This document shows, in pieces, positions 1 to 64,000 of a stretch of 64,000 nucleotides of DNA. The stretch's first letter is position 1; each line of letters opens with the position of its first letter. The translations under genes were made by a program, and so were the position numbers. The stretch is from a virus. Its lineage: Duplodnaviria > Caudoviricetes. Below the pieces are notes generated by a model, which was not told where the DNA came from, did not search any database, and saw only the letters and a program-made list of their open reading frames with translations. Where the stretch lies: the IMG/VR virus record IMGVR_UViG_3300009540_000001, positions 32,001-96,000 of that record; one strand, given 5' to 3'.

Positions 1-2
1 TC

Positions 3-2993
3 GAGGCGAAGGTCGGTGACACGTTCCGTCTGCGGGTGCTCGGCATGGGGAACGCGATCACGGCCCGGGTGGTCGGGGTGGAGGACAAAGACCTCTTCCT
101 GAACCCCTCGCGCCCCGAGTTCTTCCAGGACTTCTCGGTGCGCCCGACGCAGTTCTCCGTCGTCCGCCGCCCCTTCAACGACCGCGTCGTAGGCGAACCT
201 GTGCCCGCGCACCCGGGCCTGACGGCGGCGTACAAAGCCGACACCATTACCGGGACGAACGACGTCGACTTCACCTTGAACTTCGAGTTCCTGGGGACGT
301 GGGCGGCGACGACGGCGTACACGATCGGAGACCTGGTCAACGTCGGCGCCTTCACGCTGTACCGCGCGCGTCGCAGCCACTTCTCGGGCGTCGTATTCGA
401 CCCGACGCAGTGGGACGCCGTCGTCGGGATGTACCTCTACGTCATCTCCGACAACCCGGCGAACGACGGGTACTACAAGATCATCGCGGACGCCGCCTTG
501 GGTCGCGTCACCCTCGATCGCCCCTTCGTCTTTGGCGCCGTCACGGGCATCGCGGCCACGACGATGGTCTCGTACTCGGGGCTCTACACGGCGGGGGCGA
601 AACCCGTCATGACGCTCGACCGCACGGTCCTCACGCCCGGCACCGTCCGCGTCACGGCGCGCCGCGCGCACCCGGTCGCCGTTCCTGTCGTTCGGCCTGC
701 GGGGGAGGTCGTCGTCGAAGGCGTCGACTACCGCGTGGACTACGAGAACGGGACGCTCGAGATGCTGACGGGATGGCTCCCGGTGCAGCTCGCGCGCGCG
801 GACTACCAGTGGCAGCGGCTCGTCGATTCGCAGTCGTTCACCCCCGCAGGCGTGTGGACGACGCTCACGCCGTACGCCGTCGGGGACGTCGTGACGGTGA
901 GCGGCGTCGCGTACGTGTGCATCACGGCGGACCCGGGCAGCGTCTCGTTCGACGCGTCCCTCTACGCGAAGTACGCCGCGCCCTTCGCGAAGGACGTCCA
1001 GCGCGTCGAACCCACGCTCGGCATGTGGCTCGTCGACGCACTGGTCGACCACGACGCCCTGTTCGCGAACTTCGGCTTCATGCTCGACTTCAAGAAGCCG
1101 ACGAACGAGCAGTACCGGACGTTCCTGCGCGGCGTCTCGCAGCTGTTCCTCCTGGGCCCCGCGCTCGGGCGGTTCGAGAGCGCGCTGAACTCGATGGCCG
1201 GGTACCCGGTCGTGCAAGAGGACGACGAGCTCTTGCTCGCGTACGACGACGGCGTACACGCCTCGGGCGTCGCGGGCGCCGTGACCGACTCGGTCATCGG
1301 CATCGGCGGCTCCCTCGACGGCGTGGGGTACTTCACCGCGCCCACGGCGGGGTTCCTCTCGACGGACGTCGGGGCGGCTTTGCGCGTGCGCGAGGGCCTG
1401 CTCTTTACGACGTACACCGTCGTCGCGGTCTTGAACTCGACGCTCGCCCGCGTGACGCCCCCGCCGCCGCTCGTGGTGGACCTTCAGTGGCAGTACGAGC
1501 ACGTCGCGATCAACCGGCGCTTCGCGACCGACGAGTACCTCTTCACCGACGCGGACGTCGGGGCGCTGCTCACGCTGCCCTTCGGCACGTTCCCCATCGC
1601 GGCGATCGAGGCGTCGAACGCGGTCACCCTCGACGCACCCTTCGGCTTTCGCGACGCGACGGGCCTCGCGTGGTCCCTCTCGAGGACGGGCCGGCAGACG
1701 GTGACGACGTCGCGCGCGACGTACGAGCTGCCCCTCGGCGTTCTGATGCGCGCGCCGATCATCGACCCGGCCAGCGTGGGGACGCTTCGGCTGAAGGCGT
1801 TCGAACCGTTCTCGGACGCCTTTCAGGTGGTCGACTACGTGGAAGATCCCACGTGGTGGCACAACGTCTCGATCCCCGAGGAGGTGCTCCAGCAGATCGT
1901 GGAGGCGGGCGGCCGAAGGCACGTCACCCCGCGCCTGATCGAGCACGTCTACGGCGCTCTCGACACGGCGGTCTACGGCGACGTGGGCGTCGCGTACGGC
2001 GTCGATGACGAGGGCGAGCCCGGGGTGCAACGCGCGGGGCAGGCGATCTGGTTCGGCGGCGACTCGCTGGTGCTGAACTTCGCGGCGGGCGTGCCGACCG
2101 CGAGGATCAACGACGTCGGACAACACCTGAGCATCCGCTCGCCGGGGTTCGAAGGGTTCTTCCCCGTACGCACCGTGGCGATGGACGGCGTGACGATCCA
2201 GCTCGATCGCTTCCCGCCGCCGGAGTCCGTGGGCCGCGTTCCCCCGCTCTCGGTCGACGTCGAGCTGCCGCCGCTGCTCTATCGGCACACCGTCGCGTTC
2301 GTGATGATGGACCGGTTTCTGAAGTATCACGCCGTGCGCGTGCGCATCGACAAGAGCGCGAAGGTGCCGTCGGCCTTCGTGAGTGATGTGACGCGCCTGC
2401 TCAAAGAAGCAAAGCCGGCACACACCTACATCTACTTCGACAGCTTTACGGAGTTCCGGGACATCGTGCGGCTGGTCGAGACGTTCTCGGTGACGTTTGG
2501 CCCGCTTTACGACGAGCGCATCCGCATGGTGTATGCGTCGCTCGTATACGGCCCGCCGGCGCTGCCGAGGTACAACGACGCGTACCGGTACACGGTCGAC
2601 ACGCAGAGCTTCTCGGGCGTCCCGGGCGTCTACGCGATCGTGCACGCGCTCCCGGTAGGGGACGTCGAGTCGAACCTGGTCAAGTTCCGTTTCGACCCGG
2701 CGATCTTTCTCTCGACCGTCCCGCCGCGCCGCCCCGAAGAGGGGTTGGACTACCTGGTGAACACCGCGACGAACACCGTGGCGATTCTCTCGCCGGACTT
2801 CCCGGTTGGGCCGAACCTCAGCCACTTCTTGTACTGCGTGCGACGCATCCGTCTCGTTGGCGACCCGCTCGACCCGACGGAGACGCATCTGGTCTACGGC
2901 GGCGCCGACCCGACGACGCGCCGCGCCCCGGGACAACTCGCGTACGAGATGGGCTTCCTCGATCGCGCGGTTCAGATTACCCTTGGCCCGTGA
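3..2993 (+). CDS. Baseplate wedge-like structural protein (5'-truncated by window edge)
   Basis: Frame is open from the window start. KPAHT motif near the C-terminus is typical of myophage baseplate wedge proteins. Two W-x4/5-Y-x2-GD-x-V repeats (WAATTAYTIGDLV, WTTLTPYAVGDVV). Lies upstream of tail-fibre-like genes. Confidence 0.6.
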   Translation, partial: EAKVGDTFRLRVLGMGNAITARVVGVEDKDLFLNPSRPEFFQDFSVRPTQFSVVRRPFNDRVVGEPVPAHPGLTAAYKADTITGTNDVDFTLNFEFLGTWAATTAYTIGDLVNVGAFTLYRARRSHFSGVVFDPTQWDAVVGMYLYVISDNPANDGYYKIIADAALGRVTLDRPFVFGAVTGIAATTMVSYSGLYTAGAKPVMTLDRTVLTPGTVRVTARRAHPVAVPVVRPAGEVVVEGVDYRVDYENGTLEMLTGWLPVQLARADYQWQRLVDSQSFTPAGVWTTLTPYAVGDVVTVSGVAYVCITADPGSVSFDASLYAKYAAPFAKDVQRVEPTLGMWLVDALVDHDALFANFGFMLDFKKPTNEQYRTFLRGVSQLFLLGPALGRFESALNSMAGYPVVQEDDELLLAYDDGVHASGVAGAVTDSVIGIGGSLDGVGYFTAPTAGFLSTDVGAALRVREGLLFTTYTVVAVLNSTLARVTPPPPLVVDLQWQYEHVAINRRFATDEYLFTDADVGALLTLPFGTFPIAAIEASNAVTLDAPFGFRDATGLAWSLSRTGRQTVTTSRATYELPLGVLMRAPIIDPASVGTLRLKAFEPFSDAFQVVDYVEDPTWWHNVSIPEEVLQQIVEAGGRRHVTPRLIEHVYGALDTAVYGDVGVAYGVDDEGEPGVQRAGQAIWFGGDSLVLNFAAGVPTARINDVGQHLSIRSPGFEGFFPVRTVAMDGVTIQLDRFPPPESVGRVPPLSVDVELPPLLYRHTVAFVMMDRFLKYHAVRVRIDKSAKVPSAFVSDVTRLLKEAKPAHTYIYFDSFTEFRDIVRLVETFSVTFGPLYDERIRMVYASLVYGPPALPRYNDAYRYTVDTQSFSGVPGVYAIVHALPVGDVESNLVKFRFDPAIFLSTVPPRRPEEGLDYLVNTATNTVAILSPDFPVGPNLSHFLYCVRRIRLVGDPLDPTETHLVYGGADPTTRRAPGQLAYEMGFLDRAVQITLGP

Positions 2994-3496
2994 CAGGCCC
3001 TAAGTCTCCGAATGTCATCCGATCCTCTCTGCGCCTGCGCGGAGACTTGCAGATCGACGTCCGCTACGCCGACGGCTCTCGCCCCAAGCGCACGTACGCG
3101 ATCCGCAACACCATCGTCTATGACGGGCTGAACTCCCCGCTGTACTTGTGGACACAGGACACGGGGAGTCCGACGGACTGGCAGATGACGAAGCTCGTCG
3201 CCGGGACGAACGGGATTCCTCCGACTGTGGGGGATGTTGGTCTCGGCGCTCCTCTGCTGGCCCCGACTGACCAGATGCCCCTCACGGTCGCGAACCGCAG
3301 CGTCGTGCCCGCGCTCGGGGAGCTCGTGCTCACGGCGGGGCTGTCGCTGACTCAGGGGAACGTCGTGCTTCCCTTGCAGGAGGTCGGCATCTTCATGGGC
3401 AACGGCCAGCTCTTCGCGCGGCAGATCCATCCGTCGATCGCCAAGAACGGCGCGATCACCGTCACGTACACGTGGCGCATCGCCGTCACCTCCTGA
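2990..3496 (+). CDS. Baseplate/tail-fibre attachment protein
   Basis: C-terminal EVGIF...LFAR...KN...VTYTW.I pattern resembles phage tail-fibre N-terminal/baseplate domains. GTGA overlap with the upstream gene. Confidence 0.55.
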   Translation: MTGPKSPNVIRSSLRLRGDLQIDVRYADGSRPKRTYAIRNTIVYDGLNSPLYLWTQDTGSPTDWQMTKLVAGTNGIPPTVGDVGLGAPLLAPTDQMPLTVANRSVVPALGELVLTAGLSLTQGNVVLPLQEVGIFMGNGQLFARQIHPSIAKNGAITVTYTWRIAVTS

Positions 3497-3546
3497 CGCC
3501 TTCCTCCTCCCTGACGTCCCTTACGCCGTAAAGGTCTCGCACTCAC

Positions 3547-6324
3547 ATGCCGAACGCCGACGAGAACGTCTCCTTCAAGCAGGGCTCGGACACCGGGCAG
3601 AGCGACGCCCCCTCGATCCAGCCGATTCAGGCGGGCGAGAAGGTGTGGATCGACACGGACAACCGCCCGCTCGAGAACCTCCGCCGTCGCACGGAGATCC
3701 TGCGACGCGAGGCGGAGGACCAGCGGTACTTGTCGGACTACGACCGCGCGTTGCTGCTGCGGTCTGATGCGGTGTTCACACTGACGCAACCGGTGTTCGG
3801 ACAGTACGCGCTGACGATGACTGGGGGCACCTTGAACGTCCACCCCGCACTCTCGCCCAGGGATTCCACGGGACCTGGGCGTCCGACGGGCGGACGCATT
3901 TTCGTCACCATTCCGGGGGCGTTTCTCCCCTTTTCCGGGACGCTGCTCGTCAACGACCTGACGCTCACGGCGGATTACACGGTTACGGGCCAACGCGGCT
4001 ACTCGGATACCGACGACTTCGCAGTCGCGGACACCTTCTCGATCGGTGCGAACCGAATCACGGTCGACCTGATTGCTGACCCGACGCTGGTGCAAAACGT
4101 CGTGACCTTCGGGATCACGCAGACGCCAAAGACGAAGATCACGATCCGCCACGGCACGAACGGCGGAGCGACGTCGCTCAACACACTGATTGCCGCAATC
4201 AACGCCGACCTCACGTCTCAGGGCAGCTACGGCGTCGCGAACTACCTGCGCGCGTCAACGACGTCGCCGGGGACGATGGCGCCGACAGACTTTACAAACG
4301 GTGTGCTTCAGGGGTCCTACGACTCCGAGGTGCATACCGTCACGCCGGCCCAAGTCGTTCTGTTCTTCTCAACGCCCGATAACTACCTGCGCGAAGGCGA
4401 AGGCCTCGCCATTGGCTATCCCAAGGGCCTCGTCGAACCGGCGGTGCCCCCGGGCGTGCCGCCGTACGGACGAGGCGGTGGTCGTCGTCAATCCACCACG
4501 CACTACCCGGTAGACCGCATCGGCGGCGCGGTCTCCAACACGACGCCGCTCGTCGGAACGAACCTCTTCAACACGGCGCGCGAGCCGGAGAAGATCCCGT
4601 ACGCCATCCCCCTCGGCATGCTGGTCGGCGGGTGCTTCGTCTTCATCGACGGCACCAAGCTCGCCGTGGGCGGCTCGGTGAGCCTCGGCGGCGCTTCGAC
4701 AGTGCTCGCGTCGCTGGGCAGCACGACGTTCGGGTCGTCGGGCTCGAGCCTCGTCGGGTATGACGGCTCGGGGCTGTGGAACAATGACTCGGGCGCCCCG
4801 ACGTCGATTCCCGCCGGGACGGTGAACGACGCGCTCGACGCGATCGTGGCGGACTTGGCGGCGGAAACGGCGACGGCGAGCGGCGCGCGGCGCGTAGGGA
4901 GCGAGGGCTACGCCAGCACACACAGCGCTGGCAACCTGAAGCTCGACATCCCTGCCGGGTCCGTACGCAAAGCGATCGAGACGCTGTTGAACGCCCCCGC
5001 GTCTGCAACGCAGGCCGGCGGCGTCGCATACCGCGTGAGCGAGCGCGGGCACCAGATGCACGCCTACGGCGCCATCCAGAAAGACTTCGGGGAGGTCTCC
5101 CCGGTCGACATCTCGGCCGGCGGCGCACGCCTCATCGGCGCGCAGCTGGCGGCGCCGCCCTCGCCCGCCTATTCGGCGGGGCTCGACCGCGCAACGGCCA
5201 CCGCGTTCGAGCTGCTCGAGCCGCTGGGCTTCGACTTCGGCGGCAACGACGTCCTGAACATCCCCGAGACCATCGTGGGGGTGGACGCCTTCCCGAACAC
5301 GATGCGGCTGCTGCTCGCGTCGTACACGATCGCGCGCGCCACGGCGCTCGCGGCGGGTCTTCAGACCGCGATGCACAACCTCGACGGCGGAACGATCACC
5401 CGGATGCTGTATGCTCGCATCACGGGCGCCGGGGCGTACGACGGCTTGTACATCTTCGGAGGGTTCGAGACCGGTACCCCGTCCGTGGTGCTCCTGGCTC
5501 TCGATGGGACTCCACCGGACTTCACGGGCATCACGGGCGGCAGCCTTACGATCCTCCAAGGCATCACGCTCGGCTCGGACGAAGTGGGCCACCGGATGAA
5601 GCTGTTTCACTACGGCGACTCGTTGGTCCCGGTGATCGACGTCGCCTTCGCGGCGTCCCCGGCGGGCGGCTCGCTGCTTCTCCGTGTCATCGACGACAAC
5701 ACGTACCCGCTCGCGTCGTGTGAGCTGCGGTCGAACCTCGCCATCTGGACGAAGGGGGGTGTTGAGCGGCACACGGACAACATCCTCGCGGCGGGTGACA
5801 AGGTGTTGCTCGACGGCGTCGAGACCGCGTCGCCGGTCGACGCGACGGCGAATCACCACCACGGCGTCCCGTACACGCAGTGGAACCCGATCCCGCATGT
5901 GGACGTCGTGTGGGGTACCTCGGGTACCGCCATCGCGACCTTCACGGACTTGACGGACGCCAACGGCGAGACCTTTCAAGGCCCAACCGTTGCAGGCCAG
6001 TCCGTCAAAGCCTACCAGCTCGAGCTCACGATTCGGCACGCATTCACCGACGCGGATGCCGCTGGAACGATCTCTTCCTTCGTGCTCGGAGCTTCTCCGG
6101 GTGTAGTCTACGACGCGACGCCTTCGATCCAAACCACGATTGAGAGCGCGCGGAACTACAAGCCGGTGGCGGGGGCGGCTTACTTCGACAAGACGGTGCA
6201 CGTCATCGTCAACTGCGACGCGACGCGCAACATCTCGATGAAGGTGGCGTTCGACTCGCAAGTGAAACTCACCACGTCACTTGTGACTGCTCGCATCGTG
6301 GCCGCGATTACTGCCCACACCTGA
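3547..6324 (+). CDS. Putative tail fibre / receptor-binding structural protein
   Basis: 925 aa, G/T/A-rich. N-terminal NRPLENLRRRTEIL helix is of the kind seen at tail-fibre N-termini. Follows baseplate genes. Confidence 0.5.
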   Translation: MPNADENVSFKQGSDTGQSDAPSIQPIQAGEKVWIDTDNRPLENLRRRTEILRREAEDQRYLSDYDRALLLRSDAVFTLTQPVFGQYALTMTGGTLNVHPALSPRDSTGPGRPTGGRIFVTIPGAFLPFSGTLLVNDLTLTADYTVTGQRGYSDTDDFAVADTFSIGANRITVDLIADPTLVQNVVTFGITQTPKTKITIRHGTNGGATSLNTLIAAINADLTSQGSYGVANYLRASTTSPGTMAPTDFTNGVLQGSYDSEVHTVTPAQVVLFFSTPDNYLREGEGLAIGYPKGLVEPAVPPGVPPYGRGGGRRQSTTHYPVDRIGGAVSNTTPLVGTNLFNTAREPEKIPYAIPLGMLVGGCFVFIDGTKLAVGGSVSLGGASTVLASLGSTTFGSSGSSLVGYDGSGLWNNDSGAPTSIPAGTVNDALDAIVADLAAETATASGARRVGSEGYASTHSAGNLKLDIPAGSVRKAIETLLNAPASATQAGGVAYRVSERGHQMHAYGAIQKDFGEVSPVDISAGGARLIGAQLAAPPSPAYSAGLDRATATAFELLEPLGFDFGGNDVLNIPETIVGVDAFPNTMRLLLASYTIARATALAAGLQTAMHNLDGGTITRMLYARITGAGAYDGLYIFGGFETGTPSVVLLALDGTPPDFTGITGGSLTILQGITLGSDEVGHRMKLFHYGDSLVPVIDVAFAASPAGGSLLLRVIDDNTYPLASCELRSNLAIWTKGGVERHTDNILAAGDKVLLDGVETASPVDATANHHHGVPYTQWNPIPHVDVVWGTSGTAIATFTDLTDANGETFQGPTVAGQSVKAYQLELTIRHAFTDADAAGTISSFVLGASPGVVYDATPSIQTTIESARNYKPVAGAAYFDKTVHVIVNCDATRNISMKVAFDSQVKLTTSLVTARIVAAITAHT

Positions 6325-6344
6325 GTCTCGGACCCTTTAACGGC

Positions 6345-6381
6345 GAAAGGCCCGGCCGCTCCTCGGAGCGCCGGGCCTTTC
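6345..6381. terminator. Bidirectional intrinsic terminator between convergent genes
   Basis: GAAAGGCCCGG-C-CGCTC-CTCG-GAGCG-CCGGGCCTTTC inverted repeat followed by TCTTT; lies between a + tail gene and - nrdJ. Confidence 0.7.
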
Positions 6382-6413
6382 TCTTTACGCCGTACGCGCC
6401 GCTGGCGCGCCGC

Positions 6414-9400
6414 TCACGTCACCGGCAGCTCGCACAAGCCGCCCGAGCAGAACTTGTCCTCGGAGTCGTGGACGTCCTCCTCGAGCACCAGGGGCTTGAC
6501 CGCCGCCTTGGCCGCGAGGTACTCGGCCTCCGAGCACGGGATGTACGGCGCTTGCGGGTACTGATGATCCCACAAGGGCAAGAACGACACGGACTTCCAC
6601 TTGCCCGTGTAGACGTTGAGCACCTTCTCGATGTCGTCGGCCTCGTCGGGCTTGAATGTCAGGGTTGCCGAGACCTGGTTGTCTGACCACCGCGCTTGCA
6701 GCGCCGTGAACAGCGCGCATTGCTCCCACAGGGTCACGTCGCGGGCGACGCGCTTGGCCTTCTCTTCCTTGCAGGGGAAGTAGGCGACGACGGTGCGGGG
6801 CGTCGTGAGGTCGGGCTCGACGCGGTAGCCCGCGTCCGCGATGGCGCGCGCCAGGGGCGACGCCGCTTCGATGCGGATCGTGCGCATGTAGAAGCGCGAG
6901 ATGGGCATCTTCATGCCGCCCTCGATGCCGAGCAGCAGGGGGATGGTGTTGTGGCTCTTCACGGCACCCGCGTAGAACCAGTGCGTATTTTCGACCTCGA
7001 CGTCGTAGGTGTCCATCTCGCCGAGGGCCTCGATCTTCTTCACCTTGCCGACGATGAGACTCTTGACATCCTCTTTGTCCCAGTTCCACCCCGTGAAACG
7101 GGGGTCGTTCTCGAGGCGCGTGAGCTTCGTGCTGTGCTGACGCAGTCGCGCGAAAGCGCTCTGGTCTACTTTTGTGCCAAGCGTCAAGTGATACATCTCG
7201 CGCTCGCCTTGAAACGATGCGCCGAGCATCTGGAGGGAACGCCCCAGGCCCAAGCCCACAGTCCAACCTACATGTTGAACGTGGGACGCGAATGCGCGGT
7301 CGGCCGTCGTCCAGATCGCCTTGCCCCCAGAGGCGCTCAGGGACGCGCACCCGTCCGAGTCCAACAGCCCCGCGAGGAACGCGAGAATATCTTCGCGGCT
7401 CGAAGTTCGCACCACCTCGGGGATCACGTCGATCTTGTCCCCGAAGTACTTCCAGACGCCGTTTCGGATCAGCCAGTGCCAGAGCATCTTCGACCCGACT
7501 TCGACCACGTGGTCGGTGCGCTCGGGCGCCGTTCGCTGCCGGCTCTCCGTCTCGACCCCGAACTGCTCGCGCAAGACCCTTGCTACTTTGTCGAGATTCA
7601 CCGTACTAGCGTCGGAGAAGCGCAGGCGGAACTGCGCGGGGGACTGCGCACCGTCGCCCCAGAGGTATCCGAGGAGCCACGCGATATCTGGATTCATCTC
7701 GGAGGGTTGCGCGATCCTCGCCGCGTCGTTCCGCATCTTGATCGCAACGGAGTTTACGCGGTGCAGAGCCGCGTGCGTCTCCTTTTGGTACGTACCCAGT
7801 GCGACTTCGAGGATGTCGCCTTCTTGGAGTTCGTCCGTGCGGCGCCACTCGTTCACCACCGGGTAACGGTCTTTCCGCGCCCGGTCCTCACGGCTCGTGA
7901 CGAACCACTGGTGGTTCGGCGTCGATTCGATTTCGAGGCCGTAGCTCAGCGTTACGCGCAGGACCTGGGCTTTACCGTTCACGTACGTCTTCGCGAGCCG
8001 CGACTTCTGGCCTGCGCCCTGCACCGCGTTCGCACCGGTCTTGATCTCGGCCCACTGCATGTCTTCGGGGTGATCGCGGAGCATTTCTTCGAGGGTCAAG
8101 ATTCCCTGGTCAGTGGTCGTGAGCGCGTACCACGGGCGGCAGCCGCCCGGCTTCACGCTCGTCACCTTGATCGACCGCCCGACTCCCATCCACCCCGAGT
8201 AGTCTTCGTCGAGTTCTTTGATGTACGCGTAGCTCTCGCCCCACCAGCGCGTGCACTGACGCAGGCCCAGGTTCTCGTACATCTCCCAGATGCCCGCCAT
8301 GCTGAGCCCGATGCGCCGGTTGCGGGCGATCACCGCGTTCGTGGTCGGGTTGTGCGTGGGGATGCACGTCACGACCTTGGCGAAGAGATAGGCGTACTTC
8401 AGCGTCAGCTTGTACTCGTCGAGCGACTTGTGCCGAGTCGGGAAGGTCTCGACGAGGTTGCACAACTCAGCATCCCAGAGGGTCTGCTCCGAGCACGGAT
8501 TGGTCCCGATCGCCTTCGCATCCGACGTGTTCTTCGCGTCCGACAGGCGCCCGTAGTTCCGCATGACCTCCGGCCACGCGTACCCCGGCTCGCCGTTCGA
8601 AACCGTCTGCTTGGCGAGCTCGGTGTAGTCCTGGTCGATCCCGCACATCACCGTGTTGTTCGAGGCCCAGCGGTACTTGCGCAGCGGGTGCGCCTGCACG
8701 CGGTTCTCGAGCTGCTGCCACGCGGGCAGCGTCTTCAAGAGCGCCTTCTGTGCCTTCACGTACCCGCGAATGTCTCGCTCGACGGGTAGCACTTCCGGGT
8801 CCAGGGCCGAGCGACCCTGGATCGACGCCCGCGCCTCGGTGATCTGCTTCTCGAGCGTGGCCCACTCCTCGTTGCCGCGCGCGATGGCGCGCTGCTCGGT
8901 GTCCAGCGCGATCAAGGCGCTCGGATCCTTCAGCGCCAAGAAGGCCTCGTCGTCGGGGCTCCCCAGCGCGATCTCTGCTGAGCGCCGCACGTTGCCCGCG
9001 ACGACACAGCGCCCGATCCTGTTCTGGATGTCGACGATCACCGTCGAGGTGATGACCTTGCCCTGAACATCCGCCAAGATGAGCTCTACGCCGTAAAGCA
9101 GCTCCTTGAGCGGGCCCTCACCGCTCGCGGTCCCGCCGAACGTGTGGATGGGCGCGCCCTCGGGGCGGATCTGGGAGAAGTCCCAGGAGGGGATAGACCC
9201 TTTGCCCACGAAGGCGTTGAGCAACCTCTCGAGAGCCCCGCACCACCCCTCCCGCGAGTCGGGGATGACGTGCGCCACGTCTTCGTAGACCGGGGTCTGA
9301 ATCCGAATCTTGCCCGCGCCCTGGGTGTCGAAGCCCATGCCGACGCCCAACATGCTGTAGTCCATGAGCATGACGAAGGGCGCGGCGAACTCGAGGTCGA

Positions 9401-9875
9401 TGTTGGCCGTGCCGACCATGCCGCAGTTGAAGAGGCAGGCCCCGCCCTTCTTCTCGACGGCTTCGGAGCCCATCATCCCCAACCCGCGTCCCGGCGGGAG
9501 AAACTTGCCCTCCCACATCAACCGGAACATCACGCGCATCTTCTCTTGCGCCTCGGCCTCGTCCCAGCGCTGACCGCTCTGGCGAACCTGCTGGCGCAGC
9601 ACCGAGAAGGTGCCTTCGGTCACGCGCCGCAGCGCCTCCCAGAACTCCTCGGTCGACGTCGCCCCGTGCCGGACTCCGAACTGCTCGCGGCACGTGCGCT
9701 GCGCGGCGGTGAGGCGCCGCGCGTACGTGCGCTTGAAGGTGACATATCCCAAGGGTCCCCAGTCGGGCTGCTGTCCCGCGAACTCCCGCAAGAAGTCGTT
9801 GTGGAGTCTCTCTCGGTTGCGCGCTTCGATACGGAACACGAACTCGGCATCCGAGGCGGCATCATACGGCATCAT
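6414..9875 (-). CDS. nrdJ: Class II (B12-dependent) ribonucleotide reductase, intein-containing
   Basis: FLPPGRGL, LFNC, VVAGNVRRSA, GTNPCSEQ...CNLVE (thiyl Cys), RRIGLS, VKPGG|TIP across the intein, WSDNQVS, C-terminal KFCSGGLC redox pair. Confidence 0.92.
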   Translation of the reverse strand: MMPYDAASDAEFVFRIEARNRERLHNDFLREFAGQQPDWGPLGYVTFKRTYARRLTAAQRTCREQFGVRHGATSTEEFWEALRRVTEGTFSVLRQQVRQSGQRWDEAEAQEKMRVMFRLMWEGKFLPPGRGLGMMGSEAVEKKGGACLFNCGMVGTANIDLEFAAPFVMLMDYSMLGVGMGFDTQGAGKIRIQTPVYEDVAHVIPDSREGWCGALERLLNAFVGKGSIPSWDFSQIRPEGAPIHTFGGTASGEGPLKELLYGVELILADVQGKVITSTVIVDIQNRIGRCVVAGNVRRSAEIALGSPDDEAFLALKDPSALIALDTEQRAIARGNEEWATLEKQITEARASIQGRSALDPEVLPVERDIRGYVKAQKALLKTLPAWQQLENRVQAHPLRKYRWASNNTVMCGIDQDYTELAKQTVSNGEPGYAWPEVMRNYGRLSDAKNTSDAKAIGTNPCSEQTLWDAELCNLVETFPTRHKSLDEYKLTLKYAYLFAKVVTCIPTHNPTTNAVIARNRRIGLSMAGIWEMYENLGLRQCTRWWGESYAYIKELDEDYSGWMGVGRSIKVTSVKPGGCRPWYALTTTDQGILTLEEMLRDHPEDMQWAEIKTGANAVQGAGQKSRLAKTYVNGKAQVLRVTLSYGLEIESTPNHQWFVTSREDRARKDRYPVVNEWRRTDELQEGDILEVALGTYQKETHAALHRVNSVAIKMRNDAARIAQPSEMNPDIAWLLGYLWGDGAQSPAQFRLRFSDASTVNLDKVARVLREQFGVETESRQRTAPERTDHVVEVGSKMLWHWLIRNGVWKYFGDKIDVIPEVVRTSSREDILAFLAGLLDSDGCASLSASGGKAIWTTADRAFASHVQHVGWTVGLGLGRSLQMLGASFQGEREMYHLTLGTKVDQSAFARLRQHSTKLTRLENDPRFTGWNWDKEDVKSLIVGKVKKIEALGEMDTYDVEVENTHWFYAGAVKSHNTIPLLLGIEGGMKMPISRFYMRTIRIEAASPLARAIADAGYRVEPDLTTPRTVVAYFPCKEEKAKRVARDVTLWEQCALFTALQARWSDNQVSATLTFKPDEADDIEKVLNVYTGKWKSVSFLPLWDHQYPQAPYIPCSEAEYLAAKAAVKPLVLEEDVHDSEDKFCSGGLCELPVT
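6948..8141 (-). mobile_element. Intein with LAGLIDADG homing endonuclease in nrdJ (398 aa)
   Basis: Starts CRPWYAL after KPGG; block B STPNH; LAGLIDADG helices LLGYLWGDGA and LAGLLDSDGC; ends TYDVEV...KSHN followed by Thr. Confidence 0.92.
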
Positions 9876-9885
9876 TCACTCCTGG

Positions 9886-10461
9886 TCAGACGTTCAAGGG
9901 CGACTTCGAACGAGTCTTACGACCCCGCGCAGCGGGTGCAGAGGCGGGGGGCTCAAAGCGTAGGGCGGCGATGACCTCTGCCGCCGCGCGGGTCGGTGGG
10001 CGTATGTCGAGCGTCAGGTGACGAGCGATCTGCGCGAGGACGTAGGCGTCCGCGATGTTGTCGTTATCCGTCGAGAACCCGTAGCGGCTCTTTACGGCGT
10101 TCATGACGTCTTGCTTCGTGGCCCCGGAGCTCGCGATGTACTTCTTGAGCTGGAGGGGGGCGACGATGAGGGGCTCGAGACCGGTGCCGACGTAGAGCCG
10201 GTGCTTGGCGATGCCCGAAGCCTCGCCGAGGTCGAACTCCCGATGCTCGCTGCCGAGCGAGGGCCCTTCCATGGCCGCGCCGCCGTACACCACGTTCGGA
10301 AGGTGGGCGTCGTACCACGCCGCCAGCGTGTGCAGCCGCCGCGCGCCACGGCACCGCGCGACTACCTTTAGAGCCGCAGCTACGACGAGGACGCCGTCCA
10401 CGTCGATGATGACAAGTCCCGGCTCATTCAGGGATTGATCAATCCCCACGAAGTGCAGCAT
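9886..10461 (-). CDS. ruvC: RuvC-like Holliday junction resolvase
   Basis: VGIDQS, MEGP, LKKY...ATKQDV and DNIADA acidic catalytic motifs; GGAG SD upstream. Confidence 0.85.
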   Translation of the reverse strand: MLHFVGIDQSLNEPGLVIIDVDGVLVVAAALKVVARCRGARRLHTLAAWYDAHLPNVVYGGAAMEGPSLGSEHREFDLGEASGIAKHRLYVGTGLEPLIVAPLQLKKYIASSGATKQDVMNAVKSRYGFSTDNDNIADAYVLAQIARHLTLDIRPPTRAAAEVIAALRFEPPASAPAARGRKTRSKSPLNV

Positions 10462-11374
10462 GACGACTCCCGTAACGGTCCGAATCCAGCAACAAGGCTA
10501 CGTCCGAAGCACGGGCTATCAGGCGACGCAGTGGGCCGTCACGGTCCCTGTGAACGTCCCGCCCTCGGACCCACCCATCGCAACGGACCCTCTGTCGTTC
10601 GCGCCGCTGTACGTGATGCGGAACGCGGGCGGGTATGACGTCTTCGAGCGCATCGCAACCTTGGTGGATCTCGAGGCCATTCCGAACGCGGAGTTGTCGT
10701 ACTTCGAGCCACGCGGCGCCGGCGGCGGGGACTTGCTCTCCCTCGCACTCGCGGGAGATGTGCTGCGCATTGTCACACCCCCTGCCCACTGGATCCAAAC
10801 CCAACCCCCGTACGACTCGAATGACTTCATCATCTCACAAGTTGGGATAAGAGTCCAAGGTTCCAGCGCAAAGTGCTTCATCGGGGGACTGATCCAGCTC
10901 CCTGGGTACACGTTCACCCAAGAGGATGTGGGACGCTGGGTCACGCTGAGCGGTTTTACCTCATCGGGTAACAATGGCAAGTTTCAGATCCTGGCGCAGG
11001 TGGGCTCTTCCGCACGGGTGAGTACGGCCTTCGTCTCGAACGAGACCGGGGGCTCCTACGCGTTTCAGTGGATCGAAGTCGAAGATTCCTTCCCTGGTCT
11101 CGAGCCCCGTTACTTCCCCACGCGCGCGTCGGGCCTCGCCTGGCATCTGCGTCGCAGCGGCGCACACATCACGCTTGGCGAGAACGGCGCGTCGACGCGC
11201 AACACGACGAACGCCCTCGCCCGCAGCGTGCGCTGCACCGTGCTCTCGCCGTCGAACGACGCCGCCGAGAAGCTGTTCCTCGTCAGCCGCCAGCAAGTGG
11301 CGGCGTTGCAGCGCGCGGCGAGCATCAACAACACGGCGTTCACCGTGCTGATCACCTACACCGTGGGGCCCTGA
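10460..11374 (+). CDS. Hypothetical protein (probable virion component)
   Basis: 304-aa ORF, first of a tightly coupled + operon; beta-strand-rich composition. Confidence 0.55.
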   Translation: MTTPVTVRIQQQGYVRSTGYQATQWAVTVPVNVPPSDPPIATDPLSFAPLYVMRNAGGYDVFERIATLVDLEAIPNAELSYFEPRGAGGGDLLSLALAGDVLRIVTPPAHWIQTQPPYDSNDFIISQVGIRVQGSSAKCFIGGLIQLPGYTFTQEDVGRWVTLSGFTSSGNNGKFQILAQVGSSARVSTAFVSNETGGSYAFQWIEVEDSFPGLEPRYFPTRASGLAWHLRRSGAHITLGENGASTRNTTNALARSVRCTVLSPSNDAAEKLFLVSRQQVAALQRAASINNTAFTVLITYTVGP

Positions 11375-11377
11375 ACG

Positions 11378-11761
11378 ATGTCAGCTACCACCTGGGCGGT
11401 TCTCACCGTCAACGAGTACCCCACGCCGCCCACCTACCGGGTCGTCCTCACGATCACGGCGTCGGGCGGTATCGACAAGAACCTCTTCGTCGTCGACGTC
11501 GAAACGGAGACGTACCAGAACGTCGCCCTCTCTCGCGACCTCGTCGTCTACCCGACGACGAAGGCCGAGGCGCTGGACCAGGGCCTCGGGTTTTACCGCG
11601 TAAGCCAGACGGAGAAGACCTGGGACCGGCAGTCGACTGCGGCGGCGTTCGTCGCGTTCGTTCGGGAGCGCGTGGCTTCCGTCCTGACGGATTGGGAGAG
11701 CGACACCGCAGTAGCCTTCGGTGGTGAGAGCACGTATCTGGTAACCTCGGCAGACACATGA
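11378..11761 (+). CDS. Hypothetical protein
   Basis: 127-aa ORF, 3 nt after the previous stop; ATGA overlap with the next gene. Confidence 0.6.
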   Translation: MSATTWAVLTVNEYPTPPTYRVVLTITASGGIDKNLFVVDVETETYQNVALSRDLVVYPTTKAEALDQGLGFYRVSQTEKTWDRQSTAAAFVAFVRERVASVLTDWESDTAVAFGGESTYLVTSADT

Positions 11762-12744
11762 GCACCATCCCCGTCGTCGAGCAGACCCGCCGCGCGCTTC
11801 CCCTCGTCGCAGGCACGATCAAGTTCGAGGTCACGTCCATCGTGACGGACTCGGGCGATCTGCCGTTCAAGAACCTGTTCGTCGTCACGATCACGGACCC
11901 GGGCGACGTGAAGGACGACGTGCTCGCGCGCGTCGCTACGCCGTACGACATTCGGCAAGCCGACCCGACGGCGCCGAAGTACGTGAAGGTCGTCTCGACG
12001 GACCTGATTCGAATCGCCGGGGACGAGTTCGCGCGCATCGCCAGCATTGACGAGCTGACGGGGCTGCCGCGCGACCGCACGACGGCGATCCGGCAGAACA
12101 AGACCGAGTACCTGACGAGCGTGATCACGCTCCAGTACGACACGCTGACGACGGCGGACGCGGCGTACAAGCAGGTGATCTCGAGGCTCTCCTCGCTCGT
12201 CACCGAGTGGCGGCAGTTCTACGGGGCGTTTGTGACGTCGCCGACTGCGACGATCACGCTGCCGCAGGCCGGCGCGAGCGTCGAAGCGGAGCGTACCGCC
12301 GTGTACGTCACCGCCCGCGACGCGCGCATCGCCGCAGACGCCGCTCGGGACGCAGCCCAGGTCGCGAAGGACGACTGCATCCGCGACTGCGCGCTCGACC
12401 GGGCCATCTTCGACTTCTTGATCGAAGACGTTACGACGCTCGAGACCGCGAGGGACGTCGTCATCGCGCTCACGGAGACTGGGTCGACGAACGTCAAGGA
12501 CTTCGTGTTGGGCCTCGGGGCCTTTACCGCCGATCAGCGCACCTACAAGATTCTCCTCGAGAAGCGACTCGCCTTGGGCGCTGCCTACAATGCGCGGGTC
12601 GTCGCGTGCGATGCCCGCTGTACGGCCCTCGGCTTGGCGCTCGCGACCGCGACTGCCACCGCCGCTGCCGCTGCCGATACGGAGCGCGCGGCGCTGGCGA
12701 GCGTGTACGAGGTGTGCCCGACGTTTGATCCGGAGAGTGTGTAG
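11758..12744 (+). CDS. Hypothetical protein with C-terminal Ala-rich coiled coil
   Basis: 328-aa ORF with GC3-rich codon use and a helical Ala/Arg/Asp-rich C-half. Confidence 0.6.
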   Translation: MSTIPVVEQTRRALPLVAGTIKFEVTSIVTDSGDLPFKNLFVVTITDPGDVKDDVLARVATPYDIRQADPTAPKYVKVVSTDLIRIAGDEFARIASIDELTGLPRDRTTAIRQNKTEYLTSVITLQYDTLTTADAAYKQVISRLSSLVTEWRQFYGAFVTSPTATITLPQAGASVEAERTAVYVTARDARIAADAARDAAQVAKDDCIRDCALDRAIFDFLIEDVTTLETARDVVIALTETGSTNVKDFVLGLGAFTADQRTYKILLEKRLALGAAYNARVVACDARCTALGLALATATATAAAAADTERAALASVYEVCPTFDPESV

Positions 12745-12774
12745 CGCCTCGAGACGTCGTATGCTTCTCGTACG

Positions 12775-13791
12775 ATGTCGCATGACCTCTACCACGACCC
12801 GGGCCACGTTCTGATCCGCTCGCTGCTCGAGCTCTGCCCGGGGGCCAAGGGCCTCGTCAAGGGCGCCGAGTTCGAGGACACCGCAGACGCGATCCCCGAG
12901 CACGCCTTCGCCTGGGCCGGGCCGAAGCTTTACCCCGTACACTCGCCGGCGCACGCCGTCGTCTCGTACCTGTACGCGAAGCACGCCTCGGCGATGACGA
13001 AGACCGCTTCGCTCATGCCGCGCGCGGTGCTCGACGAGATCGAGGAGGCCCTCGACGTGTACGGCGTGGACCGGGCGCAGCTCGCGCCTGTCATCGCCAA
13101 GGTCGCCGCGCTCGAGCCGGAGGAGTGCCTCTTCCCCGAGCGGCAGGAGTACCCGGTGCGCAACGCCGAGGAGGTTAAGCTCGCCGAGCAGGCCCTCCTC
13201 GCGCAGATGGACCGGATGGTGCCGCAAACGCGCTTCCGCGTGTTCAACAAGCTCGCGGCCCTCGCGGAGCAGCACGGCGTCACCCTCGACGACTGCTCGA
13301 CCCAGTGGGCCGGCGAGACGGAGACGGACCGCAAGCGGCTGGGAGAAGCGCTGGCGGAGCGCGCGAAGCTCTCCAAGACGGCGGCGGCCCGCTCGGCGTA
13401 CGAGACGCTGGCGACCGTGGCGTTCACCGACCGCTACGGCTTCCAGGTGCCCGAGAAGCGCGCGGCGCTGGCCCTGAAACTCGCGGAGCTCGACAAGGCC
13501 GCGAACATCACCCGGCTCGTGCCCGACGCATTTCGCACCGTGTACAACACCACGGTGAAGACCGGTTCCGCCACGCTCGACCTGTGCGGCTCGCGCGTCG
13601 ACCCCGACCACCTCGGGCGGCTCCCGGCGTCGTTCTACTCGGACGCCCTCGGCAAGGACTGCCTCGCCGAAGTGGCGCCGGGCGGCGTCGTGGACGGCGC
13701 GAAGGTCGCGGAGGTCGTGGCGACGCTCCCGGCGGACATGAAGGCGGACTTCGCGCGGCAGTTGAAGGCGGCGGGCGTCCAAGTCGTCTAA
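12775..13791 (+). CDS. K-x-A-rich putative head protein
   Basis: 338 aa containing AKHAS, TKTAS, AKVAA, VKLAE, NKLAA, SKTAA, EKRAA, DKAAN. Confidence 0.6.
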   Translation: MSHDLYHDPGHVLIRSLLELCPGAKGLVKGAEFEDTADAIPEHAFAWAGPKLYPVHSPAHAVVSYLYAKHASAMTKTASLMPRAVLDEIEEALDVYGVDRAQLAPVIAKVAALEPEECLFPERQEYPVRNAEEVKLAEQALLAQMDRMVPQTRFRVFNKLAALAEQHGVTLDDCSTQWAGETETDRKRLGEALAERAKLSKTAAARSAYETLATVAFTDRYGFQVPEKRAALALKLAELDKAANITRLVPDAFRTVYNTTVKTGSATLDLCGSRVDPDHLGRLPASFYSDALGKDCLAEVAPGGVVDGAKVAEVVATLPADMKADFARQLKAAGVQVV

Positions 13792-13800
13792 GCTCGGCGG

Positions 13801-14484
13801 ATGAACTCTCTGTCGGAAATGCTGGGCGACGCGGACCTCGAACTCTCCGTCGCCTGGACCGCCGCGCAGCTCTTGCTCGGCCCCACGCTCCCTGCGTGGG
13901 AGGTCGAGACGATCAAGATCGAGCTCGAGCGTCGGAAGATCCCGACGACCGACCGCTTGATGGCGAAGCTGCTCGCGGCGCAAACGGCGACCGAGACGCG
14001 GGAGTGGGCGACGGACCACGACGTGTTCTTCGCGTTCGCCCTGGCGTGCGACGGGATCGGGGCGAACCCCGAGGCGATCCACCACCCGACGCCGGAGCAG
14101 CTCGCTTGGGCTGTGAAAGAGCTGGAAGCTCTTACAGGCCAACGCATTACCGACGACCACGGCTTCGACCCCGACACCGTCGACCCGGCGGTCGCCGTGG
14201 TCCTCTTGGACGAGGGCCTGTGCGTCTCCCCGATCGAGCTGCACTTCGCGCAAGACGTCCTCGAGAAGATCACGCGGGGCCCCGATACGCTCGCGGCGAA
14301 GGCCTACGCTGCGTTTGCGAAGCTCAAGGACTACCCCGACGAGACTTTACGCCGTACACTCGCTTCAGACCCCACGAGCGACGTCGACGTCCAGGTCCAC
14401 CGACTGATCGAGTGCCAGCTGTACGTCGAGGAGCGCGTCGTGCGGCGAGCACGACAACATGCGGTCCTCAACAGCTTCGTCTGA
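13801..14484 (+). CDS. Hypothetical protein upstream of terminase
   Basis: 227-aa ORF in the terminase operon. Confidence 0.6.
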   Translation: MNSLSEMLGDADLELSVAWTAAQLLLGPTLPAWEVETIKIELERRKIPTTDRLMAKLLAAQTATETREWATDHDVFFAFALACDGIGANPEAIHHPTPEQLAWAVKELEALTGQRITDDHGFDPDTVDPAVAVVLLDEGLCVSPIELHFAQDVLEKITRGPDTLAAKAYAAFAKLKDYPDETLRRTLASDPTSDVDVQVHRLIECQLYVEERVVRRARQHAVLNSFV

Positions 14485-16636
14485 CGAAGTCATAGCGTCC
14501 CTCACCCGCTCCGGCTACGCCGAGCGCCTGCTGCACTGGGAAGGTCGTCCCTTCGGGTTGAACGACTACCCGATGTTTCGGGCGATCTACGACGCCTCCC
14601 CGAAGCGTCTGCTCCTGAAGACCTGTCGACAGGTCGGCAAGAGCATGACGCTCGCGTCGTTCTCCTTGTCGGAGAGCGTGGCCATCCCGCACTTCAAGAC
14701 GTTCTTCATCGCTCCGACGAAGGAGCAGACGCAGACGTTCTCGACGGCGAGGATCGGGAAGTTCATCGCGTTCTCCCCGCTGATCCGCGACATCTTCATC
14801 AGCCCCTCGGCGCCGAACCGCGTCTTGGCTAGGCATTTCGCACACGGTTCGCAGATCGTCTTCAGTTACGCGTCCGACGACGCAGATCGCTGCCGTGGGC
14901 AGTCGTGTGATCGGTTGTGCTTCGATGATAAAGCAGAAGTACTGACACGTACGGGGTGGGTCAGTGTAAAAGAGCTTGGACTAGATGACGAAGTCGCCGA
15001 CGTCAACGATCGGGGCGTCATAGAGTGGTCGCGGCCGACGGAGGTCTTTCACAAGCGGCACACGGGAGGAATGGTTCGGTTCTCACACACGGGCATCGAC
15101 TTACGCGTTACGGAAGACCACTGGATGTGGGCGCAGCCCCTCAAAGAGTATGAGACATTTCTTTTCGTACGCGCTAAGCAACTCGTAGAGCGCGATTTCA
15201 ACTTCATCCAGGTTCACGAGGACTTCGCCCAAGAAGTCATCTCATTCAACGCGCGGCATGTGTCGCAAGAACAAGTGCGCGACGAGGCCGTACACTGTTT
15301 TACAGTGGCGAACCATCGCCCGGTGATGCGCGGGGGCCCAGGACAAAAGGCCATCATCACGTCGCAGTGTATCGACGAGGTGCAAGACATGCTCCTCGAC
15401 GTCGTCCGCCCCGTCGTCGTCGAGTGCCTGCGCGCTTCGAAGTACTCCTACGAGACCTACTGCGGAACCCCCAAGACGTTCGAGAACGGCATCGAGGCGA
15501 TGTGGGCCGGCTCTTCGCAATGCGAGTGGGTCATCAAGTGCCCGAGCTGCGGCAAGTCCTCGATCCTGCTCTCCGAGAAGCAGTGCGGGCGCTACGGCCC
15601 CGTGTGCCTCGGGTGTCAGGCCTACCTGAACCCGCGTCTCGGGAACTGGGTGGACATGAACCGTCGCCCGCCCGACTCCGACGGCATCGTCACGCAGACC
15701 AAGGGCTTTCACATCTCGCGGCTCATGATGCCGCAGAACGTCCCCGCCGCGTGGCCCAAGGGCTCTACGGAGTGGACGAACGCGCTGATCAAGTGGCGTG
15801 AGGTGCTCTCCGCGCTCGACGGCCCTGACGCCTACCCAATCGCGACGTTTCGCAACGAGGTGCTCGGGGTCTCTGACTCGCAGGGGCGCCGTCTCGTGAC
15901 GCAGAACATGCTGCTCGAGGCCTGCGACGGGCCCCCCATCTGCCCGAAGCCCACGCGCGAGAACGTGAAGGGCGTCACGAAGATCGCGGCCGGCATCGAC
16001 TGGTCAGGCGGCGGCACGGCGATCACCGGCAGCGATGGCGCCGTCTCGATCAAGTCCCGCACGGTGCTGACGATCATCGGGAAGATGGGCATCGGCCGCA
16101 CGCGCCTGCTCTACTACAAGATGTTCCCAGGCACCTCACCCGTCGAAGAGTTCGAGGAGATGGCGGAAGCCTTGAGGTACTACGACGAGTGCACGCATTA
16201 CCAGATGTTCATCGGCGCTGACGCGGGCGAAGGGAACATGGGGACGGACCTTCTGCGACACCGGCTTCAGAACCCGATCCGGGTCGTGAAGTTTCGGTAC
16301 TCGGGTACGTCGGCCGGCTACATCTCGTGGAACAAGAAGGGGAAGTTTTACACGGTAAACCGTACGCAGGCGATCGACTCGCTGATGACGGCGCTGATCC
16401 GCAAAGAGTTCCAGTTCCCGAAGGAGCCGGACACGATCATGGCCGTGCCCTTCAAGGACATCCTCGCGGAGTACGAAGAGATCATCGGCGAGACCGGCAT
16501 CGGGCGGAAGGTCTGGCGTCACGCGCCGACGCAGCCCGACGACTTCCTGCACGCGCTGAACTTCGCGCGAATCGCCCTGCAAATTGCCAACAAAGAAGTG
16601 GATCTGACGGCGAGCATCGAGTCGGACGACGACTGA
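14459..16636 (+). CDS. terL: Terminase large subunit, intein-containing
   Basis: Walker A KTCRQVGKS; Walker B RL|CIDEVQD reconstituted across the intein; GTPKT coupling motif; CxxC pairs; nuclease AGIDW and PDDFLHA. Confidence 0.88.
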   Translation: MRSSTASSDEVIASLTRSGYAERLLHWEGRPFGLNDYPMFRAIYDASPKRLLLKTCRQVGKSMTLASFSLSESVAIPHFKTFFIAPTKEQTQTFSTARIGKFIAFSPLIRDIFISPSAPNRVLARHFAHGSQIVFSYASDDADRCRGQSCDRLCFDDKAEVLTRTGWVSVKELGLDDEVADVNDRGVIEWSRPTEVFHKRHTGGMVRFSHTGIDLRVTEDHWMWAQPLKEYETFLFVRAKQLVERDFNFIQVHEDFAQEVISFNARHVSQEQVRDEAVHCFTVANHRPVMRGGPGQKAIITSQCIDEVQDMLLDVVRPVVVECLRASKYSYETYCGTPKTFENGIEAMWAGSSQCEWVIKCPSCGKSSILLSEKQCGRYGPVCLGCQAYLNPRLGNWVDMNRRPPDSDGIVTQTKGFHISRLMMPQNVPAAWPKGSTEWTNALIKWREVLSALDGPDAYPIATFRNEVLGVSDSQGRRLVTQNMLLEACDGPPICPKPTRENVKGVTKIAAGIDWSGGGTAITGSDGAVSIKSRTVLTIIGKMGIGRTRLLYYKMFPGTSPVEEFEEMAEALRYYDECTHYQMFIGADAGEGNMGTDLLRHRLQNPIRVVKFRYSGTSAGYISWNKKGKFYTVNRTQAIDSLMTALIRKEFQFPKEPDTIMAVPFKDILAEYEEIIGETGIGRKVWRHAPTQPDDFLHALNFARIALQIANKEVDLTASIESDDD
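14918..15367 (+). mobile_element. Mini-intein (150 aa, no endonuclease) in terminase
   Basis: Starts CFDDKAEVLTRTGW; block B VTEDH; block F VHCFTV; ends IITSQ followed by Cys. DNA is visibly more AT-rich than its flanks. Confidence 0.85.
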
Positions 16637-16645
16637 CTCGGGGCT

Positions 16646-16683
16646 AAAGAAAACGGGGCGGTGTGTCTCTCGACACACCGCCC
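16646..16683 (-). terminator. Intrinsic terminator
   Basis: Stem GGGCGGTGTGTC/GACACACCGCCC, minus-strand loop GAGA, followed by a U-rich tract on the minus strand; between convergent genes. Confidence 0.7.
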
Positions 16684-16691
16684 GGGTGGGA

Positions 16692-17330
16692 CTACCGACC
16701 CTCTTGTGCGCCGCTATTCGGCGCGGGCACCAGCTTCCGCAGCGCGCGCCGCGTGATCCGGTACCCCGCCAGCACGTCGCCAGCGGCCCGGTGCGTCGGA
16801 ATCGCCTCGTAGCCCTCGTACTTCACCAGCGCGGCGTACACGTCGCTCAGGCCCCACTTGGTGAGCCCGTACTGGAGGGCGATGGCGATCGAGTAGCTCT
16901 GGATGTCACAGAACCGCCGGGCCCAGGGCTCGGCGTTCACGATGCCGTGGTACTTGAACTCCGCCATGGCGAAGCCCTTGTCGAAGGGGACGTTCTGCGT
17001 CGCGAGCGACGCGTAACGGCACACCTCCCAGATCTGACGCCACACAGCGGCGGCGTCGGCGCTGTCCATCTCGGGGGCGTCTGCCCACGACGCGACGTTG
17101 GCCTTGTAGCCGTTGATGGCGAGGGCCTCCTCCTGGGCGTCTATCAGGCAGGACTCGTTGGGCTTGATCTTGAACGACTGGATCACCGGCGTGTCCGCCC
17201 ACAGGTGCGGGTTCGTCGCGAGGTCGATACGCGCCGCCGCGATCTCGATCACGCGGTGCTTGTGGGGCTCGAGGCCCGTGGTCTCGACGTCGATGAACGC
17301 GAGGTCGGGCAGCTTAGAGATGTTTGCCAT
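16692..17330 (-). CDS. DEDDh 3'-5' exonuclease (DnaQ-like)
   Basis: FIDVETTGL, QNVPFD and HRAAGDV Exo I/II/III motifs. Confidence 0.85.
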   Translation of the reverse strand: MANISKLPDLAFIDVETTGLEPHKHRVIEIAAARIDLATNPHLWADTPVIQSFKIKPNESCLIDAQEEALAINGYKANVASWADAPEMDSADAAAVWRQIWEVCRYASLATQNVPFDKGFAMAEFKYHGIVNAEPWARRFCDIQSYSIAIALQYGLTKWGLSDVYAALVKYEGYEAIPTHRAAGDVLAGYRITRRALRKLVPAPNSGAQEGR

Positions 17331-17371
17331 GTCTGTATCTTACCCCAAGCTGCCCGACGGTGTCTAGGAGC

Positions 17372-17935
17372 CTATGCCTCGGGCTTTAGGCACAGTGCGC
17401 GCACGTACAGCTGATTCGGGTAGACGACGCGGAACGTAGACGCCCGCATCGGGTCTGGCGGCGTAAGATGCGGCGTGGGATGTGCGTTGTAAGTCCCGGG
17501 GGCCAAAGTCCAAACCGTGTCGAACTTCAGCGCATCCCGACCGACCGTGAGGGTGATCCGGCGCGTACGCGGTAAAGTCTCCACACTCCGCATCACGCAG
17601 GGGTAATAACCACCCCAAAAGTCCCGCTCGTCTTGGATGAAAAACACGGTTTCCGTCGCCAGTAAGGCCCCGACCTCAAGCGCGGGGGCGATTCCTTCGT
17701 CCATGGCTTCGCTCTGGAACACGCCTAAAGACTCGTCCGGCCGTCGGTGGTTCGTCTCGATCCACGGGATTTCGAGAAGCAGACGGCGTAGGTCTTTTGG
17801 CGTGCGACGCGGATAGTAACCGCCAGCGTTGTTAGGCGTCGCGAGTCGCTTCAACAGCAAGTCCAAGTAGTCCTTACGCGTGAGCGAGACAGCGTCTCGA
17901 ACTACCTGCGAGGGGCTACTTCTTCGTTCCATCAT
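17372..17935 (-). CDS. Hypothetical protein
   Basis: 187-aa ORF overlapping the polymerase stop; more AT-rich than its neighbours. Confidence 0.45.
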   Translation of the reverse strand: MMERRSSPSQVVRDAVSLTRKDYLDLLLKRLATPNNAGGYYPRRTPKDLRRLLLEIPWIETNHRRPDESLGVFQSEAMDEGIAPALEVGALLATETVFFIQDERDFWGGYYPCVMRSVETLPRTRRITLTVGRDALKFDTVWTLAPGTYNAHPTPHLTPPDPMRASTFRVVYPNQLYVRALCLKPEA

Positions 17936-20900
17936 GGGGTGGTTCCTTTCGTCTTCTCCGGCATGTCGTGGCTATCCGGGTCTCGGAGGGCGTCGAACAC
18001 CTCCTCCTCCGTGAATCCCTCGAGCTCTGCGCGCGGCTCCGGCGGCGGCAGCCCCTGGCAGAACTTCTCTGCGCCGACGACGGAGCCGTAGCTCTCGCCG
18101 AGCTCGACGTCCCAGCGATACGGCGCTTTCAGCCAGGGATTTTCCTTGGCGACCTCCTTCGTGCCGACCTGTTGGAACAGGTCCACCATCTCGTGCGCGT
18201 ACCTACGCGGCACCTGGAAGCCGATCGAGTCGTGGACCGTCAAGAGCAGGCGGCCCTTGTAGTCGTGTTCGAGGATGCGCGCGATCTTGTACAAGACGCG
18301 CAGCACGATCGTCGAACTGGTCTCTTGGATCATGAAGTTCACGGCCTGTCGCTCAGACCGAGACTTCAAGGACTTCGGAGCGTACTTGCCGAGGCTGAAG
18401 CGCCGGCGACGTCCCGTGTAGCTCTCGACGAGCCCGAACATGCCCATCTCCCACGTCGTGTGCTCGACGAAGGTCGGGATGGTCGGGAACTCCGAGAAGA
18501 GCAGCTTCTGAATCTGCTCGGCGAGCTCGAGGTTGATGCCCGCGATGTCCGCGATCTTCTTGATGCCGGCGCCGTAAAGGATGCCGAACACCAGGCGTTT
18601 GATGTTGTCGCGTAGGGCCTTGAGCCGCTTGCCGTACGCTTTGTCTGCGAGCTTGTCGTCCTTGCCGAGGTAGAAATCCTCGTACGACCACGCGTGGTCG
18701 TCGTCGATCCCGGCTTTCGCGAGGGCGAGCTTGCGGTCGACCCCGGTGAGCCCGGCGGCGACGAGGTCAGGGTTCAGGCACCGCGAGGCGAAGAAGCAGT
18801 GCGCGTCGAGCCCCTCGATGAGCGCGGCGTTCAGCGCGTCGTCTCCCGAGTACCCGGCGAACACCGTGACCTCAGCGCCCTTGGCGTCCGCGTTGCCGAA
18901 GCACATGGACGGGTCATCGGGGATGAAGAGGTTCTTGCACTTCACGCCCTCGAAGACGATGTCGCCCGCGCTGTTTCGAATCAGCTCGCCGTAGGAGTTC
19001 TTCAACGCCCCGATCAGCCCCTTGGGGATGTTCTGGTTGTTGAAGCCGATCCCGCGAATGCCGCTCGAGCTCGAGAGGCGGCTCGTGGAGGTCCCGGTGA
19101 TGTTGTACCCGGGGTGCAACCGGCCATCGCCCCACATAGTGGAGAGCTTGCCGATATTGACGAAGAAGCTGTTGAGGGCCTTGTCGGCCTTCTTCAGCGA
19201 CATGAGCAAGTTCGCGAGCGGGCACTTGTACCGCTGCACGAGGTGCTTCAAGACGTCCGAGCCCGTCTGCACCGCGCCCTTCGCCGTGTAGTGCCCCGGG
19301 CGGTAGAACATGCGCCCGCCCCGGTAGAACACGGTCTTCGGGTTCTCCTCGGCGATCTGCGCTGCGAGTTCCGGGTCGGGGTGCTTGTACCCGTCTTCGA
19401 AGAGGTAGCTCACGAGCTTGCGCCCGCTGTTCACGTTGAACGACTCTCCGCACAGCTCGTAGACCTTTTGGGTCGTCGTGCCGACGGTGGTCTCGAGCGC
19501 TCGCGCGCCCCACTCTCGGTACTTCTGGTCGATCGTGATGCCCTGGTACTCGATCTTCGCCAGCTCCGTCTGGAGCTTTACGCCGTGCTCTTGCACGAGG
19601 TACTTCAGCGGGTTCGGGTTCGGGCACAGGACTTCGACGCGGCGCCCGGCGATCTCGCTGCCCGGAATGGCCGTGGCGATCTCCTTGCGGATCTGCTCCC
19701 TCCAGAGGTTGATCCGGTCGTTCTCCTCCGCCATGCGGATCGCTTGGCGAACCGCCGCGCGGCGGGTGACGTCGGCGTCCACAGCTGCGTAGAAGTACAT
19801 CTCGCTGAGCGAGACGTTCTCGAAGCCGCCCTTGATCTCCTGCTCGCGCTTGGCTTCCTTCTCGGCCTTGCCCGAGAACTCGCCGGACTTCTTCGCGTGC
19901 GCGAGCACACGGAGGTCAGCCCAGTCCGACGCCTTCTCGGGGTCCGCCGCCAGCTTCGCGATCTTCTTCTCGAGCGCCGCGAGTTGAAAGCTCGCGTTCT
20001 TGACGTACTTCCCTTTGACCGCGCGCTCGAGCGCCTCCGCTACCGCCGGGGGCAGCTTCATGACCTTTCCGACCTTGACCTCTACGGTCGTGAGGCCGGT
20101 CGTGTCCTGTTTCTCGAGCTCATCGTGCAGCCGATCCTCGTAGCCCGAGAGTTCCGGGAAGTCTTGCTTGGTCATGTACTTGAGGCTGTACAGACCCTTC
20201 TTGTCCTCCTCGAGCGTGTGTTCGGCGAGGTAGACGTCCCAGGCGATCTTGCCGACATCGCCGAGCGGCCACCCCTTCTTCCAGAACACCTTGAAGTCGT
20301 ACTTCGCGTTGAACCAGATGATCGGCTTGCCGCTTCGCAGCAACCAGCAGACCTCTTCGTACGCGGCCTGCGGGTCGTACGGCGTCTCCTTGTGCCACAA
20401 CGGAATCGTCGTGGCTTGCCCCTCGTCCCACGCGAACGACACCGCGACGAGCTGGAGCCCGTCCCAGTGCGGGTGCAGCGTGTTCGTCTCGGTGTCGCAG
20501 GTGATCTTCCAGTCCAGGTGCGACACCCCGGGCCGCGTGTACTCGTAGATGCGGCGCACGACAGCGCGCACTTCTTCGATCGTCTTCGGGTAGATGTAGT
20601 TCTTCTCGACCTCCGTGCGCGGCATCCGAAGGACTTCGGAGTTCGTCGCCAGGCGCATGGCGCGCTCGACGTCGGCGAGCAGGGAGGAGTACTTGCCGAC
20701 GGCGGCCCCGATCGCCTTGATCGACCGGGTGAAGATCACCGTGAGGATCGCGTCGCCGAACTGCACGTTCTGGTACACGCGCCCGAGCGCCTCCTTCTCC
20801 CCCTTCACCGGGATGCCGAGGGAGTGAAGCGCGTGGACGCCGCAGGCCAGCACCGTGAGCGTGGACTCAGGGTTGGTCGCCCTGCGCGTCGCCGCGATCC

Positions 20901-21324
20901 GGTTGAGCTCGACCTTCAAGGGGGTCGAGCACGCCGTGATCACAGCCTTGCTCGGAGAGTCGACGGCGCACTTTACGCCGTACACGTACCGGGTCGTGAG
21001 GAACTTGAACGCCGCGTTGCGCTTCTGTACCTCTTGAACCGCGTTCTTCAGGACCTTGCCGCCGTCCTCCTTGAACGAGTAGTGCTGCGTGTCGAACCCC
21101 GGAGTGGCCTTCCCTCCGACGAGGAAGACGCGGGGCGCCGTGGGGACGTCGCCCACGATGACGAGGTCAGCGGTGTTCGAGCCTTCGCCAGAGGGGAAGT
21201 AGTGCGAGCCTCGGTAGGCGGGGCACGCTTCGCAGGCGGGTCCGGCCTTGAGTGCGTTCTCGGGTTTCTCGCAGATTGCGCACTGGAACGCCGGCGGCGG
21301 TTGAGGCAGGGAGAGAGACGCCAT
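17932..21324 (-). CDS. polA: Family A DNA polymerase with N-terminal UDG-like domain and 3'-5' exonuclease
   Basis: Exo motifs CDTET, FNAKYD, YAAVDAD; TSTSRLSS; motif A DAKGAE; motif B RDNIKRLVFGILYG; motif C TVHDS; N-terminal CEAC...GEGSNTADLVIVGDVP. Confidence 0.92.
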   Translation of the reverse strand: MASLSLPQPPPAFQCAICEKPENALKAGPACEACPAYRGSHYFPSGEGSNTADLVIVGDVPTAPRVFLVGGKATPGFDTQHYSFKEDGGKVLKNAVQEVQKRNAAFKFLTTRYVYGVKCAVDSPSKAVITACSTPLKVELNRIAATRRATNPESTLTVLACGVHALHSLGIPVKGEKEALGRVYQNVQFGDAILTVIFTRSIKAIGAAVGKYSSLLADVERAMRLATNSEVLRMPRTEVEKNYIYPKTIEEVRAVVRRIYEYTRPGVSHLDWKITCDTETNTLHPHWDGLQLVAVSFAWDEGQATTIPLWHKETPYDPQAAYEEVCWLLRSGKPIIWFNAKYDFKVFWKKGWPLGDVGKIAWDVYLAEHTLEEDKKGLYSLKYMTKQDFPELSGYEDRLHDELEKQDTTGLTTVEVKVGKVMKLPPAVAEALERAVKGKYVKNASFQLAALEKKIAKLAADPEKASDWADLRVLAHAKKSGEFSGKAEKEAKREQEIKGGFENVSLSEMYFYAAVDADVTRRAAVRQAIRMAEENDRINLWREQIRKEIATAIPGSEIAGRRVEVLCPNPNPLKYLVQEHGVKLQTELAKIEYQGITIDQKYREWGARALETTVGTTTQKVYELCGESFNVNSGRKLVSYLFEDGYKHPDPELAAQIAEENPKTVFYRGGRMFYRPGHYTAKGAVQTGSDVLKHLVQRYKCPLANLLMSLKKADKALNSFFVNIGKLSTMWGDGRLHPGYNITGTSTSRLSSSSGIRGIGFNNQNIPKGLIGALKNSYGELIRNSAGDIVFEGVKCKNLFIPDDPSMCFGNADAKGAEVTVFAGYSGDDALNAALIEGLDAHCFFASRCLNPDLVAAGLTGVDRKLALAKAGIDDDHAWSYEDFYLGKDDKLADKAYGKRLKALRDNIKRLVFGILYGAGIKKIADIAGINLELAEQIQKLLFSEFPTIPTFVEHTTWEMGMFGLVESYTGRRRRFSLGKYAPKSLKSRSERQAVNFMIQETSSTIVLRVLYKIARILEHDYKGRLLLTVHDSIGFQVPRRYAHEMVDLFQQVGTKEVAKENPWLKAPYRWDVELGESYGSVVGAEKFCQGLPPPEPRAELEGFTEEEVFDALRDPDSHDMPEKTKGTTP

Positions 21325-21401
21325 GGGGACCTCGTGCGGCGTCGTCTGACGCCGCGAGTGGTGGGTGGGTATGGGGCATGTGTTCTGCGTGTTATTGGTT
21401 G

Positions 21402-24400
21402 TTAGAAGTTGTTGATGCTTCGCAGACCGGGCGGCCCATCCCCACGCGCGGGCCGCTCATGCTCTACGGGCCGCGCGACGGCGTGCTCGCGGAGGTCGAT
21501 GACGATGTCGTTCATGGTCAGCACCGAGATGTCCGTGCCGCCGCTGTGGATCGAGTAGCCGCGCAGCCAGTCGGTGACTGCCTTTACGTCGTACTGATGC
21601 TCGCGCAGCGCCGCGTGATGCTGATCAAGCTGGTACTTCAACAGCTGCGGGGACGCCTTGTTGAACGCCTCCGACCTGTGAAGGATGCCGTTCGGCGACA
21701 GCAGCGTGATCCAGTCGAAGACCATGTACCCGGTCTCCTCCTGGTAGAACACGCCGCAGAGCGACCCGTTCAGCGCAACCGCGCGCCCGTCCTTTGAGCC
21801 GAGTAGCGCCGCGACCGAGCTCACGCCCGAAGCCCCGACGCGCACGTTGTTCGTGCGGAAGATGGTGTCGAACAGCTGGTTCGCGAGCGTGTTCTTCGCG
21901 TTCGCCTGCAAGCGCGCCTTGCGGGACTCCGCGCACTTGTGCACGAAGGCTCGCCAGTCGCGACCGAGCATCGCCATCACGGCGCCGATCGCGTAGAAGT
22001 TGCGGAGGAACCGCGTGTCGACCGCGTACGAGAACGTCATCGAGGCGGAGGACAACTCCTTCTCGACGATGGCGTAGTGATCCATGTACTCCCGTTGGAA
22101 GCGGAAGGACCCGATGGCGAAGAGGCGCTTGATGCGGCGCATCTTCTCCTCCGGGATGGACTGATGGATGACCGACGCCGGGTCCTTCTTCCCCTCAACC
22201 TTCACGGTCTCGATCGTGTAGCGGCGCGACGCATCCTGCGCGTCGTGCGCGGGGAAGATCGACGACGTCGCGACGTTCGTGCGCACGCGCATCGTGCGCG
22301 TCTGCCCGTCCTGATCGCCGCGCGTGACGACCGCGCCGCCTGGGAAGATGACTTGCCGGAGCAGCTCGTTGACGTTCTGCACCTGCATGGTCTTCATGGT
22401 GTTCATCGCGAGATCGCGCGTGTGCTCGTCCAGGCACATCGCGACGGTCGAAGCGTTGAACCCCTGGTAGATGGACGCCGGGGAGTAGTTCAGCAACCCC
22501 TTCGCCCACGCGCACAGCTGGAGCTGCGGGTACTGCCCGCCGCAGTACAAGCTGAGCAGCGTCGACTTGCCCGACGACATCTGCCCGACGATCTCGATGT
22601 GCGTCGTCGAGGGGCAGTAGTGCGGCGAGCTGTACGTGAACAACGAGTACGCGACGTACTGCGCGTCGAGCTCCGTCGTGAGCGTAGACCAGCCGTCGCG
22701 CACGGCGACTTCGACGTCGTCGATCGCGCGGCCGAGCTCCTCGAGCGTGACCTCGTTGCCGTCCTTCAGATCCGCGACCGACTGAATCTCCGCGCAGAGC
22801 GCGGTCGAGTCCCGGCTGAAGATGTACTTGCCGTCCGAAGGCCCGTCGAGCTTGTGCCACTCGACGTGCCGCGCCCCGTCCGTCGCGAACGTCCCCTTGT
22901 ATACGTGCGGGCCGTTCACGACGTAGAAGAACTGCCCGAAGGCGACGTTCGGGTCGTCGATCAGGTGCGTGCCCTGCCCGAGGAAAGTGCACTCGCTCTT
23001 CGAAGGCACGCCCAGGTAGACCGACTGGAGCGCGATCTTCGCGTACATCGAGAGCACCTTTTGGAGCTCTCGGATGGGTTGACCCACGGGGGTCTGCGTC
23101 TGCGGCAGGAGCCACGCGGGGAGCCCGACGTTGTTGGCGACGAACTCGTGGACGTCGCCGACGACGTTCGACAGCGAGGTGAGAATGCCTTCGCCGTCTG
23201 ACATGCCGAACATGATGGTCCGGTCCGTCGCGCGGTGATGCAGGAAGAGCAAGCCTCCCCGCATCGTGTCCTCCTTGTAGAGGATGTGGAACTCGCGCTT
23301 GTAGAGGTCCACGAAGCGCGAGATGAACCCCGCCTCGTCGTCTTTACTGCGTACGATGAGGCCGCGCACGACGCTGGGGGTCACCCCCAACGCCGCACAG
23401 ATCTTGTCGATGTACTGCGACAGCTGCGCCGCGTCGCGCACGCACTCGCCGAACTTCACGGCGACTGCGGTCTTCTCCCGAGCCTCGTCGGGCGCGATGC
23501 CCGAGGACGCCTCGAGCGCGCGATCCAATGCCCACGCGTCGACCGGGACGAACGTGCGCGAAGCCTCGTCGATCACGAGGCGCTTGAACTGGTCGAAGCC
23601 TCCGAGCTGGATCACGTCGTCCGGGTCCTTGGGAGACCCGGGCGTCAAGCGATCGAGCTCAGCCCAGCCCATGAAGACCCGAGGCGAAATCTCCTGCGCC
23701 GTGAGCAAGCGCCCGCGCAGCCAGACGTCGCCTTTGCCGCGTGTCTCGCTCGGATGATCCGAGAGGATGTTCACCGAGTCGAACCCGGCGGTGCAGAGCT
23801 CGTCCAGCTCGTTGAAGGCGCCGTTCGAGCCGACGAACAGGTGGTTCGTCATCCCCCGGTCGAAGAGGCGTTCCTGGGCCGAGATGGTGTCGTTCTCGCC
23901 CTCCACGAGGTACAGGCGGATCGCCTGCCCCTCAGACGGCGTGAGGCCCCCCAGATGGGGGGCGTAGAGCCCGAAGTACCCCAGCGGTTCCTCCTCCGTG
24001 TAGCCGGGGAGCGTGAGGTAGTTGCCGTCCTTCTCGTCGTCGACGTCGGGGCGGCGAAGGCGAATGCGCGCGGGCGTGCGCATCGTGTGCCCGTTGAAGT
24101 AGGCGACGGTGTTCGTCCACTCCAGACCCACGGGCTCGAGAATGACCTTGGCCCGCGCCAGCACCTTCTCGCGGCGCTCCGGGGAGAGGTGCGTCAACTG
24201 GTAGCGGCGGTAGTCAGCGTCGGAGATCGCAACCAGGCGCTCCATGACGTACCGCTCGACGATGTGTCGGGGCGGGACGATTCCGTACGGCAGCTGCCCC
24301 ATGTACTCAGGCTTGTGCCCGCGTTGACGGAACAACCACTCGAGCACCGGGCCCGCCGCGTGCCGTGTGATCTCGTCGTAGTCCTTCGCGTCCTCTCCGT

Positions 24401-24878
24401 CCCCTTGCGGCGGGGAGAGCAGCTTCAGGCCGTACTGCGAACACGCGTGCAAAAGCGTTTGCAGCGCGAGGGTGTGAATCTCGTACGCCTCGAGCTCTGC
24501 TTCGACCTTCTCGGATACGAGACGGACGCCGGTGACGTTCACCAGCTCCGCCATGCCGTCGCGGTACGAGAGGCCCTTCGAGTCTTGCAGCAGCTGCAAG
24601 ATGTTTCGTGTGAAGTACCCGCACGCCTTGCACTTCACCGTGCCGCGTTGCACGTCGATGAACATCGACGGCGTGTTGTCGATGTGGCCCGTGACGGGCG
24701 TTGCGATGCAGTTGATCTTTACGCCGTACGGGCTGAACTGGACCTGCTGTACGTTCGGAAAGAGCCGCGAGAGCAACGCTTTGAATCGCGGCAGATCGAA
24801 GCGGGTGAGGAGTTTGTTGCCGTCTTTGAGGTTGAACTTGACCGAGCCCGGAGTCCCGGGCGTCGCCTTGCGTGCCAT
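21402..24878 (-). CDS. Primase-helicase fusion (Zn finger + TOPRIM + P-loop NTPase)
   Basis: Likely start MARKATPG at 24878. C...H...CKAC zinc finger; TOPRIM LVEGEND and KDPDD; Walker A GQMSSGKST; Walker B MCLDE. Confidence 0.78.
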   Translation of the reverse strand: MARKATPGTPGSVKFNLKDGNKLLTRFDLPRFKALLSRLFPNVQQVQFSPYGVKINCIATPVTGHIDNTPSMFIDVQRGTVKCKACGYFTRNILQLLQDSKGLSYRDGMAELVNVTGVRLVSEKVEAELEAYEIHTLALQTLLHACSQYGLKLLSPPQGDGEDAKDYDEITRHAAGPVLEWLFRQRGHKPEYMGQLPYGIVPPRHIVERYVMERLVAISDADYRRYQLTHLSPERREKVLARAKVILEPVGLEWTNTVAYFNGHTMRTPARIRLRRPDVDDEKDGNYLTLPGYTEEEPLGYFGLYAPHLGGLTPSEGQAIRLYLVEGENDTISAQERLFDRGMTNHLFVGSNGAFNELDELCTAGFDSVNILSDHPSETRGKGDVWLRGRLLTAQEISPRVFMGWAELDRLTPGSPKDPDDVIQLGGFDQFKRLVIDEASRTFVPVDAWALDRALEASSGIAPDEAREKTAVAVKFGECVRDAAQLSQYIDKICAALGVTPSVVRGLIVRSKDDEAGFISRFVDLYKREFHILYKEDTMRGGLLFLHHRATDRTIMFGMSDGEGILTSLSNVVGDVHEFVANNVGLPAWLLPQTQTPVGQPIRELQKVLSMYAKIALQSVYLGVPSKSECTFLGQGTHLIDDPNVAFGQFFYVVNGPHVYKGTFATDGARHVEWHKLDGPSDGKYIFSRDSTALCAEIQSVADLKDGNEVTLEELGRAIDDVEVAVRDGWSTLTTELDAQYVAYSLFTYSSPHYCPSTTHIEIVGQMSSGKSTLLSLYCGGQYPQLQLCAWAKGLLNYSPASIYQGFNASTVAMCLDEHTRDLAMNTMKTMQVQNVNELLRQVIFPGGAVVTRGDQDGQTRTMRVRTNVATSSIFPAHDAQDASRRYTIETVKVEGKKDPASVIHQSIPEEKMRRIKRLFAIGSFRFQREYMDHYAIVEKELSSASMTFSYAVDTRFLRNFYAIGAVMAMLGRDWRAFVHKCAESRKARLQANAKNTLANQLFDTIFRTNNVRVGASGVSSVAALLGSKDGRAVALNGSLCGVFYQEETGYMVFDWITLLSPNGILHRSEAFNKASPQLLKYQLDQHHAALREHQYDVKAVTDWLRGYSIHSGGTDISVLTMNDIVIDLREHAVARPVEHERPARGDGPPGLRSINNF

Positions 24879-24894
24879 TCGGTCGTGTTTCCTT

Positions 24895-25797
24895 TCAGAC
24901 GTTAACAGACGCCTTCGCGGCGGCCCTGGCTGCTCGCTTGTCGGCCTCGGCCTTGCCCTCGGGGCACGAGCCCGGATACCCACAATAGGAGCACATCCAC
25001 CCGGTCTCAGCCTTGGGCTGGCAGGCCTCCCCGGCGCCGTTCGTGACGGTCGGCAGCTTGCCCACCGCGCGGTTGATGTAGTGGTACATCCAAGGCTCGA
25101 TGCGACGCCGGATGTCGTCCCGCGTCCAGTACCCCTTCTGCTGCTGGGGGTTGTCGAACCAGTCGATCTTCGGCTCCCCGATGTAATTGATGCCGCTCTG
25201 CACCCCACGGATCTCCGGGAAGTTCGCGAGCACCATCAACATGTACACATAGAACTGCTTGGAGTGGTCCCCGATGGCCTTCTTCTTCCCCGACTTGTGG
25301 TCGATGACCACGAGGATGTCCTCTTCCGTCACCCCGCCCAGGTCGAGGACCCCTCGGAAGAACGGATCGGGCAGGTGCGCCTCGTCGGGCTTCTTCGGGT
25401 CTTTGAAGAACGGGGCGTTGCTGTGCTCCGCCGTCATGGCGAGCTTGAACTCGATGAGCTCCTTCTTTACGCCGTACGCCTTCTTGTACGCCTGCCACCG
25501 CTCGATGAAGTCTTCGATCGCGGGCAGGCGGCTCGTCGCTTCGATGGTCTCGTCGCGGGAGAGCTCGTTCTTGTCGATCTGCTCGAAGAGCATCGGGTGC
25601 AAGTCGAGCCCGGGCGTCATCAGCCCCGCCTCGAGCACCGCGTGCAGCGCAACGCCGCTCCGAGCCTCGATGCTCTTCTGCGTCGTCTCCTTGGCCTTCT
25701 GGATGTACTTGAACGCGAACTGCCTCCCGCAGTTCTCGAGGGTGCCGATCTTGGAGTGCGACCATGGGGCGTGAGCCAACGCGAGCGCCGAGTACAT
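24895..25797 (-). CDS. PD-(D/E)XK nuclease, Cas4/RecB-like
   Basis: SHSK...C, RGVLDL, IDHKSG, Q...Y and C-terminal CSYC...C; GGAGG SD. Confidence 0.82.
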   Translation of the reverse strand: MYSALALAHAPWSHSKIGTLENCGRQFAFKYIQKAKETTQKSIEARSGVALHAVLEAGLMTPGLDLHPMLFEQIDKNELSRDETIEATSRLPAIEDFIERWQAYKKAYGVKKELIEFKLAMTAEHSNAPFFKDPKKPDEAHLPDPFFRGVLDLGGVTEEDILVVIDHKSGKKKAIGDHSKQFYVYMLMVLANFPEIRGVQSGINYIGEPKIDWFDNPQQQKGYWTRDDIRRRIEPWMYHYINRAVGKLPTVTNGAGEACQPKAETGWMCSYCGYPGSCPEGKAEADKRAARAAAKASVNV

Positions 25798-25806
25798 AGA
25801 TCCTCC

Positions 25807-25837
25807 GGAACGGGTGGAAACGGGTGGAAACGGGTGG
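25807..25837. repeat. Three tandem 10-bp-period repeats (AACGGGTGG)
   Basis: GGAACGGGTGGAAACGGGTGGAAACGGGTGG immediately upstream of the SD of the minus-strand nuclease gene. Confidence 0.8.
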
Positions 25838-25850
25838 GCTAAAACGAAGC

Positions 25851-25882
25851 GAGGCCCGCGTGTCTTTCGACACGCGGGCCTC
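25851..25882 (-). terminator. Perfect 14-bp hairpin, probable terminator
   Basis: GAGGCCCGCGTGTC-TTTC-GACACGCGGGCCTC; minus-strand loop GAAA, then GCTTCGTTTT. Confidence 0.65.
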
Positions 25883-25901
25883 TCGGAGGGTCGTCAGAGG
25901 G

Positions 25902-27104
25902 TCACAGATTCCCGCTGACGTCCTTCTTGGCAGCCTGCGTCGCTGCCGCCGCCGGGCCTGCGCCCGGGGCTGCTGCGCCGCCCGCGCCGCCGACCTTCTT
26001 CAGGAGGTCGTCCATGTCCGCCGTCGTGCCCTGCGTCTGGGACATCTTCGGCTCGGTCGTGTAGGTGCGGTACAGCGCGGGGTAGTAGATCTGGAAGTCG
26101 ATCTGACGCGCCAGGATGTTGAGCACCTCCGTCTGCTCCGGCGTCGGGTCCGGCGCCGAGGAGACGTTGGCGTTGAGCTCGAACCAGCGGTTCGTGCCCT
26201 GGGTCTCGGGGCGCGCGTCGAGGTCGAAGGCGTGCGCGTAGTACGCCGGCCACGACTTGGACTTCGTCTTGATCGCCCGAGAGCCGGGCTTCATCGACGT
26301 GCCCTTGAAGACGATCCGGTAGACACCGGAGAAGTCGGCCAAGACCACGTACACGTGGTCTTCGTTGCTGCAAGCGTCCCTGTTGAGCTTGCCGTCCTTG
26401 AAGGCGACGTACGCGCAGGCCTTGCAGCTGCCGAAGTAGTCGCCGCGTTCTCGGTCGATCGACCGGCAGATCGGAGAGCCGTTGCGGATCACCACGCCCT
26501 CGGGCGGGGGCCCGTTGCGCGGCGGCCAGAAGGTCGCAGCCTCGTGCACGCCGATGACGTAGCCCGAGAGGACTTCCTTCAAGTCCTTGTACTTCGGGTT
26601 GAAGCGCAGGTTCGCGAGCGCCTCCTTCGGCGCGGCGAGCACGCGCCCGTCGTTCGAGTAGATGCCGCCCGTGGGGCAGTCGGCGGGGCGCTGCTCGTCC
26701 GGTCCGGTCCCGTGGAAGACGCGGATGTCCGGCAGGGTGAAGTCGCGCTTCGCGGTGTGCTGCCCGATCTTGACCGGGTTCATACGCGCGAAGGCGTCGA
26801 TCATCGCGGCCTTGTTGGCAGCGGGGAGCGCGGCGATGGCGTCCGTGAGCTCGTCTGCCGTGGGCGGCGAGACTTGGGAGAGGTACTGCGCGTGCGGCGG
26901 CAACGCAGCTTGGTACTTCTTCACCAGCGCGCTCGCGGAGACCAGCTCCGAGGGCGCCTCAGTCGTCGTTGCGAGCGCCGTCTCGGGAGCGGCTTCCGTC
27001 GCCGCAGCCTCGGTCACCGGTGCTTCGGTCGTAGCCGCTTCAGCGGCGGGCGTCGGAGTCGCGGTCGGCGTCGTCGTGGTGTTCTGCTTGTTCTGCTTGC
27101 TCAT
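25902..27104 (-). CDS. Putative ssDNA-binding/recombination protein
   Basis: 400 aa in the replication block; C...CxxC...C cluster, low-complexity termini, strong SD and strongly biased codons. Function inferred from context. Confidence 0.4.
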   Translation of the reverse strand: MSKQNKQNTTTTPTATPTPAAEAATTEAPVTEAAATEAAPETALATTTEAPSELVSASALVKKYQAALPPHAQYLSQVSPPTADELTDAIAALPAANKAAMIDAFARMNPVKIGQHTAKRDFTLPDIRVFHGTGPDEQRPADCPTGGIYSNDGRVLAAPKEALANLRFNPKYKDLKEVLSGYVIGVHEAATFWPPRNGPPPEGVVIRNGSPICRSIDRERGDYFGSCKACAYVAFKDGKLNRDACSNEDHVYVVLADFSGVYRIVFKGTSMKPGSRAIKTKSKSWPAYYAHAFDLDARPETQGTNRWFELNANVSSAPDPTPEQTEVLNILARQIDFQIYYPALYRTYTTEPKMSQTQGTTADMDDLLKKVGGAGGAAAPGAGPAAAATQAAKKDVSGNL

Positions 27105-27190
27105 GTTTTCCTCGCTGATTCGCAGGACTTTCAGCTGCGAACCAGAATCAGGTTGTACGATAGGGGCTGGGGGATGTAAAGCTTTGGCTC

Positions 27191-27976
27191 GTGGCGAAGT
27201 CCTCGAGTGATCCCCTAATTGATCGGTACTTCCTAGAAGTTTCTCGGTACCCGTTACCGACCCGGGAAGAAGAGGTCGCGAACTTTACGGCGTACCGAAT
27301 CGCCCGACAGGCCTCGGACCTCGCGTGCACCGTCGCGCTGCGCGAGCGGCACGCGGCGACCGCTGAGGCGCTCGCGAAGAAGATCGCGTGCGGATACCTG
27401 CGGTTCGTCGTCGACCGCGCCAAGAAGCGCACGCGGTCGCCCGAGCTGATGCTCGAGCTGGTGGGGGAAGGCAACGTCGGCCTCATGCGGGCCGTCGAGA
27501 AGTTCGAGCTCTCCTTTCAGGTTCGGTTCCTGACGTACGCGAACAACTGGGTGAACGTCCATATCCAAGAGCATCTGTACAAGCTCAAGGTCGTGAACGT
27601 ACCCAGCCACACGCGCAAGGAGTCGAAGAAGAAGAAGATCCCGCTCGACGACTTGAGCTTCGCCTCCGTTGAGAACGTCGTGGTTCCGAGCGACGTAGAC
27701 GTCGCCCGCGACGTGATCTCGAAGAACGTCGACGCGCTCGCGCTGTTGGCGCAAGCGCAGCTGACGCCGCTCGAGAAGCTGGTGCTGATCTACACCTACG
27801 GGCTGCGGGGCGGAGAACCCCTCGAGCCCGAGGCGGTGTCCCAGGTCATCTACGGCATCGACGGGACGCAGATGACGCGGGCGCGGTACGACGAGACGCA
27901 CACGCGCGCGCTGGGGGCGCTGAAGGAACACTTGAAAGGCGAGGACATCGGCACCTTGGCCGACATCCTCGCCTGA
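27191..27976 (+). CDS. Sigma-70 family RNA polymerase sigma factor
   Basis: Region 1.2 YFLEVSRYPLPTREEE; region 2 LRFVV...ELVGEGNVGLMRAVEKF...RFLTYANNW; region 4 LTPLEKLVL...YGL...RALGALK. Confidence 0.88.
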   Translation: MAKSSSDPLIDRYFLEVSRYPLPTREEEVANFTAYRIARQASDLACTVALRERHAATAEALAKKIACGYLRFVVDRAKKRTRSPELMLELVGEGNVGLMRAVEKFELSFQVRFLTYANNWVNVHIQEHLYKLKVVNVPSHTRKESKKKKIPLDDLSFASVENVVVPSDVDVARDVISKNVDALALLAQAQLTPLEKLVLIYTYGLRGGEPLEPEAVSQVIYGIDGTQMTRARYDETHTRALGALKEHLKGEDIGTLADILA

Positions 27977-28001
27977 TCAAGTCGGCCCTACGGCGTAAAG
28001 G

Positions 28002-29081
28002 CTACTCGTCGTCGCCTTCCTTCTTCCCGCCGCGCAGCCCCGCGAACTGCAACATGCCGTCGACCTGGCCCTTCAGGTACTGGCGGCGCTCTTCGGTCGT
28101 GGACTCGCTGGCCTTGGCCTTGGCGAACTTCACGCGCGCTGCGTTGAGCAAGTCCGCCATGTCGGGCTTCTTGAGCGGCGTGAAGTCCGCCGCCTTGATC
28201 TCGTCGGGGAGCTTCAGCTTCGCCGCCCCGCCGCGCGCCGGCTTCTCCTTGCCCGCCGCCTGCTGCTTGGCGACGTGCACATCAATCAAGTTCTTCAGGT
28301 CCTTCGGGCTCATCTTCTCGTCGACGGCCTTCGTCGCGAAGGCCACTTGCAGCTCGGGGTCCGAGATGCGCTTGAGCTCGCGGATCACGGTGATCGAGCC
28401 CGACTTGAACGGCTCGTGAGCGGCCTTGCGGACCATCTCCTGAACCCTCTCGTCGAGCTTGCCGATCGCCATGTACTGGCTGACGAACCCCTCGGACTTC
28501 TTCACCTGCTCGGTGAGCTTGCCCTGGGGGATGCCCGCCGTCATGAGGTTCTTCATGAACGTGTAGATGTCCCATGGGGACATGTTCTCGCGCTGGAGGT
28601 TCTCGGTGCCCGCCGCGAGCAGGTACTCCTGCATGTTGGCGATGCGCCGGACCTTGCAGTTGATGACCTTGAGCCCGGCCTTGTCGGCGGCCTCACGCCG
28701 GCGGCGCCCCGCCACCGCGAGCCAGCCCACGGCGCCCGTCTTGCGGTTGCGCGCGTAGGTCGCCAGCGGGTCTTGGAAGAGCCCGTTGGTCTTCACCGAT
28801 TCGATCATGTCCTCGTCGGCCGACAAGGGTTGTGATCGCGCGTCGACCTTCGAGACCCAGAGGGCCTTCGGAGAGATCTCGACGACGGGGGCGTCCTTGA
28901 ACTCCTCGGGGAGGTCGATGAACTCGTACTCGAAGCCGAGCGCCTTGGCGATCTCGGTCTCCTTATCTGCCGCGCTGAGAGGCGCCCGCGCGACCGGCGC
29001 GGAGGGGGCGGCCTTGTCCTTGCTCTTGGCCTTGGGCTTGTTGGTGGTGTTCTCGGTGTTCTGCGTGTTCTCGATGGTCAT
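28002..29081 (-). CDS. parB: ParB/Spo0J-family DNA-binding protein
   Basis: SVKTNGLFQDP, VAGRRRREA (GxRR CTP-binding box), ENLQRENMSPWD, followed by an HTH-like segment. Confidence 0.85.
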   Translation of the reverse strand: MTIENTQNTENTTNKPKAKSKDKAAPSAPVARAPLSAADKETEIAKALGFEYEFIDLPEEFKDAPVVEISPKALWVSKVDARSQPLSADEDMIESVKTNGLFQDPLATYARNRKTGAVGWLAVAGRRRREAADKAGLKVINCKVRRIANMQEYLLAAGTENLQRENMSPWDIYTFMKNLMTAGIPQGKLTEQVKKSEGFVSQYMAIGKLDERVQEMVRKAAHEPFKSGSITVIRELKRISDPELQVAFATKAVDEKMSPKDLKNLIDVHVAKQQAAGKEKPARGGAAKLKLPDEIKAADFTPLKKPDMADLLNAARVKFAKAKASESTTEERRQYLKGQVDGMLQFAGLRGGKKEGDDE

Positions 29082-29430
29082 TCGCGGCTCCGTACTCGAC
29101 GGTGTCGAGTTGGACTAGCTCGCCCTTGACGATCCTCTTGATCGCCGAAAGAACGAGCGTCTGGTTGATTAGCTGGACGGGTAACGTACTGACACTACCG
29201 CCCTCCAGCAAGTGGCGATAGCACCTCCACATCTCCACCGCCGCCGACTGCTCCGGCACAGGCGAGGTGAAGTAAGCGATGAATAAGTAGTTGACTACCC
29301 GCTTGTGGATCTTCGGGTCGAAAAGAACGTGGGCCTCATCTGCTACCGCTCGAAGGGCGCTGTCCCGCAGTTGGGACACTTCACGGAGCGTGTCGCTGTC
29401 GAGACCAGGCTTGCGTTGCACAGGGGGCAT
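28963..29430 (-). CDS. Possible hypothetical protein (overlaps both neighbours)
   Basis: 155-aa ORF filling the gap upstream of parB; AT-richer; boundaries uncertain. Confidence 0.3.
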   Translation of the reverse strand: MPPVQRKPGLDSDTLREVSQLRDSALRAVADEAHVLFDPKIHKRVVNYLFIAYFTSPVPEQSAAVEMWRCYRHLLEGGSVSTLPVQLINQTLVLSAIKRIVKGELVQLDTVEYGAANDHREHAEHREHHQQAQGQEQGQGRPLRAGRAGASQRGR

Positions 29431-29534
29431 TGGGGAAGTGTTGCCATATCCCCTCTACGCCGTAAAGCCTCCGAAGCGGACTCTTCTACCAGTTCTTCCG
29501 GCGTTTTTGTGACGACGCCCAGCTTCTCGCCCAT
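29343..29534 (-). CDS. Small zinc-ribbon protein
   Basis: CPLC...CPNCG in 63 aa. Confidence 0.5.
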   Translation of the reverse strand: MGEKLGVVTKTPEELVEESASEALRRRGDMATLPQCPLCNASLVSTATRSVKCPNCGTAPFER

Positions 29535-29579
29535 GGGGGAAGGCTTACGCCTTTCCCCAGGGAAAGTCCAGGGTGTACG

Positions 29580-30359
29580 TCACCGCCCTCGGCCACGACA
29601 GGCGCTCCAATGCACGCACCACTTCGGGTCACACTTCCAGGAGTCGATGGAGGTGCGGGGGAAAATTCCGCGCTTGATCAAGTCCACCGTCTCTTCGAAG
29701 TCTTCAATGAAGACCTTGACGTCCGCCGACAACCGTGTGGTCTCGAGACGGTGGTACGCGGGGGTCTTCGTCGAGACGAGGTTGTCGATCCTCGCGAACG
29801 TCGTCCCCTTGACTGCGGCGTAAAGCGTGAGTTGGGGCTCGAGCCGCACATCGCGTTCTGACCACTTCGCGGTCGAAGTCTTCAGGTCCACGACCGTGAC
29901 CTTCTCCCCCGCGCCATCCAAGAGGTCGATGTACCCGAGGGCCGGCACCGTGCCGACCTTGACGACGAACTCCTGCTCGATCTCGAGTGGCTCCAGGTGC
30001 GGGAGCGTCTGCGCGTGGTACAGCTTGTACAAGAGGATGGCGGAGTCTTTCGACGCCGTCGGGTCCTCTGGGGCGTCACCCTTCTCCGCGTCGTACGCGT
30101 CGCTCACGGCTGCGACGCCTTGCGCGAGGCTGAACTCCTGCCCCTCCTTCTTCGCACGCAGGGCCGACTCCGCCCCCGCGTGAATCGCGATGCCCTTGAC
30201 CATCGAGAGCGAGGGTGGGCCCTTGATCCCGTGGATGTACGTGAACTCGAACGCCTTGGCGCAGGCCTTGAACGCCGAGTACTTCGAGTAGGACATGGCC
30301 CCGCCCGGGATCCCGTCGTCGCGGATCTCCGGCGGGATCACGGGCAGAGTGCGTCTCAC
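29580..30359 (-). CDS. Second PD-(D/E)XK nuclease, Cas4/RecB-like
   Basis: SYSK...C, LGYIDL, VDLKTS, QLTLY, WKCDPKWC...C. Confidence 0.82.
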   Translation of the reverse strand: MRRTLPVIPPEIRDDGIPGGAMSYSKYSAFKACAKAFEFTYIHGIKGPPSLSMVKGIAIHAGAESALRAKKEGQEFSLAQGVAAVSDAYDAEKGDAPEDPTASKDSAILLYKLYHAQTLPHLEPLEIEQEFVVKVGTVPALGYIDLLDGAGEKVTVVDLKTSTAKWSERDVRLEPQLTLYAAVKGTTFARIDNLVSTKTPAYHRLETTRLSADVKVFIEDFEETVDLIKRGIFPRTSIDSWKCDPKWCVHWSACRGRGR

Positions 30360-30898
30360 AGCTCTCCGTCGTCAGGGATGTCGTCGCCGCCCACGCCACC
30401 CGCGCTGCCGCCCCCGCGAACCTGCGAGCGGGAGAGCACGTCGGCGAGAACAGCGCGGTCCTCCTCGGAGAGCTCCGAGGGGTCGATGATCACGCCCTTG
30501 GCGCGCGCCGGCTCGGGCTCGGAGAAGTTGCCGGGCGGCGGGGAGCTGCCCGCGAGCTCCGGGTCGAGGTAGCGCATCTTAGGCGCGGAGATGGTGGGCG
30601 ACGGCTCCCGAACGGGAACGAACATCGAGTTCTTGGGCGGGGGCTCGGCGCGGGGCTGAGCCGTGAACGCCGCTTTACGCGGTACAGAGGCGGCGGGCTC
30701 GGGCGCGGCACGTGCCGGCCGAGGCGCTTCGGGCGGCGGACCCATGTCCCCGTTGCGTACGACGCACTCGAGTTCCCCCAGGTCGTTGAACTTGAAAGGG
30801 AAGTTCTCCGTCTTCGCCTCGACTTGAAAGTTCTTCTTGGTCGACAGGTAGTACGCGCACGCCTTGATGATGTCGCCGTGCTCGAGTTCCAGTTTCAT
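30356..30898 (-). CDS. Hypothetical protein, Pro-rich C-half
   Basis: Likely start MKLELEH at 30898 (ATGA overlap with the helicase stop). Confidence 0.55.
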   Translation of the reverse strand: MKLELEHGDIIKACAYYLSTKKNFQVEAKTENFPFKFNDLGELECVVRNGDMGPPPEAPRPARAAPEPAASVPRKAAFTAQPRAEPPPKNSMFVPVREPSPTISAPKMRYLDPELAGSSPPPGNFSEPEPARAKGVIIDPSELSEEDRAVLADVLSRSQVRGGGSAGGVGGDDIPDDGEL

Positions 30899-32943
30899 TC
30901 GATAATCTCCACGGCCGCAACCGGCCTCGCTACGTTCGCAGCGTACTTGCACTTCTCTCGGAAAGGCAAGACACCTTTCTCGTTACATGGGGCTTGATTC
31001 TCACAGCCCGCGCAGGCGACTACCTCAAGCAACGTCAGCGACACTCGTTGCTTGAACGACAAGACCGACGCGACGCGGAGGTCAAGCCCCGGCGTCGACG
31101 TCGACGTGAGCAACCGGTAGACCGTCATGGCCCGGGTCTGCCCCGGGCGGTTGAAGCGGTCCATCGCCTGCTGGTACTGAAGCGGATCCCACGGCAGCGA
31201 GTAAAAGAGCATGTAGTTCGCTGCCGTGAGCGTGATGCCGATGCCCGTCTTGATCTGCCCCAGGTAGAGGTGGCAGTCCGGGTCCGTCTGGAACTTGTCG
31301 ACCAGGGGCCCGCTCTTGCTGGAGTTTGTCCCGTCGACGCGGACGTAGCCGATCTTGTGCTCCTTGGCGTAACGCTCGAGGTCGTCGAGCTCGGTGGTGA
31401 AGTTCGCCCACACGATCAGCTTGTGGGTGGGGTCGCCTTCGAGGACGGTCTCCGCGATGTCCGAGAACGCCTCGAGCTTGGGGTTCTCGACGTCGCGCAG
31501 CACCTTCGTCGGAGGTGCGACGGGGAAGATCGGGCACTTCTTCGTGTAGGGTCGTACCTTCTCCTCGACGCACTTGAGCATGTGCTCGCACGCGTCGCAC
31601 ACGGCGTAGTCAGCCCCGAGGTTCAAGAACCCCGAGAGCAGCTGAAGCATCTTGTTGACGCGCGCGGCGCCGTGCGGCAGGCGTTGCGTGACGCTCTCCG
31701 GGGCGTTGTCCGGATCGAGCTCTCCGGGGTGCAGGTACGCCATCATCGGCTCCATCGAGGAGCGCATCTCGAGCACCAGTTCGTTGTACCGCGCGCGCTG
31801 CATCGGCCCGAGCTCGAACGGGACGTCGACGATGACGCACGGGGGAAGGTCGAGGCAGTCCTTCTTCTTCATGCGGTGGGCGACCTGGTCTACCCGGGCG
31901 TTCACCTCATTCAGATGGCGGAAGCCGACGACGACGTGCTTGTTCTTCGGCGACATCACGAGATGCCGCTCGAGGAACTTCGGGTAGTTGCACGAGAGCA
32001 ACGAGGGCGAGAGGAACATCAGCTGCGCGAACAGCTTGCGCGGATCGTCGCCAGCTGTGCCTGTGAGGCAGATGCGCCGCGAGGCCTTGGCGGAGAGCTC
32101 GAGCGCCGACTTCGTCTGCTCCGATTCGAAGTTGCCGAGGTAGTGGCTCTCGTCCGCGACGATCGTGTCGTACGGGAGCTGATAGAGCGGATGGGACGCG
32201 GCGTGCCGGAACTCCTCGATGGCCGCCTCCGTCAGCAGCGGCAGCTTGTAACGCTCCCGCTGCGTGGGGCTCAGCTCGAGCTCGAGCGTCGCCTTCTGCG
32301 CCCGCTCTCGCTCCATGCGAAGGCGGGTGTAGGAGGCGAGAACGATGTCGGCGTCCTGGGCCAGGGCCTCGGCCTCGCGCGACCCGTCCCACACGACGAC
32401 GCTCCATTCCCCTCGCGTGCACCGTTCCGTTTCCTTCTGCCACGCAGCGAGGACGACGGGTGGCGCCAGGACCAGGGCCCGGCGAAACTGCCCCCGCAGG
32501 CGCAGCAGGCGAAAGGCGTCGATCGCGGTGCGGGTCTTGCCGGTGCCGGGTTCCCACAACAGGAAGGTGCGCCACCAGTTCACGATCCGGGAGATGCCGA
32601 GGCGCTGGTGGCTGTACGGCGTAAAGCCTGGGGTGAAGAAGCCTGCCGGGATGTCGAGGGGGACGTCTGCCTTGGCCTGGTACGCCGCCTCGGCAGCTTG
32701 CCAGTCGAGCTCGGCCTCGCGTAGAAGCTTCAGGTGCTCCAAGGCGCTCTCGTCCCACGCTGCGTTCGGGGCGAGCTTGCGAATGTCCTCGAAGGTCCAG
32801 CGACCGAACGGAAAGTACGCGGGAAATTGCCAGGCCCCGTCGGCGTAGACGCCGCCCCATGCGCGGGAGACCCCGTGCTCTTTGGGTGCGGGTAGCCGAA
32901 AGACAGGCGTAGACTTGCGAAGTAGGTCGCCGCTTACGTGCAT
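30895..32943 (-). CDS. SNF2-family (SF2) helicase
   Basis: YSHQ, WEPGTGKT, DESH, LTGT, GIGITLT, QAMDRFNRPGQ. Likely start near 32943; the longer ORF-track start is antisense to the portal. Confidence 0.88.
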   Translation of the reverse strand: MHVSGDLLRKSTPVFRLPAPKEHGVSRAWGGVYADGAWQFPAYFPFGRWTFEDIRKLAPNAAWDESALEHLKLLREAELDWQAAEAAYQAKADVPLDIPAGFFTPGFTPYSHQRLGISRIVNWWRTFLLWEPGTGKTRTAIDAFRLLRLRGQFRRALVLAPPVVLAAWQKETERCTRGEWSVVVWDGSREAEALAQDADIVLASYTRLRMERERAQKATLELELSPTQRERYKLPLLTEAAIEEFRHAASHPLYQLPYDTIVADESHYLGNFESEQTKSALELSAKASRRICLTGTAGDDPRKLFAQLMFLSPSLLSCNYPKFLERHLVMSPKNKHVVVGFRHLNEVNARVDQVAHRMKKKDCLDLPPCVIVDVPFELGPMQRARYNELVLEMRSSMEPMMAYLHPGELDPDNAPESVTQRLPHGAARVNKMLQLLSGFLNLGADYAVCDACEHMLKCVEEKVRPYTKKCPIFPVAPPTKVLRDVENPKLEAFSDIAETVLEGDPTHKLIVWANFTTELDDLERYAKEHKIGYVRVDGTNSSKSGPLVDKFQTDPDCHLYLGQIKTGIGITLTAANYMLFYSLPWDPLQYQQAMDRFNRPGQTRAMTVYRLLTSTSTPGLDLRVASVLSFKQRVSLTLLEVVACAGCENQAPCNEKGVLPFREKCKYAANVARPVAAVEIIE

Positions 32944-32964
32944 GGCGCCCTCCTGGGAGTAGAG

Positions 32965-34689
32965 ATGTTCGACGGTGACTTCAATCCGATGGGAGGACAG
33001 AACGGTCCGGGTGCCTCGCACCCGAACCCGATGTTCGACTACACGACCTCCTTTGTCCCGAGGAAGCTCAAGGACCTCTTCAAGTGGGCAGAGTACCTTG
33101 GGTTCAACTCCGCGCACATTTACGCGGTAGTTCGGAAGTTCGGGGAGTACCCGATCACCCGGTTCATCTACGAGTCGACCTCTGAAGAGGAGAAGGCTCG
33201 GCACAAGAAGCTCTTCGAGGAGGACGTCCACCTCAAGGGGTTCATGACGCTCGCGTCCTACGACGTGTGGCTCTACGGCAACTCCTTCGTCAGCGTGTAC
33301 GAGCCGATCAAGCGGGACCTCATGTGCCCCGAGGAGGGGTGCAAGAGCCGTGAGGACATCACGGCGGCGGTCTACGAGTTCAACCTCGAGCGCCTCGAGT
33401 TCAAGCACGACTGCCGCGAGTGCCAGCGCAAGGGCGTGATCTCCATCGTCAAGGACGTGAAGATCAAAGAGGCCGAGCGCATCCGGCTCATCCGGTGGGA
33501 CCCGAAGCTGATCGACATCGAGCACAACCCGATCACGGGCGAGTCGGTCTACTACTACCAGATCCCGCGCGACATCGTCTCGAAGGTGAGGGGCGGCAAC
33601 AAGACGCTCATCAACCACATGCCGATGGAGATCTTGCGCGCCATGCAGGCGAACAAGACCTTCAAGTTCGGGCCCAACGCGCTGTTCCACCTGAAGATGC
33701 CGGGGCCGGCCGGCGTGCAGTCGCAGTGGGGCTACCCGCCGATCACCTCGGCGATCAAGAACTTCCTGTTCGCCTCCATCCTGCGCAAGGCCAACGAGGC
33801 CATCGCGCTCGAGCACATCACGCCGTTCCGCGTGATCCACCCGCTCTCGGCGAGCGCGCAGGGCGACCCCATCTCGACGATCAACCTCGGCCAGTGGAAG
33901 GACGAGATGGTCCGCAACCTGCGGGAGTTCCGCAAGGACCCGCTGCGCATCCAGTTCTCCCCTGTGCCCATCGGCGTGCAGAACATCGGCGGCGAGGGCC
34001 GCGCGCTCCTGACGCTCGGGGAGCTCCAGGAAGCGGAGAAGGCGATCGTCCTCTCCCTCGGTGTGCCGATGGAGTTCCTCACCGGCGGCCTCGGACAGAC
34101 GCGCGGCGAGATCACGCTGCGGATGATCGAGAACCAGCTACAGACCCACATCGAGAACCTGAACGCCCTGGTGCGCTGGATCGAGCGCAAGGTCGCCGCG
34201 TACATGTCGTGGGACACCATCTCGATGCGGCTCGCCGACTTCAAGATGATCGACGACATGGAGTCGAAGCAACTCAAGCTCCAGCTGTGGCAGTCGCAGC
34301 TCATCTCGAACTCCACGGTCGCGGAGCTCGTAGACGTCGACCTCGATCACGAGCGCAAGCAGCGCCGCGAGGACACGCTCGCCGATACCCGCGCGCAGCA
34401 GAAGACGCAGATCGAGGTGCAGAAGCTCCAGCAGTCGATCTCGCAGCAGGCGCAGCAGCAGGCGATTCAGTCGCAGGGCGGCATGGCCTACGACCAGCAG
34501 CAGATCCGAGCGCAGGCGGACATCAAGGTGCAGGAGCTCGCGCAGCTCGACCCGGGCTCGCGCCGCAGCCGTATGGACGCGCTCAAGGGCGAGGACTACG
34601 TGATGTACTGCGTCGTGCGTGACATGCTCGAGCAAGTGCAGCAAGATCAGATGCAGGCGATGAAGGCTCAAGGGCAGCAGGCGGCGTGA
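32965..34689 (+). CDS. Portal protein
   Basis: DVWLYGNSF, LFHLK...WGYPPI and LGVPMEFL patterns typical of portal proteins; Gln-rich C-terminal coiled coil; first gene of the morphogenesis block. Confidence 0.72.
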   Translation: MFDGDFNPMGGQNGPGASHPNPMFDYTTSFVPRKLKDLFKWAEYLGFNSAHIYAVVRKFGEYPITRFIYESTSEEEKARHKKLFEEDVHLKGFMTLASYDVWLYGNSFVSVYEPIKRDLMCPEEGCKSREDITAAVYEFNLERLEFKHDCRECQRKGVISIVKDVKIKEAERIRLIRWDPKLIDIEHNPITGESVYYYQIPRDIVSKVRGGNKTLINHMPMEILRAMQANKTFKFGPNALFHLKMPGPAGVQSQWGYPPITSAIKNFLFASILRKANEAIALEHITPFRVIHPLSASAQGDPISTINLGQWKDEMVRNLREFRKDPLRIQFSPVPIGVQNIGGEGRALLTLGELQEAEKAIVLSLGVPMEFLTGGLGQTRGEITLRMIENQLQTHIENLNALVRWIERKVAAYMSWDTISMRLADFKMIDDMESKQLKLQLWQSQLISNSTVAELVDVDLDHERKQRREDTLADTRAQQKTQIEVQKLQQSISQQAQQQAIQSQGGMAYDQQQIRAQADIKVQELAQLDPGSRRSRMDALKGEDYVMYCVVRDMLEQVQQDQMQAMKAQGQQAA

Positions 34690-35111
34690 TGACAGAGCTG
34701 AGCAGAGAAGAAGAGCGGGAGATGATCATGCGCGGACCGCGCAACCCGCTCGAGAAACCCGCGAAGAAGACACCGGCGAAGGTTTGCTACGACGTCTTCA
34801 GTCTGTTCCGCCCGTGGCAGGCGTGCCGGCGGTGTCAGGAAGCCCTGACCTTGGGGGAGGTTCAACCTCCTCCCGAGGCTGGGGACCTCGCGTGCCCGCA
34901 TGTACGGCGTAAAGAGTTCGTCGACCTGTGTAACCGCATCCGCGCCGGAGGCCCGCAGGCCCCGACGCAGCTGCGGCTCGAGATCTGGTCGTCGCAGGCG
35001 ACGGGGGAGCGGTTCGCGGAGGTCCTGTGGGAGGAGCCTGCTCCCCAGGCCCAGGGCGCGCCGAGCGTCGCGGGCGCCGCCAAGCAAAAGAAGGTCGACC
35101 CAGAGCTGTAG
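34689..35111 (+). CDS. Hypothetical protein with CxxC...CxH
   Basis: Translationally coupled to the portal gene. Confidence 0.55.
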   Translation: MTELSREEEREMIMRGPRNPLEKPAKKTPAKVCYDVFSLFRPWQACRRCQEALTLGEVQPPPEAGDLACPHVRRKEFVDLCNRIRAGGPQAPTQLRLEIWSSQATGERFAEVLWEEPAPQAQGAPSVAGAAKQKKVDPEL

Positions 35112-35296
35112 CCGCGAACCCGGGGGCGACGTTCAGGTTCACACCCGACGCCGCCCCCGGCCAGTACTCATCACCACTCTGAGCTCTACGAGCGCAGAAC
35201 GTGGATGACGAACTTGTAGATCGCGCGAATCAGCAAGAGACACACCTCCTTTCCGTACGACCTTCTACCTGTATTTCCGCTAGACTTCGCACACCC

Positions 35297-38200
35297 ATGA
35301 GCGAAGTCACTCCCGTCCTCACGGACGCCGCCACGCTGCGCGCCAAGATTCACGAGAAGACGCAAGCCGCGCTGCGGTCGGTGTTCCCGCTCGACTTGAA
35401 GGGCCGCACGCTCGAGCTCCAGGACGTCAAGGTCCACGCGCAGGACTACAGCCCGAGCCAGCAGCGCCGCGCGCTGCTCACCGGCTCGAGTCTGTATGAG
35501 CCGGTGAAGGGCACCCTCGTGCTGAAAGACGGCGCGGGCAAGGTCGTCGACACGGCGAAGAACTTCACGCTCGCGCACGTGCCGTACCTGACGGAGCGGC
35601 ACACGCTCATCTCGGACGGCAACGAGTACCAGATGGCGAACCAGCTTCGCCGCAAGCCGGGCGTGTACACACAGCGCTCGGACAACGGCGAGCTCAAGAA
35701 CGTCTTCAACCTCGGTCGCGGGTCGAACTTCGACCTCGGGATGAACGAGGGCAAGGGGACGTTCCACATGACCTACGGGACGACCAACCTGCCGCTTTAC
35801 GCGGTGCTGCGTGGGATGGGCGCGTCGCACGAGGAGATCGCCGGGAAGTGGGGCGCGGGCGTCGCGAAGGCCAACGAAGCCGCGCACGGGCACCAGATCG
35901 AGAGCACGATCGCGAAGCTGTACGGCAAGCTCGAGCACCCGGCGCTGATCAAGCCCGGGGCGACGCACGAGGAGAAGCTGACGGCGGTCCACAAGCGCTA
36001 CGCGTTGTCGACGCTCGACCCGGAGGTCACGAAGCAGACGCTAGGCCACGGGCACAGCTCGGTCACGCCGACGGCGCTCCTCGACGCCTCGGCGAAGATG
36101 CTCCGCGTTCACAAGGGCGAAGACGTCGTCGACGACACCGACTCGCTCGCCTTCAAGACGTTCCACTCGATGGACGACTTCTTGGCGGAGCGCATTCGGC
36201 TGACGGCGCGCGCATGGGCCCCGAAGGCCCGCATGGCGCTCAACGGCAAGACGGAGATCCGCGAGGCCCTGAAGCCCGGGCCGTTCTCCTCGGCGATTCG
36301 GAAGTTCGTCACGACGTCGAACCTCGCGGCGGTTCCCCCGGGCATCAACCCCATGGAGCTGATCGACCACGCGGTGAAGGTGACGTCGCTCGGCGAAGGC
36401 GGCATCCCCTCGGACCGCGCGATCCCCTTCGACGCGCGCATGATCCACAACACGCACTTCGGGGCGCTCGATCCCGTGCGCACGCCCGAGAGCAATCACT
36501 CGGGCGTGGACATCCGCGCAACGATCGCCGCCCACCGCGACGACGCCGGCAACCTCTACACCGTCTTGCGCAACGTGAAGTCCAACAAGATGGAGTTCGT
36601 CCGCGCGGGCGATCAGCGCAAGTACGTCGTCGCCTTCCCCCACCAGCAGCTGAAGGGCGACGTCGACGCCTTCCGCGACGGCAAGCTCGAGAAGGTCGAC
36701 GCCTCTACGGTCACCCACCAGCTCGACCACATCAAGCACGCGTACTCGCCCGCGACGTCCATGGTGCCGTTCCTGCACTCGATGCAGGGCAACCGCGCCA
36801 TCATGGCCTCGAAGTTCGGGACGCAGGCGCTGCCGCTGCTCGAGCGCGAGGTACCGCTCGTGCAAGTGCGCTCGCACTTGGACAGCGGGGAGTCGTTCGA
36901 ACAGGTCTACGGGCACATGATCAACCCGACGGCGCCTGTGGCGGGGACGGTCAAGAAGGTCGACGGGGACTATGTGTGGATCGAACCGCACCGCGTAAAG
37001 AAGGCGGAGGATCGCCCTGTCCTCTATCAGAAGCGTGTCGGCCCGCACGCCTTCAACATCGAGATCGAGAAGGAGTTCCACGTTCGCGGGAACAAGTTCC
37101 CCTCGTCTTCGGACTACGGGCACCTCCCTGGGTACGTCGGGCCTGACGGCGACAGCCTCGACTTCTTTGTCGGGGATCGCCACGACGGGGTCCTTGCCGT
37201 CTACGACAAGCAAAAGAACTTCGACGGGAAGGGCTGGAAGACGACAGACAAGAAGTTCGTCGTCGGGATGAACCCCACCGAGTACGCGGCGTGGCAGAAG
37301 CACCCGGCGATGACGGCACACCCGCAAATCCGCTTCGCCAACGAGCGTCGCTTCAAAGACTGGGACGACCTGAAGTCGCACATCGACACCCACTACAAGC
37401 GTCCGGAAGGGCACGAGAAGGAAGCCGCCGAGAACCTGGTCAAGGTCCCCTACCAGACCCAGTTCCCCTTCCCCTCGAAGACCTCGCTTCACCACGACGT
37501 CATCGTCAAGCCAGGCGACAAGGTCGAGGCCGGGCAGCAGCTCGGCGAGTCGAACTACACCCGCAAGGGCACGCTCGCGCTCGGGAAGAACCTGCTCGTC
37601 GGCTACATGGCGTACCACGGCGTGAACTCCAACGACGCCATGGTGATCTCGGAGGGCGCGTCGAAGAAGCTCACCAGCGAGCACATGTACCGGGAGATTT
37701 ACCCGGTAAACGCGCGCATCGAGCTCAACACCGCGAAGCACAAGCTGTACTACGGCTCGAAGTACCAGCCGCAGCAGTACGCGCACCTCGACGCGGACGG
37801 CGTGGTCAAGAAGGGTTCGCGGGTCAACCCGAAGGACATCCTCGTCGCCGGATTGACGAAGCAGCAGGTGTCAGGGTCCGACGCCCTCGTGGGCCGCATC
37901 TCCAAGGCGCTGACGAAGCCGTACAAGGAGGTCGTGCTCGAGTGGACGCACGGCGGTCCCGGCGTCGTGGAGGACGTCGTCCGCACCGCGTCGCAGATCA
38001 CGGTGCTGATCAGCACGCAGGAGCGCATGCAGATCGGCGACAAGCTCGCCGGTCGCCACGCGAACAAGGGCGTCGTCTCGCGCATCGTCCCCGACCACGA
38101 GATGATCCGAGACGAGCAGGGCCGCCCCCTCGACGTGCTCATCACGAGCGCTGGCGTCATCAGCCGCGTGAACCCGAGTCAGATCCTCGAGACGTGCGCC

Positions 38201-40183
38201 GGCAAGGTCGCGGAGAAGACCGGCAAGCCGGTGATCTTCGACAACGCCGCCGGCGTCAACGCCGTGAAGTGGGTACGCGGCCTGATGAAGGAGCACGGCG
38301 TAAAGGACAAGGAGGTCGTCTTCGACCCGCTCACGAAGCGCCACATCACGGGCTCGGATGGGAAGGGAGTACTTGTAGGTAGACAGTATATCTACAAGCT
38401 CTTCAAGTCGACGGACACGAACTTCGCCGGGCACGGCGTGGGCCCGTACGACCTGAACGAACAGCCGCTGAAGACCGGCGGCGACGACAGCGCCAAGGGC
38501 CTCGGCAAGATGGAGTTCGACGCGTTGCTCGCGCACAACGCTCGCAACTTCCTCAACGAGGCTGCGACCGTGCGCGGCACCAAGAACGAGGAGTTCTGGA
38601 AGGCCGTGCAGCTGGGCCTGCCCATGCCCGCGCCGAAACCGTCGTTCGCGTTCAATAAGTTCGTCGGAATGCTCGAGGGTGCGGGCGTGCGCATCGACAA
38701 GCGCGGGAGCAAGTTCCACATCCTGCCGCTGACCGACAAGGACGTCACGAAGCGCTCGGCAGGGGCGATCGAGAACAACAAGACGCTCCAGGCGAAGGAC
38801 CTGAAGCCGGAGAAGGGCGGGCTGTTCGATCCCTCGCGCACGGGAGGGCCGCAAGGGACGCTGTACGCACACATCGACTTGCACGAGCCGATTCCCTCGC
38901 CCGTGTTCAAGGAGCCGGTGCGCCGCTTGCTCGGCATGACGGAGAAGCAGTTCGACAACGCGCTCGGCGAGCACGGCGGCGGGTGGTTTAAGACTCAGCT
39001 TGACGCCATCAGCCCCGACGCGAAGCTGAAAGACCTGCGCGCACGGATGACGAAGGCCAACGGCCCCGTCTTGAACGACCTCGTCAAGCAGGTGAAGTAC
39101 CTCGAGGCGCTGAAGACGCACAAGCTCAGCCCGAGCGAGGCGTACATCATCTCGAAGGTACCGGTGATCCCGCCGGTTTTCCGTCCCATTCTCCCAGGAG
39201 TCGCAGACCCCTCGCAGCTGATGGTCGCCGACGCCAACAAGCTGTACGCGCAGCTGATGGACGCAAACCACACGCTGAAGAACACTGCCTTGCCCAGTGA
39301 CTTGGGGAAGCATCGCAACGAAGTCTTCTCGACGGTCGAGGAGCTCTACGGCACGACGTTGCCGCGCGACCCGAAGCTTCAGCAGCAAAAGGTGAAGGGG
39401 TTCCTCTCCACCATCGCGGGCGTCGGCACGCCGAAGGGCGGGTTCTTCCAGCGCAAGCTGATGCGCAAGAACATGGACATCAGCGGGCGCGGCACAGCGG
39501 TGCCGGACTCGAACCTCGGCATGGACGAAGTCGGCATCCCTGAGAAGATGCTCTGGGGCATGCTCGACAAGCTCGTCGTCGCTCGACTCATGCGGAAGGG
39601 CTACCCCGCGCTCGACGCGCGCGAAATGGTCAAGAAGCAGACGGCGGCGGCGCGCGAGGCGCTCATGGAAGAGACGCGCGAGCGCCCCATGCTCATCAAC
39701 CGGGCCCCGACGCTGCACCGCTGGTCGATCGTGGCGGCGTACGCGAAGCCCGTGCAGGGCAAGACGATCCGCGTGAGCTCCTTCACGGAGAAGGGCCTCA
39801 ACCTCGACTACGACGGCGACACCTTGCAGGTGCACGCCCCGCTCACCCCGGGCTCGATCGAGGACGCCAAGAAGATGACGCTCTCGAACATGATCCTGAG
39901 CGATCAGCAGCGGAACAAGCTCCTCGCCTTTCCGCAGCACGAGGCGATCATCGGCTTCACCCTCGCAGCCAAGGGCGGCACAGGCACCGGCCCCGTCAAG
40001 AAATTCGCGACGCGCGACGAAGCCATGGCCGCCTGGCGCCGTGGAGAACTCCAGCTGAACGACGCGATCCAGGTGGCGAACGTGAAGCACGCGTACGAGG
40101 AAGAAGACGACGATTCCATCTCTCCCGACGTCGACGTATCCTTCTACCCGGCCGAACACGTCACCGGCGTGGGCCTGGAGTAA
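35297..40183 (+). CDS. rpoBC: Multisubunit RNA polymerase: beta fused to N-terminal half of beta'
   Basis: Beta motifs NQLRRKPGVY, HNTHFGALDPVRTPES, NRAIMASKFGTQA, LALGKN, GDKLAGRHANKG, SRVN. Beta' motifs KPEKGGLFD, VIPPVFRP, NRAPTLHR and catalytic NLDYDGD (39800-39820). Confidence 0.93.
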   Translation: MSEVTPVLTDAATLRAKIHEKTQAALRSVFPLDLKGRTLELQDVKVHAQDYSPSQQRRALLTGSSLYEPVKGTLVLKDGAGKVVDTAKNFTLAHVPYLTERHTLISDGNEYQMANQLRRKPGVYTQRSDNGELKNVFNLGRGSNFDLGMNEGKGTFHMTYGTTNLPLYAVLRGMGASHEEIAGKWGAGVAKANEAAHGHQIESTIAKLYGKLEHPALIKPGATHEEKLTAVHKRYALSTLDPEVTKQTLGHGHSSVTPTALLDASAKMLRVHKGEDVVDDTDSLAFKTFHSMDDFLAERIRLTARAWAPKARMALNGKTEIREALKPGPFSSAIRKFVTTSNLAAVPPGINPMELIDHAVKVTSLGEGGIPSDRAIPFDARMIHNTHFGALDPVRTPESNHSGVDIRATIAAHRDDAGNLYTVLRNVKSNKMEFVRAGDQRKYVVAFPHQQLKGDVDAFRDGKLEKVDASTVTHQLDHIKHAYSPATSMVPFLHSMQGNRAIMASKFGTQALPLLEREVPLVQVRSHLDSGESFEQVYGHMINPTAPVAGTVKKVDGDYVWIEPHRVKKAEDRPVLYQKRVGPHAFNIEIEKEFHVRGNKFPSSSDYGHLPGYVGPDGDSLDFFVGDRHDGVLAVYDKQKNFDGKGWKTTDKKFVVGMNPTEYAAWQKHPAMTAHPQIRFANERRFKDWDDLKSHIDTHYKRPEGHEKEAAENLVKVPYQTQFPFPSKTSLHHDVIVKPGDKVEAGQQLGESNYTRKGTLALGKNLLVGYMAYHGVNSNDAMVISEGASKKLTSEHMYREIYPVNARIELNTAKHKLYYGSKYQPQQYAHLDADGVVKKGSRVNPKDILVAGLTKQQVSGSDALVGRISKALTKPYKEVVLEWTHGGPGVVEDVVRTASQITVLISTQERMQIGDKLAGRHANKGVVSRIVPDHEMIRDEQGRPLDVLITSAGVISRVNPSQILETCAGKVAEKTGKPVIFDNAAGVNAVKWVRGLMKEHGVKDKEVVFDPLTKRHITGSDGKGVLVGRQYIYKLFKSTDTNFAGHGVGPYDLNEQPLKTGGDDSAKGLGKMEFDALLAHNARNFLNEAATVRGTKNEEFWKAVQLGLPMPAPKPSFAFNKFVGMLEGAGVRIDKRGSKFHILPLTDKDVTKRSAGAIENNKTLQAKDLKPEKGGLFDPSRTGGPQGTLYAHIDLHEPIPSPVFKEPVRRLLGMTEKQFDNALGEHGGGWFKTQLDAISPDAKLKDLRARMTKANGPVLNDLVKQVKYLEALKTHKLSPSEAYIISKVPVIPPVFRPILPGVADPSQLMVADANKLYAQLMDANHTLKNTALPSDLGKHRNEVFSTVEELYGTTLPRDPKLQQQKVKGFLSTIAGVGTPKGGFFQRKLMRKNMDISGRGTAVPDSNLGMDEVGIPEKMLWGMLDKLVVARLMRKGYPALDAREMVKKQTAAAREALMEETRERPMLINRAPTLHRWSIVAAYAKPVQGKTIRVSSFTEKGLNLDYDGDTLQVHAPLTPGSIEDAKKMTLSNMILSDQQRNKLLAFPQHEAIIGFTLAAKGGTGTGPVKKFATRDEAMAAWRRGELQLNDAIQVANVKHAYEEEDDDSISPDVDVSFYPAEHVTGVGLE

Positions 40184-40189
40184 CCGCCC

Positions 40190-40567
40190 GTGCCGAAGCT
40201 GTCCGACACCGTGAAGGGCGTAACCCAACGACAAGCAGCGTCGCTGCGGGGTTGGTACCGTAAGCCCGCCCCCGGCTTTTACGGGGTAAAGGACGGCTTC
40301 GACGCCGCCGCCAAAGGAGCGCACGTGAAGGTCTCGTCCGACAAGATCGCCGAGGCCCGCATGCGCGGCTACCTGCGCGTCCTCCAGAAGTACGCCCTCC
40401 TCGAGAAGTTCGACGAGCCGATCGAGGCCCTCGCGAAGCGCTTCGCGCAGAGCAACTTCGGCTACGGCGAGGACCCGAAGCCGCAGGCGAAGGGGCGGTT
40501 CCAGGGCTACGCCGGGGACCCGATGATGAGCCCGCCGAGCCCGGGTGCGACGCAGAGGAGCGTTTGA
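40190..40567 (+). CDS. Hypothetical protein between the RNAP genes
   Basis: 125-aa basic ORF containing DKIAE; coupled to the next gene. Confidence 0.55.
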   Translation: MPKLSDTVKGVTQRQAASLRGWYRKPAPGFYGVKDGFDAAAKGAHVKVSSDKIAEARMRGYLRVLQKYALLEKFDEPIEALAKRFAQSNFGYGEDPKPQAKGRFQGYAGDPMMSPPSPGATQRSV

Positions 40568-41232
40568 TGGGACCTGGAGCACAAGTCGCCCTGGCAATGG
40601 GCATTCCCGCCGCCGCCGCGTCGCTCGGGGCCCTCTACCTGATGACGCCGAAATACCTTCGGCGGCAGATCGGCGAAGAGTTCCGCGACCCGCGCCTCTA
40701 CTCGAACCTGCGCGGCGCCGTCTCGCTCGAAGACCGCGACGAACGCGTCCGTGCGCATCGACACCTCGGTAAGGGCGACGGAAGTGTGCTCGGGGCGATG
40801 GCGACGGGGTTCGGAAGGAAAGAGGCAGGCGTCAAGAAAGAAGCCATGATCAAAGTCGCATACTACAACTCCAAGGTCGCATCTCTCGGCGCCATCGCCG
40901 GCGCCGCTGGCCGAACGCTGATGCACAACCCTCGCGCTGCCGCGACCGTTGCAGGCGGTGCCGTCGGCGCGGGCGCTGGCGCCCTCGCAGCGGGGCCGGG
41001 GAACCGCCTCGCGGGAGCCGCAGGCGGCGCAGCGATCGGAGCAGGCGCGGGTAACCTCGCGACGCGCGGCGCTGCTGGGCGGGATGCCGTCGCAGGCGTA
41101 GGCCGTAGGTTGCGCGACGCCGCGCCCGCCAGGGCCATCCCCGCGCTCGGTAAGGCTGTGCCCAACGCGGTCGCTGCACCCGTCGCGGTTGCCGCACCCG
41201 CGTTCATGGGGCCGCCGGGCGCCGCACGCTGA
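40567..41232 (+). CDS. K-x-A / glycine-zipper putative head or ejection protein
   Basis: KKEA, IKVA and SKVA precede VAGGAVGAGAGALAAG...LAGAAGGAAIGAGAG. Confidence 0.55.
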   Translation: MGPGAQVALAMGIPAAAASLGALYLMTPKYLRRQIGEEFRDPRLYSNLRGAVSLEDRDERVRAHRHLGKGDGSVLGAMATGFGRKEAGVKKEAMIKVAYYNSKVASLGAIAGAAGRTLMHNPRAAATVAGGAVGAGAGALAAGPGNRLAGAAGGAAIGAGAGNLATRGAAGRDAVAGVGRRLRDAAPARAIPALGKAVPNAVAAPVAVAAPAFMGPPGAAR

Positions 41233-41235
41233 CCC

Positions 41236-43035
41236 ATGCAAACCTCCGTCGGCCAGTTCCTGATTAACGACGTCCTCCCCGACGGCTACAAGGTCAACGG
41301 CCCCATCAACAACAAGGGGCTGCACGACCACGTCGTCGGCCTCGCCAAGAGCGACCCGGCGAAGTACGTCCAAACGATCATGGCGCTCAAGCGGCGTGGC
41401 GACGAGATCGCCACGCATGAGGGCATCACCGTGGGGCTCGACGACATCGAGCCGGACTACGAAGCCCGCGACGCGATCATGAAGCCCGCCATCCTGAAGA
41501 TGAAAGGGCTCAAGACCGACAAGGCGAAGGAGACCCACATCCTCGAGACGCAAGCGGCGATGACGGCGCAGACGAAGCTCCACAAGGGCTCGATGACGCA
41601 CATGGCGCTCTCCGGCGCGCGCGGCAACATCGCGCAGCTGATGAAGATCGTCTCGACCCCGCTCGCCACGGTGCATCCGAAGCACGGCGTGTCGCACACG
41701 CTGTTCGATCGCTCGTACGCCGAAGGGCTCACCCCCGCGCAGTACTGGCTCGCAGGGCCTGAGATCCGCGCGAACGAAGTCGCGGCGCGCATCTCCGTGT
41801 CGGAGCCCGGCGAGATGGCGAAGGTCCTCGTCGCGAACACCGTGTCGCAGATCGTGACGCAGTCGGACTGCGGGACGATGAACGGCGTAAAGATGGGGGT
41901 CGACGACTCCCACACGCTGGATCGGCACACGCAGGAGACGCACGGTCTGCACAGGAATACGCTCGTGACGCCGCAACTCCTTCAGAACTTGAAGGCGCGC
42001 GGAGTAGGGGACCTTCTAGTAAGGTCTCCGATGACCTGCATCGCCCCTCGCGGCGTCTGTCAGATGTGCCAAGGCCACAACGAGAAGGGCCACCTGCACC
42101 CGATCGGCATGACCGTCGGCGTGCGCGCCGCGCAGGCCATGGCCGAGCCGCTGACCCAGATGGCGCTCTCGAGCCGCCACGGCACGCTGAGCGTCAAGGG
42201 AACGACGCAAGCCCCCACGGGGCTGAAGGGCGTGCGCCAGCTCTTGGATGTGCCTGCGGCGTTCAAGGGCGAAGCGACGCTCGCCCCCGAAGCGGGTGTC
42301 GTGGCGAAGATCGAGGTTGCGCCGCAAGGCGGGCACTTCATCACCGTGGGCTCGAAGAAGACGTACGCTCGGCCGGACTTCGCGCTGCGCGTGCGTGTCG
42401 GCGACCACGTCGAGTTCGGCGACGTCATGACCGACGGCGTCCCGCACCCCGCGAAGGTCGTAGCCGCCAAGGGCCTCGGCGCAGGGCGCAAGTACTTCGT
42501 CGACGCGATGCACAACCTGTACAAGGACGAAGGCGTCAACCTCGACAAGCGCCACCTGGAGCTCTTGGCGAAGTCGGAGATCAATCACGTCAGGTTGCTC
42601 GAGGCGGACCCGCACCACCCGGAGTTCCTCAAGGGAGACGTCATCAACTACAACTCCTTCCGGGACGCATATCACAAGGACTCGGAGAAGGTCCGCCTCT
42701 CCGACGCCGTAGGGCACCGCCTCGGGCAAGAGGTTCTGCATCACACCGTGGGCACGGTTCTCACGCCGTCCGTCCTCAAGGAGCTCGACAAACACGGGGT
42801 CCGTGAGGTAGCGGTTACCAAGGCCATGCCTCGGCTCGAGTTCGTGATGAAGCCGTTCGCGATGAACCCGCTGCTCGAGCAGGACTGGATGGCGCGCCTC
42901 GCCCACCGGTACCTGAAGTCCACAGTGCAAGAAGCAGCCCACTTCGGCGAAGTCGCAGACGTCCACGGGACCCACCCCGTCCCGGCGTACGCTTACGGTG
43001 CGGAGCTCCATCACGGGCCCGGAGGAATCTTCTGA
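41236..43035 (+). CDS. rpoC: RNA polymerase beta' C-terminal half
   Basis: SGARG, SYAEGL plus bridge helix, DCGT, VRSPMTC...GVCQMC zinc site, trigger loop AAQAMAEPLTQMALSSRH, GVNLDKRHLE. Confidence 0.92.
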   Translation: MQTSVGQFLINDVLPDGYKVNGPINNKGLHDHVVGLAKSDPAKYVQTIMALKRRGDEIATHEGITVGLDDIEPDYEARDAIMKPAILKMKGLKTDKAKETHILETQAAMTAQTKLHKGSMTHMALSGARGNIAQLMKIVSTPLATVHPKHGVSHTLFDRSYAEGLTPAQYWLAGPEIRANEVAARISVSEPGEMAKVLVANTVSQIVTQSDCGTMNGVKMGVDDSHTLDRHTQETHGLHRNTLVTPQLLQNLKARGVGDLLVRSPMTCIAPRGVCQMCQGHNEKGHLHPIGMTVGVRAAQAMAEPLTQMALSSRHGTLSVKGTTQAPTGLKGVRQLLDVPAAFKGEATLAPEAGVVAKIEVAPQGGHFITVGSKKTYARPDFALRVRVGDHVEFGDVMTDGVPHPAKVVAAKGLGAGRKYFVDAMHNLYKDEGVNLDKRHLELLAKSEINHVRLLEADPHHPEFLKGDVINYNSFRDAYHKDSEKVRLSDAVGHRLGQEVLHHTVGTVLTPSVLKELDKHGVREVAVTKAMPRLEFVMKPFAMNPLLEQDWMARLAHRYLKSTVQEAAHFGEVADVHGTHPVPAYAYGAELHHGPGGIF

Positions 43036-43772
43036 TGCCCCTCGACGAAGAGACGCTGTACGCCGTAAAGATCGCGGCTTGGGATCGCCGTGCGGCGCTT
43101 TACGGCGTAGAGAAGGTCGCCGTCGACTGGCGCGGCCTAGCGACGCGGGCCTTCGGCGAGAACAAAATTGCGCCGTCCAAACCCGGCTTCTGGAACAAAA
43201 CGAAGGCCTTTGGCAAGCACGTCGGCGAGTTCGGCCGCGAGATGATCCTCGGTAGCCCGATCACCGAGTACCAGAAGATGAAGGCCCGCATGGCGAAGCC
43301 CGGCGTCGGCCTCGGCCGAGCCCTCGCGGGCCATGCCAAGGACTTCTACATCACCCCCGACAGCAAGTTCTTCACCGCGCTCAACGTCGGTATGCCCGCG
43401 TTCGATCTCGGAAACACCCTGCTGCGCGGCGACCCCGATACACGTAAGGGCGACATCGCCCACGGCGTCGCGGGCATCGCAGCGGCGCCGTTTACCTCGC
43501 GCTTGGGGATCCCTGGGATGATGATCCAGCAGGCGGTACAGTCGGGGGCACAGTCGCTCGGACATCGGTTCGACAAGGCGAAGGACATGACGCCAACGGG
43601 GGGCCGCTCACAAGGACGGCAGTTGCTCGACCTCAGCGATCGTCCCCCTGTCGTCCCCTACCCCGCCCCGCTCGACCACCCTCTGATCACCGGCGCCCGC
43701 GAAGTCGCCAGGACCGCGCCGGCGCAACACGCCCTCAACGCCTTCAAAGCCTCCCAACCCACCTCGGGCTGA
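43035..43772 (+). CDS. K-x-A putative head protein
   Basis: VKIAA and EKVAV near the N-terminus; TGATG overlap with rpoC. Confidence 0.55.
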   Translation: MPLDEETLYAVKIAAWDRRAALYGVEKVAVDWRGLATRAFGENKIAPSKPGFWNKTKAFGKHVGEFGREMILGSPITEYQKMKARMAKPGVGLGRALAGHAKDFYITPDSKFFTALNVGMPAFDLGNTLLRGDPDTRKGDIAHGVAGIAAAPFTSRLGIPGMMIQQAVQSGAQSLGHRFDKAKDMTPTGGRSQGRQLLDLSDRPPVVPYPAPLDHPLITGAREVARTAPAQHALNAFKASQPTSG

Positions 43773-43806
43773 GTCCACCTAGACTTAGCCGCGCAAGGAG
43801 CAACAC

Positions 43807-45747
43807 GTGCAGACCAATCTGTTCACTCGTAACTACCTCAAGGGCGTGTCCGACGGTCTGATCGACCAGGGCGCCCTGGCCCCGTGGGGCGACGACAAGA
43901 TCGCGACCGAGGTCTTCGACAAGATCGCCAGCGATCACAACCTGCCCGCGATCCTGTCGGAGCAGCTCCCGGACGACGTGAACATCTCGCTCGGCCGGCA
44001 CCTCCAGCACTGGTCGAAGGTCGCGCACGAGAAGAACCTCGGCGCAGGCCCGACGGCCGTCGTGCAGGCGAAGCACGCCTCGCTCGCGTCGCGCGAGCTG
44101 CGCGCGGCCTCGAGCGCCGCGTACTACATGGACAAGGCCGCCGAAGACGGCGCGCTGAACGGCGTGGGCGAGAACACCCCCGAAGCCGCCACGGCGAACA
44201 ACGCCATCGCGCGCCTCGACCAGGCGAACCGCTCGACGTTCATGTACCTCGTCGGCATGGGCAACACGGACATGCCCGAGGGCGGCGTCGTGGGCCGGCA
44301 GATGGCGCACCCGATGGCGCCGAAGGGCCCGGCGATCAACAACTCGCTGACGGGGCTCGACAAGCAGGCCAGCGAGTCGGACTTCACCAAGGCCGCCAAC
44401 TTCATCGAGGCGCTCATGAAGCGCGGGGCGCAGCCCACGGTGAAGATGGTGCTCGCCGCCGCCAGCATGGCGGAAGGTGAGTACGACGGTCTCGAGCTGA
44501 TGACCGACATCGTTCGGCACGTGAAGACGGCCGAGGAGCTCGACGGCGCGCTCGACGACGTCAACAGCGCGACGGACGAGGCCTCGGCGCCTCCGAACCC
44601 GCAGCTCGTCGAGCTGATCGAGAAGGCGCTCGCGCACTACTTCGAGACGCACCCCGACATGGCCGGCGCGCACGGCGAGCCGGACGGCGACGAAGCTCCG
44701 GCGGACCCGGCGGGCGAAGGCGACGCGCCCCCGGCGCCGATGGAGGGAAAGACGGCGTCCACCATCAGCGGTCCGCGCAACCTGAAGGAAGTGCCCAAGG
44801 CCCTCGCCACGGGCGCGAAGCACATCGCCGGAAAGGCCAAAGACGAGCTCTCTCACGTTCCCAACTTCTTCAAGACGTTGAAGAACCGCAAGGATCTGAC
44901 CTCGGAGTTCGGCAAGGACATGGTCGATCGCACGCTCAAGGAGCACGGCAAGGGCGCGCTCCGCGTGGGTGGGGCGGCGGCGGGCGTTGGCGCGCTCGGC
45001 GCGGGCGCCGCGTATGCGGCGACGCGGGACAAGAAGAAGGAAGCGGCGTGGTACGACCCCGAGGTCCTCGGGACGGAAGCCCTCCACCGTGAAGGCCTCG
45101 CGCCGCTGGAGGTGGGCCCGGCCCTCGAGCACGCCGACGCGATGAAGCGCTACCTGGGCAAGGCCCCGCTGGGTGAGCGCGCGCTCGAAGGCGCCAAAGA
45201 CGTCGGGCACGCAGGCCTCGACAAGGTGAAGGCCCTCGGCGCGCTCATGAACCGCAACCGCCTCGCCACCGCCGGCATCGGCGCGGGCGTCCTCGGCCTC
45301 GGCGCGGGCGGCGCCTACCTTGCCTCGCGCGGCGGCTCGAAGGAAGCCCAGCTCCTCGCCGAGCTCTCCAAGGCCGCCACGGACGGCGCGCTGAACGACC
45401 CGGGGACCAACACCCCCGCCGAGGCCGCCGCCGTCAACGCAAACGCCCGGCTCGACATGCAGAACCGCAGGCCGGAAGAGTACCTGAACGGCGTGGGCGA
45501 CACCGCCATGCCGAACAAGGGCCATCTCGGCGAGAGCATGCCGGCGCCCAAGGGCCCGGCGAAGACCAACCCGCAGACGACGCCCGTGAAGGAAGCGTCG
45601 TTCGAAGCCTCGATCCGCTCGGCCGGCGAGTACTGGGGCCCCAAGCTCCCGGCTTCGATGCCGGTGAGCGAGAAGCGCGCGCACGTGATCGCGCTCGCGG
45701 GGATGCCCGAAGCGTACCGCGCGAACTACGTGCGGAACCTCGGCTAA
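43807..45747 (+). CDS. K-x-A-rich putative internal head protein with duplicated domain
   Basis: More than 10 K-x-A sites; duplicated KAA.DGALN...NTP..A...NA.ARLD..NR module; two Gly-rich hydrophobic segments; AAGGAG SD. Confidence 0.65.
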   Translation: MQTNLFTRNYLKGVSDGLIDQGALAPWGDDKIATEVFDKIASDHNLPAILSEQLPDDVNISLGRHLQHWSKVAHEKNLGAGPTAVVQAKHASLASRELRAASSAAYYMDKAAEDGALNGVGENTPEAATANNAIARLDQANRSTFMYLVGMGNTDMPEGGVVGRQMAHPMAPKGPAINNSLTGLDKQASESDFTKAANFIEALMKRGAQPTVKMVLAAASMAEGEYDGLELMTDIVRHVKTAEELDGALDDVNSATDEASAPPNPQLVELIEKALAHYFETHPDMAGAHGEPDGDEAPADPAGEGDAPPAPMEGKTASTISGPRNLKEVPKALATGAKHIAGKAKDELSHVPNFFKTLKNRKDLTSEFGKDMVDRTLKEHGKGALRVGGAAAGVGALGAGAAYAATRDKKKEAAWYDPEVLGTEALHREGLAPLEVGPALEHADAMKRYLGKAPLGERALEGAKDVGHAGLDKVKALGALMNRNRLATAGIGAGVLGLGAGGAYLASRGGSKEAQLLAELSKAATDGALNDPGTNTPAEAAAVNANARLDMQNRRPEEYLNGVGDTAMPNKGHLGESMPAPKGPAKTNPQTTPVKEASFEASIRSAGEYWGPKLPASMPVSEKRAHVIALAGMPEAYRANYVRNLG

Positions 45748-45768
45748 TCCTGACGGATTCGTAGCGAC

Positions 45769-45808
45769 GAAGGCTCGGAGAGGAAACTCTCCGGGCCTTC
45801 TCTCTTTT
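45769..45808 (+). terminator. Intrinsic terminator
   Basis: GAAGGCTCGGAGAG-GAAA-CTCTCCGGGCCTTC followed by TCTCTTTT. Confidence 0.75.
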
Positions 45809-45829
45809 ACGCTGTTCCCTTCTTTCGCT

Positions 45830-45835
45830 TACACT
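45830..45835 (+). promoter_or_regulatory. Candidate -10 element (TACACT) 6 nt before ATG; representative of a recurring set
   Basis: TAnnnT also sits 5-6 nt before starts at 48443, 52816, 58801 and 17337-17342 (minus strand). Confidence 0.5.
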
Positions 45836-45841
45836 TCGTGT

Positions 45842-48049
45842 ATGACCATGGACGGCGGCTTCCCCCTTTCTCAGTCCCCGCGCACGCAGGGCTTTCAGCA
45901 GCCCCCGGCAGGCCCGCAGGACGAGGAGGAGATCTTCTCGACGAGCTTCAGGGACCTCGCGTACCGCGCCTTCCAGAAGACGCAGCCGCAGCTGTTCCCC
46001 CAAGTCGTCACCTTTCGCGTGCTCGCCGTCGACGCCCCCAACGGGGAAGGTGTCGGCGCGTTCATCGTCAAGGCCGAGGGAGAGATCCTCTTCGTGCCGG
46101 TGGTCATCGCGGACAACGCCGTGAAGCCGCTCGACATGTTTTACGCGCGTTCGAAGGACCGGTTCTACCCGCTCACGTCCGAGTGGGTCGACCGCCTTCA
46201 GATGGACTCGGTGACGTCTCTCGGCGACGGCGTGAAGCCCCCGAAGGACCTGAACACCGACGTCGACATCCGCAACGTGATCGTGCCGCCGACGACGGGT
46301 CGGTACAGCTACGCGGAGCTCGAGCAGGAGTGCGTCGCGCCCTTTCGGGCGGCAGCGGCCTACGGTCGCGAGAAGCGCGCGTCCGAGACGCTCGTGTTCC
46401 CTGAGTTGCTCTCTCGCATGCCCGACGGCACGAAGATCGCGGCGGCCGAGTACCTGCGCGCGCACGTCGGCGTCTTCAAGAAGCTGGCCGAGGTGTACGG
46501 CGTAAAGACGCTGGACATGGCCCTGCGCCCCTCGCGTACGAAGGTCGCCCACGACCATCGCCTCGAAGTCCCCATGAAGCACGACATCTTCATGGCGGAC
46601 GCGTCGATGCCCTTCCAAGACGTGAAGAAGAGCCTCAGCAAGGACGAAGTGGGCCCCGCGTACCAGGCCATTCGACTGCACGGCTTCTACGTCAAGGATC
46701 GCCGCAAGAGCGTCCCCAACGACGTCGACGTCGTCGGTGAGTCGACCTTCGCGCTCGAGCGCCCGGAATCCTCGGGGCTTTACCGCGTGTTCCTCACGGA
46801 CGGCACGGTCGAGAAGGCCCTCGTCGTCGTGAACCCCATCGACATGAACGGCGGGGAGATGTCGGACACGTACCAGGCGAACCGACAGTACCGTCCGCGC
46901 ACCGAGTACCAGGTGTTCTTCCAGGACGGGCGAAGCGGCCTCGTCGATACGCTCCTCGCCGAGCCTGTCGCGACGGAAGCCTTCGAGGACATCGAAGAGT
47001 TCCTGAAGGGCTGCACCTCCGAGCGTCCGGGCAACGACGAGCACGGCGCTTTCGTGTGCGTGTGCGGCACGACGCTGCGCGCGACGCACATCTTCAAGGC
47101 GTGCGACGTGTCGAGCCATAACGACCTCGTGACGATGAAGGCGAACTCGGAGTTCGGTCCGCCCGTGATCTTCTCGAAGAAGATGTCGGGCCCGGCCGTC
47201 ATCCGACCCGCTGGCCAGAACACCATGGTCATCCCTGGCTCGTACAAGTGGTTCAAGTCGAAGACGAAGACGCAGCCCGCCGCGCCCTTCCCCGGCGCCA
47301 AGCCGTACGTCAGCGCGGACCTGTTGACGGAGCAGTCGTTCCTCACGAACGCCGACATGATCCACCGCATGGTCGAGCGCGGCGTCGAGAAGACCGCGTC
47401 CGCGAAGATCTACTGCGTGAAGCACGGCTCGGACTTCGTCATCGAACCGGGCGGCTTCCCGCTCAAGGCCGTCGCGGCCACGGTGAAGCTCGCGTCGCGG
47501 TACGGCGTCACCCTCGGTGACGCCTCGCGCGTTGTCGAGGCGACGGCCAACGGCCTGCGCTTTACGGCGTACGCCACGCCGAAGCTGGCCGCTGGCGAAG
47601 CGCCTCCCCAGGCTCCGCAGCCCGACCCGGCCGCTGAAGCCGCAGCACAGGCCGCCATGCCCCCGCCCCCGCCCTCGGGGATGGAGCTCGCCCTCGCCGA
47701 GAAGATGCAGCTGCTTCAGCAGCAGCAAGCGTCCATCGCGCAGATGCAGCAGCTCGTGAGCGAGCTCCAGCAGCGCGCAATGGGCATCGACCAGGGCGGC
47801 GGGGCGATGGCCGCGCCGATGGCCGCCGCAGGGATGCAGGCGGGAGCTCCGGCGGACCCCGGCGCGATGGCGCCGGTGCCGGGCATGCCCGGCGACCCGG
47901 CGATGGCACAAGGCGGAGCGCCGCAGGGTGCGCCCCAAGACCCGAACGCCATGGCGGCGCAGGGCGCGCCCCAAGACCCGAACGCGATGCCGATGGACCC
48001 GAACGCGATGCCTGCGCAAGGGCAGGACCCGTTCATGGGAGGCATGTAG
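45842..48049 (+). CDS. K-x-A-rich putative head/core protein (N-part; in frame with 48074-48445 across one TAG)
   Basis: EKRAS, TKIAA, KKLAE, TKVAH, EKTAS, VKLAS, PKLAA; Q/P/M/G-rich tail with GAPQDPNAM repeats. Confidence 0.65.
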   Translation: MTMDGGFPLSQSPRTQGFQQPPAGPQDEEEIFSTSFRDLAYRAFQKTQPQLFPQVVTFRVLAVDAPNGEGVGAFIVKAEGEILFVPVVIADNAVKPLDMFYARSKDRFYPLTSEWVDRLQMDSVTSLGDGVKPPKDLNTDVDIRNVIVPPTTGRYSYAELEQECVAPFRAAAAYGREKRASETLVFPELLSRMPDGTKIAAAEYLRAHVGVFKKLAEVYGVKTLDMALRPSRTKVAHDHRLEVPMKHDIFMADASMPFQDVKKSLSKDEVGPAYQAIRLHGFYVKDRRKSVPNDVDVVGESTFALERPESSGLYRVFLTDGTVEKALVVVNPIDMNGGEMSDTYQANRQYRPRTEYQVFFQDGRSGLVDTLLAEPVATEAFEDIEEFLKGCTSERPGNDEHGAFVCVCGTTLRATHIFKACDVSSHNDLVTMKANSEFGPPVIFSKKMSGPAVIRPAGQNTMVIPGSYKWFKSKTKTQPAAPFPGAKPYVSADLLTEQSFLTNADMIHRMVERGVEKTASAKIYCVKHGSDFVIEPGGFPLKAVAATVKLASRYGVTLGDASRVVEATANGLRFTAYATPKLAAGEAPPQAPQPDPAAEAAAQAAMPPPPPSGMELALAEKMQLLQQQQASIAQMQQLVSELQQRAMGIDQGGGAMAAPMAAAGMQAGAPADPGAMAPVPGMPGDPAMAQGGAPQGAPQDPNAMAAQGAPQDPNAMPMDPNAMPAQGQDPFMGGM

Positions 48050-48073
48050 CCCGAGCAGCCGCCGCCCACGGCC

Positions 48074-48445
48074 ATGATGCCCAAGGCCCCGAACCCCGCG
48101 ATGTTCGAGCAGGATGTCAACCCCGATCACCTGGGCGACGCGCAGGCGCTGAACGACCAGGGCGTCTTCGACGCAGCGGCGGTCGCGTCGCTCGCGAACG
48201 TGCGCAGCGTGAAGGACCTCTTGCAGAACTACACGCCGGTGCTCGACAACGCCCTCGACCGCTTGGGTCGCTCGTTGCTCTTGCTCTACGTGAAGGGTCG
48301 CGAGATCCGCGAGCGCATCGGCGAAGAGGCGTACACGCAGCTCGAGCAGAAGGTGCGCGATACGTTCCGCATGCTCGGTGAGTCCCTCATGTCGATCGAG
48401 CAGTACGGCGATCAGATGTTGCCGCGCGGCGCGAGAACTGCGTAA
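48074..48445 (+). CDS. Helical protein, possibly the C-terminal part of the upstream gene
   Basis: Same frame as the 45842 ORF, separated only by TAG and 8 sense codons. Confidence 0.5.
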   Translation: MMPKAPNPAMFEQDVNPDHLGDAQALNDQGVFDAAAVASLANVRSVKDLLQNYTPVLDNALDRLGRSLLLLYVKGREIRERIGEEAYTQLEQKVRDTFRMLGESLMSIEQYGDQMLPRGARTA

Positions 48446-48454
48446 GCTTCCTTC

Positions 48455-49159
48455 ATGTCACGCCCGCGCACGCCGTGGGCCGCGTACGACCGGATACGAG
48501 ACGCAGCCTCGGCTCCCGACGACCCCCTCGAACGCGAGCTCTACGCCCTGTTGACCGGCGCCCCGCCGGTCGACGCGGGCCTGCGCGCCACGGTCGAGAC
48601 CGCGTACGACCTACACGAGAGCGAGGCGCGCCACGCGCTCAACGCGCTCGTGATGTGCGACGCAGCGCCGGACGAGGTGAACGCCGCGCTCGAGCTCGCG
48701 GACGGCGTGTACGACGCCTACCAGACGCTGTTCTTCGATCGGGACCACTTCCGCAACGTCTTCGACATCCGCGCGTTCGTGAAGACGCTTCCGGAGGACG
48801 AGGACGTGCAAGAGGTCTATAAGCTCGCGCTCACCGAGGGCGCAGGGCGCCTCCTCGATCGGTACCGCGTAAAGGAGGCCCCCGCCCCTGCCCCCGACAA
48901 GGTCTTGGGGGATATGATGCGCGAGACGCACAGCCGCGCCTTCGAACATCGCGGGCGCTCCATCACGAGCCGGGCCGCACAGGAGTCCTTCAAGTGGGGC
49001 CGCGCCGCCGCACAGAACGCGCTGGCCGCCAAACAGGCGACCACCAGTGACCAAGTCGGCAGCACGCTCCAGGCCTTGAAGTTCGCGCTGCGCACCGAGG
49101 ACCCGACCAAGGACCTTACGGAACTTGGCGTCACGAAAGACGAGATCCTCAGTGGCTGA
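48455..49159 (+). CDS. Hypothetical protein
   Basis: 234-aa ORF; TAAGCT 6 nt before the ATG. Confidence 0.6.
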   Translation: MSRPRTPWAAYDRIRDAASAPDDPLERELYALLTGAPPVDAGLRATVETAYDLHESEARHALNALVMCDAAPDEVNAALELADGVYDAYQTLFFDRDHFRNVFDIRAFVKTLPEDEDVQEVYKLALTEGAGRLLDRYRVKEAPAPAPDKVLGDMMRETHSRAFEHRGRSITSRAAQESFKWGRAAAQNALAAKQATTSDQVGSTLQALKFALRTEDPTKDLTELGVTKDEILSG

Positions 49160-49182
49160 CCCACCTACCTTTAGGCCGACGC

Positions 49183-49998
49183 ATGCCCACCTGGAATAAC
49201 TCCGATTTCGAGCGCGAGGCGACCGACATCGCTCGTACCTTCTGGGCCGGCAAAGACCAGAATGGGAGCTCGCTCAACGAGCTCACCACGAAGGTTGCGC
49301 GCGACCACAGTCTGAACCCGGAACAGATCCGGAGGCTCTGCCGTGCGGCAAACACGCAGGCCTTCGGACAGAAGCACGCCTCGCTTCAAGGCGAGGACCG
49401 AACGCCGGAGTTCGACCTGTCCGACGCCGAGGCCGTGATCGGCTCGCTGTCGCTGGCGCTCACGGGCGCGACGAAGGTCGCCTCGGCGTTCTACGGCGCG
49501 GTGCCGGACGAGTACGCTCGCCCCGCCCCGCCCATCCCCCAAGCGTCGCTCACGAAGGTGGCGAGCGAGTACGTCGCCCCGCCGCGCGCGCTCGGCATCG
49601 AGCTCGATCGCGCCCTGCGCGAAACGAAAGACCTCGGGTACGAGCGCATCGGCTTGAACGACCTCTGGGAGACGAAGATCGCAGAGCTCAAGAGCCGCGC
49701 GAGACTTCAGACCTGGGAGCACGACGCGTTCGAGAAGAACGCCGTGGCGCTCTACGGCGCGGACGCCCTTCCCGAGCTGAACGCGCTGCGGACGGTCCTC
49801 GGTCGTGACCCGATCGAGACCGGTCCCGCGACGCTCGCGAAGCTCGGCAGCTTGCAGGAGCAGTGGCTCGGCGTCGAAGACGCGCACGCCGTCTTGCTCA
49901 AGCAGGCGATGGACCTACGCGCGCAGTACGCGACGGTAAAGGTGGCGCACGAGAAGGCGGAGGCTCGGATGAAGAGCCTGAGCGCGAGGAAGCTGTGA
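49183..49998 (+). CDS. K-x-A-rich putative head protein
   Basis: TKVAR, QKHAS, TKVAS twice, TKIAE, EKNAV, LKQAM, VKVAH. Confidence 0.62.
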   Translation: MPTWNNSDFEREATDIARTFWAGKDQNGSSLNELTTKVARDHSLNPEQIRRLCRAANTQAFGQKHASLQGEDRTPEFDLSDAEAVIGSLSLALTGATKVASAFYGAVPDEYARPAPPIPQASLTKVASEYVAPPRALGIELDRALRETKDLGYERIGLNDLWETKIAELKSRARLQTWEHDAFEKNAVALYGADALPELNALRTVLGRDPIETGPATLAKLGSLQEQWLGVEDAHAVLLKQAMDLRAQYATVKVAHEKAEARMKSLSARKL

Positions 49999-51704
49999 AC
50001 AGGTATCAACGACGCTACTTGGCGAAGTCTGCTGCCGCTGCCGCCTTTTCTCGGCATCTTGTCGATGCTGCGCGCTCGGCGCAGCACGCGCCCGTGGCGG
50101 TTGCCGGGGTGAACCGGGTTGCCCAAACGGCGCCTCAGAAGGTCGTGAGCGGGGTGAACAGGGCGGCCCAAACGGCGCCTCAGAAGGCCGTGAGCGGCGT
50201 GATGGCGAGCCCCGTCGCACGCCCTCCTGGGACGCCCCCGACGGCGGCCCAAACAGCGGGCCCGGGGCCTGTGATGCAAAGAGACTTGGGGGACTTCTCG
50301 AAGAAGAAGCTGCTCTGGGAGGCCCACGAGCGCGCGGCCCTGCGTCAGGCTGCGCCGAGCGCGCCGGTTCTCCCCGGCGGGAAGATGGCCCCCGGTACCG
50401 CGATCGACCTGACTAAAGCGGGGCACGCGCTCGATTCGCTGTGGGCGAAGTACGCGGCGTGGCAACGGACGGGAAACAACGTCAAGTCGTGGGTTCCTGA
50501 CGCGCCGCAAGCCGCTGCGCCGCAAGCCGCTGCGCCCGTCGCGACGCCCCCGGAAGGTGCCACCGCCGGGGCTCGTCCACACTCGCGCGACCAGATGTTC
50601 CAGAACGTAGGTGGCGTCAGCGCACAGGCGCCGGGGAGCGTTCCGCGTCCCGCTGCGCAACCGCCGCCTGTGCCGATGCAGGCGCACGTTCGAGACTGGC
50701 AGCCCCCGACCATCCAGGCGGGGACCCACGTACCGAACGCGCCCGCCGCGCCGCGCATCGACCCGAGGGTATCCGCGCACGACGCAGCGGAGGCGCAAGG
50801 CACACACAGCGCGAACAACGCCCACCAGATGCAGGCTGCGTCCGCGCAACATGCAGCGGCCGAAGCGCACGGCGCACGGCAGATGGGCAACAGCGCCATG
50901 GCGGCGCATCAGGGTGCCGGCTACCAAAGCATGGGGCATGGCGTTCAAGGCGCGGTGTCGGGCATCGGGCATGCCGACCAAGCCAGGCGCAGCGCGGAGA
51001 TGAACGCCGCGCTCCGCGCTCCGTCGGCTGCGGCAGCGCACTCCGCAGCTGAGCGCGCGGGGCAGGCCGCGCACGCCGTAAAGCCGGGCTTCCTCTCCCG
51101 CAACAAAGGCCGCCTCGGCCTCGCCGCTGGCGGCGCCGCACTCCTCGGCCTCGGGGCCTACGGCGCAAGCCGTGCCGCAGGCGAGCAAGACGTGAGAATC
51201 CGGGACTACATGCAGAACGCACAGCAGAACGCCGGAACGCCGTTGCCGCCGATGGCGGTGCATGCCTCGTACGACGACTTCGCGGAGCGCGCGAAGCTCG
51301 GCGAGTTGCAGCCCATGTACCCCACCGTCCAAGGGGCGCTGGCGAACTCCATGGCGACGCAGCTCGCCACCAAGTTCATCGGCGAGCCGATCGACGCGGC
51401 GCACAAGGCGTTGAAGAAGAAGTTCTACGACGAGCCCAAGCAGCAGCAGGCCTTCGACGAGGCGGTCCAGGGTGACGACATGCTGCGCGAGGCGCACACG
51501 TCGAACCCCGCGCACCTCACCGACGCGTTCTCGACGTTGAAGAAGTTCGCGCCGTCGATGGCGTCTCACCCGCAAGCGACGCGCAGCTTCTTGCGTCAGG
51601 CGCACATGGCGGGTACGCACGGTAGCGGGATGGACTTCGCCACGATCCGCATGCTGGCGGAGACGGAGAAGTTCGTGCAGAACTCGAAAGGCGTCGGACG
51701 ATGA
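49995..51704 (+). CDS. Low-complexity Ala/Gln/Pro-rich putative head/ejection protein
   Basis: Likely GTG start at 49995 (GTGA overlap); one hydrophobic Gly-rich segment; more globular C-terminal part. Confidence 0.55.
   Translation: MNRYQRRYLAKSAAAAAFSRHLVDAARSAQHAPVAVAGVNRVAQTAPQKVVSGVNRAAQTAPQKAVSGVMASPVARPPGTPPTAAQTAGPGPVMQRDLGDFSKKKLLWEAHERAALRQAAPSAPVLPGGKMAPGTAIDLTKAGHALDSLWAKYAAWQRTGNNVKSWVPDAPQAAAPQAAAPVATPPEGATAGARPHSRDQMFQNVGGVSAQAPGSVPRPAAQPPPVPMQAHVRDWQPPTIQAGTHVPNAPAAPRIDPRVSAHDAAEAQGTHSANNAHQMQAASAQHAAAEAHGARQMGNSAMAAHQGAGYQSMGHGVQGAVSGIGHADQARRSAEMNAALRAPSAAAAHSAAERAGQAAHAVKPGFLSRNKGRLGLAAGGAALLGLGAYGASRAAGEQDVRIRDYMQNAQQNAGTPLPPMAVHASYDDFAERAKLGELQPMYPTVQGALANSMATQLATKFIGEPIDAAHKALKKKFYDEPKQQQAFDEAVQGDDMLREAHTSNPAHLTDAFSTLKKFAPSMASHPQATRSFLRQAHMAGTHGSGMDFATIRMLAETEKFVQNSKGVGR
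50106..50195 (+). repeat. Two tandem 45-bp coding repeats
   Basis: Encode GVNRVAQTAPQKVVS and GVNRAAQTAPQKAVS. Confidence 0.8.
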
Positions 51705-51937
51705 ACATCCCCTCCTACTCGATCTCCAACAACCTCCGCACCGCCCTGGTCGTGCAAGGTCGCGCGAAGCTCGCGCACCAGGTCTTGTACCTTCAGGGCG
51801 AGTTCCCGCCCGCAGACACCTCGGTGAACGCGGCGGGTCGTGCCTTGTGCATGAAGCTGGCGGTCGACCTCGTGAACCACATCCAGGTGATGGATGGGGT
51901 CGCGGCGTACAAGAGCCTGAAGCGGGAAGGGACCTGA
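51701..51937 (+). CDS. Small hypothetical protein
   Basis: 78 aa, ATGA-coupled; contains AKLAH and MKLAV. Confidence 0.55.
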   Translation: MNIPSYSISNNLRTALVVQGRAKLAHQVLYLQGEFPPADTSVNAAGRALCMKLAVDLVNHIQVMDGVAAYKSLKREGT

Positions 51938-51938
51938 G

Positions 51939-52793
51939 ATGCGCCCCCTCGACACCTGGAACGCCGTCAAGCGCGCCGCCGCACAAGACGAAGACCTCGG
52001 CACCGGCCTCGCGAAGATCGCCCTGGCGCTGTGGGCGTCGCACGACGCGCACACGAAGGTCGGCCATGATCAGGCCACCCGCGAAGCGTTCGTCGCGAGC
52101 GTCGTCGGCGCCGCCGTCGTCGACGCGCAGATCGAGAAGCTCGCGCTCGACCGCAGCGACAAAGCGTTCCTGCTGAACTTGAACGCCGTCGCGGCGCTCG
52201 AAGACCTCTCGCAGTTCACGAAGTCCTCCGGCATGCTCGACTTCCTCGCGAAGCACCCTGCCGCCGTCGGAGCCGTGATTGGCGGCGCGGGCGGCGCGGG
52301 CTTCGGGGCGTACGCCGACGACGAGAACCGCCTGAGAGGCGCGGTGCGCTTCGGTGTGCCCGGCGCGATTGGCGGGGCGCTCGTGGGTCACGGCGTGCAC
52401 CAGATGAAGGCGGAGAACGCGGAGAAGGAGCTGATCAAGACGCGCGACGCAGCTAAAGCGACGCGCGACGAAGAAGCGCACGCGCTCGCCAAGGCCCGAG
52501 CAGCACGGGACGGCCAAGCGCACGGGACGCATCAAGCCCACACGCAAGCGCAGACGACGGGGCAAGAAGCGTACACGCGGCGGGAAGAGGAGCTGCACCA
52601 GCTCGAGCTCAAGCGCCGAGAGGCGCAAGTGAAACAAGAGCAGGCTAAGGCTGACGACATCAAGATGCGGGCGGAAGTCTGGCGGACGAACAACCTGAAG
52701 CCGCCCCCGCCCCCGCCACCGCCGCCTCCGCCGGCGGCGCCCACGGCTGGATCGAAACTCCAGTCGCTCCAGGGCGCGCTCTCTACGCCGTAA
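51939..52793 (+). CDS. K-x-A / glycine-zipper putative head or ejection protein
   Basis: VKRAA, AKIAL, EKLAL; GAVIGGAGGAGFGA...GAIGGALVG; coiled coil; poly-Pro tail. Confidence 0.58.
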   Translation: MRPLDTWNAVKRAAAQDEDLGTGLAKIALALWASHDAHTKVGHDQATREAFVASVVGAAVVDAQIEKLALDRSDKAFLLNLNAVAALEDLSQFTKSSGMLDFLAKHPAAVGAVIGGAGGAGFGAYADDENRLRGAVRFGVPGAIGGALVGHGVHQMKAENAEKELIKTRDAAKATRDEEAHALAKARAARDGQAHGTHQAHTQAQTTGQEAYTRREEELHQLELKRREAQVKQEQAKADDIKMRAEVWRTNNLKPPPPPPPPPPPAAPTAGSKLQSLQGALSTP

Positions 52794-52826
52794 AGACCCG
52801 CTCACGACTCATAGGTAAGGTTCTAC

Positions 52827-55805
52827 GTGGAGAAGCTCCTCGAACTCGACTCCCACTTCCCCAAGACGGGGGAGCCGACCGTCTCTCTCGTCGCCTGGGG
52901 TGACGGGCGCGGCGGGCTCACGCTCGAGAAGCGTGCGTTCGCGGAGAGCCGCTCTCCGATGTACGACTTCCTGAAGACCGTGCAGCCCGAGGCCGGGTGC
53001 TCGTTCATCCTCGTGAACGCCCTCGGCGCGTACGAGTACTACGACGACAACCGCAACGGCGACGGCTTCCCAGCGCGCCCCTTCAAGGTCGGCGAGCTCG
53101 CGACGTGCGGGCACCCCGAGTGCTCGAAGTCCCTCGACGGGTGGATCTCGGACGAGGAGACGCTCGTGCGTCACTTCAAGACGTTCGAGAAGCACGGGAA
53201 CATCTACCGGAACCACAAGAACTCGGACCCGTCGACGTCGCTCGGCTACATCCAGAAGGCCATCTGGAACGACCGGATGCACCGGGTCGAGCTGCTGCTC
53301 AAAGTCGTGAACGACCGGGCGCCGGACCTCGCGGAGCGTATTGCGTCGCACGACTCGATCCCAGTTTCGATGGGCTGCTTGGGGGTAGGTACCCCCATCA
53401 CGCTGGCTGATGGACGGCGTAAGGTCGTCGAAGATGTTGTCGTGGGCGACCGCGTACGAACACACTTGGGCAACGCGCAACGTGTGTTCGAGTTGCACCG
53501 TCGGACCTACGTCGGCGTGGTGCACACCATCAAGCCCGAGGGCGGGCCTCCGCTCACGGTCACGCACGAGCACCCATTCTTTGTTGCCAAGTTCCACGAC
53601 GTCAAACGGCGCCATGGGAAGAAGGAACGACCGTGGCTGGATGATGCTTGCGTCAACGGCGTATGGAAGTTGGCTAATGAACTCGACGCGGACAGACACC
53701 TACTGCTGCAACCGATCGACCGGACGGTTGAGACACCGGAAGAAATCACGCTGCCTCTCGCGAGGCTCCTCGGCTATTACCTAGCCGAAGGGAGCTTGCT
53801 CCGCGATGAGAACGGCCTGCATCTGGGCATCGACCTCAACTGCCACCAGGACGACGAACTGCTGAAAGAGCTCCCGTCACTGATCGAAGCGTTGCACTTG
53901 CCGGAGCCGTACATCTCCGTGCGTTCGCACAGCGCTTGCGCACGTAGCGTCCGTGTCTACTCGCAACACTTGGCCCTCCTGTGCCGCGACTTGATGGGCG
54001 TCTACTCCAAGAAGAAGTTCCTCGACGCGTCCGTCATGCTGTGGGCACCAGAACTCCAACGTGCGCTCTTCGGCGCCTACGCCAACGGTGACGGCTGCGG
54101 TAACAAGAACGGCAGCCTCCAGATCTCGACGAGCTCGGAAGAGCTGGCGACGCAGCTGCTCTCGTTGCTTCCGCGCTTCGGGGTACTCGCGAGCCATCAA
54201 GTGCTCGAGCACAAGCCCAACAAGCTCGTGAAGATCCCGACGACGGAGCACGTCGTCTACATTGGCAAGCAGTGGGCGCAGGGTCTTCGCGACGTATGCG
54301 CGAAGATCAAGACCTCCGAGGTCAAAGCGAAAAAAGAAGTTCGCAAGATCATCGGGGACTATATTGTCATCCCAATCCGTAACATCGACCGTACGGCCGG
54401 CTCCATGCCGGTCTACAACTTCGAAGTCGAAGAAGACAACAGCTACGTGGCGGGCGGCGTCGCCGTTCACAACTGCCATGTCCGCTGGGACGTCTGCACC
54501 ATCTGCGGCCACCGCGCCCCGACGCGCGCGCAGTACTGCGAGCACGCGCTGCGTTCGCTCCGTCAGGTGCTCCCCGACGGGCGCAAGGTCTCGGTGCTGA
54601 ACCCCTCTCCCAAGTTCTTCGACATCTCCTTCGTCTTCCGCCCGGCGGACCCGACGGGCTGGATGCTGAAGAAGGTGGCGGACGTGTCCCACGGCCGACC
54701 CTCGGCCGAGCTCGGCGAGCGCGTCGCCGCGTATCGCTCCCGGGCCTTGGAACTCCGCACCAACACCCAGAAGGTCGCCTCCGACCTCGCGGGCCCCTAC
54801 GGACGTGTCGCCGCCGACGTCGTCTCCGAATGGCCGGCGCTCGAGGGCCAGGCGCTCGACACGCTCGCGAAGCTCGGCTCGCTCTCCGACACGCTCTCGA
54901 CGCTCACCGCCGTGGGCGTCGTACTGAGCAACGCGGAGGTCACGCAGCTGATGGCGAAGAAGGCGGGGATCCCCTGCCCGCCGTCGGACCTCGACCGCCT
55001 CTCGGCCCTTCAGCCCGCGCTCGAGGAAGTCCTTACCCGCTACCCCTCAGCCGCCGCGAAGCTCGCCGAGCTCGTGGACTTCCGTCTTGACGGCGTAAAG
55101 CCCCAACGTCTCGCCGCCATCACGGACTGGGTCGAGAAGCGCGGCGGCTACGCGGACTACGCCCGCACGGTCGCCTACGCGCCCTCCGACACCTTCCAGC
55201 TGCCCTTCGGACCGGGCGCGTCGTACCGGGCATATCAGCCCGGTCGCACCGAGCTTCTGACGATGACCGACCCGAGCACCGGGCAGCAGTACCAGACGAC
55301 GCGCGGCGCTGCGCAAGACGCAGGGAACGAGAAGAGCCGCAGCCAGCTCGCGGGTACCGCGCTGCTCGGCGCCATGTACGCCGGCGGGCTGCGCGCGGCG
55401 CTCGGGCGTCGCGCGGGCCTGTGGACGATCCCTGTCGGGCTCGCCGCCGGGTGGGCGACGACCAAGGCGATCAAGGACAACTTCCCGGCGTTCCGGCACC
55501 CGACGTACATGACCGACCAGGGGATCCCGGTGTCAGGTGGGACAGAGTTCAACAAGGTCTCTGCGTTCGAGCGCCCCACACCGGCAGACGTCGTGCACAA
55601 GGCGGCACTCGACGAACGCCCCTTGGCGAAAATCGCCTCGCACTCCCCGAACTTCTCGTCGTGGCTCGCTTCGACTTCCCTTTCGGAGAAGGTCGCGGCT
55701 ATCGTTGCGGGTGCCGAGACGGACGCTCACGACGTCGGCGCCCCGCCCGAGCTGGACCTCGCCGTCGTCGTCCACAACGTCTGCCACATCGTGTGGGCCG
55801 ACTAA
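52827..55805 (+). CDS. Prohead (capsid maturation) protease, intein-containing, with K-x-A-rich C-terminal extension
   Basis: YRNH (candidate catalytic His), VSMG (candidate catalytic Ser), CTIC...C-x-H zinc motif, FFDISFVFRPAD resembling the E-x-S-x-V-x-x-PA end of HK97/herpes-type proteases; upstream of the capsid gene. Confidence 0.72.
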   Translation: MEKLLELDSHFPKTGEPTVSLVAWGDGRGGLTLEKRAFAESRSPMYDFLKTVQPEAGCSFILVNALGAYEYYDDNRNGDGFPARPFKVGELATCGHPECSKSLDGWISDEETLVRHFKTFEKHGNIYRNHKNSDPSTSLGYIQKAIWNDRMHRVELLLKVVNDRAPDLAERIASHDSIPVSMGCLGVGTPITLADGRRKVVEDVVVGDRVRTHLGNAQRVFELHRRTYVGVVHTIKPEGGPPLTVTHEHPFFVAKFHDVKRRHGKKERPWLDDACVNGVWKLANELDADRHLLLQPIDRTVETPEEITLPLARLLGYYLAEGSLLRDENGLHLGIDLNCHQDDELLKELPSLIEALHLPEPYISVRSHSACARSVRVYSQHLALLCRDLMGVYSKKKFLDASVMLWAPELQRALFGAYANGDGCGNKNGSLQISTSSEELATQLLSLLPRFGVLASHQVLEHKPNKLVKIPTTEHVVYIGKQWAQGLRDVCAKIKTSEVKAKKEVRKIIGDYIVIPIRNIDRTAGSMPVYNFEVEEDNSYVAGGVAVHNCHVRWDVCTICGHRAPTRAQYCEHALRSLRQVLPDGRKVSVLNPSPKFFDISFVFRPADPTGWMLKKVADVSHGRPSAELGERVAAYRSRALELRTNTQKVASDLAGPYGRVAADVVSEWPALEGQALDTLAKLGSLSDTLSTLTAVGVVLSNAEVTQLMAKKAGIPCPPSDLDRLSALQPALEEVLTRYPSAAAKLAELVDFRLDGVKPQRLAAITDWVEKRGGYADYARTVAYAPSDTFQLPFGPGASYRAYQPGRTELLTMTDPSTGQQYQTTRGAAQDAGNEKSRSQLAGTALLGAMYAGGLRAALGRRAGLWTIPVGLAAGWATTKAIKDNFPAFRHPTYMTDQGIPVSGGTEFNKVSAFERPTPADVVHKAALDERPLAKIASHSPNFSSWLASTSLSEKVAAIVAGAETDAHDVGAPPELDLAVVVHNVCHIVWAD
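53376..54473 (+). mobile_element. Intein with LAGLIDADG endonuclease (366 aa) in the protease
   Basis: Starts CLGVGTPITLADG; block B VTHEH; LLGYYLAEGS and FGAYANGDGC; ends VYNFEV...AVHN followed by Cys. Confidence 0.93.
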
Positions 55806-55823
55806 TCTACTCCCAGGAGTCCC

Positions 55824-56372
55824 ATGAACCTCGACAGCGTCCTGAAGAACCTCGACACGACCCTCGCCCCCGCCGCCGAGAAGACGGCCAGCGAGCGAGC
55901 CCCGACCACCCGCGCGAGCTCGCTCGTCGACGACGCCGTGCGCTCGGTGACGACGCGCTCGAAGACCGCCTCGGCTTCGGCCCCGGTCGAAGGCGCGCTC
56001 GACAAGCTCGCCGCGCACATGGCGAGCCAGTCGGCAGACGGCGCGGCGAAGGTCGCGCACACCATCGGGCAGGCCATGGCGGACGGCTTCGTCTCGCAGA
56101 TGTCGGTCTACGAGAACGCGGCCGAGCAGCTCAACGCGAAGACCGCGTCGGAGATCGACCCCGACCTGCTCAAGATCGCTGCCTTCGCGAAAGAAGACCC
56201 GCGCGGCTTCATGGCGTGGGCCTCGAAGCAAGCGGGCTCGGACGACGCGATCGTCAAGCAGGCCGAGATGGAGGCCGCTGAAGAGCTCGAGGCCGCGACC
56301 TTCAAGGGCGCCGCCGCTCACTGGGACGCCGGGTACGAGGTCGGCGCGCTGATGGGCTCGTCCAGGGAATGA
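55824..56372 (+). CDS. K-x-A-rich scaffold-like head protein
   Basis: 9 of 11 lysines are in K-x-A; helical and acidic; AGGAG SD. Confidence 0.65.
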   Translation: MNLDSVLKNLDTTLAPAAEKTASERAPTTRASSLVDDAVRSVTTRSKTASASAPVEGALDKLAAHMASQSADGAAKVAHTIGQAMADGFVSQMSVYENAAEQLNAKTASEIDPDLLKIAAFAKEDPRGFMAWASKQAGSDDAIVKQAEMEAAEELEAATFKGAAAHWDAGYEVGALMGSSRE

Positions 56373-56557
56373 ACCGGGCGCGCGAGCACAAGCTGATCGA
56401 GTTGCACGCCGCGATGCGCAAGGTCGCGTTCGCGGCGGTCACTCCCGAGGTCGAGAAGACCTTCGGAGAGCTGCGCGAGCAGCTCGGATCGGCGAAGCAC
56501 GCCTTCGAACTCAGCGCCCTCGACCCAACCTTCCTGCGCCACCTGACGACGGAGTAG
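56369..56557 (+). CDS. Small K-x-A protein
   Basis: 62 aa, ATGA-coupled; RKVAF, AKHAF. Confidence 0.5.
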   Translation: MNRAREHKLIELHAAMRKVAFAAVTPEVEKTFGELREQLGSAKHAFELSALDPTFLRHLTTE

Positions 56558-56561
56558 AGCA

Positions 56562-56891
56562 ATGCCCAGCTTGGACGACGCGCTCTTCGACCTCTCCCTG
56601 CGCCCGCAAGGTCGCTCGAAGAGCGCCGAGCTGCGCGACCTCGCTGGCGCGCTCAGCCGCGCGCAGCAAGAGCCCGTGACCTTCGAGGACCTGTACGCCG
56701 TAAAGACGGCCGGCGAGGCACCCGAAGCTCCGAGCGGCGACGACGCCCTTCCCGGCGCTCCGCTACGCAAGCTCGCACACGCCGTACGCGTTGCCGAACA
56801 CACCCTCGAGACTGAACGTCTCGAGAAGGTGGCCACCCTCCGACGCGCCGTTCGCGGCCTTACCCTTCTGAACGAGCGAGTGAGCAAGTGA
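56562..56891 (+). CDS. Small K-x-A protein
   Basis: SKSAE, VKTAG, RKLAH, EKVAT. Confidence 0.58.
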   Translation: MPSLDDALFDLSLRPQGRSKSAELRDLAGALSRAQQEPVTFEDLYAVKTAGEAPEAPSGDDALPGAPLRKLAHAVRVAEHTLETERLEKVATLRRAVRGLTLLNERVSK

Positions 56892-57238
56892 GCAACCCCT
56901 TCTCCAAGATCGCCTCGGCCCTCGAAGCCCTCGCGGACGAGATCGACCACGGTCCGTCCGTGGCGCCCGCGCCGGCGATCGAAGCCCCCAAGGCGTTCGA
57001 CAAGACGGCGGCCCTGAACGTCCTTCAAGACCTCGGGGTCGAAGCAGACTCGCTGCTCGAGCATCCGGCAGCGCTCGCGCTGCTCGAGAAAGTAGCTCGC
57101 TCGCGTGTCGCACCCGAACCGCTCGGTGAGCCGAGCGACTATCGAGGCTCGAGCCCGCCGGCGCCGCGCAACAAGGCGGAAGCCGTCAAGCTCGCCTACG
57201 ACGCGTTCGCAGACGGCATCATGAGCGACGCGGACTGA
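56888..57238 (+). CDS. Small K-x-A scaffold-like protein
   Basis: SKIAS, DKTAA, EKVAR, VKLAY. Confidence 0.58.
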   Translation: MSNPFSKIASALEALADEIDHGPSVAPAPAIEAPKAFDKTAALNVLQDLGVEADSLLEHPAALALLEKVARSRVAPEPLGEPSDYRGSSPPAPRNKAEAVKLAYDAFADGIMSDAD

Positions 57239-57278
57239 CCGCTCGGCCCCCTACACTAACGATCGAGGAAACTGATCC

Positions 57279-57797
57279 ATGCAGCTCAACAGCAAGTACG
57301 ACCTGATCTCCGCGACCCCGATCGTTGGTGGGCACGCCTGCCTGGCGATCTCCGACGTCCTGGCCCAGGAGGCGTTCGCCGCCTTCGAAGCGGGCTCGGG
57401 CGTGGGCACGCCGGATTCCGAAGGCTCGCCGGTTCCTGGCACACTGCTCCCGGGGCAGGTCGTGACCATGAACACGAGCGGCTACTGGGAGCTGGCGACC
57501 TCGCCGACCCTCGGCACCCCCTCGCTCCCGATCCTCATGGGCGTCATGCACGACGGCGACGAGGACTTCGACGGCGCCGCCACCGGCAAGCCCGTCGTCC
57601 TCATCGGACCGTGCGAGATCCTCACCCCGCACTACACGGGCGGCTCGTTTCCGCCCGGTTCGCAGGTGACCGTCTCCGCCGGTCTCTTCGTCCTGAAGTC
57701 CGTCGCCGCGTCGACCGTTCAGGCCGTCGGCCGCGTGGGCAACCGGGGCCTCAACAGCGCGACGGGCGTCCTGCACGTCATGTTCGGCGTCCCCTGA
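57279..57797 (+). CDS. Putative capsid decoration/cement protein
   Basis: 172-aa beta-rich protein immediately upstream of the capsid gene; ends ...QAVGRV...LHV like beta-tulip decoration proteins. Confidence 0.5.
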   Translation: MQLNSKYDLISATPIVGGHACLAISDVLAQEAFAAFEAGSGVGTPDSEGSPVPGTLLPGQVVTMNTSGYWELATSPTLGTPSLPILMGVMHDGDEDFDGAATGKPVVLIGPCEILTPHYTGGSFPPGSQVTVSAGLFVLKSVAASTVQAVGRVGNRGLNSATGVLHVMFGVP

Positions 57798-57849
57798 ACG
57801 CAACCTGAACGACGCGACCCCCTAGAAACGCTCAAGGAGACCCGACAAG

Positions 57850-58770
57850 ATGTCTTACCAGACGGAAACCACGCAGCAGCAAGCGACGCTGCTGAACCAG
57901 CGCTTCATCAGCATGCTCGAGGCAGGGCAGACGAAGCAGGCCGAAGACCAGGGCACGGCGTTCATTCGCTCGATCGTCCGCCAGGAGTGCGCCGCGCGCC
58001 TGGTGATCGTGCCGCAAGGCCTGACGAACGACGAGCTCGATCGCGACGTGAACAGCGATCTGCCCCGCAAGATCGTCGAGAAGGAGCCCGACTCCTCGGC
58101 GACGTACGTGCAGTTCGACGGCACCCCGCGCGCCCGCTGGTTCCGGGGCAAGCGCTACGTGGTCTACTTCGGTAAGACCCAGAGCGACATGTTCGTCAAG
58201 AGCAAGTTCAAGCTCATGACGTACCAGAACGACATCCGCAAGATCCTCGCTGACAACAGCGTGAAGGACCTCGCGGACCAGGAAGACATCCTCTTCCGCC
58301 GCACATGCCTCACGCTCGTGAACCGCAACGCCGCCGTGCAGCGCACCCAGATGCCGGCCTTCACGAACGCCGCGTTCGTCAAGGCGTTCCAGGCGATGGA
58401 CAAGCGCCGCCGCCCCATCGGCAAGATGCTGATGACCAACGCCCTGTACCGCGAGGCGATGAACCTCCCGGCGACCCAGGTCGGCTCGGACATCGCGAAG
58501 CGCCACTACATGGAGGGCGCCGACAAGGAGTCGATGCTCTGGGGCATCCCCGCCATTCAGACGGCGAAGACCGACATCTACAACCCCGAGGAGTGCTGGG
58601 TGTTCTCGCCGCAGAACTTCCTCGGCAACTTCTTCCTCCTGCAAGACGCCACGCTCTTCATCGAGCAGCGCGCCGACATCATCACGTTCTTCTCGTACGC
58701 CGCGCCGGGCATCGGCATCGGCAACAGCGAGTCGATGCAGCAGCTGGTCTTCGGCTCCGTCCCGACGTGA
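57850..58770 (+). CDS. Major capsid protein
   Basis: 306 aa, AAGGAG SD, highly biased codons. Positioned after protease/scaffold/decoration genes and before neck genes. LWGIP.I and GIGIGN near the C-terminus fit an HK97-fold pattern; N-terminal TKQAE. Confidence 0.72.
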   Translation: MSYQTETTQQQATLLNQRFISMLEAGQTKQAEDQGTAFIRSIVRQECAARLVIVPQGLTNDELDRDVNSDLPRKIVEKEPDSSATYVQFDGTPRARWFRGKRYVVYFGKTQSDMFVKSKFKLMTYQNDIRKILADNSVKDLADQEDILFRRTCLTLVNRNAAVQRTQMPAFTNAAFVKAFQAMDKRRRPIGKMLMTNALYREAMNLPATQVGSDIAKRHYMEGADKESMLWGIPAIQTAKTDIYNPEECWVFSPQNFLGNFFLLQDATLFIEQRADIITFFSYAAPGIGIGNSESMQQLVFGSVPT

Positions 58771-58812
58771 TCTGACTGACAGACTTAGTGCCGTAGCGTC
58801 TATGCTAGACGC

Positions 58813-59082
58813 ATGCGCTACGCACTGAGCCCGGCGACCCTCCGGGACTACGACGAGGCTCTCTCCCTGCGTAAACACGCAGCGGAGGGCGCCTCGTCGG
58901 CCGTTGTGAGTCCTACGGCTCCGTCCCCGCCCACTCCCACGACGTACAAGGCGCAGAAGCCCCCTCCGCAGCCCGGGGACTACAAGGCGCCCTTCTTGGA
59001 CAACTCGGGCCTCGCGGCCCAAGCGTCGTCCGCGACGCTCTTCCAGGAGGGCAAGGAGAAGTCCATGCCGGTGACGCGGTGA
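58813..59082 (+). CDS. Small hypothetical protein
   Basis: 89 aa; RKHAA; TATGCT 6 nt before the ATG. Confidence 0.5.
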   Translation: MRYALSPATLRDYDEALSLRKHAAEGASSAVVSPTAPSPPTPTTYKAQKPPPQPGDYKAPFLDNSGLAAQASSATLFQEGKEKSMPVTR

Positions 59083-60110
59083 GCGTGTTTACGCAAGGGA
59101 CCGGCACTGCGTACCCGAGTCAGCGCTCGAGCGCAGCCTCACGCAAAGAGCAGACGGCGCTGGATGCGGGCACCGCGTTCAACACCATCGACACGCTGCG
59201 CGCGATCAACCCGGATGCGGACTCGGGGCCGCCTTACGCGGTAAAGGGGGCGGCCCTGCGCACGAAAGTCGCGGTTAGCCCGACCTTCGTCGAGAGGCGC
59301 GTCGCAGCGGCGCGAGCAACGCCAGCCCGTCTTCAGCAGTTTGCGACGAAGATGCGAGGGCGCGCCGAGAACGCGTACGAAAACTCGCGCAGCGCATTCG
59401 GGGCTGCCAACGATTACATGGTCCAGGGCCGCCATAACCCTGAATCCATCCTTCCCGGGCACCAAGAACAAGAAAACTTCTTCGCAGGCCACGCTTGGCG
59501 TGAACGCGAGCTCGGGCATAAGTTCCAAGCAGCGCACGACACCGCGAACGTCCGGCTAGGCCTGCCGGTGGCACCGTTCGACATTGCCGCGCATAACGCC
59601 GCGAGCGACACCCGAGGCAGGTTGGCGCCCGAATTCCGCACTCTCGTGGGCTCGAAGGTCGCCGGCCACCCCCACGACCGCATCGAAGAGCGCACGCCGC
59701 TGCACAAGGGCAACATCGAACCCTTGCAACGCGCCGTGGACTTCCTCGGTCTTTCCCCTGGCTCCTATCACCTCCCTCTACGCGGTAAAGACGGTCAGGT
59801 CCTCGGCTACGCTCAGTTCAAAGGCGTGCCGAACCGCAAGGGGCCCGTGCTCGCGACGGTGCTCGCGCCGCACATGACGCCGGGCGGCGTCAATCTCGAG
59901 ACGTTCACGAAGAAGGCGGAGCTCGCGACGAGCGGCACCCCGCGACAGTCGGGCCTGTTCGACACCGACGACCGCGCGCCGCTCCCTCCCGAAGCGCTCG
60001 GCTGGAACGGAACGCATCAGACGGTGGGACGGCAGGAGTCCACGGGGTACGCGATGCGCCGCGCCTTCGAAGACGTGAACCACGCGGTGCCCGAAGGGGC
60101 CATGGAATGA
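59079..60110 (+). CDS. Modular K-x-A-delimited hypothetical protein
   Basis: TKVAV, SKVAG and TKKAE delimit distinct segments; coupled at both ends. Confidence 0.55.
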   Translation: MSVFTQGTGTAYPSQRSSAASRKEQTALDAGTAFNTIDTLRAINPDADSGPPYAVKGAALRTKVAVSPTFVERRVAAARATPARLQQFATKMRGRAENAYENSRSAFGAANDYMVQGRHNPESILPGHQEQENFFAGHAWRERELGHKFQAAHDTANVRLGLPVAPFDIAAHNAASDTRGRLAPEFRTLVGSKVAGHPHDRIEERTPLHKGNIEPLQRAVDFLGLSPGSYHLPLRGKDGQVLGYAQFKGVPNRKGPVLATVLAPHMTPGGVNLETFTKKAELATSGTPRQSGLFDTDDRAPLPPEALGWNGTHQTVGRQESTGYAMRRAFEDVNHAVPEGAME

Positions 60111-60946
60111 AGCTCGAGATCACGCGCTTCGCGGCGCTCTTCCCCTACGGCTACTTCGTGCAGTGGTCGATGTCGTCGATTCCTCCCGAGGAGTCCGGCA
60201 CGTTCGCCTTTACGCTCGAGCGTTCGGGTGGGCCCAACGGTCCGTGGACAAAGATCCTCGACGCGAACGACCAGTACGCGTTCTCGGATCGCTTCGACGC
60301 CATCGAGTCCACAGCGGACGAACTTCAGCCGAACTCGCTGCGGCTATACCAAGAGGTCTACTACCGCGTCACCTGCACGACCCCGACGGGCAAGGTCCTG
60401 ACGGACGTGGAGGAGACCGGGTCGCACGCTCCCTCGCGCAAGATGATGCAGTACCTGCGCAAGGGACAGCGCGACTTCAGGCTCACGCTGAAGTACAACG
60501 GGACGCCCGTCGCGCTCCTCAAGAAGCGCCGCTGGGGCGTTCGCTGCCCGAAGTGCTTCGACAAGGGCACGAAGGAAGTGGCCCGCCCGAACTGCCCGGT
60601 GTGCTGGAGCACGGGGTTCGTGGGCGGGTACTGGGAGCCCTTCTACACGAAGGCCCGGCGCAACGTGTCGTCCAACACCTCGACGATCACCCCCGCGCAG
60701 AAGTCCGACGCGAACGACGCGAGCTTCTGGCTCCCCGATTACCCGTCGCTCGAACGGGACGATCTAATCGTGTCGTTTTCCGACCAGCGCCGGTTCCGCG
60801 TGGACGTGTCCATCGAGACGAACATTCAGCTCAACACCGTGCATCAGGAGGTGACGGCGTTGCAGCTGCCGAACGACCATCCGATGCTGCGCTACCCCTT
60901 CAACTTCGATAGCTTCCCGCCTGTGTACGGCGAGGTGCGGCCATGA
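60107..60946 (+). CDS. Neck / head-closure protein
   Basis: RCPKC...CPVCWSTGFVGGY, DLIV...RFRV; lies between capsid and sheath genes. Confidence 0.6.
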   Translation: MKLEITRFAALFPYGYFVQWSMSSIPPEESGTFAFTLERSGGPNGPWTKILDANDQYAFSDRFDAIESTADELQPNSLRLYQEVYYRVTCTTPTGKVLTDVEETGSHAPSRKMMQYLRKGQRDFRLTLKYNGTPVALLKKRRWGVRCPKCFDKGTKEVARPNCPVCWSTGFVGGYWEPFYTKARRNVSSNTSTITPAQKSDANDASFWLPDYPSLERDDLIVSFSDQRRFRVDVSIETNIQLNTVHQEVTALQLPNDHPMLRYPFNFDSFPPVYGEVRP

Positions 60947-61665
60947 GCGGCTCCATGTTCCACGTTCACGGCGGCGTCACGCGCGTCGAGGGGCAGCAGG
61001 AGGACGTCTTCCCGAGCTCCCCCATGGCGCTCGTCGCGGTGTTCACCGACGTCCTGCGCGCGCGGTTCTCGGGGAACAACGCCTTGGGCGGGCCCTACGT
61101 CTGGTCGCCCGACTCACAGCCGACGGACATCGACCCGGAGGCGACGGAGACGCCGCAGACGAAGCTCTACATCGAGAGCCAGTACACCGAAGAGCCCGAC
61201 GCGCGCGACCGGGCCCCGGGCATCTTCATCGACAAGGGCGCAACCCAGGTCATGAAGGTCGGCCTCGGCCACCGCGTGGACATCGACATCCCGTCGATGA
61301 CCGAAGTGTTCGAGGCCTGGGCCGACGTCCCGATCATGCTCATGTGCGTCGCCCGGGAGCGGGGCACGTCCGCCACCATCGCGGACCACGTGTTCATGTT
61401 CATCCTCGCGTCGAACAACCACATCCGGGAAGCTTTCGGCATCCACGACATCTCGCCGCCCACGCTCGACGCGACGCAGGTGTACCATCAGTCGACCGCA
61501 GCCCCAGAGACGTGGGTCACGAACGTGACGATCATGGTAAAGATCAAGTTCGCGTGGCGCACGCGACCGATCGCACCGATCCTCAAGCAGATCGCGGCCA
61601 ACTACCGTTTCGGCAGCGTGAACGTCGGCGTCGTCTCTACCGAGACGCGACTGCCACCTCGCTGA
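60943..61665 (+). CDS. Putative tail completion/terminator protein
   Basis: 240 aa directly before the sheath gene; RAPGIFIDKG...MCVA pattern. Confidence 0.5.
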   Translation: MSGSMFHVHGGVTRVEGQQEDVFPSSPMALVAVFTDVLRARFSGNNALGGPYVWSPDSQPTDIDPEATETPQTKLYIESQYTEEPDARDRAPGIFIDKGATQVMKVGLGHRVDIDIPSMTEVFEAWADVPIMLMCVARERGTSATIADHVFMFILASNNHIREAFGIHDISPPTLDATQVYHQSTAAPETWVTNVTIMVKIKFAWRTRPIAPILKQIAANYRFGSVNVGVVSTETRLPPR

Positions 61666-61707
61666 ACCCCCTCGCCCTATCGTTACGCCGGAGCAACGGA
61701 GCAAACA

Positions 61708-64000
61708 GTGGCACGACCCCTCGTTCTCATCTTTCAGGAGCTCGCGCAGCCCACGGTCACGCCGGACACGCCGGACCTGAGCTCGATCATCGTGGGGCCC
61801 GCCTACGACCTCTTCGACTACCCGGAGGACGCGGCGACCATTCTCTTGGCCTCCGAGTACGGGTCGCTCGAGAGTGACGCGACCTACGTGCCGCCGGTCG
61901 CAGGGACCGACGCCGTCACGGTGCCCGACCAGGGCTACCCGGGACAGAGCGCGGGCTCGAAGGTCGACCACCTCTCGGTGCGTCCGTACCTGCGCCTGCC
62001 GCGCGTGGTCCTGGCCTCGACGTACCTCGGCGGCGGCGTCGCCCCGGTGCTCGGCGCGACGCTGACCACGGACGTTCTCGACCGCACGCTGATCGAGATC
62101 ACGGGTGGCATCACGACGTCGTTCGTCGCTGCGGGCGTCAAGCCGGGCGATCGGATCATCCTCACGTCGTCGCTCGGGACGCAGTCGGTCGTTCGCACGG
62201 TTCAGTCCGTCGGCGAGCCGAACCCGGACGGCCTCGTCGAGTCGGGCAACGAGGGCAAGCTGCGCATCACGCAGCAGCTGCCGACCGCCGGCGTCGGGAC
62301 CACCGAGTGGACGTACAACACGACCGCCGAAGGCCGCGTCGAGCGCGCCCTGGTCACCCAGGAGCTCTACAACCCCCTGAACACCCTCGTCACGTTCCCC
62401 GAAGCGGGCACGGACAAGACGGTGATCGGCGGCGGCGCAACGCTCCTCGTCGCGATCACCCCCGTCGCATCCGTCTCGGTGCCCGCGCCGGTCACCACGG
62501 TCGTCGCGCGCACCGTCTTGTATGCCCAGGTGTACATGGCGTACCGCGCGCTGCGCCAAGACCTCCAGGTCGTGACCGGCTTTACGGCGTCAAGTGTCTC
62601 CTCGGTCAACGGGAGCCCGGTCGTCATCGGCCTCGGCAAGATCGACGCGCGCAACCCGCTCGCCGTGGGCGTGTACGTCGCGCTGCTGAACTCGGGCCTG
62701 GTCTCGATCTTCGCGTACGGCGTGAGCACGAACGACGGCGCCGGCCACCTCGAGGCGCGCGGCGCGCTCGAGTCGCGCCGCGACCTGTACTGCTTCGTCC
62801 CGCTCACCGAGGACATCAACATCCACGCTGCGTACAAGACGCAGTTCGATCTGCTCGCGGACCCGACCTCGGCGCTCGCCACGGGCGTCGTGCAGAAGTT
62901 CCGCATCGTCCTCGGCGCGATCCCGATGCCCGTCAACGAGACGGTGTACTCGGGCTCGATCAGCGCAGCGGCGCAGCAGCCCTCGGGCGCATCGACCGGC
63001 AAGTTCCGCACGCTGTCGCTGGCGAACGTCTCGACGGGCGCGATCAACGTGCGCGACGTCCTCCCGGGCGACAGCGTCACCATCGGGCTCACGCCGTCGG
63101 CGACCGACTGGCAGAACCGGCGCGGCACGCACACCGTCGGGCACGTCAACAAGTCGAAGGACTACCCGACGGCGGGCGACACGAGCGAGCTCGAGCTGGT
63201 CCCCGCGTCGACGCGGTGGGACAGCGCTGCCGCTCCCGTATCGGCGGGCGACATCGAGATCGTGATCAAGGCGCCCGACGGCAGCACGAAGGTCGAACTG
63301 CTCGCGGAGGGCACCGTCTCGACGGGCTTGCCGATCTCGACGAGCGGTACCGGCACCGTCAAGTACGTGATGAAGGGCCCGACGACCGTGGGCGGCCCGT
63401 ACACCGTGACCTACGTCGCGGTTCCGGGTCTCGTGGCGGTCACCGTGTCGATCGTGGGCTTCGCGGTCACGGTGCAAGTCAACGGCACCTCGCACGACCA
63501 CGATGACGTCGCTGACGCCATCAACGCGCACGCAACCGTGTCCGCACTGATGACGGCGAGCGTGACCGCTGGCGGCGCGATCGTCGTCCTCCCGGTGACA
63601 CAGACCCGCGTGCATGTCTCGGGGCAGAACGGCGCAGCGGCGAGCATCGTCGCGGGCGCGGGCGCCGGCAACGTGCGCGTAACGGGCGTCACGGGCATGA
63701 CGGCGGCTTCGGTCGGTCGGTACCTGACGATCGAGGACGCGACCACCCTGGCGAACAACGGCATCTTCCTGATCGCGGCGTTCAACTCCGCGACCTCGAT
63801 CGACGTCGTGAACGCCGCTGGCGTCATCGGCGACGCGAACAACGGCTCGATCAACTGGGTCGAGAGCTACGCCGGCATCCAGCCCGTCGTCGGCTCGGCG
63901 ACCGCGTCGATCCTCGTCAACGACCTGATGTTCAACAGGCTCGAGGACGCTTCGGCGACGTTCCTGTCGGTGGGCGTGCAGCCCGGCGACACGATCCAGA
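61708..64000 (+). CDS. Tail sheath protein (3'-truncated; absent from the ORF track)
   Basis: GTG start after GGAG, reading MARPLVLIFQELAQP...IIVGPAY; later RNPLAVG...LESRRDLYCFVPLT. Frame appears open to the window end. Confidence 0.65.
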   Translation, partial: MARPLVLIFQELAQPTVTPDTPDLSSIIVGPAYDLFDYPEDAATILLASEYGSLESDATYVPPVAGTDAVTVPDQGYPGQSAGSKVDHLSVRPYLRLPRVVLASTYLGGGVAPVLGATLTTDVLDRTLIEITGGITTSFVAAGVKPGDRIILTSSLGTQSVVRTVQSVGEPNPDGLVESGNEGKLRITQQLPTAGVGTTEWTYNTTAEGRVERALVTQELYNPLNTLVTFPEAGTDKTVIGGGATLLVAITPVASVSVPAPVTTVVARTVLYAQVYMAYRALRQDLQVVTGFTASSVSSVNGSPVVIGLGKIDARNPLAVGVYVALLNSGLVSIFAYGVSTNDGAGHLEARGALESRRDLYCFVPLTEDINIHAAYKTQFDLLADPTSALATGVVQKFRIVLGAIPMPVNETVYSGSISAAAQQPSGASTGKFRTLSLANVSTGAINVRDVLPGDSVTIGLTPSATDWQNRRGTHTVGHVNKSKDYPTAGDTSELELVPASTRWDSAAAPVSAGDIEIVIKAPDGSTKVELLAEGTVSTGLPISTSGTGTVKYVMKGPTTVGGPYTVTYVAVPGLVAVTVSIVGFAVTVQVNGTSHDHDDVADAINAHATVSALMTASVTAGGAIVVLPVTQTRVHVSGQNGAAASIVAGAGAGNVRVTGVTGMTAASVGRYLTIEDATTLANNGIFLIAAFNSATSIDVVNAAGVIGDANNGSINWVESYAGIQPVVGSATASILVNDLMFNRLEDASATFLSVGVQPGDTIQ

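Follow-up and report, generated by a model that had tools for sequence, protein, structure and literature searches.

The genome of an uncultured sludge phage (172,374 bp, 66% GC) repeats a short gapped word in and between its genes, raising the question of what maintains this word and which protein reads it. We analysed the whole genome and, within it, a stretch of 64,000 nt (the window), in which the original prediction had described a TTTAC-N3-GTAAA palindrome. We found no published description of such an array for a phage.

An over-represented and evenly spaced DNA word

The pattern TTTACNNNGTA occurs 35 times in the window (32 sites), against 0.07 ± 0.26 matches expected (largest count, 1), in agreement with the earlier estimate that composition predicts fewer than one. 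The positions originally listed between 1404 and 59789 were all correct, as were those of the full palindromes (16347, 37698 and 40278), a form that appeared 0 times in 100 dinucleotide shuffles. When one mismatch was allowed, 62 matches were obtained versus 2.0 expected, and the near-matches proposed at 10091, 19577, 36989, 38294, 41881, 51072, 55089 and 62581 are real, reading CTTTAC-GSC-GT(G/T/C). The whole 172-kb phage contains 88 matches (80 sites), and the reversed control gave 1+1; an unrelated control phage, Mx8 (67.8% GC, 49.5 kb), had 0. An unbiased scan of gapped 4+4-mers across the whole genome ranked the site word first, and 123 of 166 TTTAC pentamers are followed by NNNGT. The sites in the window are as follows (window coordinates, strand, description; "kept" refers to the same position in related phages).

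1404..1414, +, site TTTACGACGTA, inside a large CBM-bearing gene
3522..3532, -, site, intergenic, 15 nt ahead of the gene start at 3547
6384..6394, +, site between convergent genes
9087..9097, -, site within the class II ribonucleotide reductase gene
11592..11602, +, site in CDS
12929..12939, +, site in CDS
14346..14356, +, site in CDS; position shared with relative G002
16347..16359, no strand, full 13-bp palindrome within the terminase large subunit gene
17566..17576, -, site in CDS
20972..20982, +, site in the DNA polymerase A gene; kept in G002, L060 and L062
21583..21593, +, site in the 1158-aa gene; kept in L060
23343..23353, +, site in the 1158-aa gene; kept in L060
24718..24728, +, site in the 1158-aa gene; absent at that position in L060
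25466..25476, +, site in a PD-(D/E)XK nuclease gene
27284..27294, +, site in the sigma-70-like gene; kept in L060 and L064
27989..27999, -, site between the convergent sigma and ParB genes
29456..29466, -, site in the small Zn-ribbon ORF upstream of ParB, where it uses TTA, a rare codon; position shared with L060, L062 and L064, and G002 has a copy at the equivalent location
30674..30684, +, site in CDS; kept in L060
32615..32625, -, site in the SNF2 helicase gene; kept in G002, L060, L062 and L064
33119..33129, +, site in CDS; lost from every relative compared
34903..34913, -, site in CDS; kept in L060
37698..37710, no strand, full palindrome in the RNAP beta/beta'-N fusion gene; kept in L060 and L064
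40278..40290, no strand, full palindrome in a small CDS
43059..43069, -, site in CDS, member of a close pair; kept in G002
43099..43109, +, site in CDS, other member of the close pair
46496..46506, -, site in CDS
47561..47571, +, site in CDS
48863..48873, -, site in CDS
52784..52794, -, site at the junction of two genes, where it overlaps a stop codon
56694..56704, -, site in CDS
59235..59245, -, site in CDS
59779..59789, -, site in CDS
2445..62591, 13 relaxed sites TTTAC-N3-GT(G/T/C) of 11 nt each, starting at 2445+, 7753+, 10091+, 19577+, 35796+, 36989-, 38294-, 41881-, 45806+, 46779+, 51072-, 55089- and 62581+

The sites occupy every reading frame in both orientations and encode different peptides. 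Coding sequence holds 59 of them, a 12-fold excess over a synonymous-codon shuffle (4.9 ± 2.1 expected; maximum 10 in 300 shuffles), and the motif takes up a share of the rare codons (GTA, 32/253 or 12.6%; TTA, 5/14; TTT, 10/159), bearing out the reported use of A/T-ending codons. The frames, the rare codons and the codon-preserving shuffle agree, indicating that selection acts on the DNA word rather than on the peptide, as had been proposed.

The proposed symmetry of the site was refuted. Among 91 matches to TACNNNGTA, TTT/AAA is present on both sides in 8, on one side in 72 and on neither in 11, where independent arms would give 21, 45 and 24. The site is asymmetric, with a strict arm C-TTTAC and a short arm GT-R, and the word reads C-TTTAC-N3-GT-R (strict summary form CTTTAC-N3-GT(A/G); ideal form TTTAC-GSC-GTAAA). 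Its TAC-N3-GTA core has dyad symmetry, and the copies between genes tend towards the full palindrome.

With the relaxed sites included, the whole phage carries about 115 copies, one per ~1.5-2 kb. The coefficient of variation (CV) of the spacing was 0.65 for the 80 strict sites and came down to 0.53 for the relaxed set (n = 115), compared with 0.99 ± 0.09 for random placement, and the largest gap in the relaxed set came down to 3.6 kb (3,597 bp versus 7,983 bp at random, P<1/4000). A randomisation preserving the CDS and intergenic classes gave the same outcome. The only close pair is that at 43059 and 43099, 40 bp apart. Even spacing was also observed in the distant relative G001 (28 sites, CV 0.55 versus 0.96 ± 0.16, P=0.001). 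The orientation of the sites is essentially random relative to genes and genome position, and the two orientations follow one another without any pattern (runs test P=0.09-0.12; 46+/61-), which fits a double-strand binder better than a polar signal.

The word is present across a clade of uncultured phages with 51-65% GC (G010, G001, G002, L060-L064), and related phages retain both the even spacing and several of the exact positions. Sites were kept above background windows (10/13 versus 34%, P=0.002; 4/6 versus 14%; 3/6 versus 9.5%; 4/11 versus 9%), and other sites were gained or lost among the relatives. Since phage GC usually tracks host GC, the occurrence of the word in phages of differing GC favours a phage-encoded reader.

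An orphan ParB-family protein as the candidate reader

The genes around the candidate reader are arranged as follows.

27191..27976, +, gene for a sigma-70-like factor; it converges with ParB in every relative
28002..29081, -, orphan ParB-family gene (359 aa), candidate site reader
29079..29430, -, conserved ORF of ~117 aa, family unknown, overlapping both the Zn-ribbon ORF and ParB
29343..29534, -, zinc-ribbon ORF (63 aa) upstream of ParB, conserved in relatives and carrying a conserved site

The ParB protein contains the Pfam domains HTH_ParB and ParB_N, laid out as a CTPase N-domain (GxRR, ENLQR), an HTH and a C-terminal domain, with the invariant ParB residues G125, R127, R128, E160, N161 and R164. 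Its sequence matches in the PDB are ParB, Noc, Spo0J and KorB, and its AF2 model (pLDDT 80) has structural matches in CTP-bound ParB, Noc and the KorB-KorA-DNA complex. Residues 1-31 are predicted to be disordered and are Lys-rich. The C-terminal part (296-359) is predicted to form a new dimer domain: as a homodimer it scored 0.58 versus 0.00 for the best control, a mark reached by 20/30 proteins solved as one-chain pairs and 1/23 single-chain proteins, counts that hold only roughly because a custom alignment was used as input. The homodimer runs agreed in at least 88% of contacts, with a partner pLDDT of at least 75.

No gene for ParA, a LexA-like S24 peptidase, MatP, HU/IHF, an RHH protein or an integrase was found in the phage, and, judged by sequence, ParB and the sigma factor appear to be its only conserved sequence-specific DNA binders. 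A ParB-family protein without a detectable ParA is more consistent with a Noc/KorB-like organiser than with a partition centromere. ParB orthologues are encoded in all of the motif-bearing genomes, and the recognition helix G-x-[VI]-[ST]-Q is kept even at 22-24% overall identity (G003, G010); the G004 group, lacking the motif, has S-W-V-S-Y, and parS-binding ParBs have V-A-N. This co-occurrence is confounded by overall relatedness, since the motif-less G005 shares only ~13 proteins with the analysed phage (G000). The phage's own orphan ParB is the most likely candidate for reading the sites, but a site with one strict arm would be unusual for the ParB family, whose sites are symmetric. HerB illustrates that the orphan ParB of a mobile element may target host DNA instead (PMC13370423).

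Other explanations for the word

Most proteins of the phage have no family assignment, most of the ORFs being without a Pfam match, and any of these could be the site reader. We consider it rather unlikely that a sequence-specific double-strand DNA binder other than ParB, namely an unannotated phage protein, a phage XRE/Cro-type repressor or a host factor with a box of the 5-N3-5 type, recognises the sites, where it could act as a genome-wide silencer or roadblock like L5 gp71 at stoperators. A 65-aa HTH_3 gene (G000 14649-14846) has a perfect palindrome at the -35 position of its promoter, a classic autoregulation layout, but no homologue of this Cro-like protein was found among 5.8 billion proteins or in G001, while the motif is clade-wide. 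The lack of a single orientation relative to transcription disagrees with the stoperator-like role, and the retention of the motif in phages of 51-66% GC makes a single host factor unlikely. The 5-N3-5 geometry is shared by unrelated proteins, as in the Bdellovibrio LexA box TTAC-N3-GTAA (PMC8565304) and the Photorhabdus matS variant GTTAC-N3-GTAAC (PMC8669397), but neither family was found in the phage, and their sites number few to ~20 per Mb-size chromosome.

It is improbable that the word is a polar signal read by a DNA-processing machine, whether as a Chi-like stop, as a priming site or as a site-specific nick. The neighbourhood of the ParB gene encodes two PD-(D/E)XK nucleases, an SNF2 helicase and an RNase T-like exonuclease, and a Chi-like stop would serve the nuclease/helicase set; the element is asymmetric, its 1.5-2 kb spacing resembles the length of Okazaki fragments, and even coverage, from which Chi-like signals also benefit, would let every end or fork meet a site soon. 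The absence of an orientation pattern is at odds with polarity, and the dyad-symmetric core and the drift of intergenic copies fit a double-strand-binding dimer instead. Moreover, Chi and primase words are 3-8 nt long, versus 11-13 here.

The word as a transcription element, providing a -35-like landing for the phage sigma factor or RNAP, or a pause or termination signal, is quite improbable as the general explanation. The phage encodes both a sigma-70-like factor and its own RNAP, and at five promoter-like places GTAAA precedes the GG of GGTA(T/C)AAG by 14-16 nt, three of which are full or relaxed sites, with a similar situation in G001; as a -35-like element of a phage promoter class, GTAAA may involve the sigma factor or RNAP. 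Furthermore, 29 of the 88 matches are intergenic or at gene edges, while non-coding DNA makes up 6.4%, and ~13 of the 14 sites located just downstream of a stop codon read TAC-N3-GTAAAG when followed in the same direction as the preceding gene. Nevertheless, two thirds of the sites are intragenic in both orientations (53 antisense, 33 sense), TATAAG is nearby at only 3 sites, and a -10 partner is absent, since no position is conserved within 50 bp on either side. The promoter-like box GGTATAAG always points the same way as its genes, unlike the sites, which mark the whole chromosome in both orientations as originally described. The original preference for a chromosome organiser over a promoter operator was partly supported, by the dispersed array and by a ParB without ParA; the few copies at the -35 position of promoter-like boxes may also serve as operators.

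Finally, a self-mark for packaging, DNA uptake or phage/host discrimination without ParB is very improbable, as the uptake signal sequences of Neisseria and Haemophilus, which resemble the array in density, even spacing, use of all frames and turnover, belong to cells and not to lytic-type phages, and no candidate reader was identified in the phage.

Relation to known systems and a putative ParB coat

Among dispersed or over-represented sites, Chi and uptake sequences are likewise short, dense and fairly even words in all frames, but they are polar or single-strand signals of cellular genomes, from which the phage word differs by its dyad core and lack of genome polarity. Mycobacteriophage L5 has ~30 asymmetric 13-bp stoperators, repressor sites for gp71 that are distributed phage-wide and beyond promoters. 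These lie mostly in short intergenic gaps in one orientation and are read by a temperate-phage repressor rather than a ParB-type protein, whereas the phage sites are mainly intragenic and mixed. ParABS systems, including those of the phage P1/N15 type, share the protein family and the CTP-binding motifs, but use a few clustered parS sites beside parAB and need ParA, in contrast to the ~115 dispersed sites in a phage in which neither ParA nor an integrase was found. Noc of Bacillus is an orphan ParB paralogue without ParA, with tens of chromosome-wide sites, CTP-dependent spreading and a fold match to the phage ParB (7nfu). Its sites are symmetric 14-16-bp palindromes at ~1 per 60 kb, and it tethers DNA to the membrane via an N-terminal amphipathic helix, unlike the disordered, Lys-rich phage N-terminus.

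KorB, a member of the ParB-CTPase family and a CTP sliding clamp (PMC11790492, PMC13768133), recognises the 13-bp OB operator with outer TTTA...TAAA and core TTTAGCGGCTAAA (PMC11790492), present in 12 copies on the 60-kb IncP plasmid RK2 (PMC13768133). The phage array shares with it the 13-bp element, the identical outer TTTA...TAAA, the many copies over a mobile genome and the overlap of some sites with a promoter -35 while others are far from promoters, and the model of the phage protein aligns structurally with KorB in 8qa9 (TM 0.73 by target). The phage sites differ in being ~3-4 times denser, mostly intragenic and one-armed; the proteins share ~20% identity, ParA/IncC was not found and no KorA-like partner was identified in the phage, which is of a lytic type and not a plasmid.

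On balance, we give about an even chance to the complete proposal that the word is a selected docking site, read by the orphan ParB, which coats the chromosome. If the protein acts as ParB, Noc and KorB do, a dimer joined through its C-terminal domains would recognise a site via its HTH domains, bind CTP, close into a clamp and slide away over ~1 kilobase. With a loading site every 1.5-2 kb, the entire phage chromosome would stay coated. A site overlapping the -35 of a GGTA(T/C)AAG promoter might in addition tune transcription, a role that KorB has on RK2, and the coat may serve to organise, compact or mark the phage DNA.

Abundance, form and spacing of the site word

The strict form TTTACNNNGTA of the site word CTTTAC-N3-GT(A/G) had 35 matches at 32 sites in the window, where dinucleotide shuffles predict 0.07, and 62 matches against 2.0 when one mismatch was allowed. 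The original prediction described a TTTAC-NNN-GTAAA palindrome recurring about every 2 kb; its three full palindromes lie where it placed them, and its near-matches are real, all reading CTTTAC-GSC-GT followed by G, T or C. Across the whole genome the word matches 88 times, at 80 sites, and its reversed control 1+1 times; in a blind gapped-k-mer scan it came out on top in this phage as well as in two relatives. Phage Mx8, an unrelated genome of similar composition (67.8% GC), had 0 matches in 49.5 kb. The feature is real, selected, conserved and unusually regular in spacing.

Using our own gene calls, based on GC3 and codon usage, we found 59 matches within genes, in three frames and both orientations and encoding unrelated peptides; shuffling synonymous codons within each gene yielded only 4.9 ± 2.1 sites (maximum 10 in 300 shuffles). 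The sites contain rare codons, namely 12.6% of the GTA, 5 of the 14 TTA and 6% of the TTT codons in the genome. In addition, 29 of the 88 matches are intergenic or at gene edges, although non-coding DNA makes up just 6.4%, and the intergenic copies are nearer the full palindrome (GTAAG, GTAAA). The frames, the unrelated peptides, the codon shuffle and the rare codons bear out the claim of selection at the DNA level: the target is a DNA word and no peptide.

The consensus of the sites was C-TTTAC-G(G/C)C-GTA-(A/C)-(A/G), and the 50 bp on each side contained no additional conserved position. The TAC-N3-GTA core is symmetric, but the element as a whole is not a true palindrome. Among 91 such cores, a T/A extension was present on both sides in 8, on one side in 72 and on neither in 11, whereas independence would predict 21, 45 and 24; full 13-bp palindromes account for 8 of the 80 sites, and one-armed sites are in excess. 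TTTAC was followed by NNNGT in 123 of 166 genomic pentamers (GTA 88, GTG 24, GTC 7, GTT 4). From these counts and the excess of one-sided cores, the element reads as a strict arm (C-TTTAC) separated by a 3-bp G+C spacer from a short arm (GT-R), a definition that gives about 115 sites. The relaxed set below adds TTTAC-N3-GT[G/T/C] to the strict sites.

Spacing of the sites
Strict sites, this phage: n = 80; mean spacing 2,153 bp; CV 0.65 (random 0.98 ± 0.10); largest gap 7,416 bp
Relaxed set, this phage: n = 115; mean spacing 1,498 bp; CV 0.53 (random 0.99 ± 0.09); largest gap 3,597 bp (random mean 7,983 bp, P<1/4000)
Strict sites, relative G001: n = 28; mean spacing about 6.7 kb; CV 0.55 (random 0.96 ± 0.16, P=0.001)

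One gap between strict sites of this phage was shorter than 500 bp, where 16 were expected, and randomisation within CDS and intergenic classes did not account for the evenness. The array becomes more regular once the relaxed sites are included, an argument for counting them as functional members of it. Spacing is the array's most striking feature, and since it is even, the selected quantity looks like coverage, with every part of the chromosome near a site. The longest interval without a strict site, 136.4-143.8 kb of the full record, has a strongly negative GC skew. It is bordered by a divergent pair of near-identical host-type promoters (TTGCAA, about 17 nt, TATAAT), located in a 631-bp gap at about 137,300-137,870 (outside the window).

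The phage, its relatives and conservation of the sites

The virus record is complete (172,374 bp, 66% GC; the window is bases 32,001-96,000), and two activated-sludge metagenome runs contain the whole stretch and may be its source. The RNAP gene had no megablast match among cultured phages, and the closest terminase relatives are only ~30% identical. Genes of the window code for a terminase, a family A DNA polymerase and an intein-bearing class II ribonucleotide reductase. RNA polymerase is encoded as two chains, a beta/beta'-N fusion and beta'-C; further products are two PD-(D/E)XK nucleases, a ParB-family protein and a sigma-70-like factor. Searches of the complete genome gave no member of the tyrosine integrase or N6/N4 methyltransferase families. 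A scan of bacterial genomes with the sigma factor gave only remote matches, in Hungatella and Draconibacterium, which do not identify the host. Other features of the phage are as follows.

Window 6414-9875, minus strand: B12-dependent ribonucleotide reductase gene, intein with a LAGLIDADG domain (a LAGLIDADG match also occurs in the RNAP beta/beta' gene of the related locus L064)
Full record 117364-117693 (outside the window; 465-794 of locus L068), minus strand: one-piece tmRNA, tag ANYNAFAAPLLAAA (ARAGORN; Rfam RF00023, 108.8 bits)
Full record 138552-138644 (outside the window), minus strand: tRNA-Glu(CTC), 93 nt, possibly with an insertion (ARAGORN call; no Rfam match at the gathering threshold)

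Relatives, all uncultured phages, were found through RNAP and ParB protein searches; a single-protein scan of viral contigs with ParB gave no match. The word is enriched, with the same consensus, in G002 (11 in 46 kb), in the loci L060-L064 (one per 1.5-2.3 kb), in G001 and G003 (29-30 in 188 kb) and also in G006 and G010, with 0-2 reversed-word controls in all motif-bearing relatives. It is at chance level in the G004/G007/G008 group and in the far relatives G005 and G009. The palindrome ACCGNCGGT is in modest excess in the 104 kb of G004 (12 against 1.7 expected) and was considered as a possible switched motif of that group, but rejected, as the sisters G007 and G008 showed no enrichment. 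The motif-bearing relatives range from 51% to 65% GC, which makes a single host factor less likely as the reader of the sites.

In pairwise alignments with related phages, the eight fixed bases of the sites were kept far above background windows (10/13 against 34%, 4/6 against 14%, 3/6 against 9.5% and 4/11 against 9%). Four positions are shared by most or all relatives alignable there: in the DNA polymerase, the SNF2 helicase, the sigma gene and a conserved zinc-ribbon ORF that precedes ParB and in which a TTA leucine codon persists. This last site sits within the 63-aa ORF and not on a promoter as an operator would, and so does not establish autoregulation. Many other sites were gained or lost, with one replacement 21 bp from a lost site; individual sites turn over, but density and spacing are maintained.

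The ParB protein as candidate reader

The candidate reader and its neighbours lie in the window as follows.

28002-29081, minus strand: ParB/KorB/Noc-type protein, 359 aa
27191-27976, plus strand: sigma-70-like gene, convergent with ParB in every relative examined
29079-29534, minus strand: overlapping pair of small, conserved ORFs upstream of ParB, encoding a 63-aa zinc ribbon and a ~117-aa protein without known family

ParB matched Pfam HTH_ParB above cut-off (1.6e-5) and ParB_N under the curated cut-off (1.7e-4), and a PDB phmmer search matched ParB at 1e-8, with sequence matches to the solved Spo0J, Noc and KorB as well. The GxRR (box II) and ENLQR (box III) residues G125, R127, R128, E160, N161 and R164 are invariant. 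The best fold matches of its AlphaFold model (pLDDT 80) were CTP-analogue-bound ParB, Noc and the KorB-KorA-DNA complex (Foldseek 6e-10 to CTP-gamma-S-bound ParB), and its DNA-binding domain matched the KorB-operator (1r71) and Noc-NBS (6y93) structures at an rmsd of 2.6. The protein has the N-terminal ParB/Srx fold and the central helix-turn-helix by which family membership is judged. The C-terminal dimerisation of the ParB-CTPase family is predicted: the C-terminal 64 residues (296-359) modelled as a homodimer with a score of 0.58, against 0.00 for the best control, with at least 88% of contacts agreeing between runs and pLDDT of at least 75. The mark used was attained by 20 of 30 proteins solved as same-chain pairs and 1 of 23 single chains, a calibration that is only rough because our own alignment was used. 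The canonical Pfam C-terminal domain PF23552 was undetected in ParB. Residues 1-31 are Lys-rich with pLDDT below 50, and the first helix spans 37-48.

Every motif-bearing relative has the same gene order: SNF2 helicase, nuclease, two small ORFs, ParB and convergent sigma. The ParB recognition helix keeps G-x-[VI]-[ST]-Q at 22-24% overall identity (G003, G010), whereas it reads S-W-V-S-Y in the motif-less G004 group and V-A-N in parS-binding ParBs, a covariation that spans few lineages and is confounded by relatedness. Besides sigma, ParB is the sole phage-encoded sequence-specific binder that tracks the motif. A type I ParABS partition system was rejected, as ParA (PF13614, PF01656) had no match in the complete genome, with controls matching in 14 of 14 genomes. 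The ~117-aa ORF overlaps the ParB start in a different frame, and both small ORFs show unusually high nucleotide conservation across relatives; they are possible ParB partners. ParB-fold/Sigma70 fusions in bacteria and many uncharacterised orphan phage ParB-fold proteins were reported in a recent (2025) survey (PMC12704722).

The favoured reading, to which we give about even credence, is that the chromosome-wide array would serve as loading sites for the partner-less ParB clamp of the phage. The nearest known system is KorB of RK2, a sliding clamp that depends on CTP and can silence from afar, with a 13-bp operator core, TTTAGCGGCTAAA, in 12 copies on 60 kb, on or far from promoters (PMC11790492, PMC13768133); operator and phage site are alike in the outer TTTA/TAAA. 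No KorA-like protein, which would correspond to the clamp-locking partner of KorB (KorA/TrbA), was identified in the phage. Among orphan ParBs with many dispersed sites, Noc comes closest; its N-terminus carries a membrane-targeting amphipathic helix, and that of the phage ParB is the low-pLDDT, Lys-rich segment. The 5-N3-5 geometry also serves unrelated proteins, in the Bdellovibrio LexA box TTAC-N3-GTAA (PMC8565304) and the matS variant GTTAC-N3-GTAAC (PMC8669397), and the geometry alone cannot name the reader. The orphan plasmid ParB HerB binds host DNA and not plasmid DNA (PMC13370423), an analogy that cautions against taking the ParB-site link as proven.

Competing readings and implications

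That another double-strand DNA binder reads the sites is unlikely, though it deserves some weight. The main competitor is a 65-aa XRE/Cro-type (HTH_3) protein whose own GGGTATAAG promoter carries a perfect palindrome at -35, but this protein has no homologue in 5.8 billion proteins and thus cannot explain the clade-wide signal; it was downgraded as a universal reader. LexA-like/S24, MatP, HU, HTH_17 and RHH proteins were not found in the complete genome.

A polar DNA-processing signal is improbable, as orientation showed no significant pattern along the genome (runs test P=0.09 and 0.12). L5-type stoperators have one orientation relative to transcription and are mainly intergenic; they were rejected here, with 53 antisense and 33 sense sites in CDS (a weak relation to gene strand, Fisher P=0.05) and two thirds of the sites intragenic. 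The antisense excess probably reflects Y-x-V-K being an easy frame.

Slightly less probable still is that the array is a transcription-linked element. A sigma-70-type promoter reading of the word was rejected on the lack of a conserved position within ±50 bp and the mixed orientation. A promoter-like box, GGTATAAG, also present in relative G001, occurs in 9 copies, each upstream of and co-oriented with minus-strand genes.

Full record 2266, 12530, 12916, 14859, 15693, 16220, 131367, 136633 and 147873 (outside the window), all minus strand: GGTATAAG boxes

GTAAA lies 14-16 nt upstream of GG at four of these boxes and at one GGTACAAG box (124521). At GGTA(T/C)AAG boxes, the -35 position is taken by a full or relaxed site in three cases and by a bare GTAAA half-site in two, and a regulatory side-role of some sites is therefore plausible. 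The GGTATAAG box is often followed directly by NNN-ATG-TAG or lies 5 nt ahead of the start codon, perhaps leaderless. A repeated leader of ~45 nt precedes the genes starting at 2168, 12446, 14524 and 16136 (full record, minus strand; outside the window), comprising a short hairpin (caccggcg...cgccgg-like), then ATATAAAAGAACG and a Shine-Dalgarno sequence. Finally, another kind of self-mark is very hard to credit.

Selection on the array shapes the spacing of the sites besides their sequence; single sites turn over and coverage stays. Were ParB the reader, no natural array of ParB-type loading sites known to us would be denser or more evenly spaced, and the literature searched contained no account of a genome-wide, evenly spaced array of this type in a phage. 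The clamp would then serve a job other than segregation, because the virus has no partition ATPase and no integrase, and the system would add a phage example to the work on CTP switches (KorB, Noc, HerB). More tentatively, a lytic-type phage might coat its whole chromosome with ParB clamps of its own, driven by CTP and loaded from ~115 evenly placed sites written into its genes. Such a virus-encoded, sequence-addressed 'chromatin' would compact phage DNA, keep it apart from the host nucleoid and its defences or shield it from them, or give the phage RNAP its territory. If true, the role would be new to the ParB fold, and the phage would be marking its DNA as self in a new way.

Follow-up and report, generated by a model that had tools for sequence, protein, structure and literature searches.

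The gp66 protein of the crAss-like phage phi14:2 and the vRNAP of N4 are particle-borne phage RNA polymerases (RNAPs) that are delivered for early transcription. The vRNAP is a T7-like single-subunit enzyme, and the one chain of gp66 has its relatives among the RNAi-type and YonO-type two-barrel enzymes and is not known to resemble beta or beta' in sequence to a detectable degree; their likeness to the phage analyzed here lies in the concept of a carried RNAP. Among cellular enzymes, those of Helicobacter and Wolbachia have the C-terminus of beta joined end to end to the N-terminus of beta', as in our phage. To our knowledge, cellular enzymes show either a fusion or a split, one only, and they have retained alpha and omega as well as the zinc-binding domain. 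The cyanobacterial rpoC1/rpoC2 split and the one described below occupy the same region between domains, after the beta' DPBB (PMC7598289).

The RNAPs of phiKZ and AR9 are multisubunit two-barrel enzymes that are active without alpha or omega, and one set of them is packaged in the virion (PMC7598289). They resemble the enzyme of our phage in that beta' is split after the DPBB and alpha and omega are missing (PMC7598289), but their beta is split too, yielding 4-5 or more polypeptides, whereas here it is intact and fused to the N-terminal part of beta' (beta'N). In addition, they come as two paralogous sets per genome instead of one, they have no sigma homologues, whereas our phage has sigma70-family genes, and their sequences are too diverged for tree placement, whereas those of our phage are plainly similar to the bacterial enzymes. 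The mReC group (Weinheimer and Aylward, 2020; PMC7481178) consists of metagenomic tailed phages with bacterial-like, deep-branching beta/beta', detected with COG0085/COG0086 HMMs. There too, structural genes surround the RNAP genes, but the listed pairs consist of two unfused genes, one for beta (999-1563 aa) and one for beta' (902-1370 aa), frequently with two sets per contig, and the genomes are T4-like, with gp23-type capsid matches (PMC7481178). That paper makes no mention of a fusion or a split in the mReC genes themselves (PMC7481178); compared by listed lengths only, some of its "1361-1386 + ~1000 aa" pairs could overlap the Arash-like family described below. A PF07068 capsid search of our phage gave no match, and the controls gave none either.

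Orthologues of the RNAP studied here are encoded by the Salmonella phage Arash (gp206 and gp216; OQ632216) and the Vibrio phages D69, D148, and D181, with 34-35% identity and E values of 1e-152 to 1e-157. All of them have a beta::beta'N chain plus a beta'C chain of ~600 aa, the gene order portal, small ORF, fusion, sigma genes nearby, and a beta' from which the zinc-binding domain is deleted. They differ from our phage in host and GC content and in lacking a pyrophosphatase-fold insert and an acidic tail, and Arash has nine genes, some on the opposite strand, between its two RNAP genes. No word beginning with "fus" occurs in the text of the Arash paper, where the annotation is plain beta and beta' (PMC10585845). 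We have found no description of the fusion/split architecture in the literature, in which papers call the genes just "beta" and "beta'".

The source phage is an uncultured phage from activated sludge with a complete 172-kb genome, of which Arash is a distant relative; the window that we have analyzed is a stretch of 64,000 nucleotides of it. The frame 35201/35297-40183 on the plus strand is free of stops, and translation begins with the ATG at 35297 according to both the database gene call (P0155) and the alignment with relatives. The resulting chain (35297..40183) has 1628 aa and, according to its translation, Pfam, and alignments, is a beta::beta'N fusion, carrying an RpoB part with Rpb2_2, Rpb2_3, and Rpb2_6 (1.8e-46) and then the RpoC domains Rpb1_1 and Rpb1_2 (3.1e-17). 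The initial annotation had described beta as running directly into beta' at about 38700, in a chain that includes NLDYDGD and ends with KHA plus an acidic tail, and this is what we observe. Beta extends to ~38701, and the junction lies at ~38702 between GVRIDK and RGSKFHILP; the C-terminus of Salmonella RpoB aligns with the residues before it, and RpoC, from about residue 23, with those after it. The beta' part covers the equivalent of E. coli residues ~23-553 but lacks the zinc-binding domain (residues ~68-100), which is deleted in all aligned family members.

The lysines of the beta DPBB (GDK..G.H.NKG) are kept, with GDKLAGRHANKG aligning to E. coli beta 1063-1074, and translation and alignment locate NLDYDGD at 39800..39820 (plus strand), where the beta' DPBB has its catalytic Mg-binding loop (DxDGD); throughout the Arash-like RNAP family, the form D-[YF]-DGD never varies. 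The alignments also show that the sigma docking elements (flap-tip helix in beta, clamp helices in beta') are retained and that the rifampicin pocket is altered at positions 513, 514, 516, 529, and 531. After VKHA, the chain ends with a tail of 29 aa (40094..40180, plus strand) that contains 10 acidic residues and 0 basic ones and is common to the closest relatives only.

The second chain, beta'C (41236..43035, plus strand), has 599 aa and comprises the F-loop, the bridge helix, the trigger loop, and the C-terminal clamp/jaw region (Pfam, alignments). It begins with MQTSVGQ, which in the alignment corresponds to TTVGR near RpoC residue 571, and it matches Rpb1_4 and Rpb1_5; the stretch of this protein (P0002) that holds the bridge helix and the trigger loop, residues 117-319, aligns to E. 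coli beta' 719-940. The consensus of the Arash-like family in this chain includes SGARG, EGL.P.EYW, GAR.G, and EPL.Q..L..KH, but in the subclade of the source phage the start of the bridge helix has diverged to PEIRAN instead of the GAR.G of the family. As the initial annotation had noted, beta'C is a separate gene starting at QTSVGQ two small ORFs downstream of the fusion. The first of them (40190..40567, plus strand) encodes 125 aa with four K-x-A motifs; it was found by tblastn in the near subclade only (L005, with 45%, L033, and L035) and had no family match. The other (40564..41232, plus strand) encodes an Ala/Gly-rich protein of 222 aa that is not conserved. Taken as a whole, Pfam and the alignments identify a genuine phage RNAP of bacterial-type sequence, in agreement with the earlier view of its motifs as recognizably bacterial.

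The RNAP genes belong to a compact co-directional gene block, with the portal on one side and the capsid gene on the other, and the placement between portal and head genes proposed in the initial annotation is supported by homology to the Arash portal gp204 and major capsid protein gp226. The portal protein gene (32965..34689, plus strand) probably starts with the ATG at 32965, the longest ORF opening at 32938; its product shows 32% identity over 538 aa to gp204 (E 3e-97) and has no match in Pfam or PHROG, and its position is constant in all relatives. Divergent from it lies a gene for an SNF2-family helicase of 682 aa (30895..32943, minus strand; tblastn with Arash gp198, E 3e-22), with a GC3 of 0.87 and an AGGAGG ahead of its ATG at 32943. 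SNF2-rel_dom/Helicase_C genes occupy the equivalent position in the relatives, and the plus-strand ORF 30994-32724, located over this helicase gene, is spurious. A small ORF of 141 aa (34686..35111, plus strand) overlaps the portal stop and is kept in position and sequence in L004, L005, L033, L034, and L035. It has a CxxC...CPH zinc-knuckle-like motif in the subclade of the source phage, and the fold search with its AF2 model (pLDDT 75) gave no informative match. On the other side of the RNAP genes, two conserved ORFs of 245 and 646 aa (43035..45747, plus strand; tblastn matches in L005, L033, L034, and L035) complete the co-directional block, the ORF coordinates showing an ATGA overlap of the downstream start with the beta'C stop. 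A terminator-like hairpin, a candidate from a consensus scan only (45769..45800, plus strand; 14-bp stem and then a T-rich run), closes this block that runs from the portal through the RNAP genes to ORF646. It is followed by a homologue of the Arash virion protein gp218 (45842..48049, plus strand; homology to Arash) and by the major capsid protein gene (57850..58770, plus strand), whose product is 40% identical to gp226 (E 3e-61).

This layout recurs in Arash, in the Vibrio phages D69, D148, and D181, and in more than 20 metagenomic contigs, in which an SNF2 helicase gene, the portal, a small ORF, and the fusion are followed by 1-9 variable ORFs that differ among relatives, then by beta'C and by virion-protein genes. 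Fused ORFs of 1467-1899 aa are present in 12/12 IMG/VR relatives, and the beta'C of our phage is, as in the Arash-like phages, a separate chain of ~600 aa that starts at the TTVGR equivalent and is encoded 1-5 kb downstream. By beta'C match, the family counts 1097 representatives at E<=1e-30, and the best 150 of these 1097 all have E<1e-74. While the source phage combines fusion and split, other members are single-chain full beta-beta' fusions (P0048, 2077 aa), and there are many intein-bearing forms. The layout is widespread in metagenomes yet hardly described. The distinct RNAP lineage suggested by the initial annotation holds against phiKZ/AR9 and cellular rpoBC, but it was already on record, as beta/beta', in Arash (2023) and the Vibrio phages. 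Likewise, the different fusion/split pattern stands as beta::beta'N plus beta'C, but the split site is not new, being located after the beta' DPBB as in cyanobacteria and the phiKZ-like phages (PMC7598289).

Across the entire 172-kb genome, Rpb2_6 occurs at just one locus, i.e., one RNAP set is encoded. The absence of alpha, noted earlier for the window, extends to the complete genome, in which PF01000 and PF01193, and PF01192 for omega, gave no match at E<=1, the controls being detected in 14/14 genomes; very diverged alpha-like or omega-like subunits could lie beyond the reach of the HMMs. Two phage sigma70-family genes were identified with Pfam (r2 at 8.8e-09; r3 at the cut-off). One of them (27191..27976, plus strand) encodes a factor of 261 aa with the only Sigma70_r2 match in the genome, above the cut-off, and an r1.2 match at 0.0036; it is a homologue of Arash gp196 and of the sigma of Vibrio phage D69, with tblastn matches in Arash, D69, and L004. 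The gp10-like sigma is located outside the window. Redirecting the host RNAP could be an alternative role of these sigmas. The two sigma genes, the single RNAP set, and the existence of fully fused single-chain relatives had escaped the initial annotation.

All in all, the two genes probably encode the complete catalytic core of the only RNAP of the phage. One chain provides beta covalently joined to beta'N, with the clamp, the clamp helices, and the DxDGD barrel, and the other contributes the F-loop, the bridge helix, and the trigger loop of beta'C. The beta-beta' tether would stand in for the alpha-dimer assembly platform, and promoters would be recognized, judging from the sequence, by the phage's own sigmas and not by a phiKZ-type non-sigma factor. 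The enzyme would be produced alongside the head proteins, enter the capsid, and leave it with the DNA upon ejection, allowing an early transcription that is host-independent and probably insensitive to rifampicin. The layout probably lets the phage bring its own transcription enzyme into the host.

In the Arash virion MS data (PMC10585845), Gp206 has the highest count, with 3516 spectra and 100% coverage, and the counts for Gp216, gp218, and the sigma Gp10 are 1210, 1149, and 467; according to our own arithmetic, Gp206, Gp216, and Gp10 reach 2.3, 2.0, and 2.0 spectra per residue, against 1.5 for the portal. Gp196, the counterpart of the sigma encoded in the window, does not appear in the parts of the virion table considered here (PMC10585845). 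The same preparation, as reported there, contained 116 proteins, including many unlikely to be structural such as ribonucleotide reductases, primase, and a kinase, and its authors raised contamination, carry-over of abundant cytoplasmic proteins being possible (PMC10585845). Support for the virion-packaged enzyme of the initial annotation is only by proxy, from the detection by MS of Arash orthologues (34% identical) in a preparation that also held many cytoplasmic enzymes and may have been impure (PMC10585845). An RNAP that is absent from virions and made after infection for middle or late genes is an alternative that we consider rather unlikely; the Arash signal would then be carry-over, and the adjacency to the portal would reflect co-expression or history. 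Because there is one RNAP set per genome, the same enzyme must also serve the late phases if the phage is host-independent, which suits this alternative, but the top spectral count, the values per residue above the portal, the co-detection of a sigma in Arash particles in those data (PMC10585845), and the tight block with the portal and virion-protein homologues in every relative all argue for packaging.

Somewhat less probable still is a hybrid enzyme in which the two phage chains, like cellular beta and beta', would use the alpha dimer (and omega) of the host for their assembly, leaving the enzyme non-autonomous. The clearly bacterial-type sequence and the absence of a phage alpha agree with such a hybrid, as do the Helicobacter beta::beta' fusions, which still use alpha. 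However, a packaged enzyme would then require alpha inside the capsid, and the phiKZ and AR9 RNAPs function without alpha and omega (PMC7598289). Moreover, the solved bacterial RNAPs are all similarly distant (186-226 bits for beta and 88-124 bits for beta'), while the hosts of family members span Salmonella, Vibrio, and high-GC sludge bacteria, so that a conserved docking to host alpha appears less likely. The very high apparent abundance in Arash particles (PMC10585845) and the diverged bridge helix in the subclade of our phage could also be accommodated by an exapted structural head protein without transcription activity, but this is very improbable: more than 130 diverse representatives conserve DxDGD, the GDK...NKG lysines of beta, EP.TQ...H in the trigger loop, and SGARG in the F-loop, which fits purifying selection on catalysis. 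For an assembly chimera or a recent capture of host rpoBC, the bacterial look of the motifs is the sole pointer, no positive evidence having been found, and we regard it as practically negligible. The IMG/VR record has terminal repeats and a completeness rating of 100%, two independent run assemblies span 30000-48000 of the window with unbroken contigs of 134 and 135 kb at an even depth of 29x and 26x, and the layout is also present in cultured phages, which closes the escape route of a chimeric assembly left by the initial annotation. Furthermore, GC and GC3 are uniform, the GC3 of the RNAP genes (0.89-0.91) being that of the adjoining genes, and the phage chains share only 24-30% identity with bacterial RpoB or RpoC proteins.

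The beta part of the fusion also harbors, in a surface loop, a domain of ~140 aa with the fold of family I inorganic pyrophosphatases (37007..37426, plus strand), bracketed by VKKA/ED and EKEA/AE. It is a feature of a subclade to which our phage belongs, being present in L004 and L006 and absent from Arash and the Vibrio phages, and it occurs in 28 further fused RNAPs, some with precomputed PF18823 or PF00719 matches. Matches to the profile of the insert include more than 25 pyrophosphatases in the PDB (best 1.6e-4) and, at 1e-11, the C-terminal region of the portal gp19 of Pseudomonas phage Pa193 (residues 635-720, outside the modelled residues 94-528). Its AF2 model has a pLDDT of 79.7, and the top Foldseek matches are all pyrophosphatases (E from 1e-3, TM 0.35-0.42). 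Family I pyrophosphatase, InPase PF18823, the Pa193 region, and the insert share this fold, an OB-like barrel, and the motifs Y-G...D-G-D-x-x-D and D-x-K, the insert being shorter. In the subclade of the source phage, we identified no counterparts of E. coli E31, R43, and Y141/K142, but the insert carries D-G-D-S-L-D, a DxDxxD metal-binding loop, and residues corresponding to E20, K29, Y55, D65, D67, D70, D102, and K104 can be recognized by eye. This in-line domain on beta may clear the PPi product in the subclade of our phage.

The long ORF spanning 35201-40183 contains no stop codon, and the alignment with its relatives agrees with the database gene call (P0155, 1628 aa) in placing the start of the fusion gene at the ATG at 35297. 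Pfam detects in this single chain the domains Rpb2_2, Rpb2_3, and Rpb2_6 (1.8e-46) of beta followed by Rpb1_1 and Rpb1_2 (3.1e-17) of beta', and the protein encoded by the beta'C gene (41236-43035; 599 aa), which is separated from the fusion gene by two small ORFs, contains Rpb1_4 and Rpb1_5. Hence, the ORF check and the Pfam domains recovered at its position every element of the fused and split phage RNAP that the initial annotation had read from the sequence.

The alignment with Salmonella rpoB and rpoC served as the anatomy reference for both chains. The C-terminus of beta (...GVRIDK) continues directly into sequence whose alignment to beta' starts near residue 23, and all family members lack beta' residues ~5-22 as well as the whole beta' zinc-binding domain (E. 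coli ~68-100). The lid, the rudder region, and the clamp helices of beta' can be aligned, the N-[LA]-D-[YF]-DGD motif and the beta motif GDK..G.H.NKG are conserved, and a flap-tip-like helix of beta is kept. In E. coli beta' numbering, the fusion chain extends to about 553 and beta'C begins at about 571, at the TTVGR equivalent; therefore, the split lies just after the beta' DPBB, and the cyanobacterial and phiKZ-type beta' splits fall in the same region as this Arash-like one (PMC7598289). The beta'C chain retains the F-loop, the bridge helix, and the trigger loop (family consensus SGARG, EGL.P.EYW, GAR.G, and EPL.Q..L..KH), and in the bridge helix of the subclade, i.e., the relatives that share with this phage a pyrophosphatase-fold insert in beta, PEIRAN takes the place of the consensus GAR.G. 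Within rifampicin cluster I, the chain has A, V, P, K, and T at the positions of E. coli Q513, F514, D516, R529, and S531, respectively, with H526 conserved, and these replacements predict that the enzyme should be rifampicin-insensitive.

The record, of 172,374 bp, has direct terminal repeats, measured as 123 bp, and is rated 100% complete. The GC content is 63-69% throughout the window, and the GC3 values of the fusion gene (0.91) and the beta'C gene (0.89) are like those of the neighboring genes. The region 30000-48000 lies in a single contig in each of two activated-sludge runs (Logan assemblies of 134 kb and 135 kb), at flat depths of 29x and 26x and with two base differences; these runs may be the source samples, yet they were separately assembled, and identical pieces were found at low depth in a third run. 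The identity to Salmonella RpoB/RpoC is only 24-30%. An assembly chimera or a captured host rpoBC, the former considered in the initial annotation as what could overturn it, is refuted by the GC3 values, by this low identity, and by the two assemblies, which cross the region intact.

There is one Rpb2_6 locus in the genome, so the phage encodes one RNAP set. The absence of an alpha gene, previously noted for the window, extends to the whole genome, where neither alpha (PF01000, PF01193) nor omega (PF01192) was matched, the positive controls being detected in 14/14 genomes. Two sigma70-family genes were identified: a homologue of Arash gp196 at 27191-27976 of the window (region 2, 8.8e-09), and a gene at 27044-27745 of the genome, outside the window, with 31% identity to gp10 of the Salmonella phage Arash and a region 3 match at the Pfam cut-off. 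The jumbo-phage RNAP reviews cover only phiKZ/AR9-type enzymes and say of RNAP-encoding phages that they have no sigma (PMC7598289, PMC7824862, PMC13282480). In the Arash paper, the genes are named beta and beta', and the text contains no word that starts with 'fus' (PMC10585845). The mReC study describes separate beta and beta' genes on T4-like contigs (PMC7481178); the sample identifiers of the loci analyzed here do not occur among the mReC rows compared, and some mReC contigs may belong to this family. Moraphages lack an RNAP and are thus not comparable (PMC12619734). Targeted literature searches returned no description of the beta::beta'N plus beta'C architecture.

Among deposited phages, tblastn detected Arash and the Vibrio phages D69, D181, and D148, with 34-35% identity over 82-87% of the fusion and a gene order identical to that of the window phage. 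In all 12 IMG/VR contigs compared, several of 187-211 kb, a fused ORF of 1467-1899 aa precedes a beta'C of ~600 aa. When all 1.84 billion representatives were searched with beta'C (HMMER), 4270 matched at E<=1e-3 and 1097 of them also at E<=1e-30, the best 150 all being below 1e-74. Solved bacterial beta' chains score only 88-124 bits and solved bacterial beta chains 159-226 bits, and no phylum stands out. These sequence scores mark the family as a large and coherent lineage that is about equally far from every bacterium sampled.

Among 130 representatives that align to 75% or more of beta'C, 65 are plain chains of ~600 aa, 22 carry large inserts (LAGLIDADG inteins where examined), 21 have unrelated C-terminal extensions of 400-800 aa, and 13 contain the complete beta::beta' in a single chain of 2004-2876 aa. 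For the extensions of the ~1000-aa beta'C relatives (P0009 and others), BLAST gave no match either in the window or in Arash. One of the single-chain proteins (P0048, 2077 aa) shares 36% identity with the fusion and is uninterrupted at the split point. In a FastTree phylogeny with a single outgroup, Salmonella RpoC, and a weak root, the single-chain forms mostly make up a basal grade and the clade of the window phage is entirely split, suggesting that the split arose inside an already fused lineage. Across relatives, the two RNAP genes are separated by 1-9 unrelated genes, including opposite-strand genes in Arash and a ferritin-like gene in two metagenomic contigs (L033, 11714-12343; L034, 10934-11749), a variable pattern that fits gene fission by insertion. 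Separately, the fusion genes of some close relatives contain insertions of 340-360 aa (L005:10097-15700, L015, L013); the one in L005, located between PE of beta and the next S, starts with Cys, ends in ...GN, and looks like a classical intein at a conserved beta site.

The subclade insert comprises ~140 residues (37007-37426) in a surface loop of beta. It is missing from Arash and the Vibrio phages, and is present in the relatives L004 and L006 and in 28 further fused RNAPs, several with precomputed matches to InPase PF18823 and one to PF00719. A profile built from ten inserts matched best residues 635-720 of the Pseudomonas phage Pa193 portal gp19 (PDB 9b41 chain L; E 1e-11), followed by more than 25 family-I inorganic pyrophosphatases (best 1.6e-4). 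The Pa193 portal was modeled for residues 94-528, leaving 635-720 outside the model (PMC11456595), so that the closest PDB sequence match to an RNAP insert is the unmodeled C-terminus of a solved PB1-like phage portal. Therefore, a portal bears a pyrophosphatase-like domain as well, presumably inside the capsid. The AF2 model of the insert (pLDDT 79.7) gave only pyrophosphatases as top Foldseek matches (E from 1e-3, TM 0.35-0.42), and the insert retains the Y-G, D-G-D-x-x-D, and D-x-K motifs, with only part of the catalytic positions recognized. We know of no earlier case of a product-removing domain built into an RNAP, and the predicted pyrophosphatase-fold insert would be the first. Two tandem pyrophosphatase-like modules are found in beta of L033 (8212-9039).

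The placement of the RNAP genes within the head block, also claimed initially, proved justified, since they are flanked by homologues of the Arash portal, virion, and capsid proteins. The portal gene (32965-34689, plus strand; 32% identity to Arash gp204) is divergent in all relatives from a minus-strand SNF2-family helicase gene (30895-32943), and the plus-strand ORF 30994-32724 opposite the latter is spurious. This location recalls the RNAP-linked SNF2 helicase of phiKZ-like phages (PMC7824862). The counterpart of gp217, the 'DNA helicase' of Arash, is encoded at a distance from the RNAP genes in this genome and is therefore outside the module. Downstream of the fusion gene come two small ORFs, beta'C, two conserved ORFs, a strong terminator-like hairpin (45769-45800), the homologues of the Arash virion proteins gp218, gp220, and gp222, and the major capsid protein gene (57850-58770; 40% identity to gp226). 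The 20 neighboring ORFs gave almost no matches in PHROGs and Pfam, and the structural genes none, so the portal and capsid assignments rest on the homology to Arash. Between portal and fusion genes lies a small conserved plus-strand ORF (34686-35111), found lineage-wide, that gained in the subclade a CxxC...CPH zinc-knuckle-like insertion; the beta' chain encoded next to this ORF has lost its own zinc-binding domain. The model of this ORF (pLDDT 75) produced only noise-level Foldseek and VIA-wide rows (best Z 5.6), and this weak test revealed no alpha-, omega-, or Rpb11-like match among them.

Beyond the partition, the motifs, and the gene inventory observed here, we infer a core of two chains whose covalent beta-beta' tether would replace the alpha platform and which phage sigma70-family factors would direct. 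The polymerase would be made together with the head proteins and packaged; after ejection it would begin host-independent transcription, and the same single enzyme would serve later phases using the second sigma. The main alternative, a middle or late polymerase that is not packaged, seems rather unlikely to us when confronted with the Arash virion, where mass spectrometry gave the most spectra for the fusion orthologue Gp206 (3516; 128 unique peptides, 100% coverage), with 1210 for the beta'C orthologue Gp216 and 467 for the sigma factor Gp10 (PMC10585845). Per residue, we computed from these data 2.3 spectra for Gp206, 2.0 for Gp216, and 2.0 for Gp10, vs 1.5 (portal) and 4.3 (capsid protein). 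The 116 virion proteins listed also include ribonucleotide reductases and a primase, and carry-over is possible according to the authors (PMC10585845); therefore, packaging of the polymerase is likely, short of proof, and for the window phage it would follow by analogy from the 34% identity and conserved synteny to Arash.

The K-x-A motif is depleted in the fusion chain (7 observed vs 11.8 expected) and beta'C (1 vs 3.9), as well as in the portal and the capsid protein, and exceeds the compositional expectation 2- to 5-fold in many of the ORFs that separate beta'C from the capsid gene (43807-61665); in ORF 55824-56372, 9 of the 11 Lys are in K-x-A. Three of the seven motifs of the fusion chain are placed exactly at both insert borders (VKKA|ED, EKEA|AE) and before its acidic tail of 29 residues (VKHA|YEEEDDD), and in L005, the closest relative, EKRA|EDEE precedes a similar tail. 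These positions fit the idea of maturation-protease sites. We tentatively propose that the Arash-like phages may carry a third, independent kind of virion-delivered multisubunit RNAP, from a family of about a thousand 50%-identity clusters, with a minimal core of one or two chains without alpha and omega and sigma70-type initiation by phage-encoded, partly co-packaged factors; the subclade would have gained an in-line pyrophosphatase-fold domain, and the head maturation protease would trim or cut the packaged polymerase at K-x-A of the insert borders and the acidic tail, much like the processing of packaged proteins by phiKZ.

If the inferences made here hold, the enzyme would be the simplest natural bacterial-type RNAP known with sigma-dependent initiation, made of two chains (one in some relatives) without alpha, omega, or the zinc-binding domain, and a tractable model for catalytic-core assembly without the universal alpha platform, for the minimal requirements of sigma docking, and for the packaging and tail delivery of a ~250-kDa enzyme. 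It would also bridge the cellular RNAPs and the extremely diverged phiKZ/crAss enzymes, bearing on the origin of viral RNAPs. There are cultured members on Salmonella and Vibrio hosts, so these proposals are directly testable.

A scan of 30000-48500 for sigma70-consensus promoters found 0 sites vs 1.3 expected. The 11-mer TAC-N3-GTAAA occurs in 35 copies on both strands of the whole window vs 0.12 expected from shuffles, mostly within genes (e.g., 3522, 32615, 34903, 37698, 40278, 43059, and 52784). Three are full TTTAC-N3-GTAAA palindromes (16347, 37698, and 40278), two of them within or just past the RNAP fusion gene. A few copies are 25-33 bp upstream of gene starts (3547, 52827), in an inconsistent position, and the 11-mer is a candidate binding site or promoter element. 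The gp222 homologue (52827-55805, plus strand; 992 aa) contains an intein (LAGLIDADG_3, 1.2e-06), with weak Hint and Intein_splicing matches too (residues ~184-549). Finally, in the 725-aa ORF of the TerL homologue (14459-16636, plus strand), the two blocks matching Arash TerL are ~430 bp apart, a spacing that suggests inserted sequence, e.g., an intein or an additional domain.

Follow-up and report, generated by a model that had tools for sequence, protein, structure and literature searches.

An InPase-type domain between K-x-A sites in a variable loop of a phage RNA polymerase: a candidate capsid-loading slot

The RNA polymerase gp206 of phage Arash is the virion protein represented by the most spectra (PMC10585845), and the subunits of phiKZ-type virion polymerases are trimmed by the prohead protease (PMC5694885). 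Known phage proteases of the gp21 family prefer Glu, not Ala, at P1 (PMC5694885). The InPase branch of the type I inorganic pyrophosphatases (PPases) is defined by the absence of the strand 1-strand 2 hairpin of the OB barrel (Iyer et al. 2017, PMC5512222). We analysed a 64,000-nucleotide stretch of phage DNA (the window) in which an InPase-type domain occupies a loop of a polymerase related to that of Arash, with the tripeptide K-x-A at both of its ends. We found no published description of a K-x-A-delimited cargo slot in a polymerase.

The polymerase insertion and its fold

The polymerase genes and the parts of the loop region are listed below by window position.

35297..40183, + strand: fused RNA polymerase beta and N-terminal half of beta′ (1628 aa from the ATG at 35297)
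36944..36988, + strand: strand of the sandwich-barrel hybrid motif before the loop (GTVKKVDGDYVWIEP), conserved in every homolog and taken as the N flank
36998..37006, + strand: first K-x-A delimiter (KKA), a putative prohead-protease site (motif; loop consensus)
37040..37417, + strand: folded core, InPase-type (family I pyrophosphatase-like) domain (AF2 model, VIA, Pfam PF18823 score)
37418..37426, + strand: second K-x-A delimiter (KEA) (motif; loop consensus)
37433..37537, + strand: hybrid motif resuming after the loop (NLVKVPY...VKPGDKVEAGQ), the conserved C flank
41236..43035, + strand: C-terminal half of beta′, a separate gene (Pfam Rpb1_5, 5.7e-15, and Rpb1_4; homolog of Arash gp216 at 3.7e-71)

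The polymerase frame is open from a GTG at 35201 (35201-40183, 1660 codons), and a database protein, P0003 (1628 aa, start at 35297), is identical to the window polymerase. The fused protein matches Rpb2_6 (1.8e-46), Rpb1_2 (3.1e-17), Rpb2_3 and Rpb1_1 in Pfam, contains the NLDYDGD motif, and is 34% identical to Arash gp206. In bacterial beta, the GTVKKVDGDYVWIEP strand falls shortly before the Rpb2_6/hybrid-binding region, with M. tuberculosis beta 581-653 as an approximate equivalent, and polymerase residues 747-785 gave a weak match to an RnfC barrel-sandwich-hybrid.

Translation of 36998-37426 on the + strand gives 143 residues in frame within the polymerase, KKA being the first three and KEA the last three, and the segment includes FNIEIE, DYGHLPGYVGPDGDSLDFFVG and DKKFVVG. 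In homologs free of the insert, GTVKKVDGDYVWIEP and NLVKVPY...VKPGDKVEAGQ adjoin, separated by just 2-11 residues. The segment is therefore a true insertion of about 140 aa in a hairpin loop. This loop belongs to the sandwich-barrel hybrid motif, immediately ahead of Rpb2_6, and the catalytic double-psi barrel of the polymerase follows the motif. A sequence-only reading of this DNA had placed such an interruption here, with the same motifs and the same KKA and KEA boundaries, and it was right on both counts. GC3 was 0.86 in the insert, slightly under the 0.91 of the rest of the gene, and gave no sign of recent foreign origin. At 36989 a near-match of the genome-wide TAC-N3-GTAAAG site overlaps the HRVK codons; no link to the protein motif was found.

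The AF2 model of the insert had a pLDDT of 92.8, with lower values at the ends (an average of 74, below the core, for residues 1-10, and 55 for residues 141-143). The top 50 Foldseek matches of the model were all family I PPases. Using VIA, it aligned with 4lug_A at Z 8.7 (rmsd 2.9 Å, 112 aa) and with many other PPases at Z about 8, and 142 chains were found at Z of at least 5. Residues 15-140 of the model align with whole PPase chains, as an OB-type PPase barrel with two C-terminal helices. DSSP assigned strands to residues 17-23 and 39-47 with a 15-residue coil between them, and none to residues 24-38. Because strands are missing from this part of the model, we assign the insert to the hairpin-less InPase branch.

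The two-metal signature (D-G-D-x-x-D, an upstream E and a downstream D-x-K) is present in the insert together with the tyrosine of D-Y-G. Ten positions were at least 90% conserved in 50 sequences (D39, Y40, G41, P44, D50, G51, D55, G59, K86 and G90), and in the same sequences E22, D52 and D84 varied only between D and E. Active-site residues are thus kept across modules that are only 35-70% identical. We take the acids, tyrosine and lysine of the insert to be equivalent to E20, Y55, D65, D67, D70, D102 and K104 of E. coli PPase.

The window insert scored 21.7 bits against Pfam PF18823, below the gathering score of 26.8. This score was exceeded by the modules that P0089, P0005 and P0009 carry in the corresponding loop, with 65, 47.9 and 45.7 bits respectively, and that of P0009 also reached PF00719. 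A profile of the window-type module was built from clean sequences, three C-type inserts of similar length being left out, and matched these three InPase modules at 54, 50 and 33 bits. A first module HMM had matched C modules as well; this was an artefact, since that HMM was contaminated by the three C-type inserts. No PF00719 match was found in the whole genome. Searched as a single sequence, the insert had no relevant match among PDB sequences (one chance match, E 1.4), and an alignment-profile search against the PDB was dominated by polymerase rows and was uninformative on the insert.

The structural matches confirmed the PPase fold proposed from the sequence, and the insert is homologous to those loop modules of relatives that exceed the Pfam InPase threshold. 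Judged from the model and the sequence, the insert represents a complete InPase-branch (hairpin-less) family I inorganic pyrophosphatase, and it is probably active. PPi may not be its substrate, because it is without the hairpin that bears phosphate-binding Lys/Arg in classical PPases. To our knowledge, the activity of InPase-branch enzymes has been predicted rather than measured.

Loop contents and the K-x-A motif

The loop ranged from 2 to 533 aa in 116 homologous polymerases. It was found as a tight turn, as a short loop with one K-x-A, as a short loop with two, and as one to four unrelated modules in series, each bounded by K-x-A. When the inserts were split at K-x-[A/S], the modules defined in this way had reproducible lengths (A about 136-143, B about 93, C 123, D about 163 and G about 185), and were present singly or in the arrangements A-B, B-A, C-A, D-A, A-D-G, G-A and A-B-D. 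They comprised InPase, a P-loop kinase-like module, a hydrophobic glycine-zipper module of membrane type, and several unknowns. It is hard to see why a soluble polymerase would permanently retain the glycine-zipper module. InPase was the commonest cargo, in 45 of the 56 filled loops, in a sample that is biased towards it because the search query contained InPase. As in phage polyvalent proteins, several unrelated effector-type domains that vary between relatives share one polypeptide, which here, judging from Arash, would be delivered with the virion.

In a tree of the flanks, cargo types were interspersed among close relatives. The 250-aa flanks of P0071 (loop HAVKTAAAGDA) and P0062 (a kinase-like cassette) are 100% identical. 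P0053 and P0015 also differ in their cassettes, and their flanks are 100% (N) and 99% (C) identical. The sister of the window polymerase, P0045 (flanks 93-96% identical), has module C in place of InPase. The comparison of homologs, proposed as a check in the sequence-only reading, thus came out positive, with variable cargo between K-x-A sites at this loop. No second copy of any cargo module was detected by tblastn in the window or in the whole 172-kb genome. Modules B, C, F, H and I had no match in Pfam or PHROGs, the ESM Atlas result for module F was uninformative (score 0.79), and a single-protein scan of IMG/VR found one related locus only.

Of the 111 homologs with a loop of 6 aa or longer, 107 have K-x-[A/S] in it, and inserts of 90 aa or longer all contain two or more such sites. 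The first site of the loop has the consensus E-K-[KT]-A-[EA]-[DE] (107 homologs) and the last E-K-T-A-A-[DK]-[DK]-D (82 homologs). Going by these sequence counts, the recurrence of the motif in the loop is more than chance. InPase modules of non-polymerase proteins are likewise bounded by K-x-A. Outside the loop, the two polymerase subunits contained 6 K-x-A against 14.7 expected (p 0.006; family ratio 0.81), a modest depletion that carries little weight, as the KA dipeptide is also depleted. Some K-x-[A/S] sites lie inside modules, so the motif alone is not sufficient for cutting. The recurring K-x-A could instead represent recombination joints or a linker requirement.

Head genes and a gp21-like protease

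The polymerase lies among head genes, of which four concern us here.

32938..34689, + strand: portal protein, immediately upstream of the polymerase (4e-108 to the Arash gp204 portal; gene order as in Arash)
52827..55805, + strand: T4 gp21-like prohead protease with a LAGLIDADG intein, the candidate K-x-A reader (intein Pfam matches; fold of ortholog P0273)
55824..56372, + strand: Ala-rich scaffold-like protein (9 of 11 lysines in K-x-A)
57850..58770, + strand: major capsid protein, with K29-Q-A31 near the N-terminus at 57934-57942 (2.7e-67 to the Arash gp226 MCP)

The protease was unrecognised in Pfam and PDB sequence searches and was identified only by fold comparison, using the intein-less ortholog P0273 (N-extein 87% identical). 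The P0273 model aligned with T4 gp21 (5jbl_B) in VIA at Z 13.0 (rmsd 3.4 Å, 147/164 aa); herpesvirus proteases came next, at Z 6-7.6. S181, in AVSMG, and several His are invariant. K-x-A is found at residues 35-37 (37/45) and 250-252 (45/45) of P0273, in disordered linkers (pLDDT below 50) on either side of the fold. Herpesvirus proteases of the gp21-type fold cut after Ala, in the context P3-x-Ala↓Ser. No other protease was seen in the 64-kb window, and the polymerases scanned had no match to a peptidase domain.

The scaffold-like protein contains 9 K-x-A against 2.5 expected from shuffles (p<0.001), and the motif is enriched in several head-block ORFs of this phage. Most head-block ORFs had no match in Pfam or PHROGs. 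At least 942 homologs of the capsid protein were found. K29 is present in 120 and A31 in 121 of 121 capsid protein homologs, Arash included, which is not specific evidence because the whole N-terminus of the capsid protein is conserved. One three-residue motif is thus common to the capsid protein N-terminus, the scaffold/internal proteins and the flanks of the protease, the distribution expected for substrates of a gp21-type enzyme.

A candidate cargo slot and its relation to known systems

By homology to Arash, and from its location between the portal and the head genes, we infer that the polymerase is packed into the head. For a cargo-bearing polymerase this is an extrapolation, because Arash, the sole relative with virion data, is without K-x-A in the loop. 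Within the head, the gp21-like prohead protease would most likely recognise K-x-A and, by analogy with the P3-x-P1 rule of the family, cleave after Ala. Cuts on both sides of the insert would produce a free pyrophosphatase of ~16 kDa inside the capsid, and leave the polymerase nicked and in several pieces, like the naturally split virion polymerases of the phiKZ type. The polymerase pieces and the cargo would be ejected together with the DNA, and while early genes are being transcribed, the ejected InPase may hydrolyse PPi or a nucleotide that bears pyrophosphate.

The sequence-only reading had offered two alternatives, a permanently tethered PPase and a cargo domain cut out by the head protease. 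Unrelated modules in the slot, a gp21-like protease flanked by K-x-A, and the virion polymerase of Arash favour the second over the first. We consider it reasonably probable that the loop InPase is cargo in a protease-delimited slot of a virion-packaged polymerase. A wider proposal, which we put at somewhat under an even chance, is that the loop is a general and programmable capsid-loading slot, whose K-x-A-flanked cargo, whatever the protein, is carried into the prohead, excised by the gp21-like protease, which would read K-x-A and cleave behind Ala in the manner of herpesvirus assemblins, and injected, the polymerase being split post-translationally and the cassettes exchanged as an arms-race toolkit.

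A domain that stayed in the beta loop would clear PPi beside the polymerase and pull transcription forward, and K-x-A would then be an uncut linker or a recombination joint. PPi is the product of the polymerase, the catalytic acids are conserved, and PPi clearance has already been proposed for InPase (Iyer et al. 2017, PMC5512222). The predominance of InPase among filled loops (45/56) also agrees with such tethering, but was obtained with a query that contained it. Polymerases with near-identical flanks nevertheless hold glycine-zipper modules, P-loop kinase-like modules or nothing, and a slot that is filled with unrelated modules or left empty indicates that polymerase function does not need the PPase. 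Moreover, K-x-A also bounds InPase in non-polymerase proteins and flanks the prohead protease fold, in disordered linkers. A tethered pyrophosphatase therefore appears unlikely.

Cargo in the slot might also be released by a host protease or another phage protease, or only after ejection, instead of by the gp21-like protease at head maturation. The motif was assigned to this protease from their co-occurrence only, the known phage enzymes of the family favour Glu at P1 (PMC5694885), and post-injection processing of polyvalent proteins was considered by Iyer et al. (PMC5512222). Against this, the density of K-x-A in scaffold-like proteins and its presence at the capsid protein N-terminus form a classic prohead protease footprint, and the window shows no further protease. 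Herpesvirus enzymes that share this fold also cleave after Ala. Release by such another route seems to us distinctly improbable. Least probable, and in our view barely credible, is that a permissive loop has merely gathered mobile domains, the insert having no enzymatic role and K-x-A being inherited from an ancestral loop. Bacterial beta and beta′ do accept large lineage-specific inserts in surface loops, and inteins are also found in these polymerases. However, active-site residues are conserved across the divergent modules, the motif stands at every module boundary, module lengths are sharply reproducible, and fast turnover with exact delimiters argues for selection on both cargo and delimiters.

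If the cuts in our preferred reading, excision of cargo by the head protease, are real, they would represent a new route of capsid loading, in which cargo is nested in a loop of a packaged protein and not attached to a terminal targeting peptide or strung in a linear polyprotein. They would also establish a new specificity, K-x-A, for the T4 gp21/assemblin fold in a large clade of uncultured phages. The loop would then provide a catalogue of small modules (B, C, F, G, H and I), quickly exchanged and for the most part unknown, which would be strong candidates for early host-takeover or anti-defence proteins, and the slot and its delimiters could be used in laboratory strains to package foreign proteins into phage heads. 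Cleavage aside, a polymerase-coupled pyrophosphatase bears on the long-standing idea that removal of PPi aids early viral transcription.

Among known systems, Arash (PMC10585845) provides the closest cultured homolog of the polymerase (34% identity) and has the same order of portal, polymerase, beta′C, protease and capsid genes. K-x-A is enriched in its gp220, gp223 and gp225 and is present at the N-terminus of its capsid protein. In contrast, the short turn that forms its polymerase loop (HIKGEDGKEHRVDF) contains neither K-x-A nor cargo. In bacterial RNA polymerase, beta and beta′ have lineage-specific inserts that resemble the present insertion in that surface loops tolerate large domains. 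Those inserts consist of repeated polymerase-specific modules and stay stable across phyla, whereas the modules described here are unrelated enzymes that turn over between identically flanked phages.

The InPase (PF18823) of polyvalent proteins and portal fusions is also a type I PPase OB barrel of phages in which the hairpin is missing and the metal-binding acids are conserved; its predicted fate is packaging into the virion and injection, and its proposed role is to clear PPi or hydrolyse a nucleotide-like signal (PMC5512222). It differs from the window domain in being a bead in a linear multidomain protein or a portal fusion, with processing ascribed to a metallopeptidase domain (PMC5512222). 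The window domain is nested in the beta loop of a multisubunit-type RNA polymerase, has K-x-A delimiters, and is not accompanied by a metallopeptidase.

The virion polymerases of phiKZ-like phages (phiKZ gp175, SPN3US gp245; PMC5694885) are likewise of the multisubunit type, and are packed in the head and co-ejected with the DNA, as the polymerase described here would be. In these phages a protease of the T4 gp21 type cuts head proteins at a three-residue motif and auto-cleaves beside its own fold, and in 201phi2-1 the beta-N subunit of the polymerase loses its N-terminal region (PMC5694885). Their motif is [S/A/G]-x-E, the polymerase is encoded by 4-5 separate genes, and a terminal propeptide is removed (PMC5694885), whereas in this phage the motif is K-x-A, beta and beta′N are joined in a single polypeptide, and entire enzyme domains would be excised from an internal loop. 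Finally, the internal proteins and Alt of T4 are non-structural proteins that are loaded into the prohead, cut at a short motif by gp21, an enzyme of this fold, and carried to the host in the capsid. T4 relies on small, separate proteins with a capsid-targeting sequence at the N-terminus, and on the motif [L/I]-x-E, whereas the carrier here would be the polymerase.

Polymerase gene and its insert

The parent virus record is complete (172,374 bp, with direct terminal repeats), and G+C across the window is 63-70%. Pfam matches to Rpb2_3, Rpb2_6, Rpb1_1 and Rpb1_2, together with an NLDYDGD metal motif, indicate that the ORF at 35201-40183 encodes a fusion of RNA polymerase beta with the N-terminal half of beta′. 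An identical database protein has 1628 aa and starts at 35297. The gene order of portal, polymerase and protease/capsid block is common to the window and Salmonella phage Arash; among cultured phages Arash is the closest relative, and its polymerase is 34% identical.

Genes of the polymerase and head region
32938-34689, portal, directly before the polymerase gene
35201-40183 (+), fused RNA polymerase beta and N-terminal half of beta′
41236-43035, C-terminal half of beta′, a separate gene
52827-55805, prohead protease, in the head block downstream of the polymerase
57850-58770, major capsid protein, in the same head block

The 143-residue interruption described in the sequence-only reading was recovered: nucleotides 36998-37426 (+) translate to KKA...KEA with FNIEIE, DYGHLPGYVGPDGDSLDFFVG and DKKFVVG, in frame within the polymerase ORF. 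The conserved flanks (...GTVKKVDGDYVWIEP and NLVKVPY...VKPGDKVEAGQ) were located in 116 homologous fused polymerases, spaced 2-533 residues apart. As a turn of 2-3 residues joins the two flanks in the shortest forms of the loop, the 143-148 residues in the window interrupt a hairpin. Judged from these alignments, the insertion is real; the hairpin belongs to the sandwich-barrel hybrid motif and shortly precedes the Rpb2_6 (hybrid-binding/DPBB) region. In bacterial beta the N flank aligns with residues 581-653 (M. tuberculosis) and with about 660-702 in a chain of E. coli length; extrapolation would place the loop ~40 residues beyond this aligned stretch.

A model of the insert was built from a 50-sequence alignment of polymerase inserts and free-standing relatives from a representative search. 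Its mean pLDDT was 92.8, the least confident parts being the linkers (residues 1-10 average 74; 141-143 average 55). The domain had been read as pyrophosphatase-like, and structure searches gave a family I pyrophosphatase (PPase) fold: the top 50 Foldseek matches in the PDB were all family I inorganic PPases (best E 2.6e-3). A second aligner matched model residues 15-140 to essentially the whole chain of Arabidopsis PPA1 (Z 8.7, rmsd 2.9 Å, 112 residues), and many bacterial, archaeal and eukaryotic PPases scored Z ~8, a value only moderately over that aligner's stated background. The assignment is made because the structural matches are uniform and the sequence evidence agrees, and not on Z alone.

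Pfam PF18823 (InPase) scored 21.7 bits on the window insert, under its gathering score of 26.8, and the classical PF00719 model had no match anywhere in the phage genome. Same-loop modules of homologous polymerases exceeded the PF18823 gathering score (P0089, 65 bits, full-length; P0005, 47.9; P0009, 45.7), and that of P0009 also matched PF00719 (24.8 bits). A profile made only from clean window-type modules matched these three modules at 54, 50 and 33 bits. In the 50-sequence alignment D39, Y40, G41, P44, D50, G51, D55, G59, K86 and G90 were at least 90% conserved, and E22, D52 and D84 showed only D/E interchange. We take the conserved residues to correspond to E20, Y55, D65, D67, D70, D102 and K104 of E. 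coli PPase. The insert model has coil, and no hairpin, between strands 17-23 and 39-47; the missing element is presumably the E. coli hairpin bearing K29, E31 and R43, and its absence suggests that the enzyme may act on something other than plain PPi. The model fits exactly the InPase definition of Iyer et al. (2017, PMC5512222): type I PPases whose first two core strands are not linked by a hairpin. These authors described them from polyvalent proteins of phages and from fusions to the portal, and predicted their packaging and injection.

Several other features of the window were recorded. Exactly three copies of the palindrome TTTAC-N3-GTAAA are present (16347, 37698 and 40278; none expected from shuffles), one of them within the polymerase gene. 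At 36989 a sequence with one mismatch to TAC-N3-GTAAAG overlaps the codons for HRVK at the insert start. Inteins are frequent in the polymerase homologs, and a LAGLIDADG-bearing intein was also found (Pfam) in the class II (B12-dependent) ribonucleotide reductase gene, 6414-9875 (-). Adjacent ORFs at 45842-48049 and 48074-48445 match the N-terminal (residues 2-127) and C-terminal (518-610) ends of a single Arash structural protein, gp218; in the window one head protein thus seems to be divided by an in-frame stop, which may reflect readthrough, a mutation or a sequencing error.

Variable modules in the polymerase loop

Alignment of the polymerase homologs bore out the proposal that this loop carries variable cargo between K-x-A sites, with loop lengths of 2-533 residues and the modules listed below. 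Short loops read H-x-E-K-x-A-A-x-D-A (for example HAEKRAAAGDA), those of 15-45 aa mostly contain two K-x-A (for example HGEKKAEDEKTAAKDD), and inserts of 90 aa or longer all have at least two K-x-[A/S] sites. K-x-[A/S] was present in 107 of the 111 loops of at least 6 aa, with the consensus E-K-[KT]-A-[EA]-[DE]. When long inserts were cut at every K-x-[A/S] and the pieces clustered, discrete modules of reproducible length emerged. InPase is over-represented in this sample because the query region contained it.

Modules from decomposition of the long inserts
A: InPase, 136-143 aa, 58 pieces
B: about 93 aa
C: 123 aa
D: about 163 aa, P-loop kinase-like, with AAA_18/AAA_33 matches below threshold
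F: about 190 aa
G: about 185 aa, two Gly/Ala-rich hydrophobic stretches, weak glycine-zipper match
H and I: further clustered pieces

Modules occurred alone or as A-B, B-A, C-A, C-A-A, D-A, A-D, A-D-G, G-A, A-B-D, F-A and other arrangements. Pfam gave no match for modules B (P0094, P0095, P0097), C (P0045, P0054, P0079), F (P0055), G (P0058, apart from the weak glycine-zipper match) or H-I (P0067); these modules are candidates for injected proteins. Module C resembles a small alpha/beta domain and contains a G-H-S-R-G motif.

In a tree of the flanks only, basal lineages have tight turns without K-x-A, the next lineages have loops of 6-11 aa with one site, and in the crown group cargo types are interspersed across near-identical polymerases. 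The 250-aa flanks of P0071 (HAVKTAAAGDA) and P0062 (HAVKKA, a kinase-like cassette, then ...EKTAAGDA) are 100% identical. P0053, with an empty two-site loop, and P0015, with InPase, share 100% identity in the N flank and 99% in the C flank, and the flanks of P0004 (A), P0058 (G) and P0007 (F-A) are 97-99% identical. The window's sister, P0045 (flanks 93-96% identical), has module C in place of InPase.

A gp21-like protease and K-x-A in other proteins

The ORF at 52827-55805, an ortholog of Arash gp222, was not recognised as a protease by sequence searches. A LAGLIDADG intein, at about 53376-54473, immediately follows its invariant serine motif, AVSMG. The intein is missing from many orthologs (about 630 aa), and some have inteins at the same or other sites. 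We modelled P0273, an ortholog of 634 aa that has no intein and is 87% identical across the N-extein (45 sequences, mean pLDDT 84). Its residues 1-240 matched the T4 capsid assembly protease gp21 (Z 13.0, rmsd 3.4 Å, 147/164 residues), followed by herpesvirus assemblins (Z 6-7.6). Herpesvirus enzymes of this fold cut after Ala, at [V/L/I]-x-A↓S, so a K-x-A↓[A/S/E] rule would be within the repertoire of the family. S181 (in AVSMG, the intein site) and several histidines are invariant in the P0273 family. K-x-A is conserved at residues 35-37 (37/45) and 250-252 (45/45), both in the only segments with pLDDT <50 that flank the protease fold. By analogy this placement is as would be expected for autoprocessing, which is reported for phiKZ gp175 and SPN3US gp245, enzymes that follow a three-residue P3-x-P1 rule with Glu last (PMC5694885).

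K-x-A again stands before and after the InPase module in five proteins of 277-500 aa that are not polymerases (P0127-P0131), and thus the same cargo rides on other carriers. These proteins, from related metagenomic phages, start M-x-K-x-[A/S] and contain hydrophobic Gly-rich stretches. Within the window, K-x-A is strongly enriched over expectation in a few head-region ORFs.

ORFs rich in K-x-A
12775-13791, 338 aa, 12 K-x-A (3.2 expected), 12/19 lysines in K-x-A
49183-49998, 8 K-x-A (2.3 expected)
55824-56372, 9/11 lysines in K-x-A
56562-56891, 4/5 lysines in K-x-A

By its composition the ORF at 12775-13791 is likely to be a further substrate of the same system; it adjoins the terminase gene, distant from the head block. 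Terminase, ribonucleotide reductase and the large unassigned ORFs of the window showed no K-x-A excess, nor did its replication and tail genes, with the partial exception of DNA polymerase A (17932-21324; 16 against 8.5 expected, p 0.008; only 18% of lysines in K-x-A). Arash gp220, gp223 and gp225 are likewise enriched and the Arash polymerase loop has no K-x-A; the motif therefore predates its site in the polymerase loop. K-x-A is found at residues 27-31 of the capsid protein in both the window and Arash, and K29 and A31 are invariant among 121 homologs. As the whole N-terminal segment is well conserved, this invariance is consistent with the proposed model and not specific to it. The capsid protein family is very large, with at least 942 homologs at E<=1e-5 on contigs of as much as about 198 kb, and matched neither Pfam nor PHROGs; it marks a large, almost uncultured phage clade that includes Arash.

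Proposed packaging and release of the cargo

The Arash polymerase homolog gp206 gave the most spectra of all proteins in purified particles (3516), and gp216, the beta′C homolog, was also abundant; 116 proteins were detected in that preparation, and its authors allow carry-over of abundant proteins (PMC10585845). phiKZ-like phages package a multisubunit polymerase, and in 201phi2-1 the prohead protease trims the beta-N subunit (PMC5694885). By analogy, we consider it probable that the polymerase is packaged, that the gp21-like protease cuts it at K-x-A, and that active cargo is released. The polymerase would enter the prohead, where the protease would cut exposed K-x-A sites, nicking the beta chain at the loop and setting the cassettes free. 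The polymerase pieces would hold together, like the split beta subunits of phiKZ-type enzymes, and would be ejected with the cassettes and the DNA. Early in infection the freed InPase could then remove PPi or hydrolyse a pyrophosphate-containing nucleotide, the two roles proposed for InPase by Iyer et al. (PMC5512222).

A PPase permanently tethered in the beta loop appears unlikely. Release is favoured because the other cassettes are unrelated and include a membrane-type glycine-zipper module, because empty one-site and two-site loops exist, and because K-x-A also delimits InPase in non-polymerase carriers and flanks the protease itself. We think it improbable that the cassettes are released by another enzyme or at another time, and very improbable that the insert is a neutral decoration.

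Already known were the InPase domain, polyvalent proteins of virions and the trimming of a virion polymerase by a prohead protease. Our literature search found no paper on an RNA polymerase beta loop that houses a PPase or any cargo array, and none on a K-x-A code. The present analysis adds the protease fold with its motif-bearing disordered flanks, the cassette decomposition, the empty and filled pairs with identical flanks, and the non-polymerase carriers.
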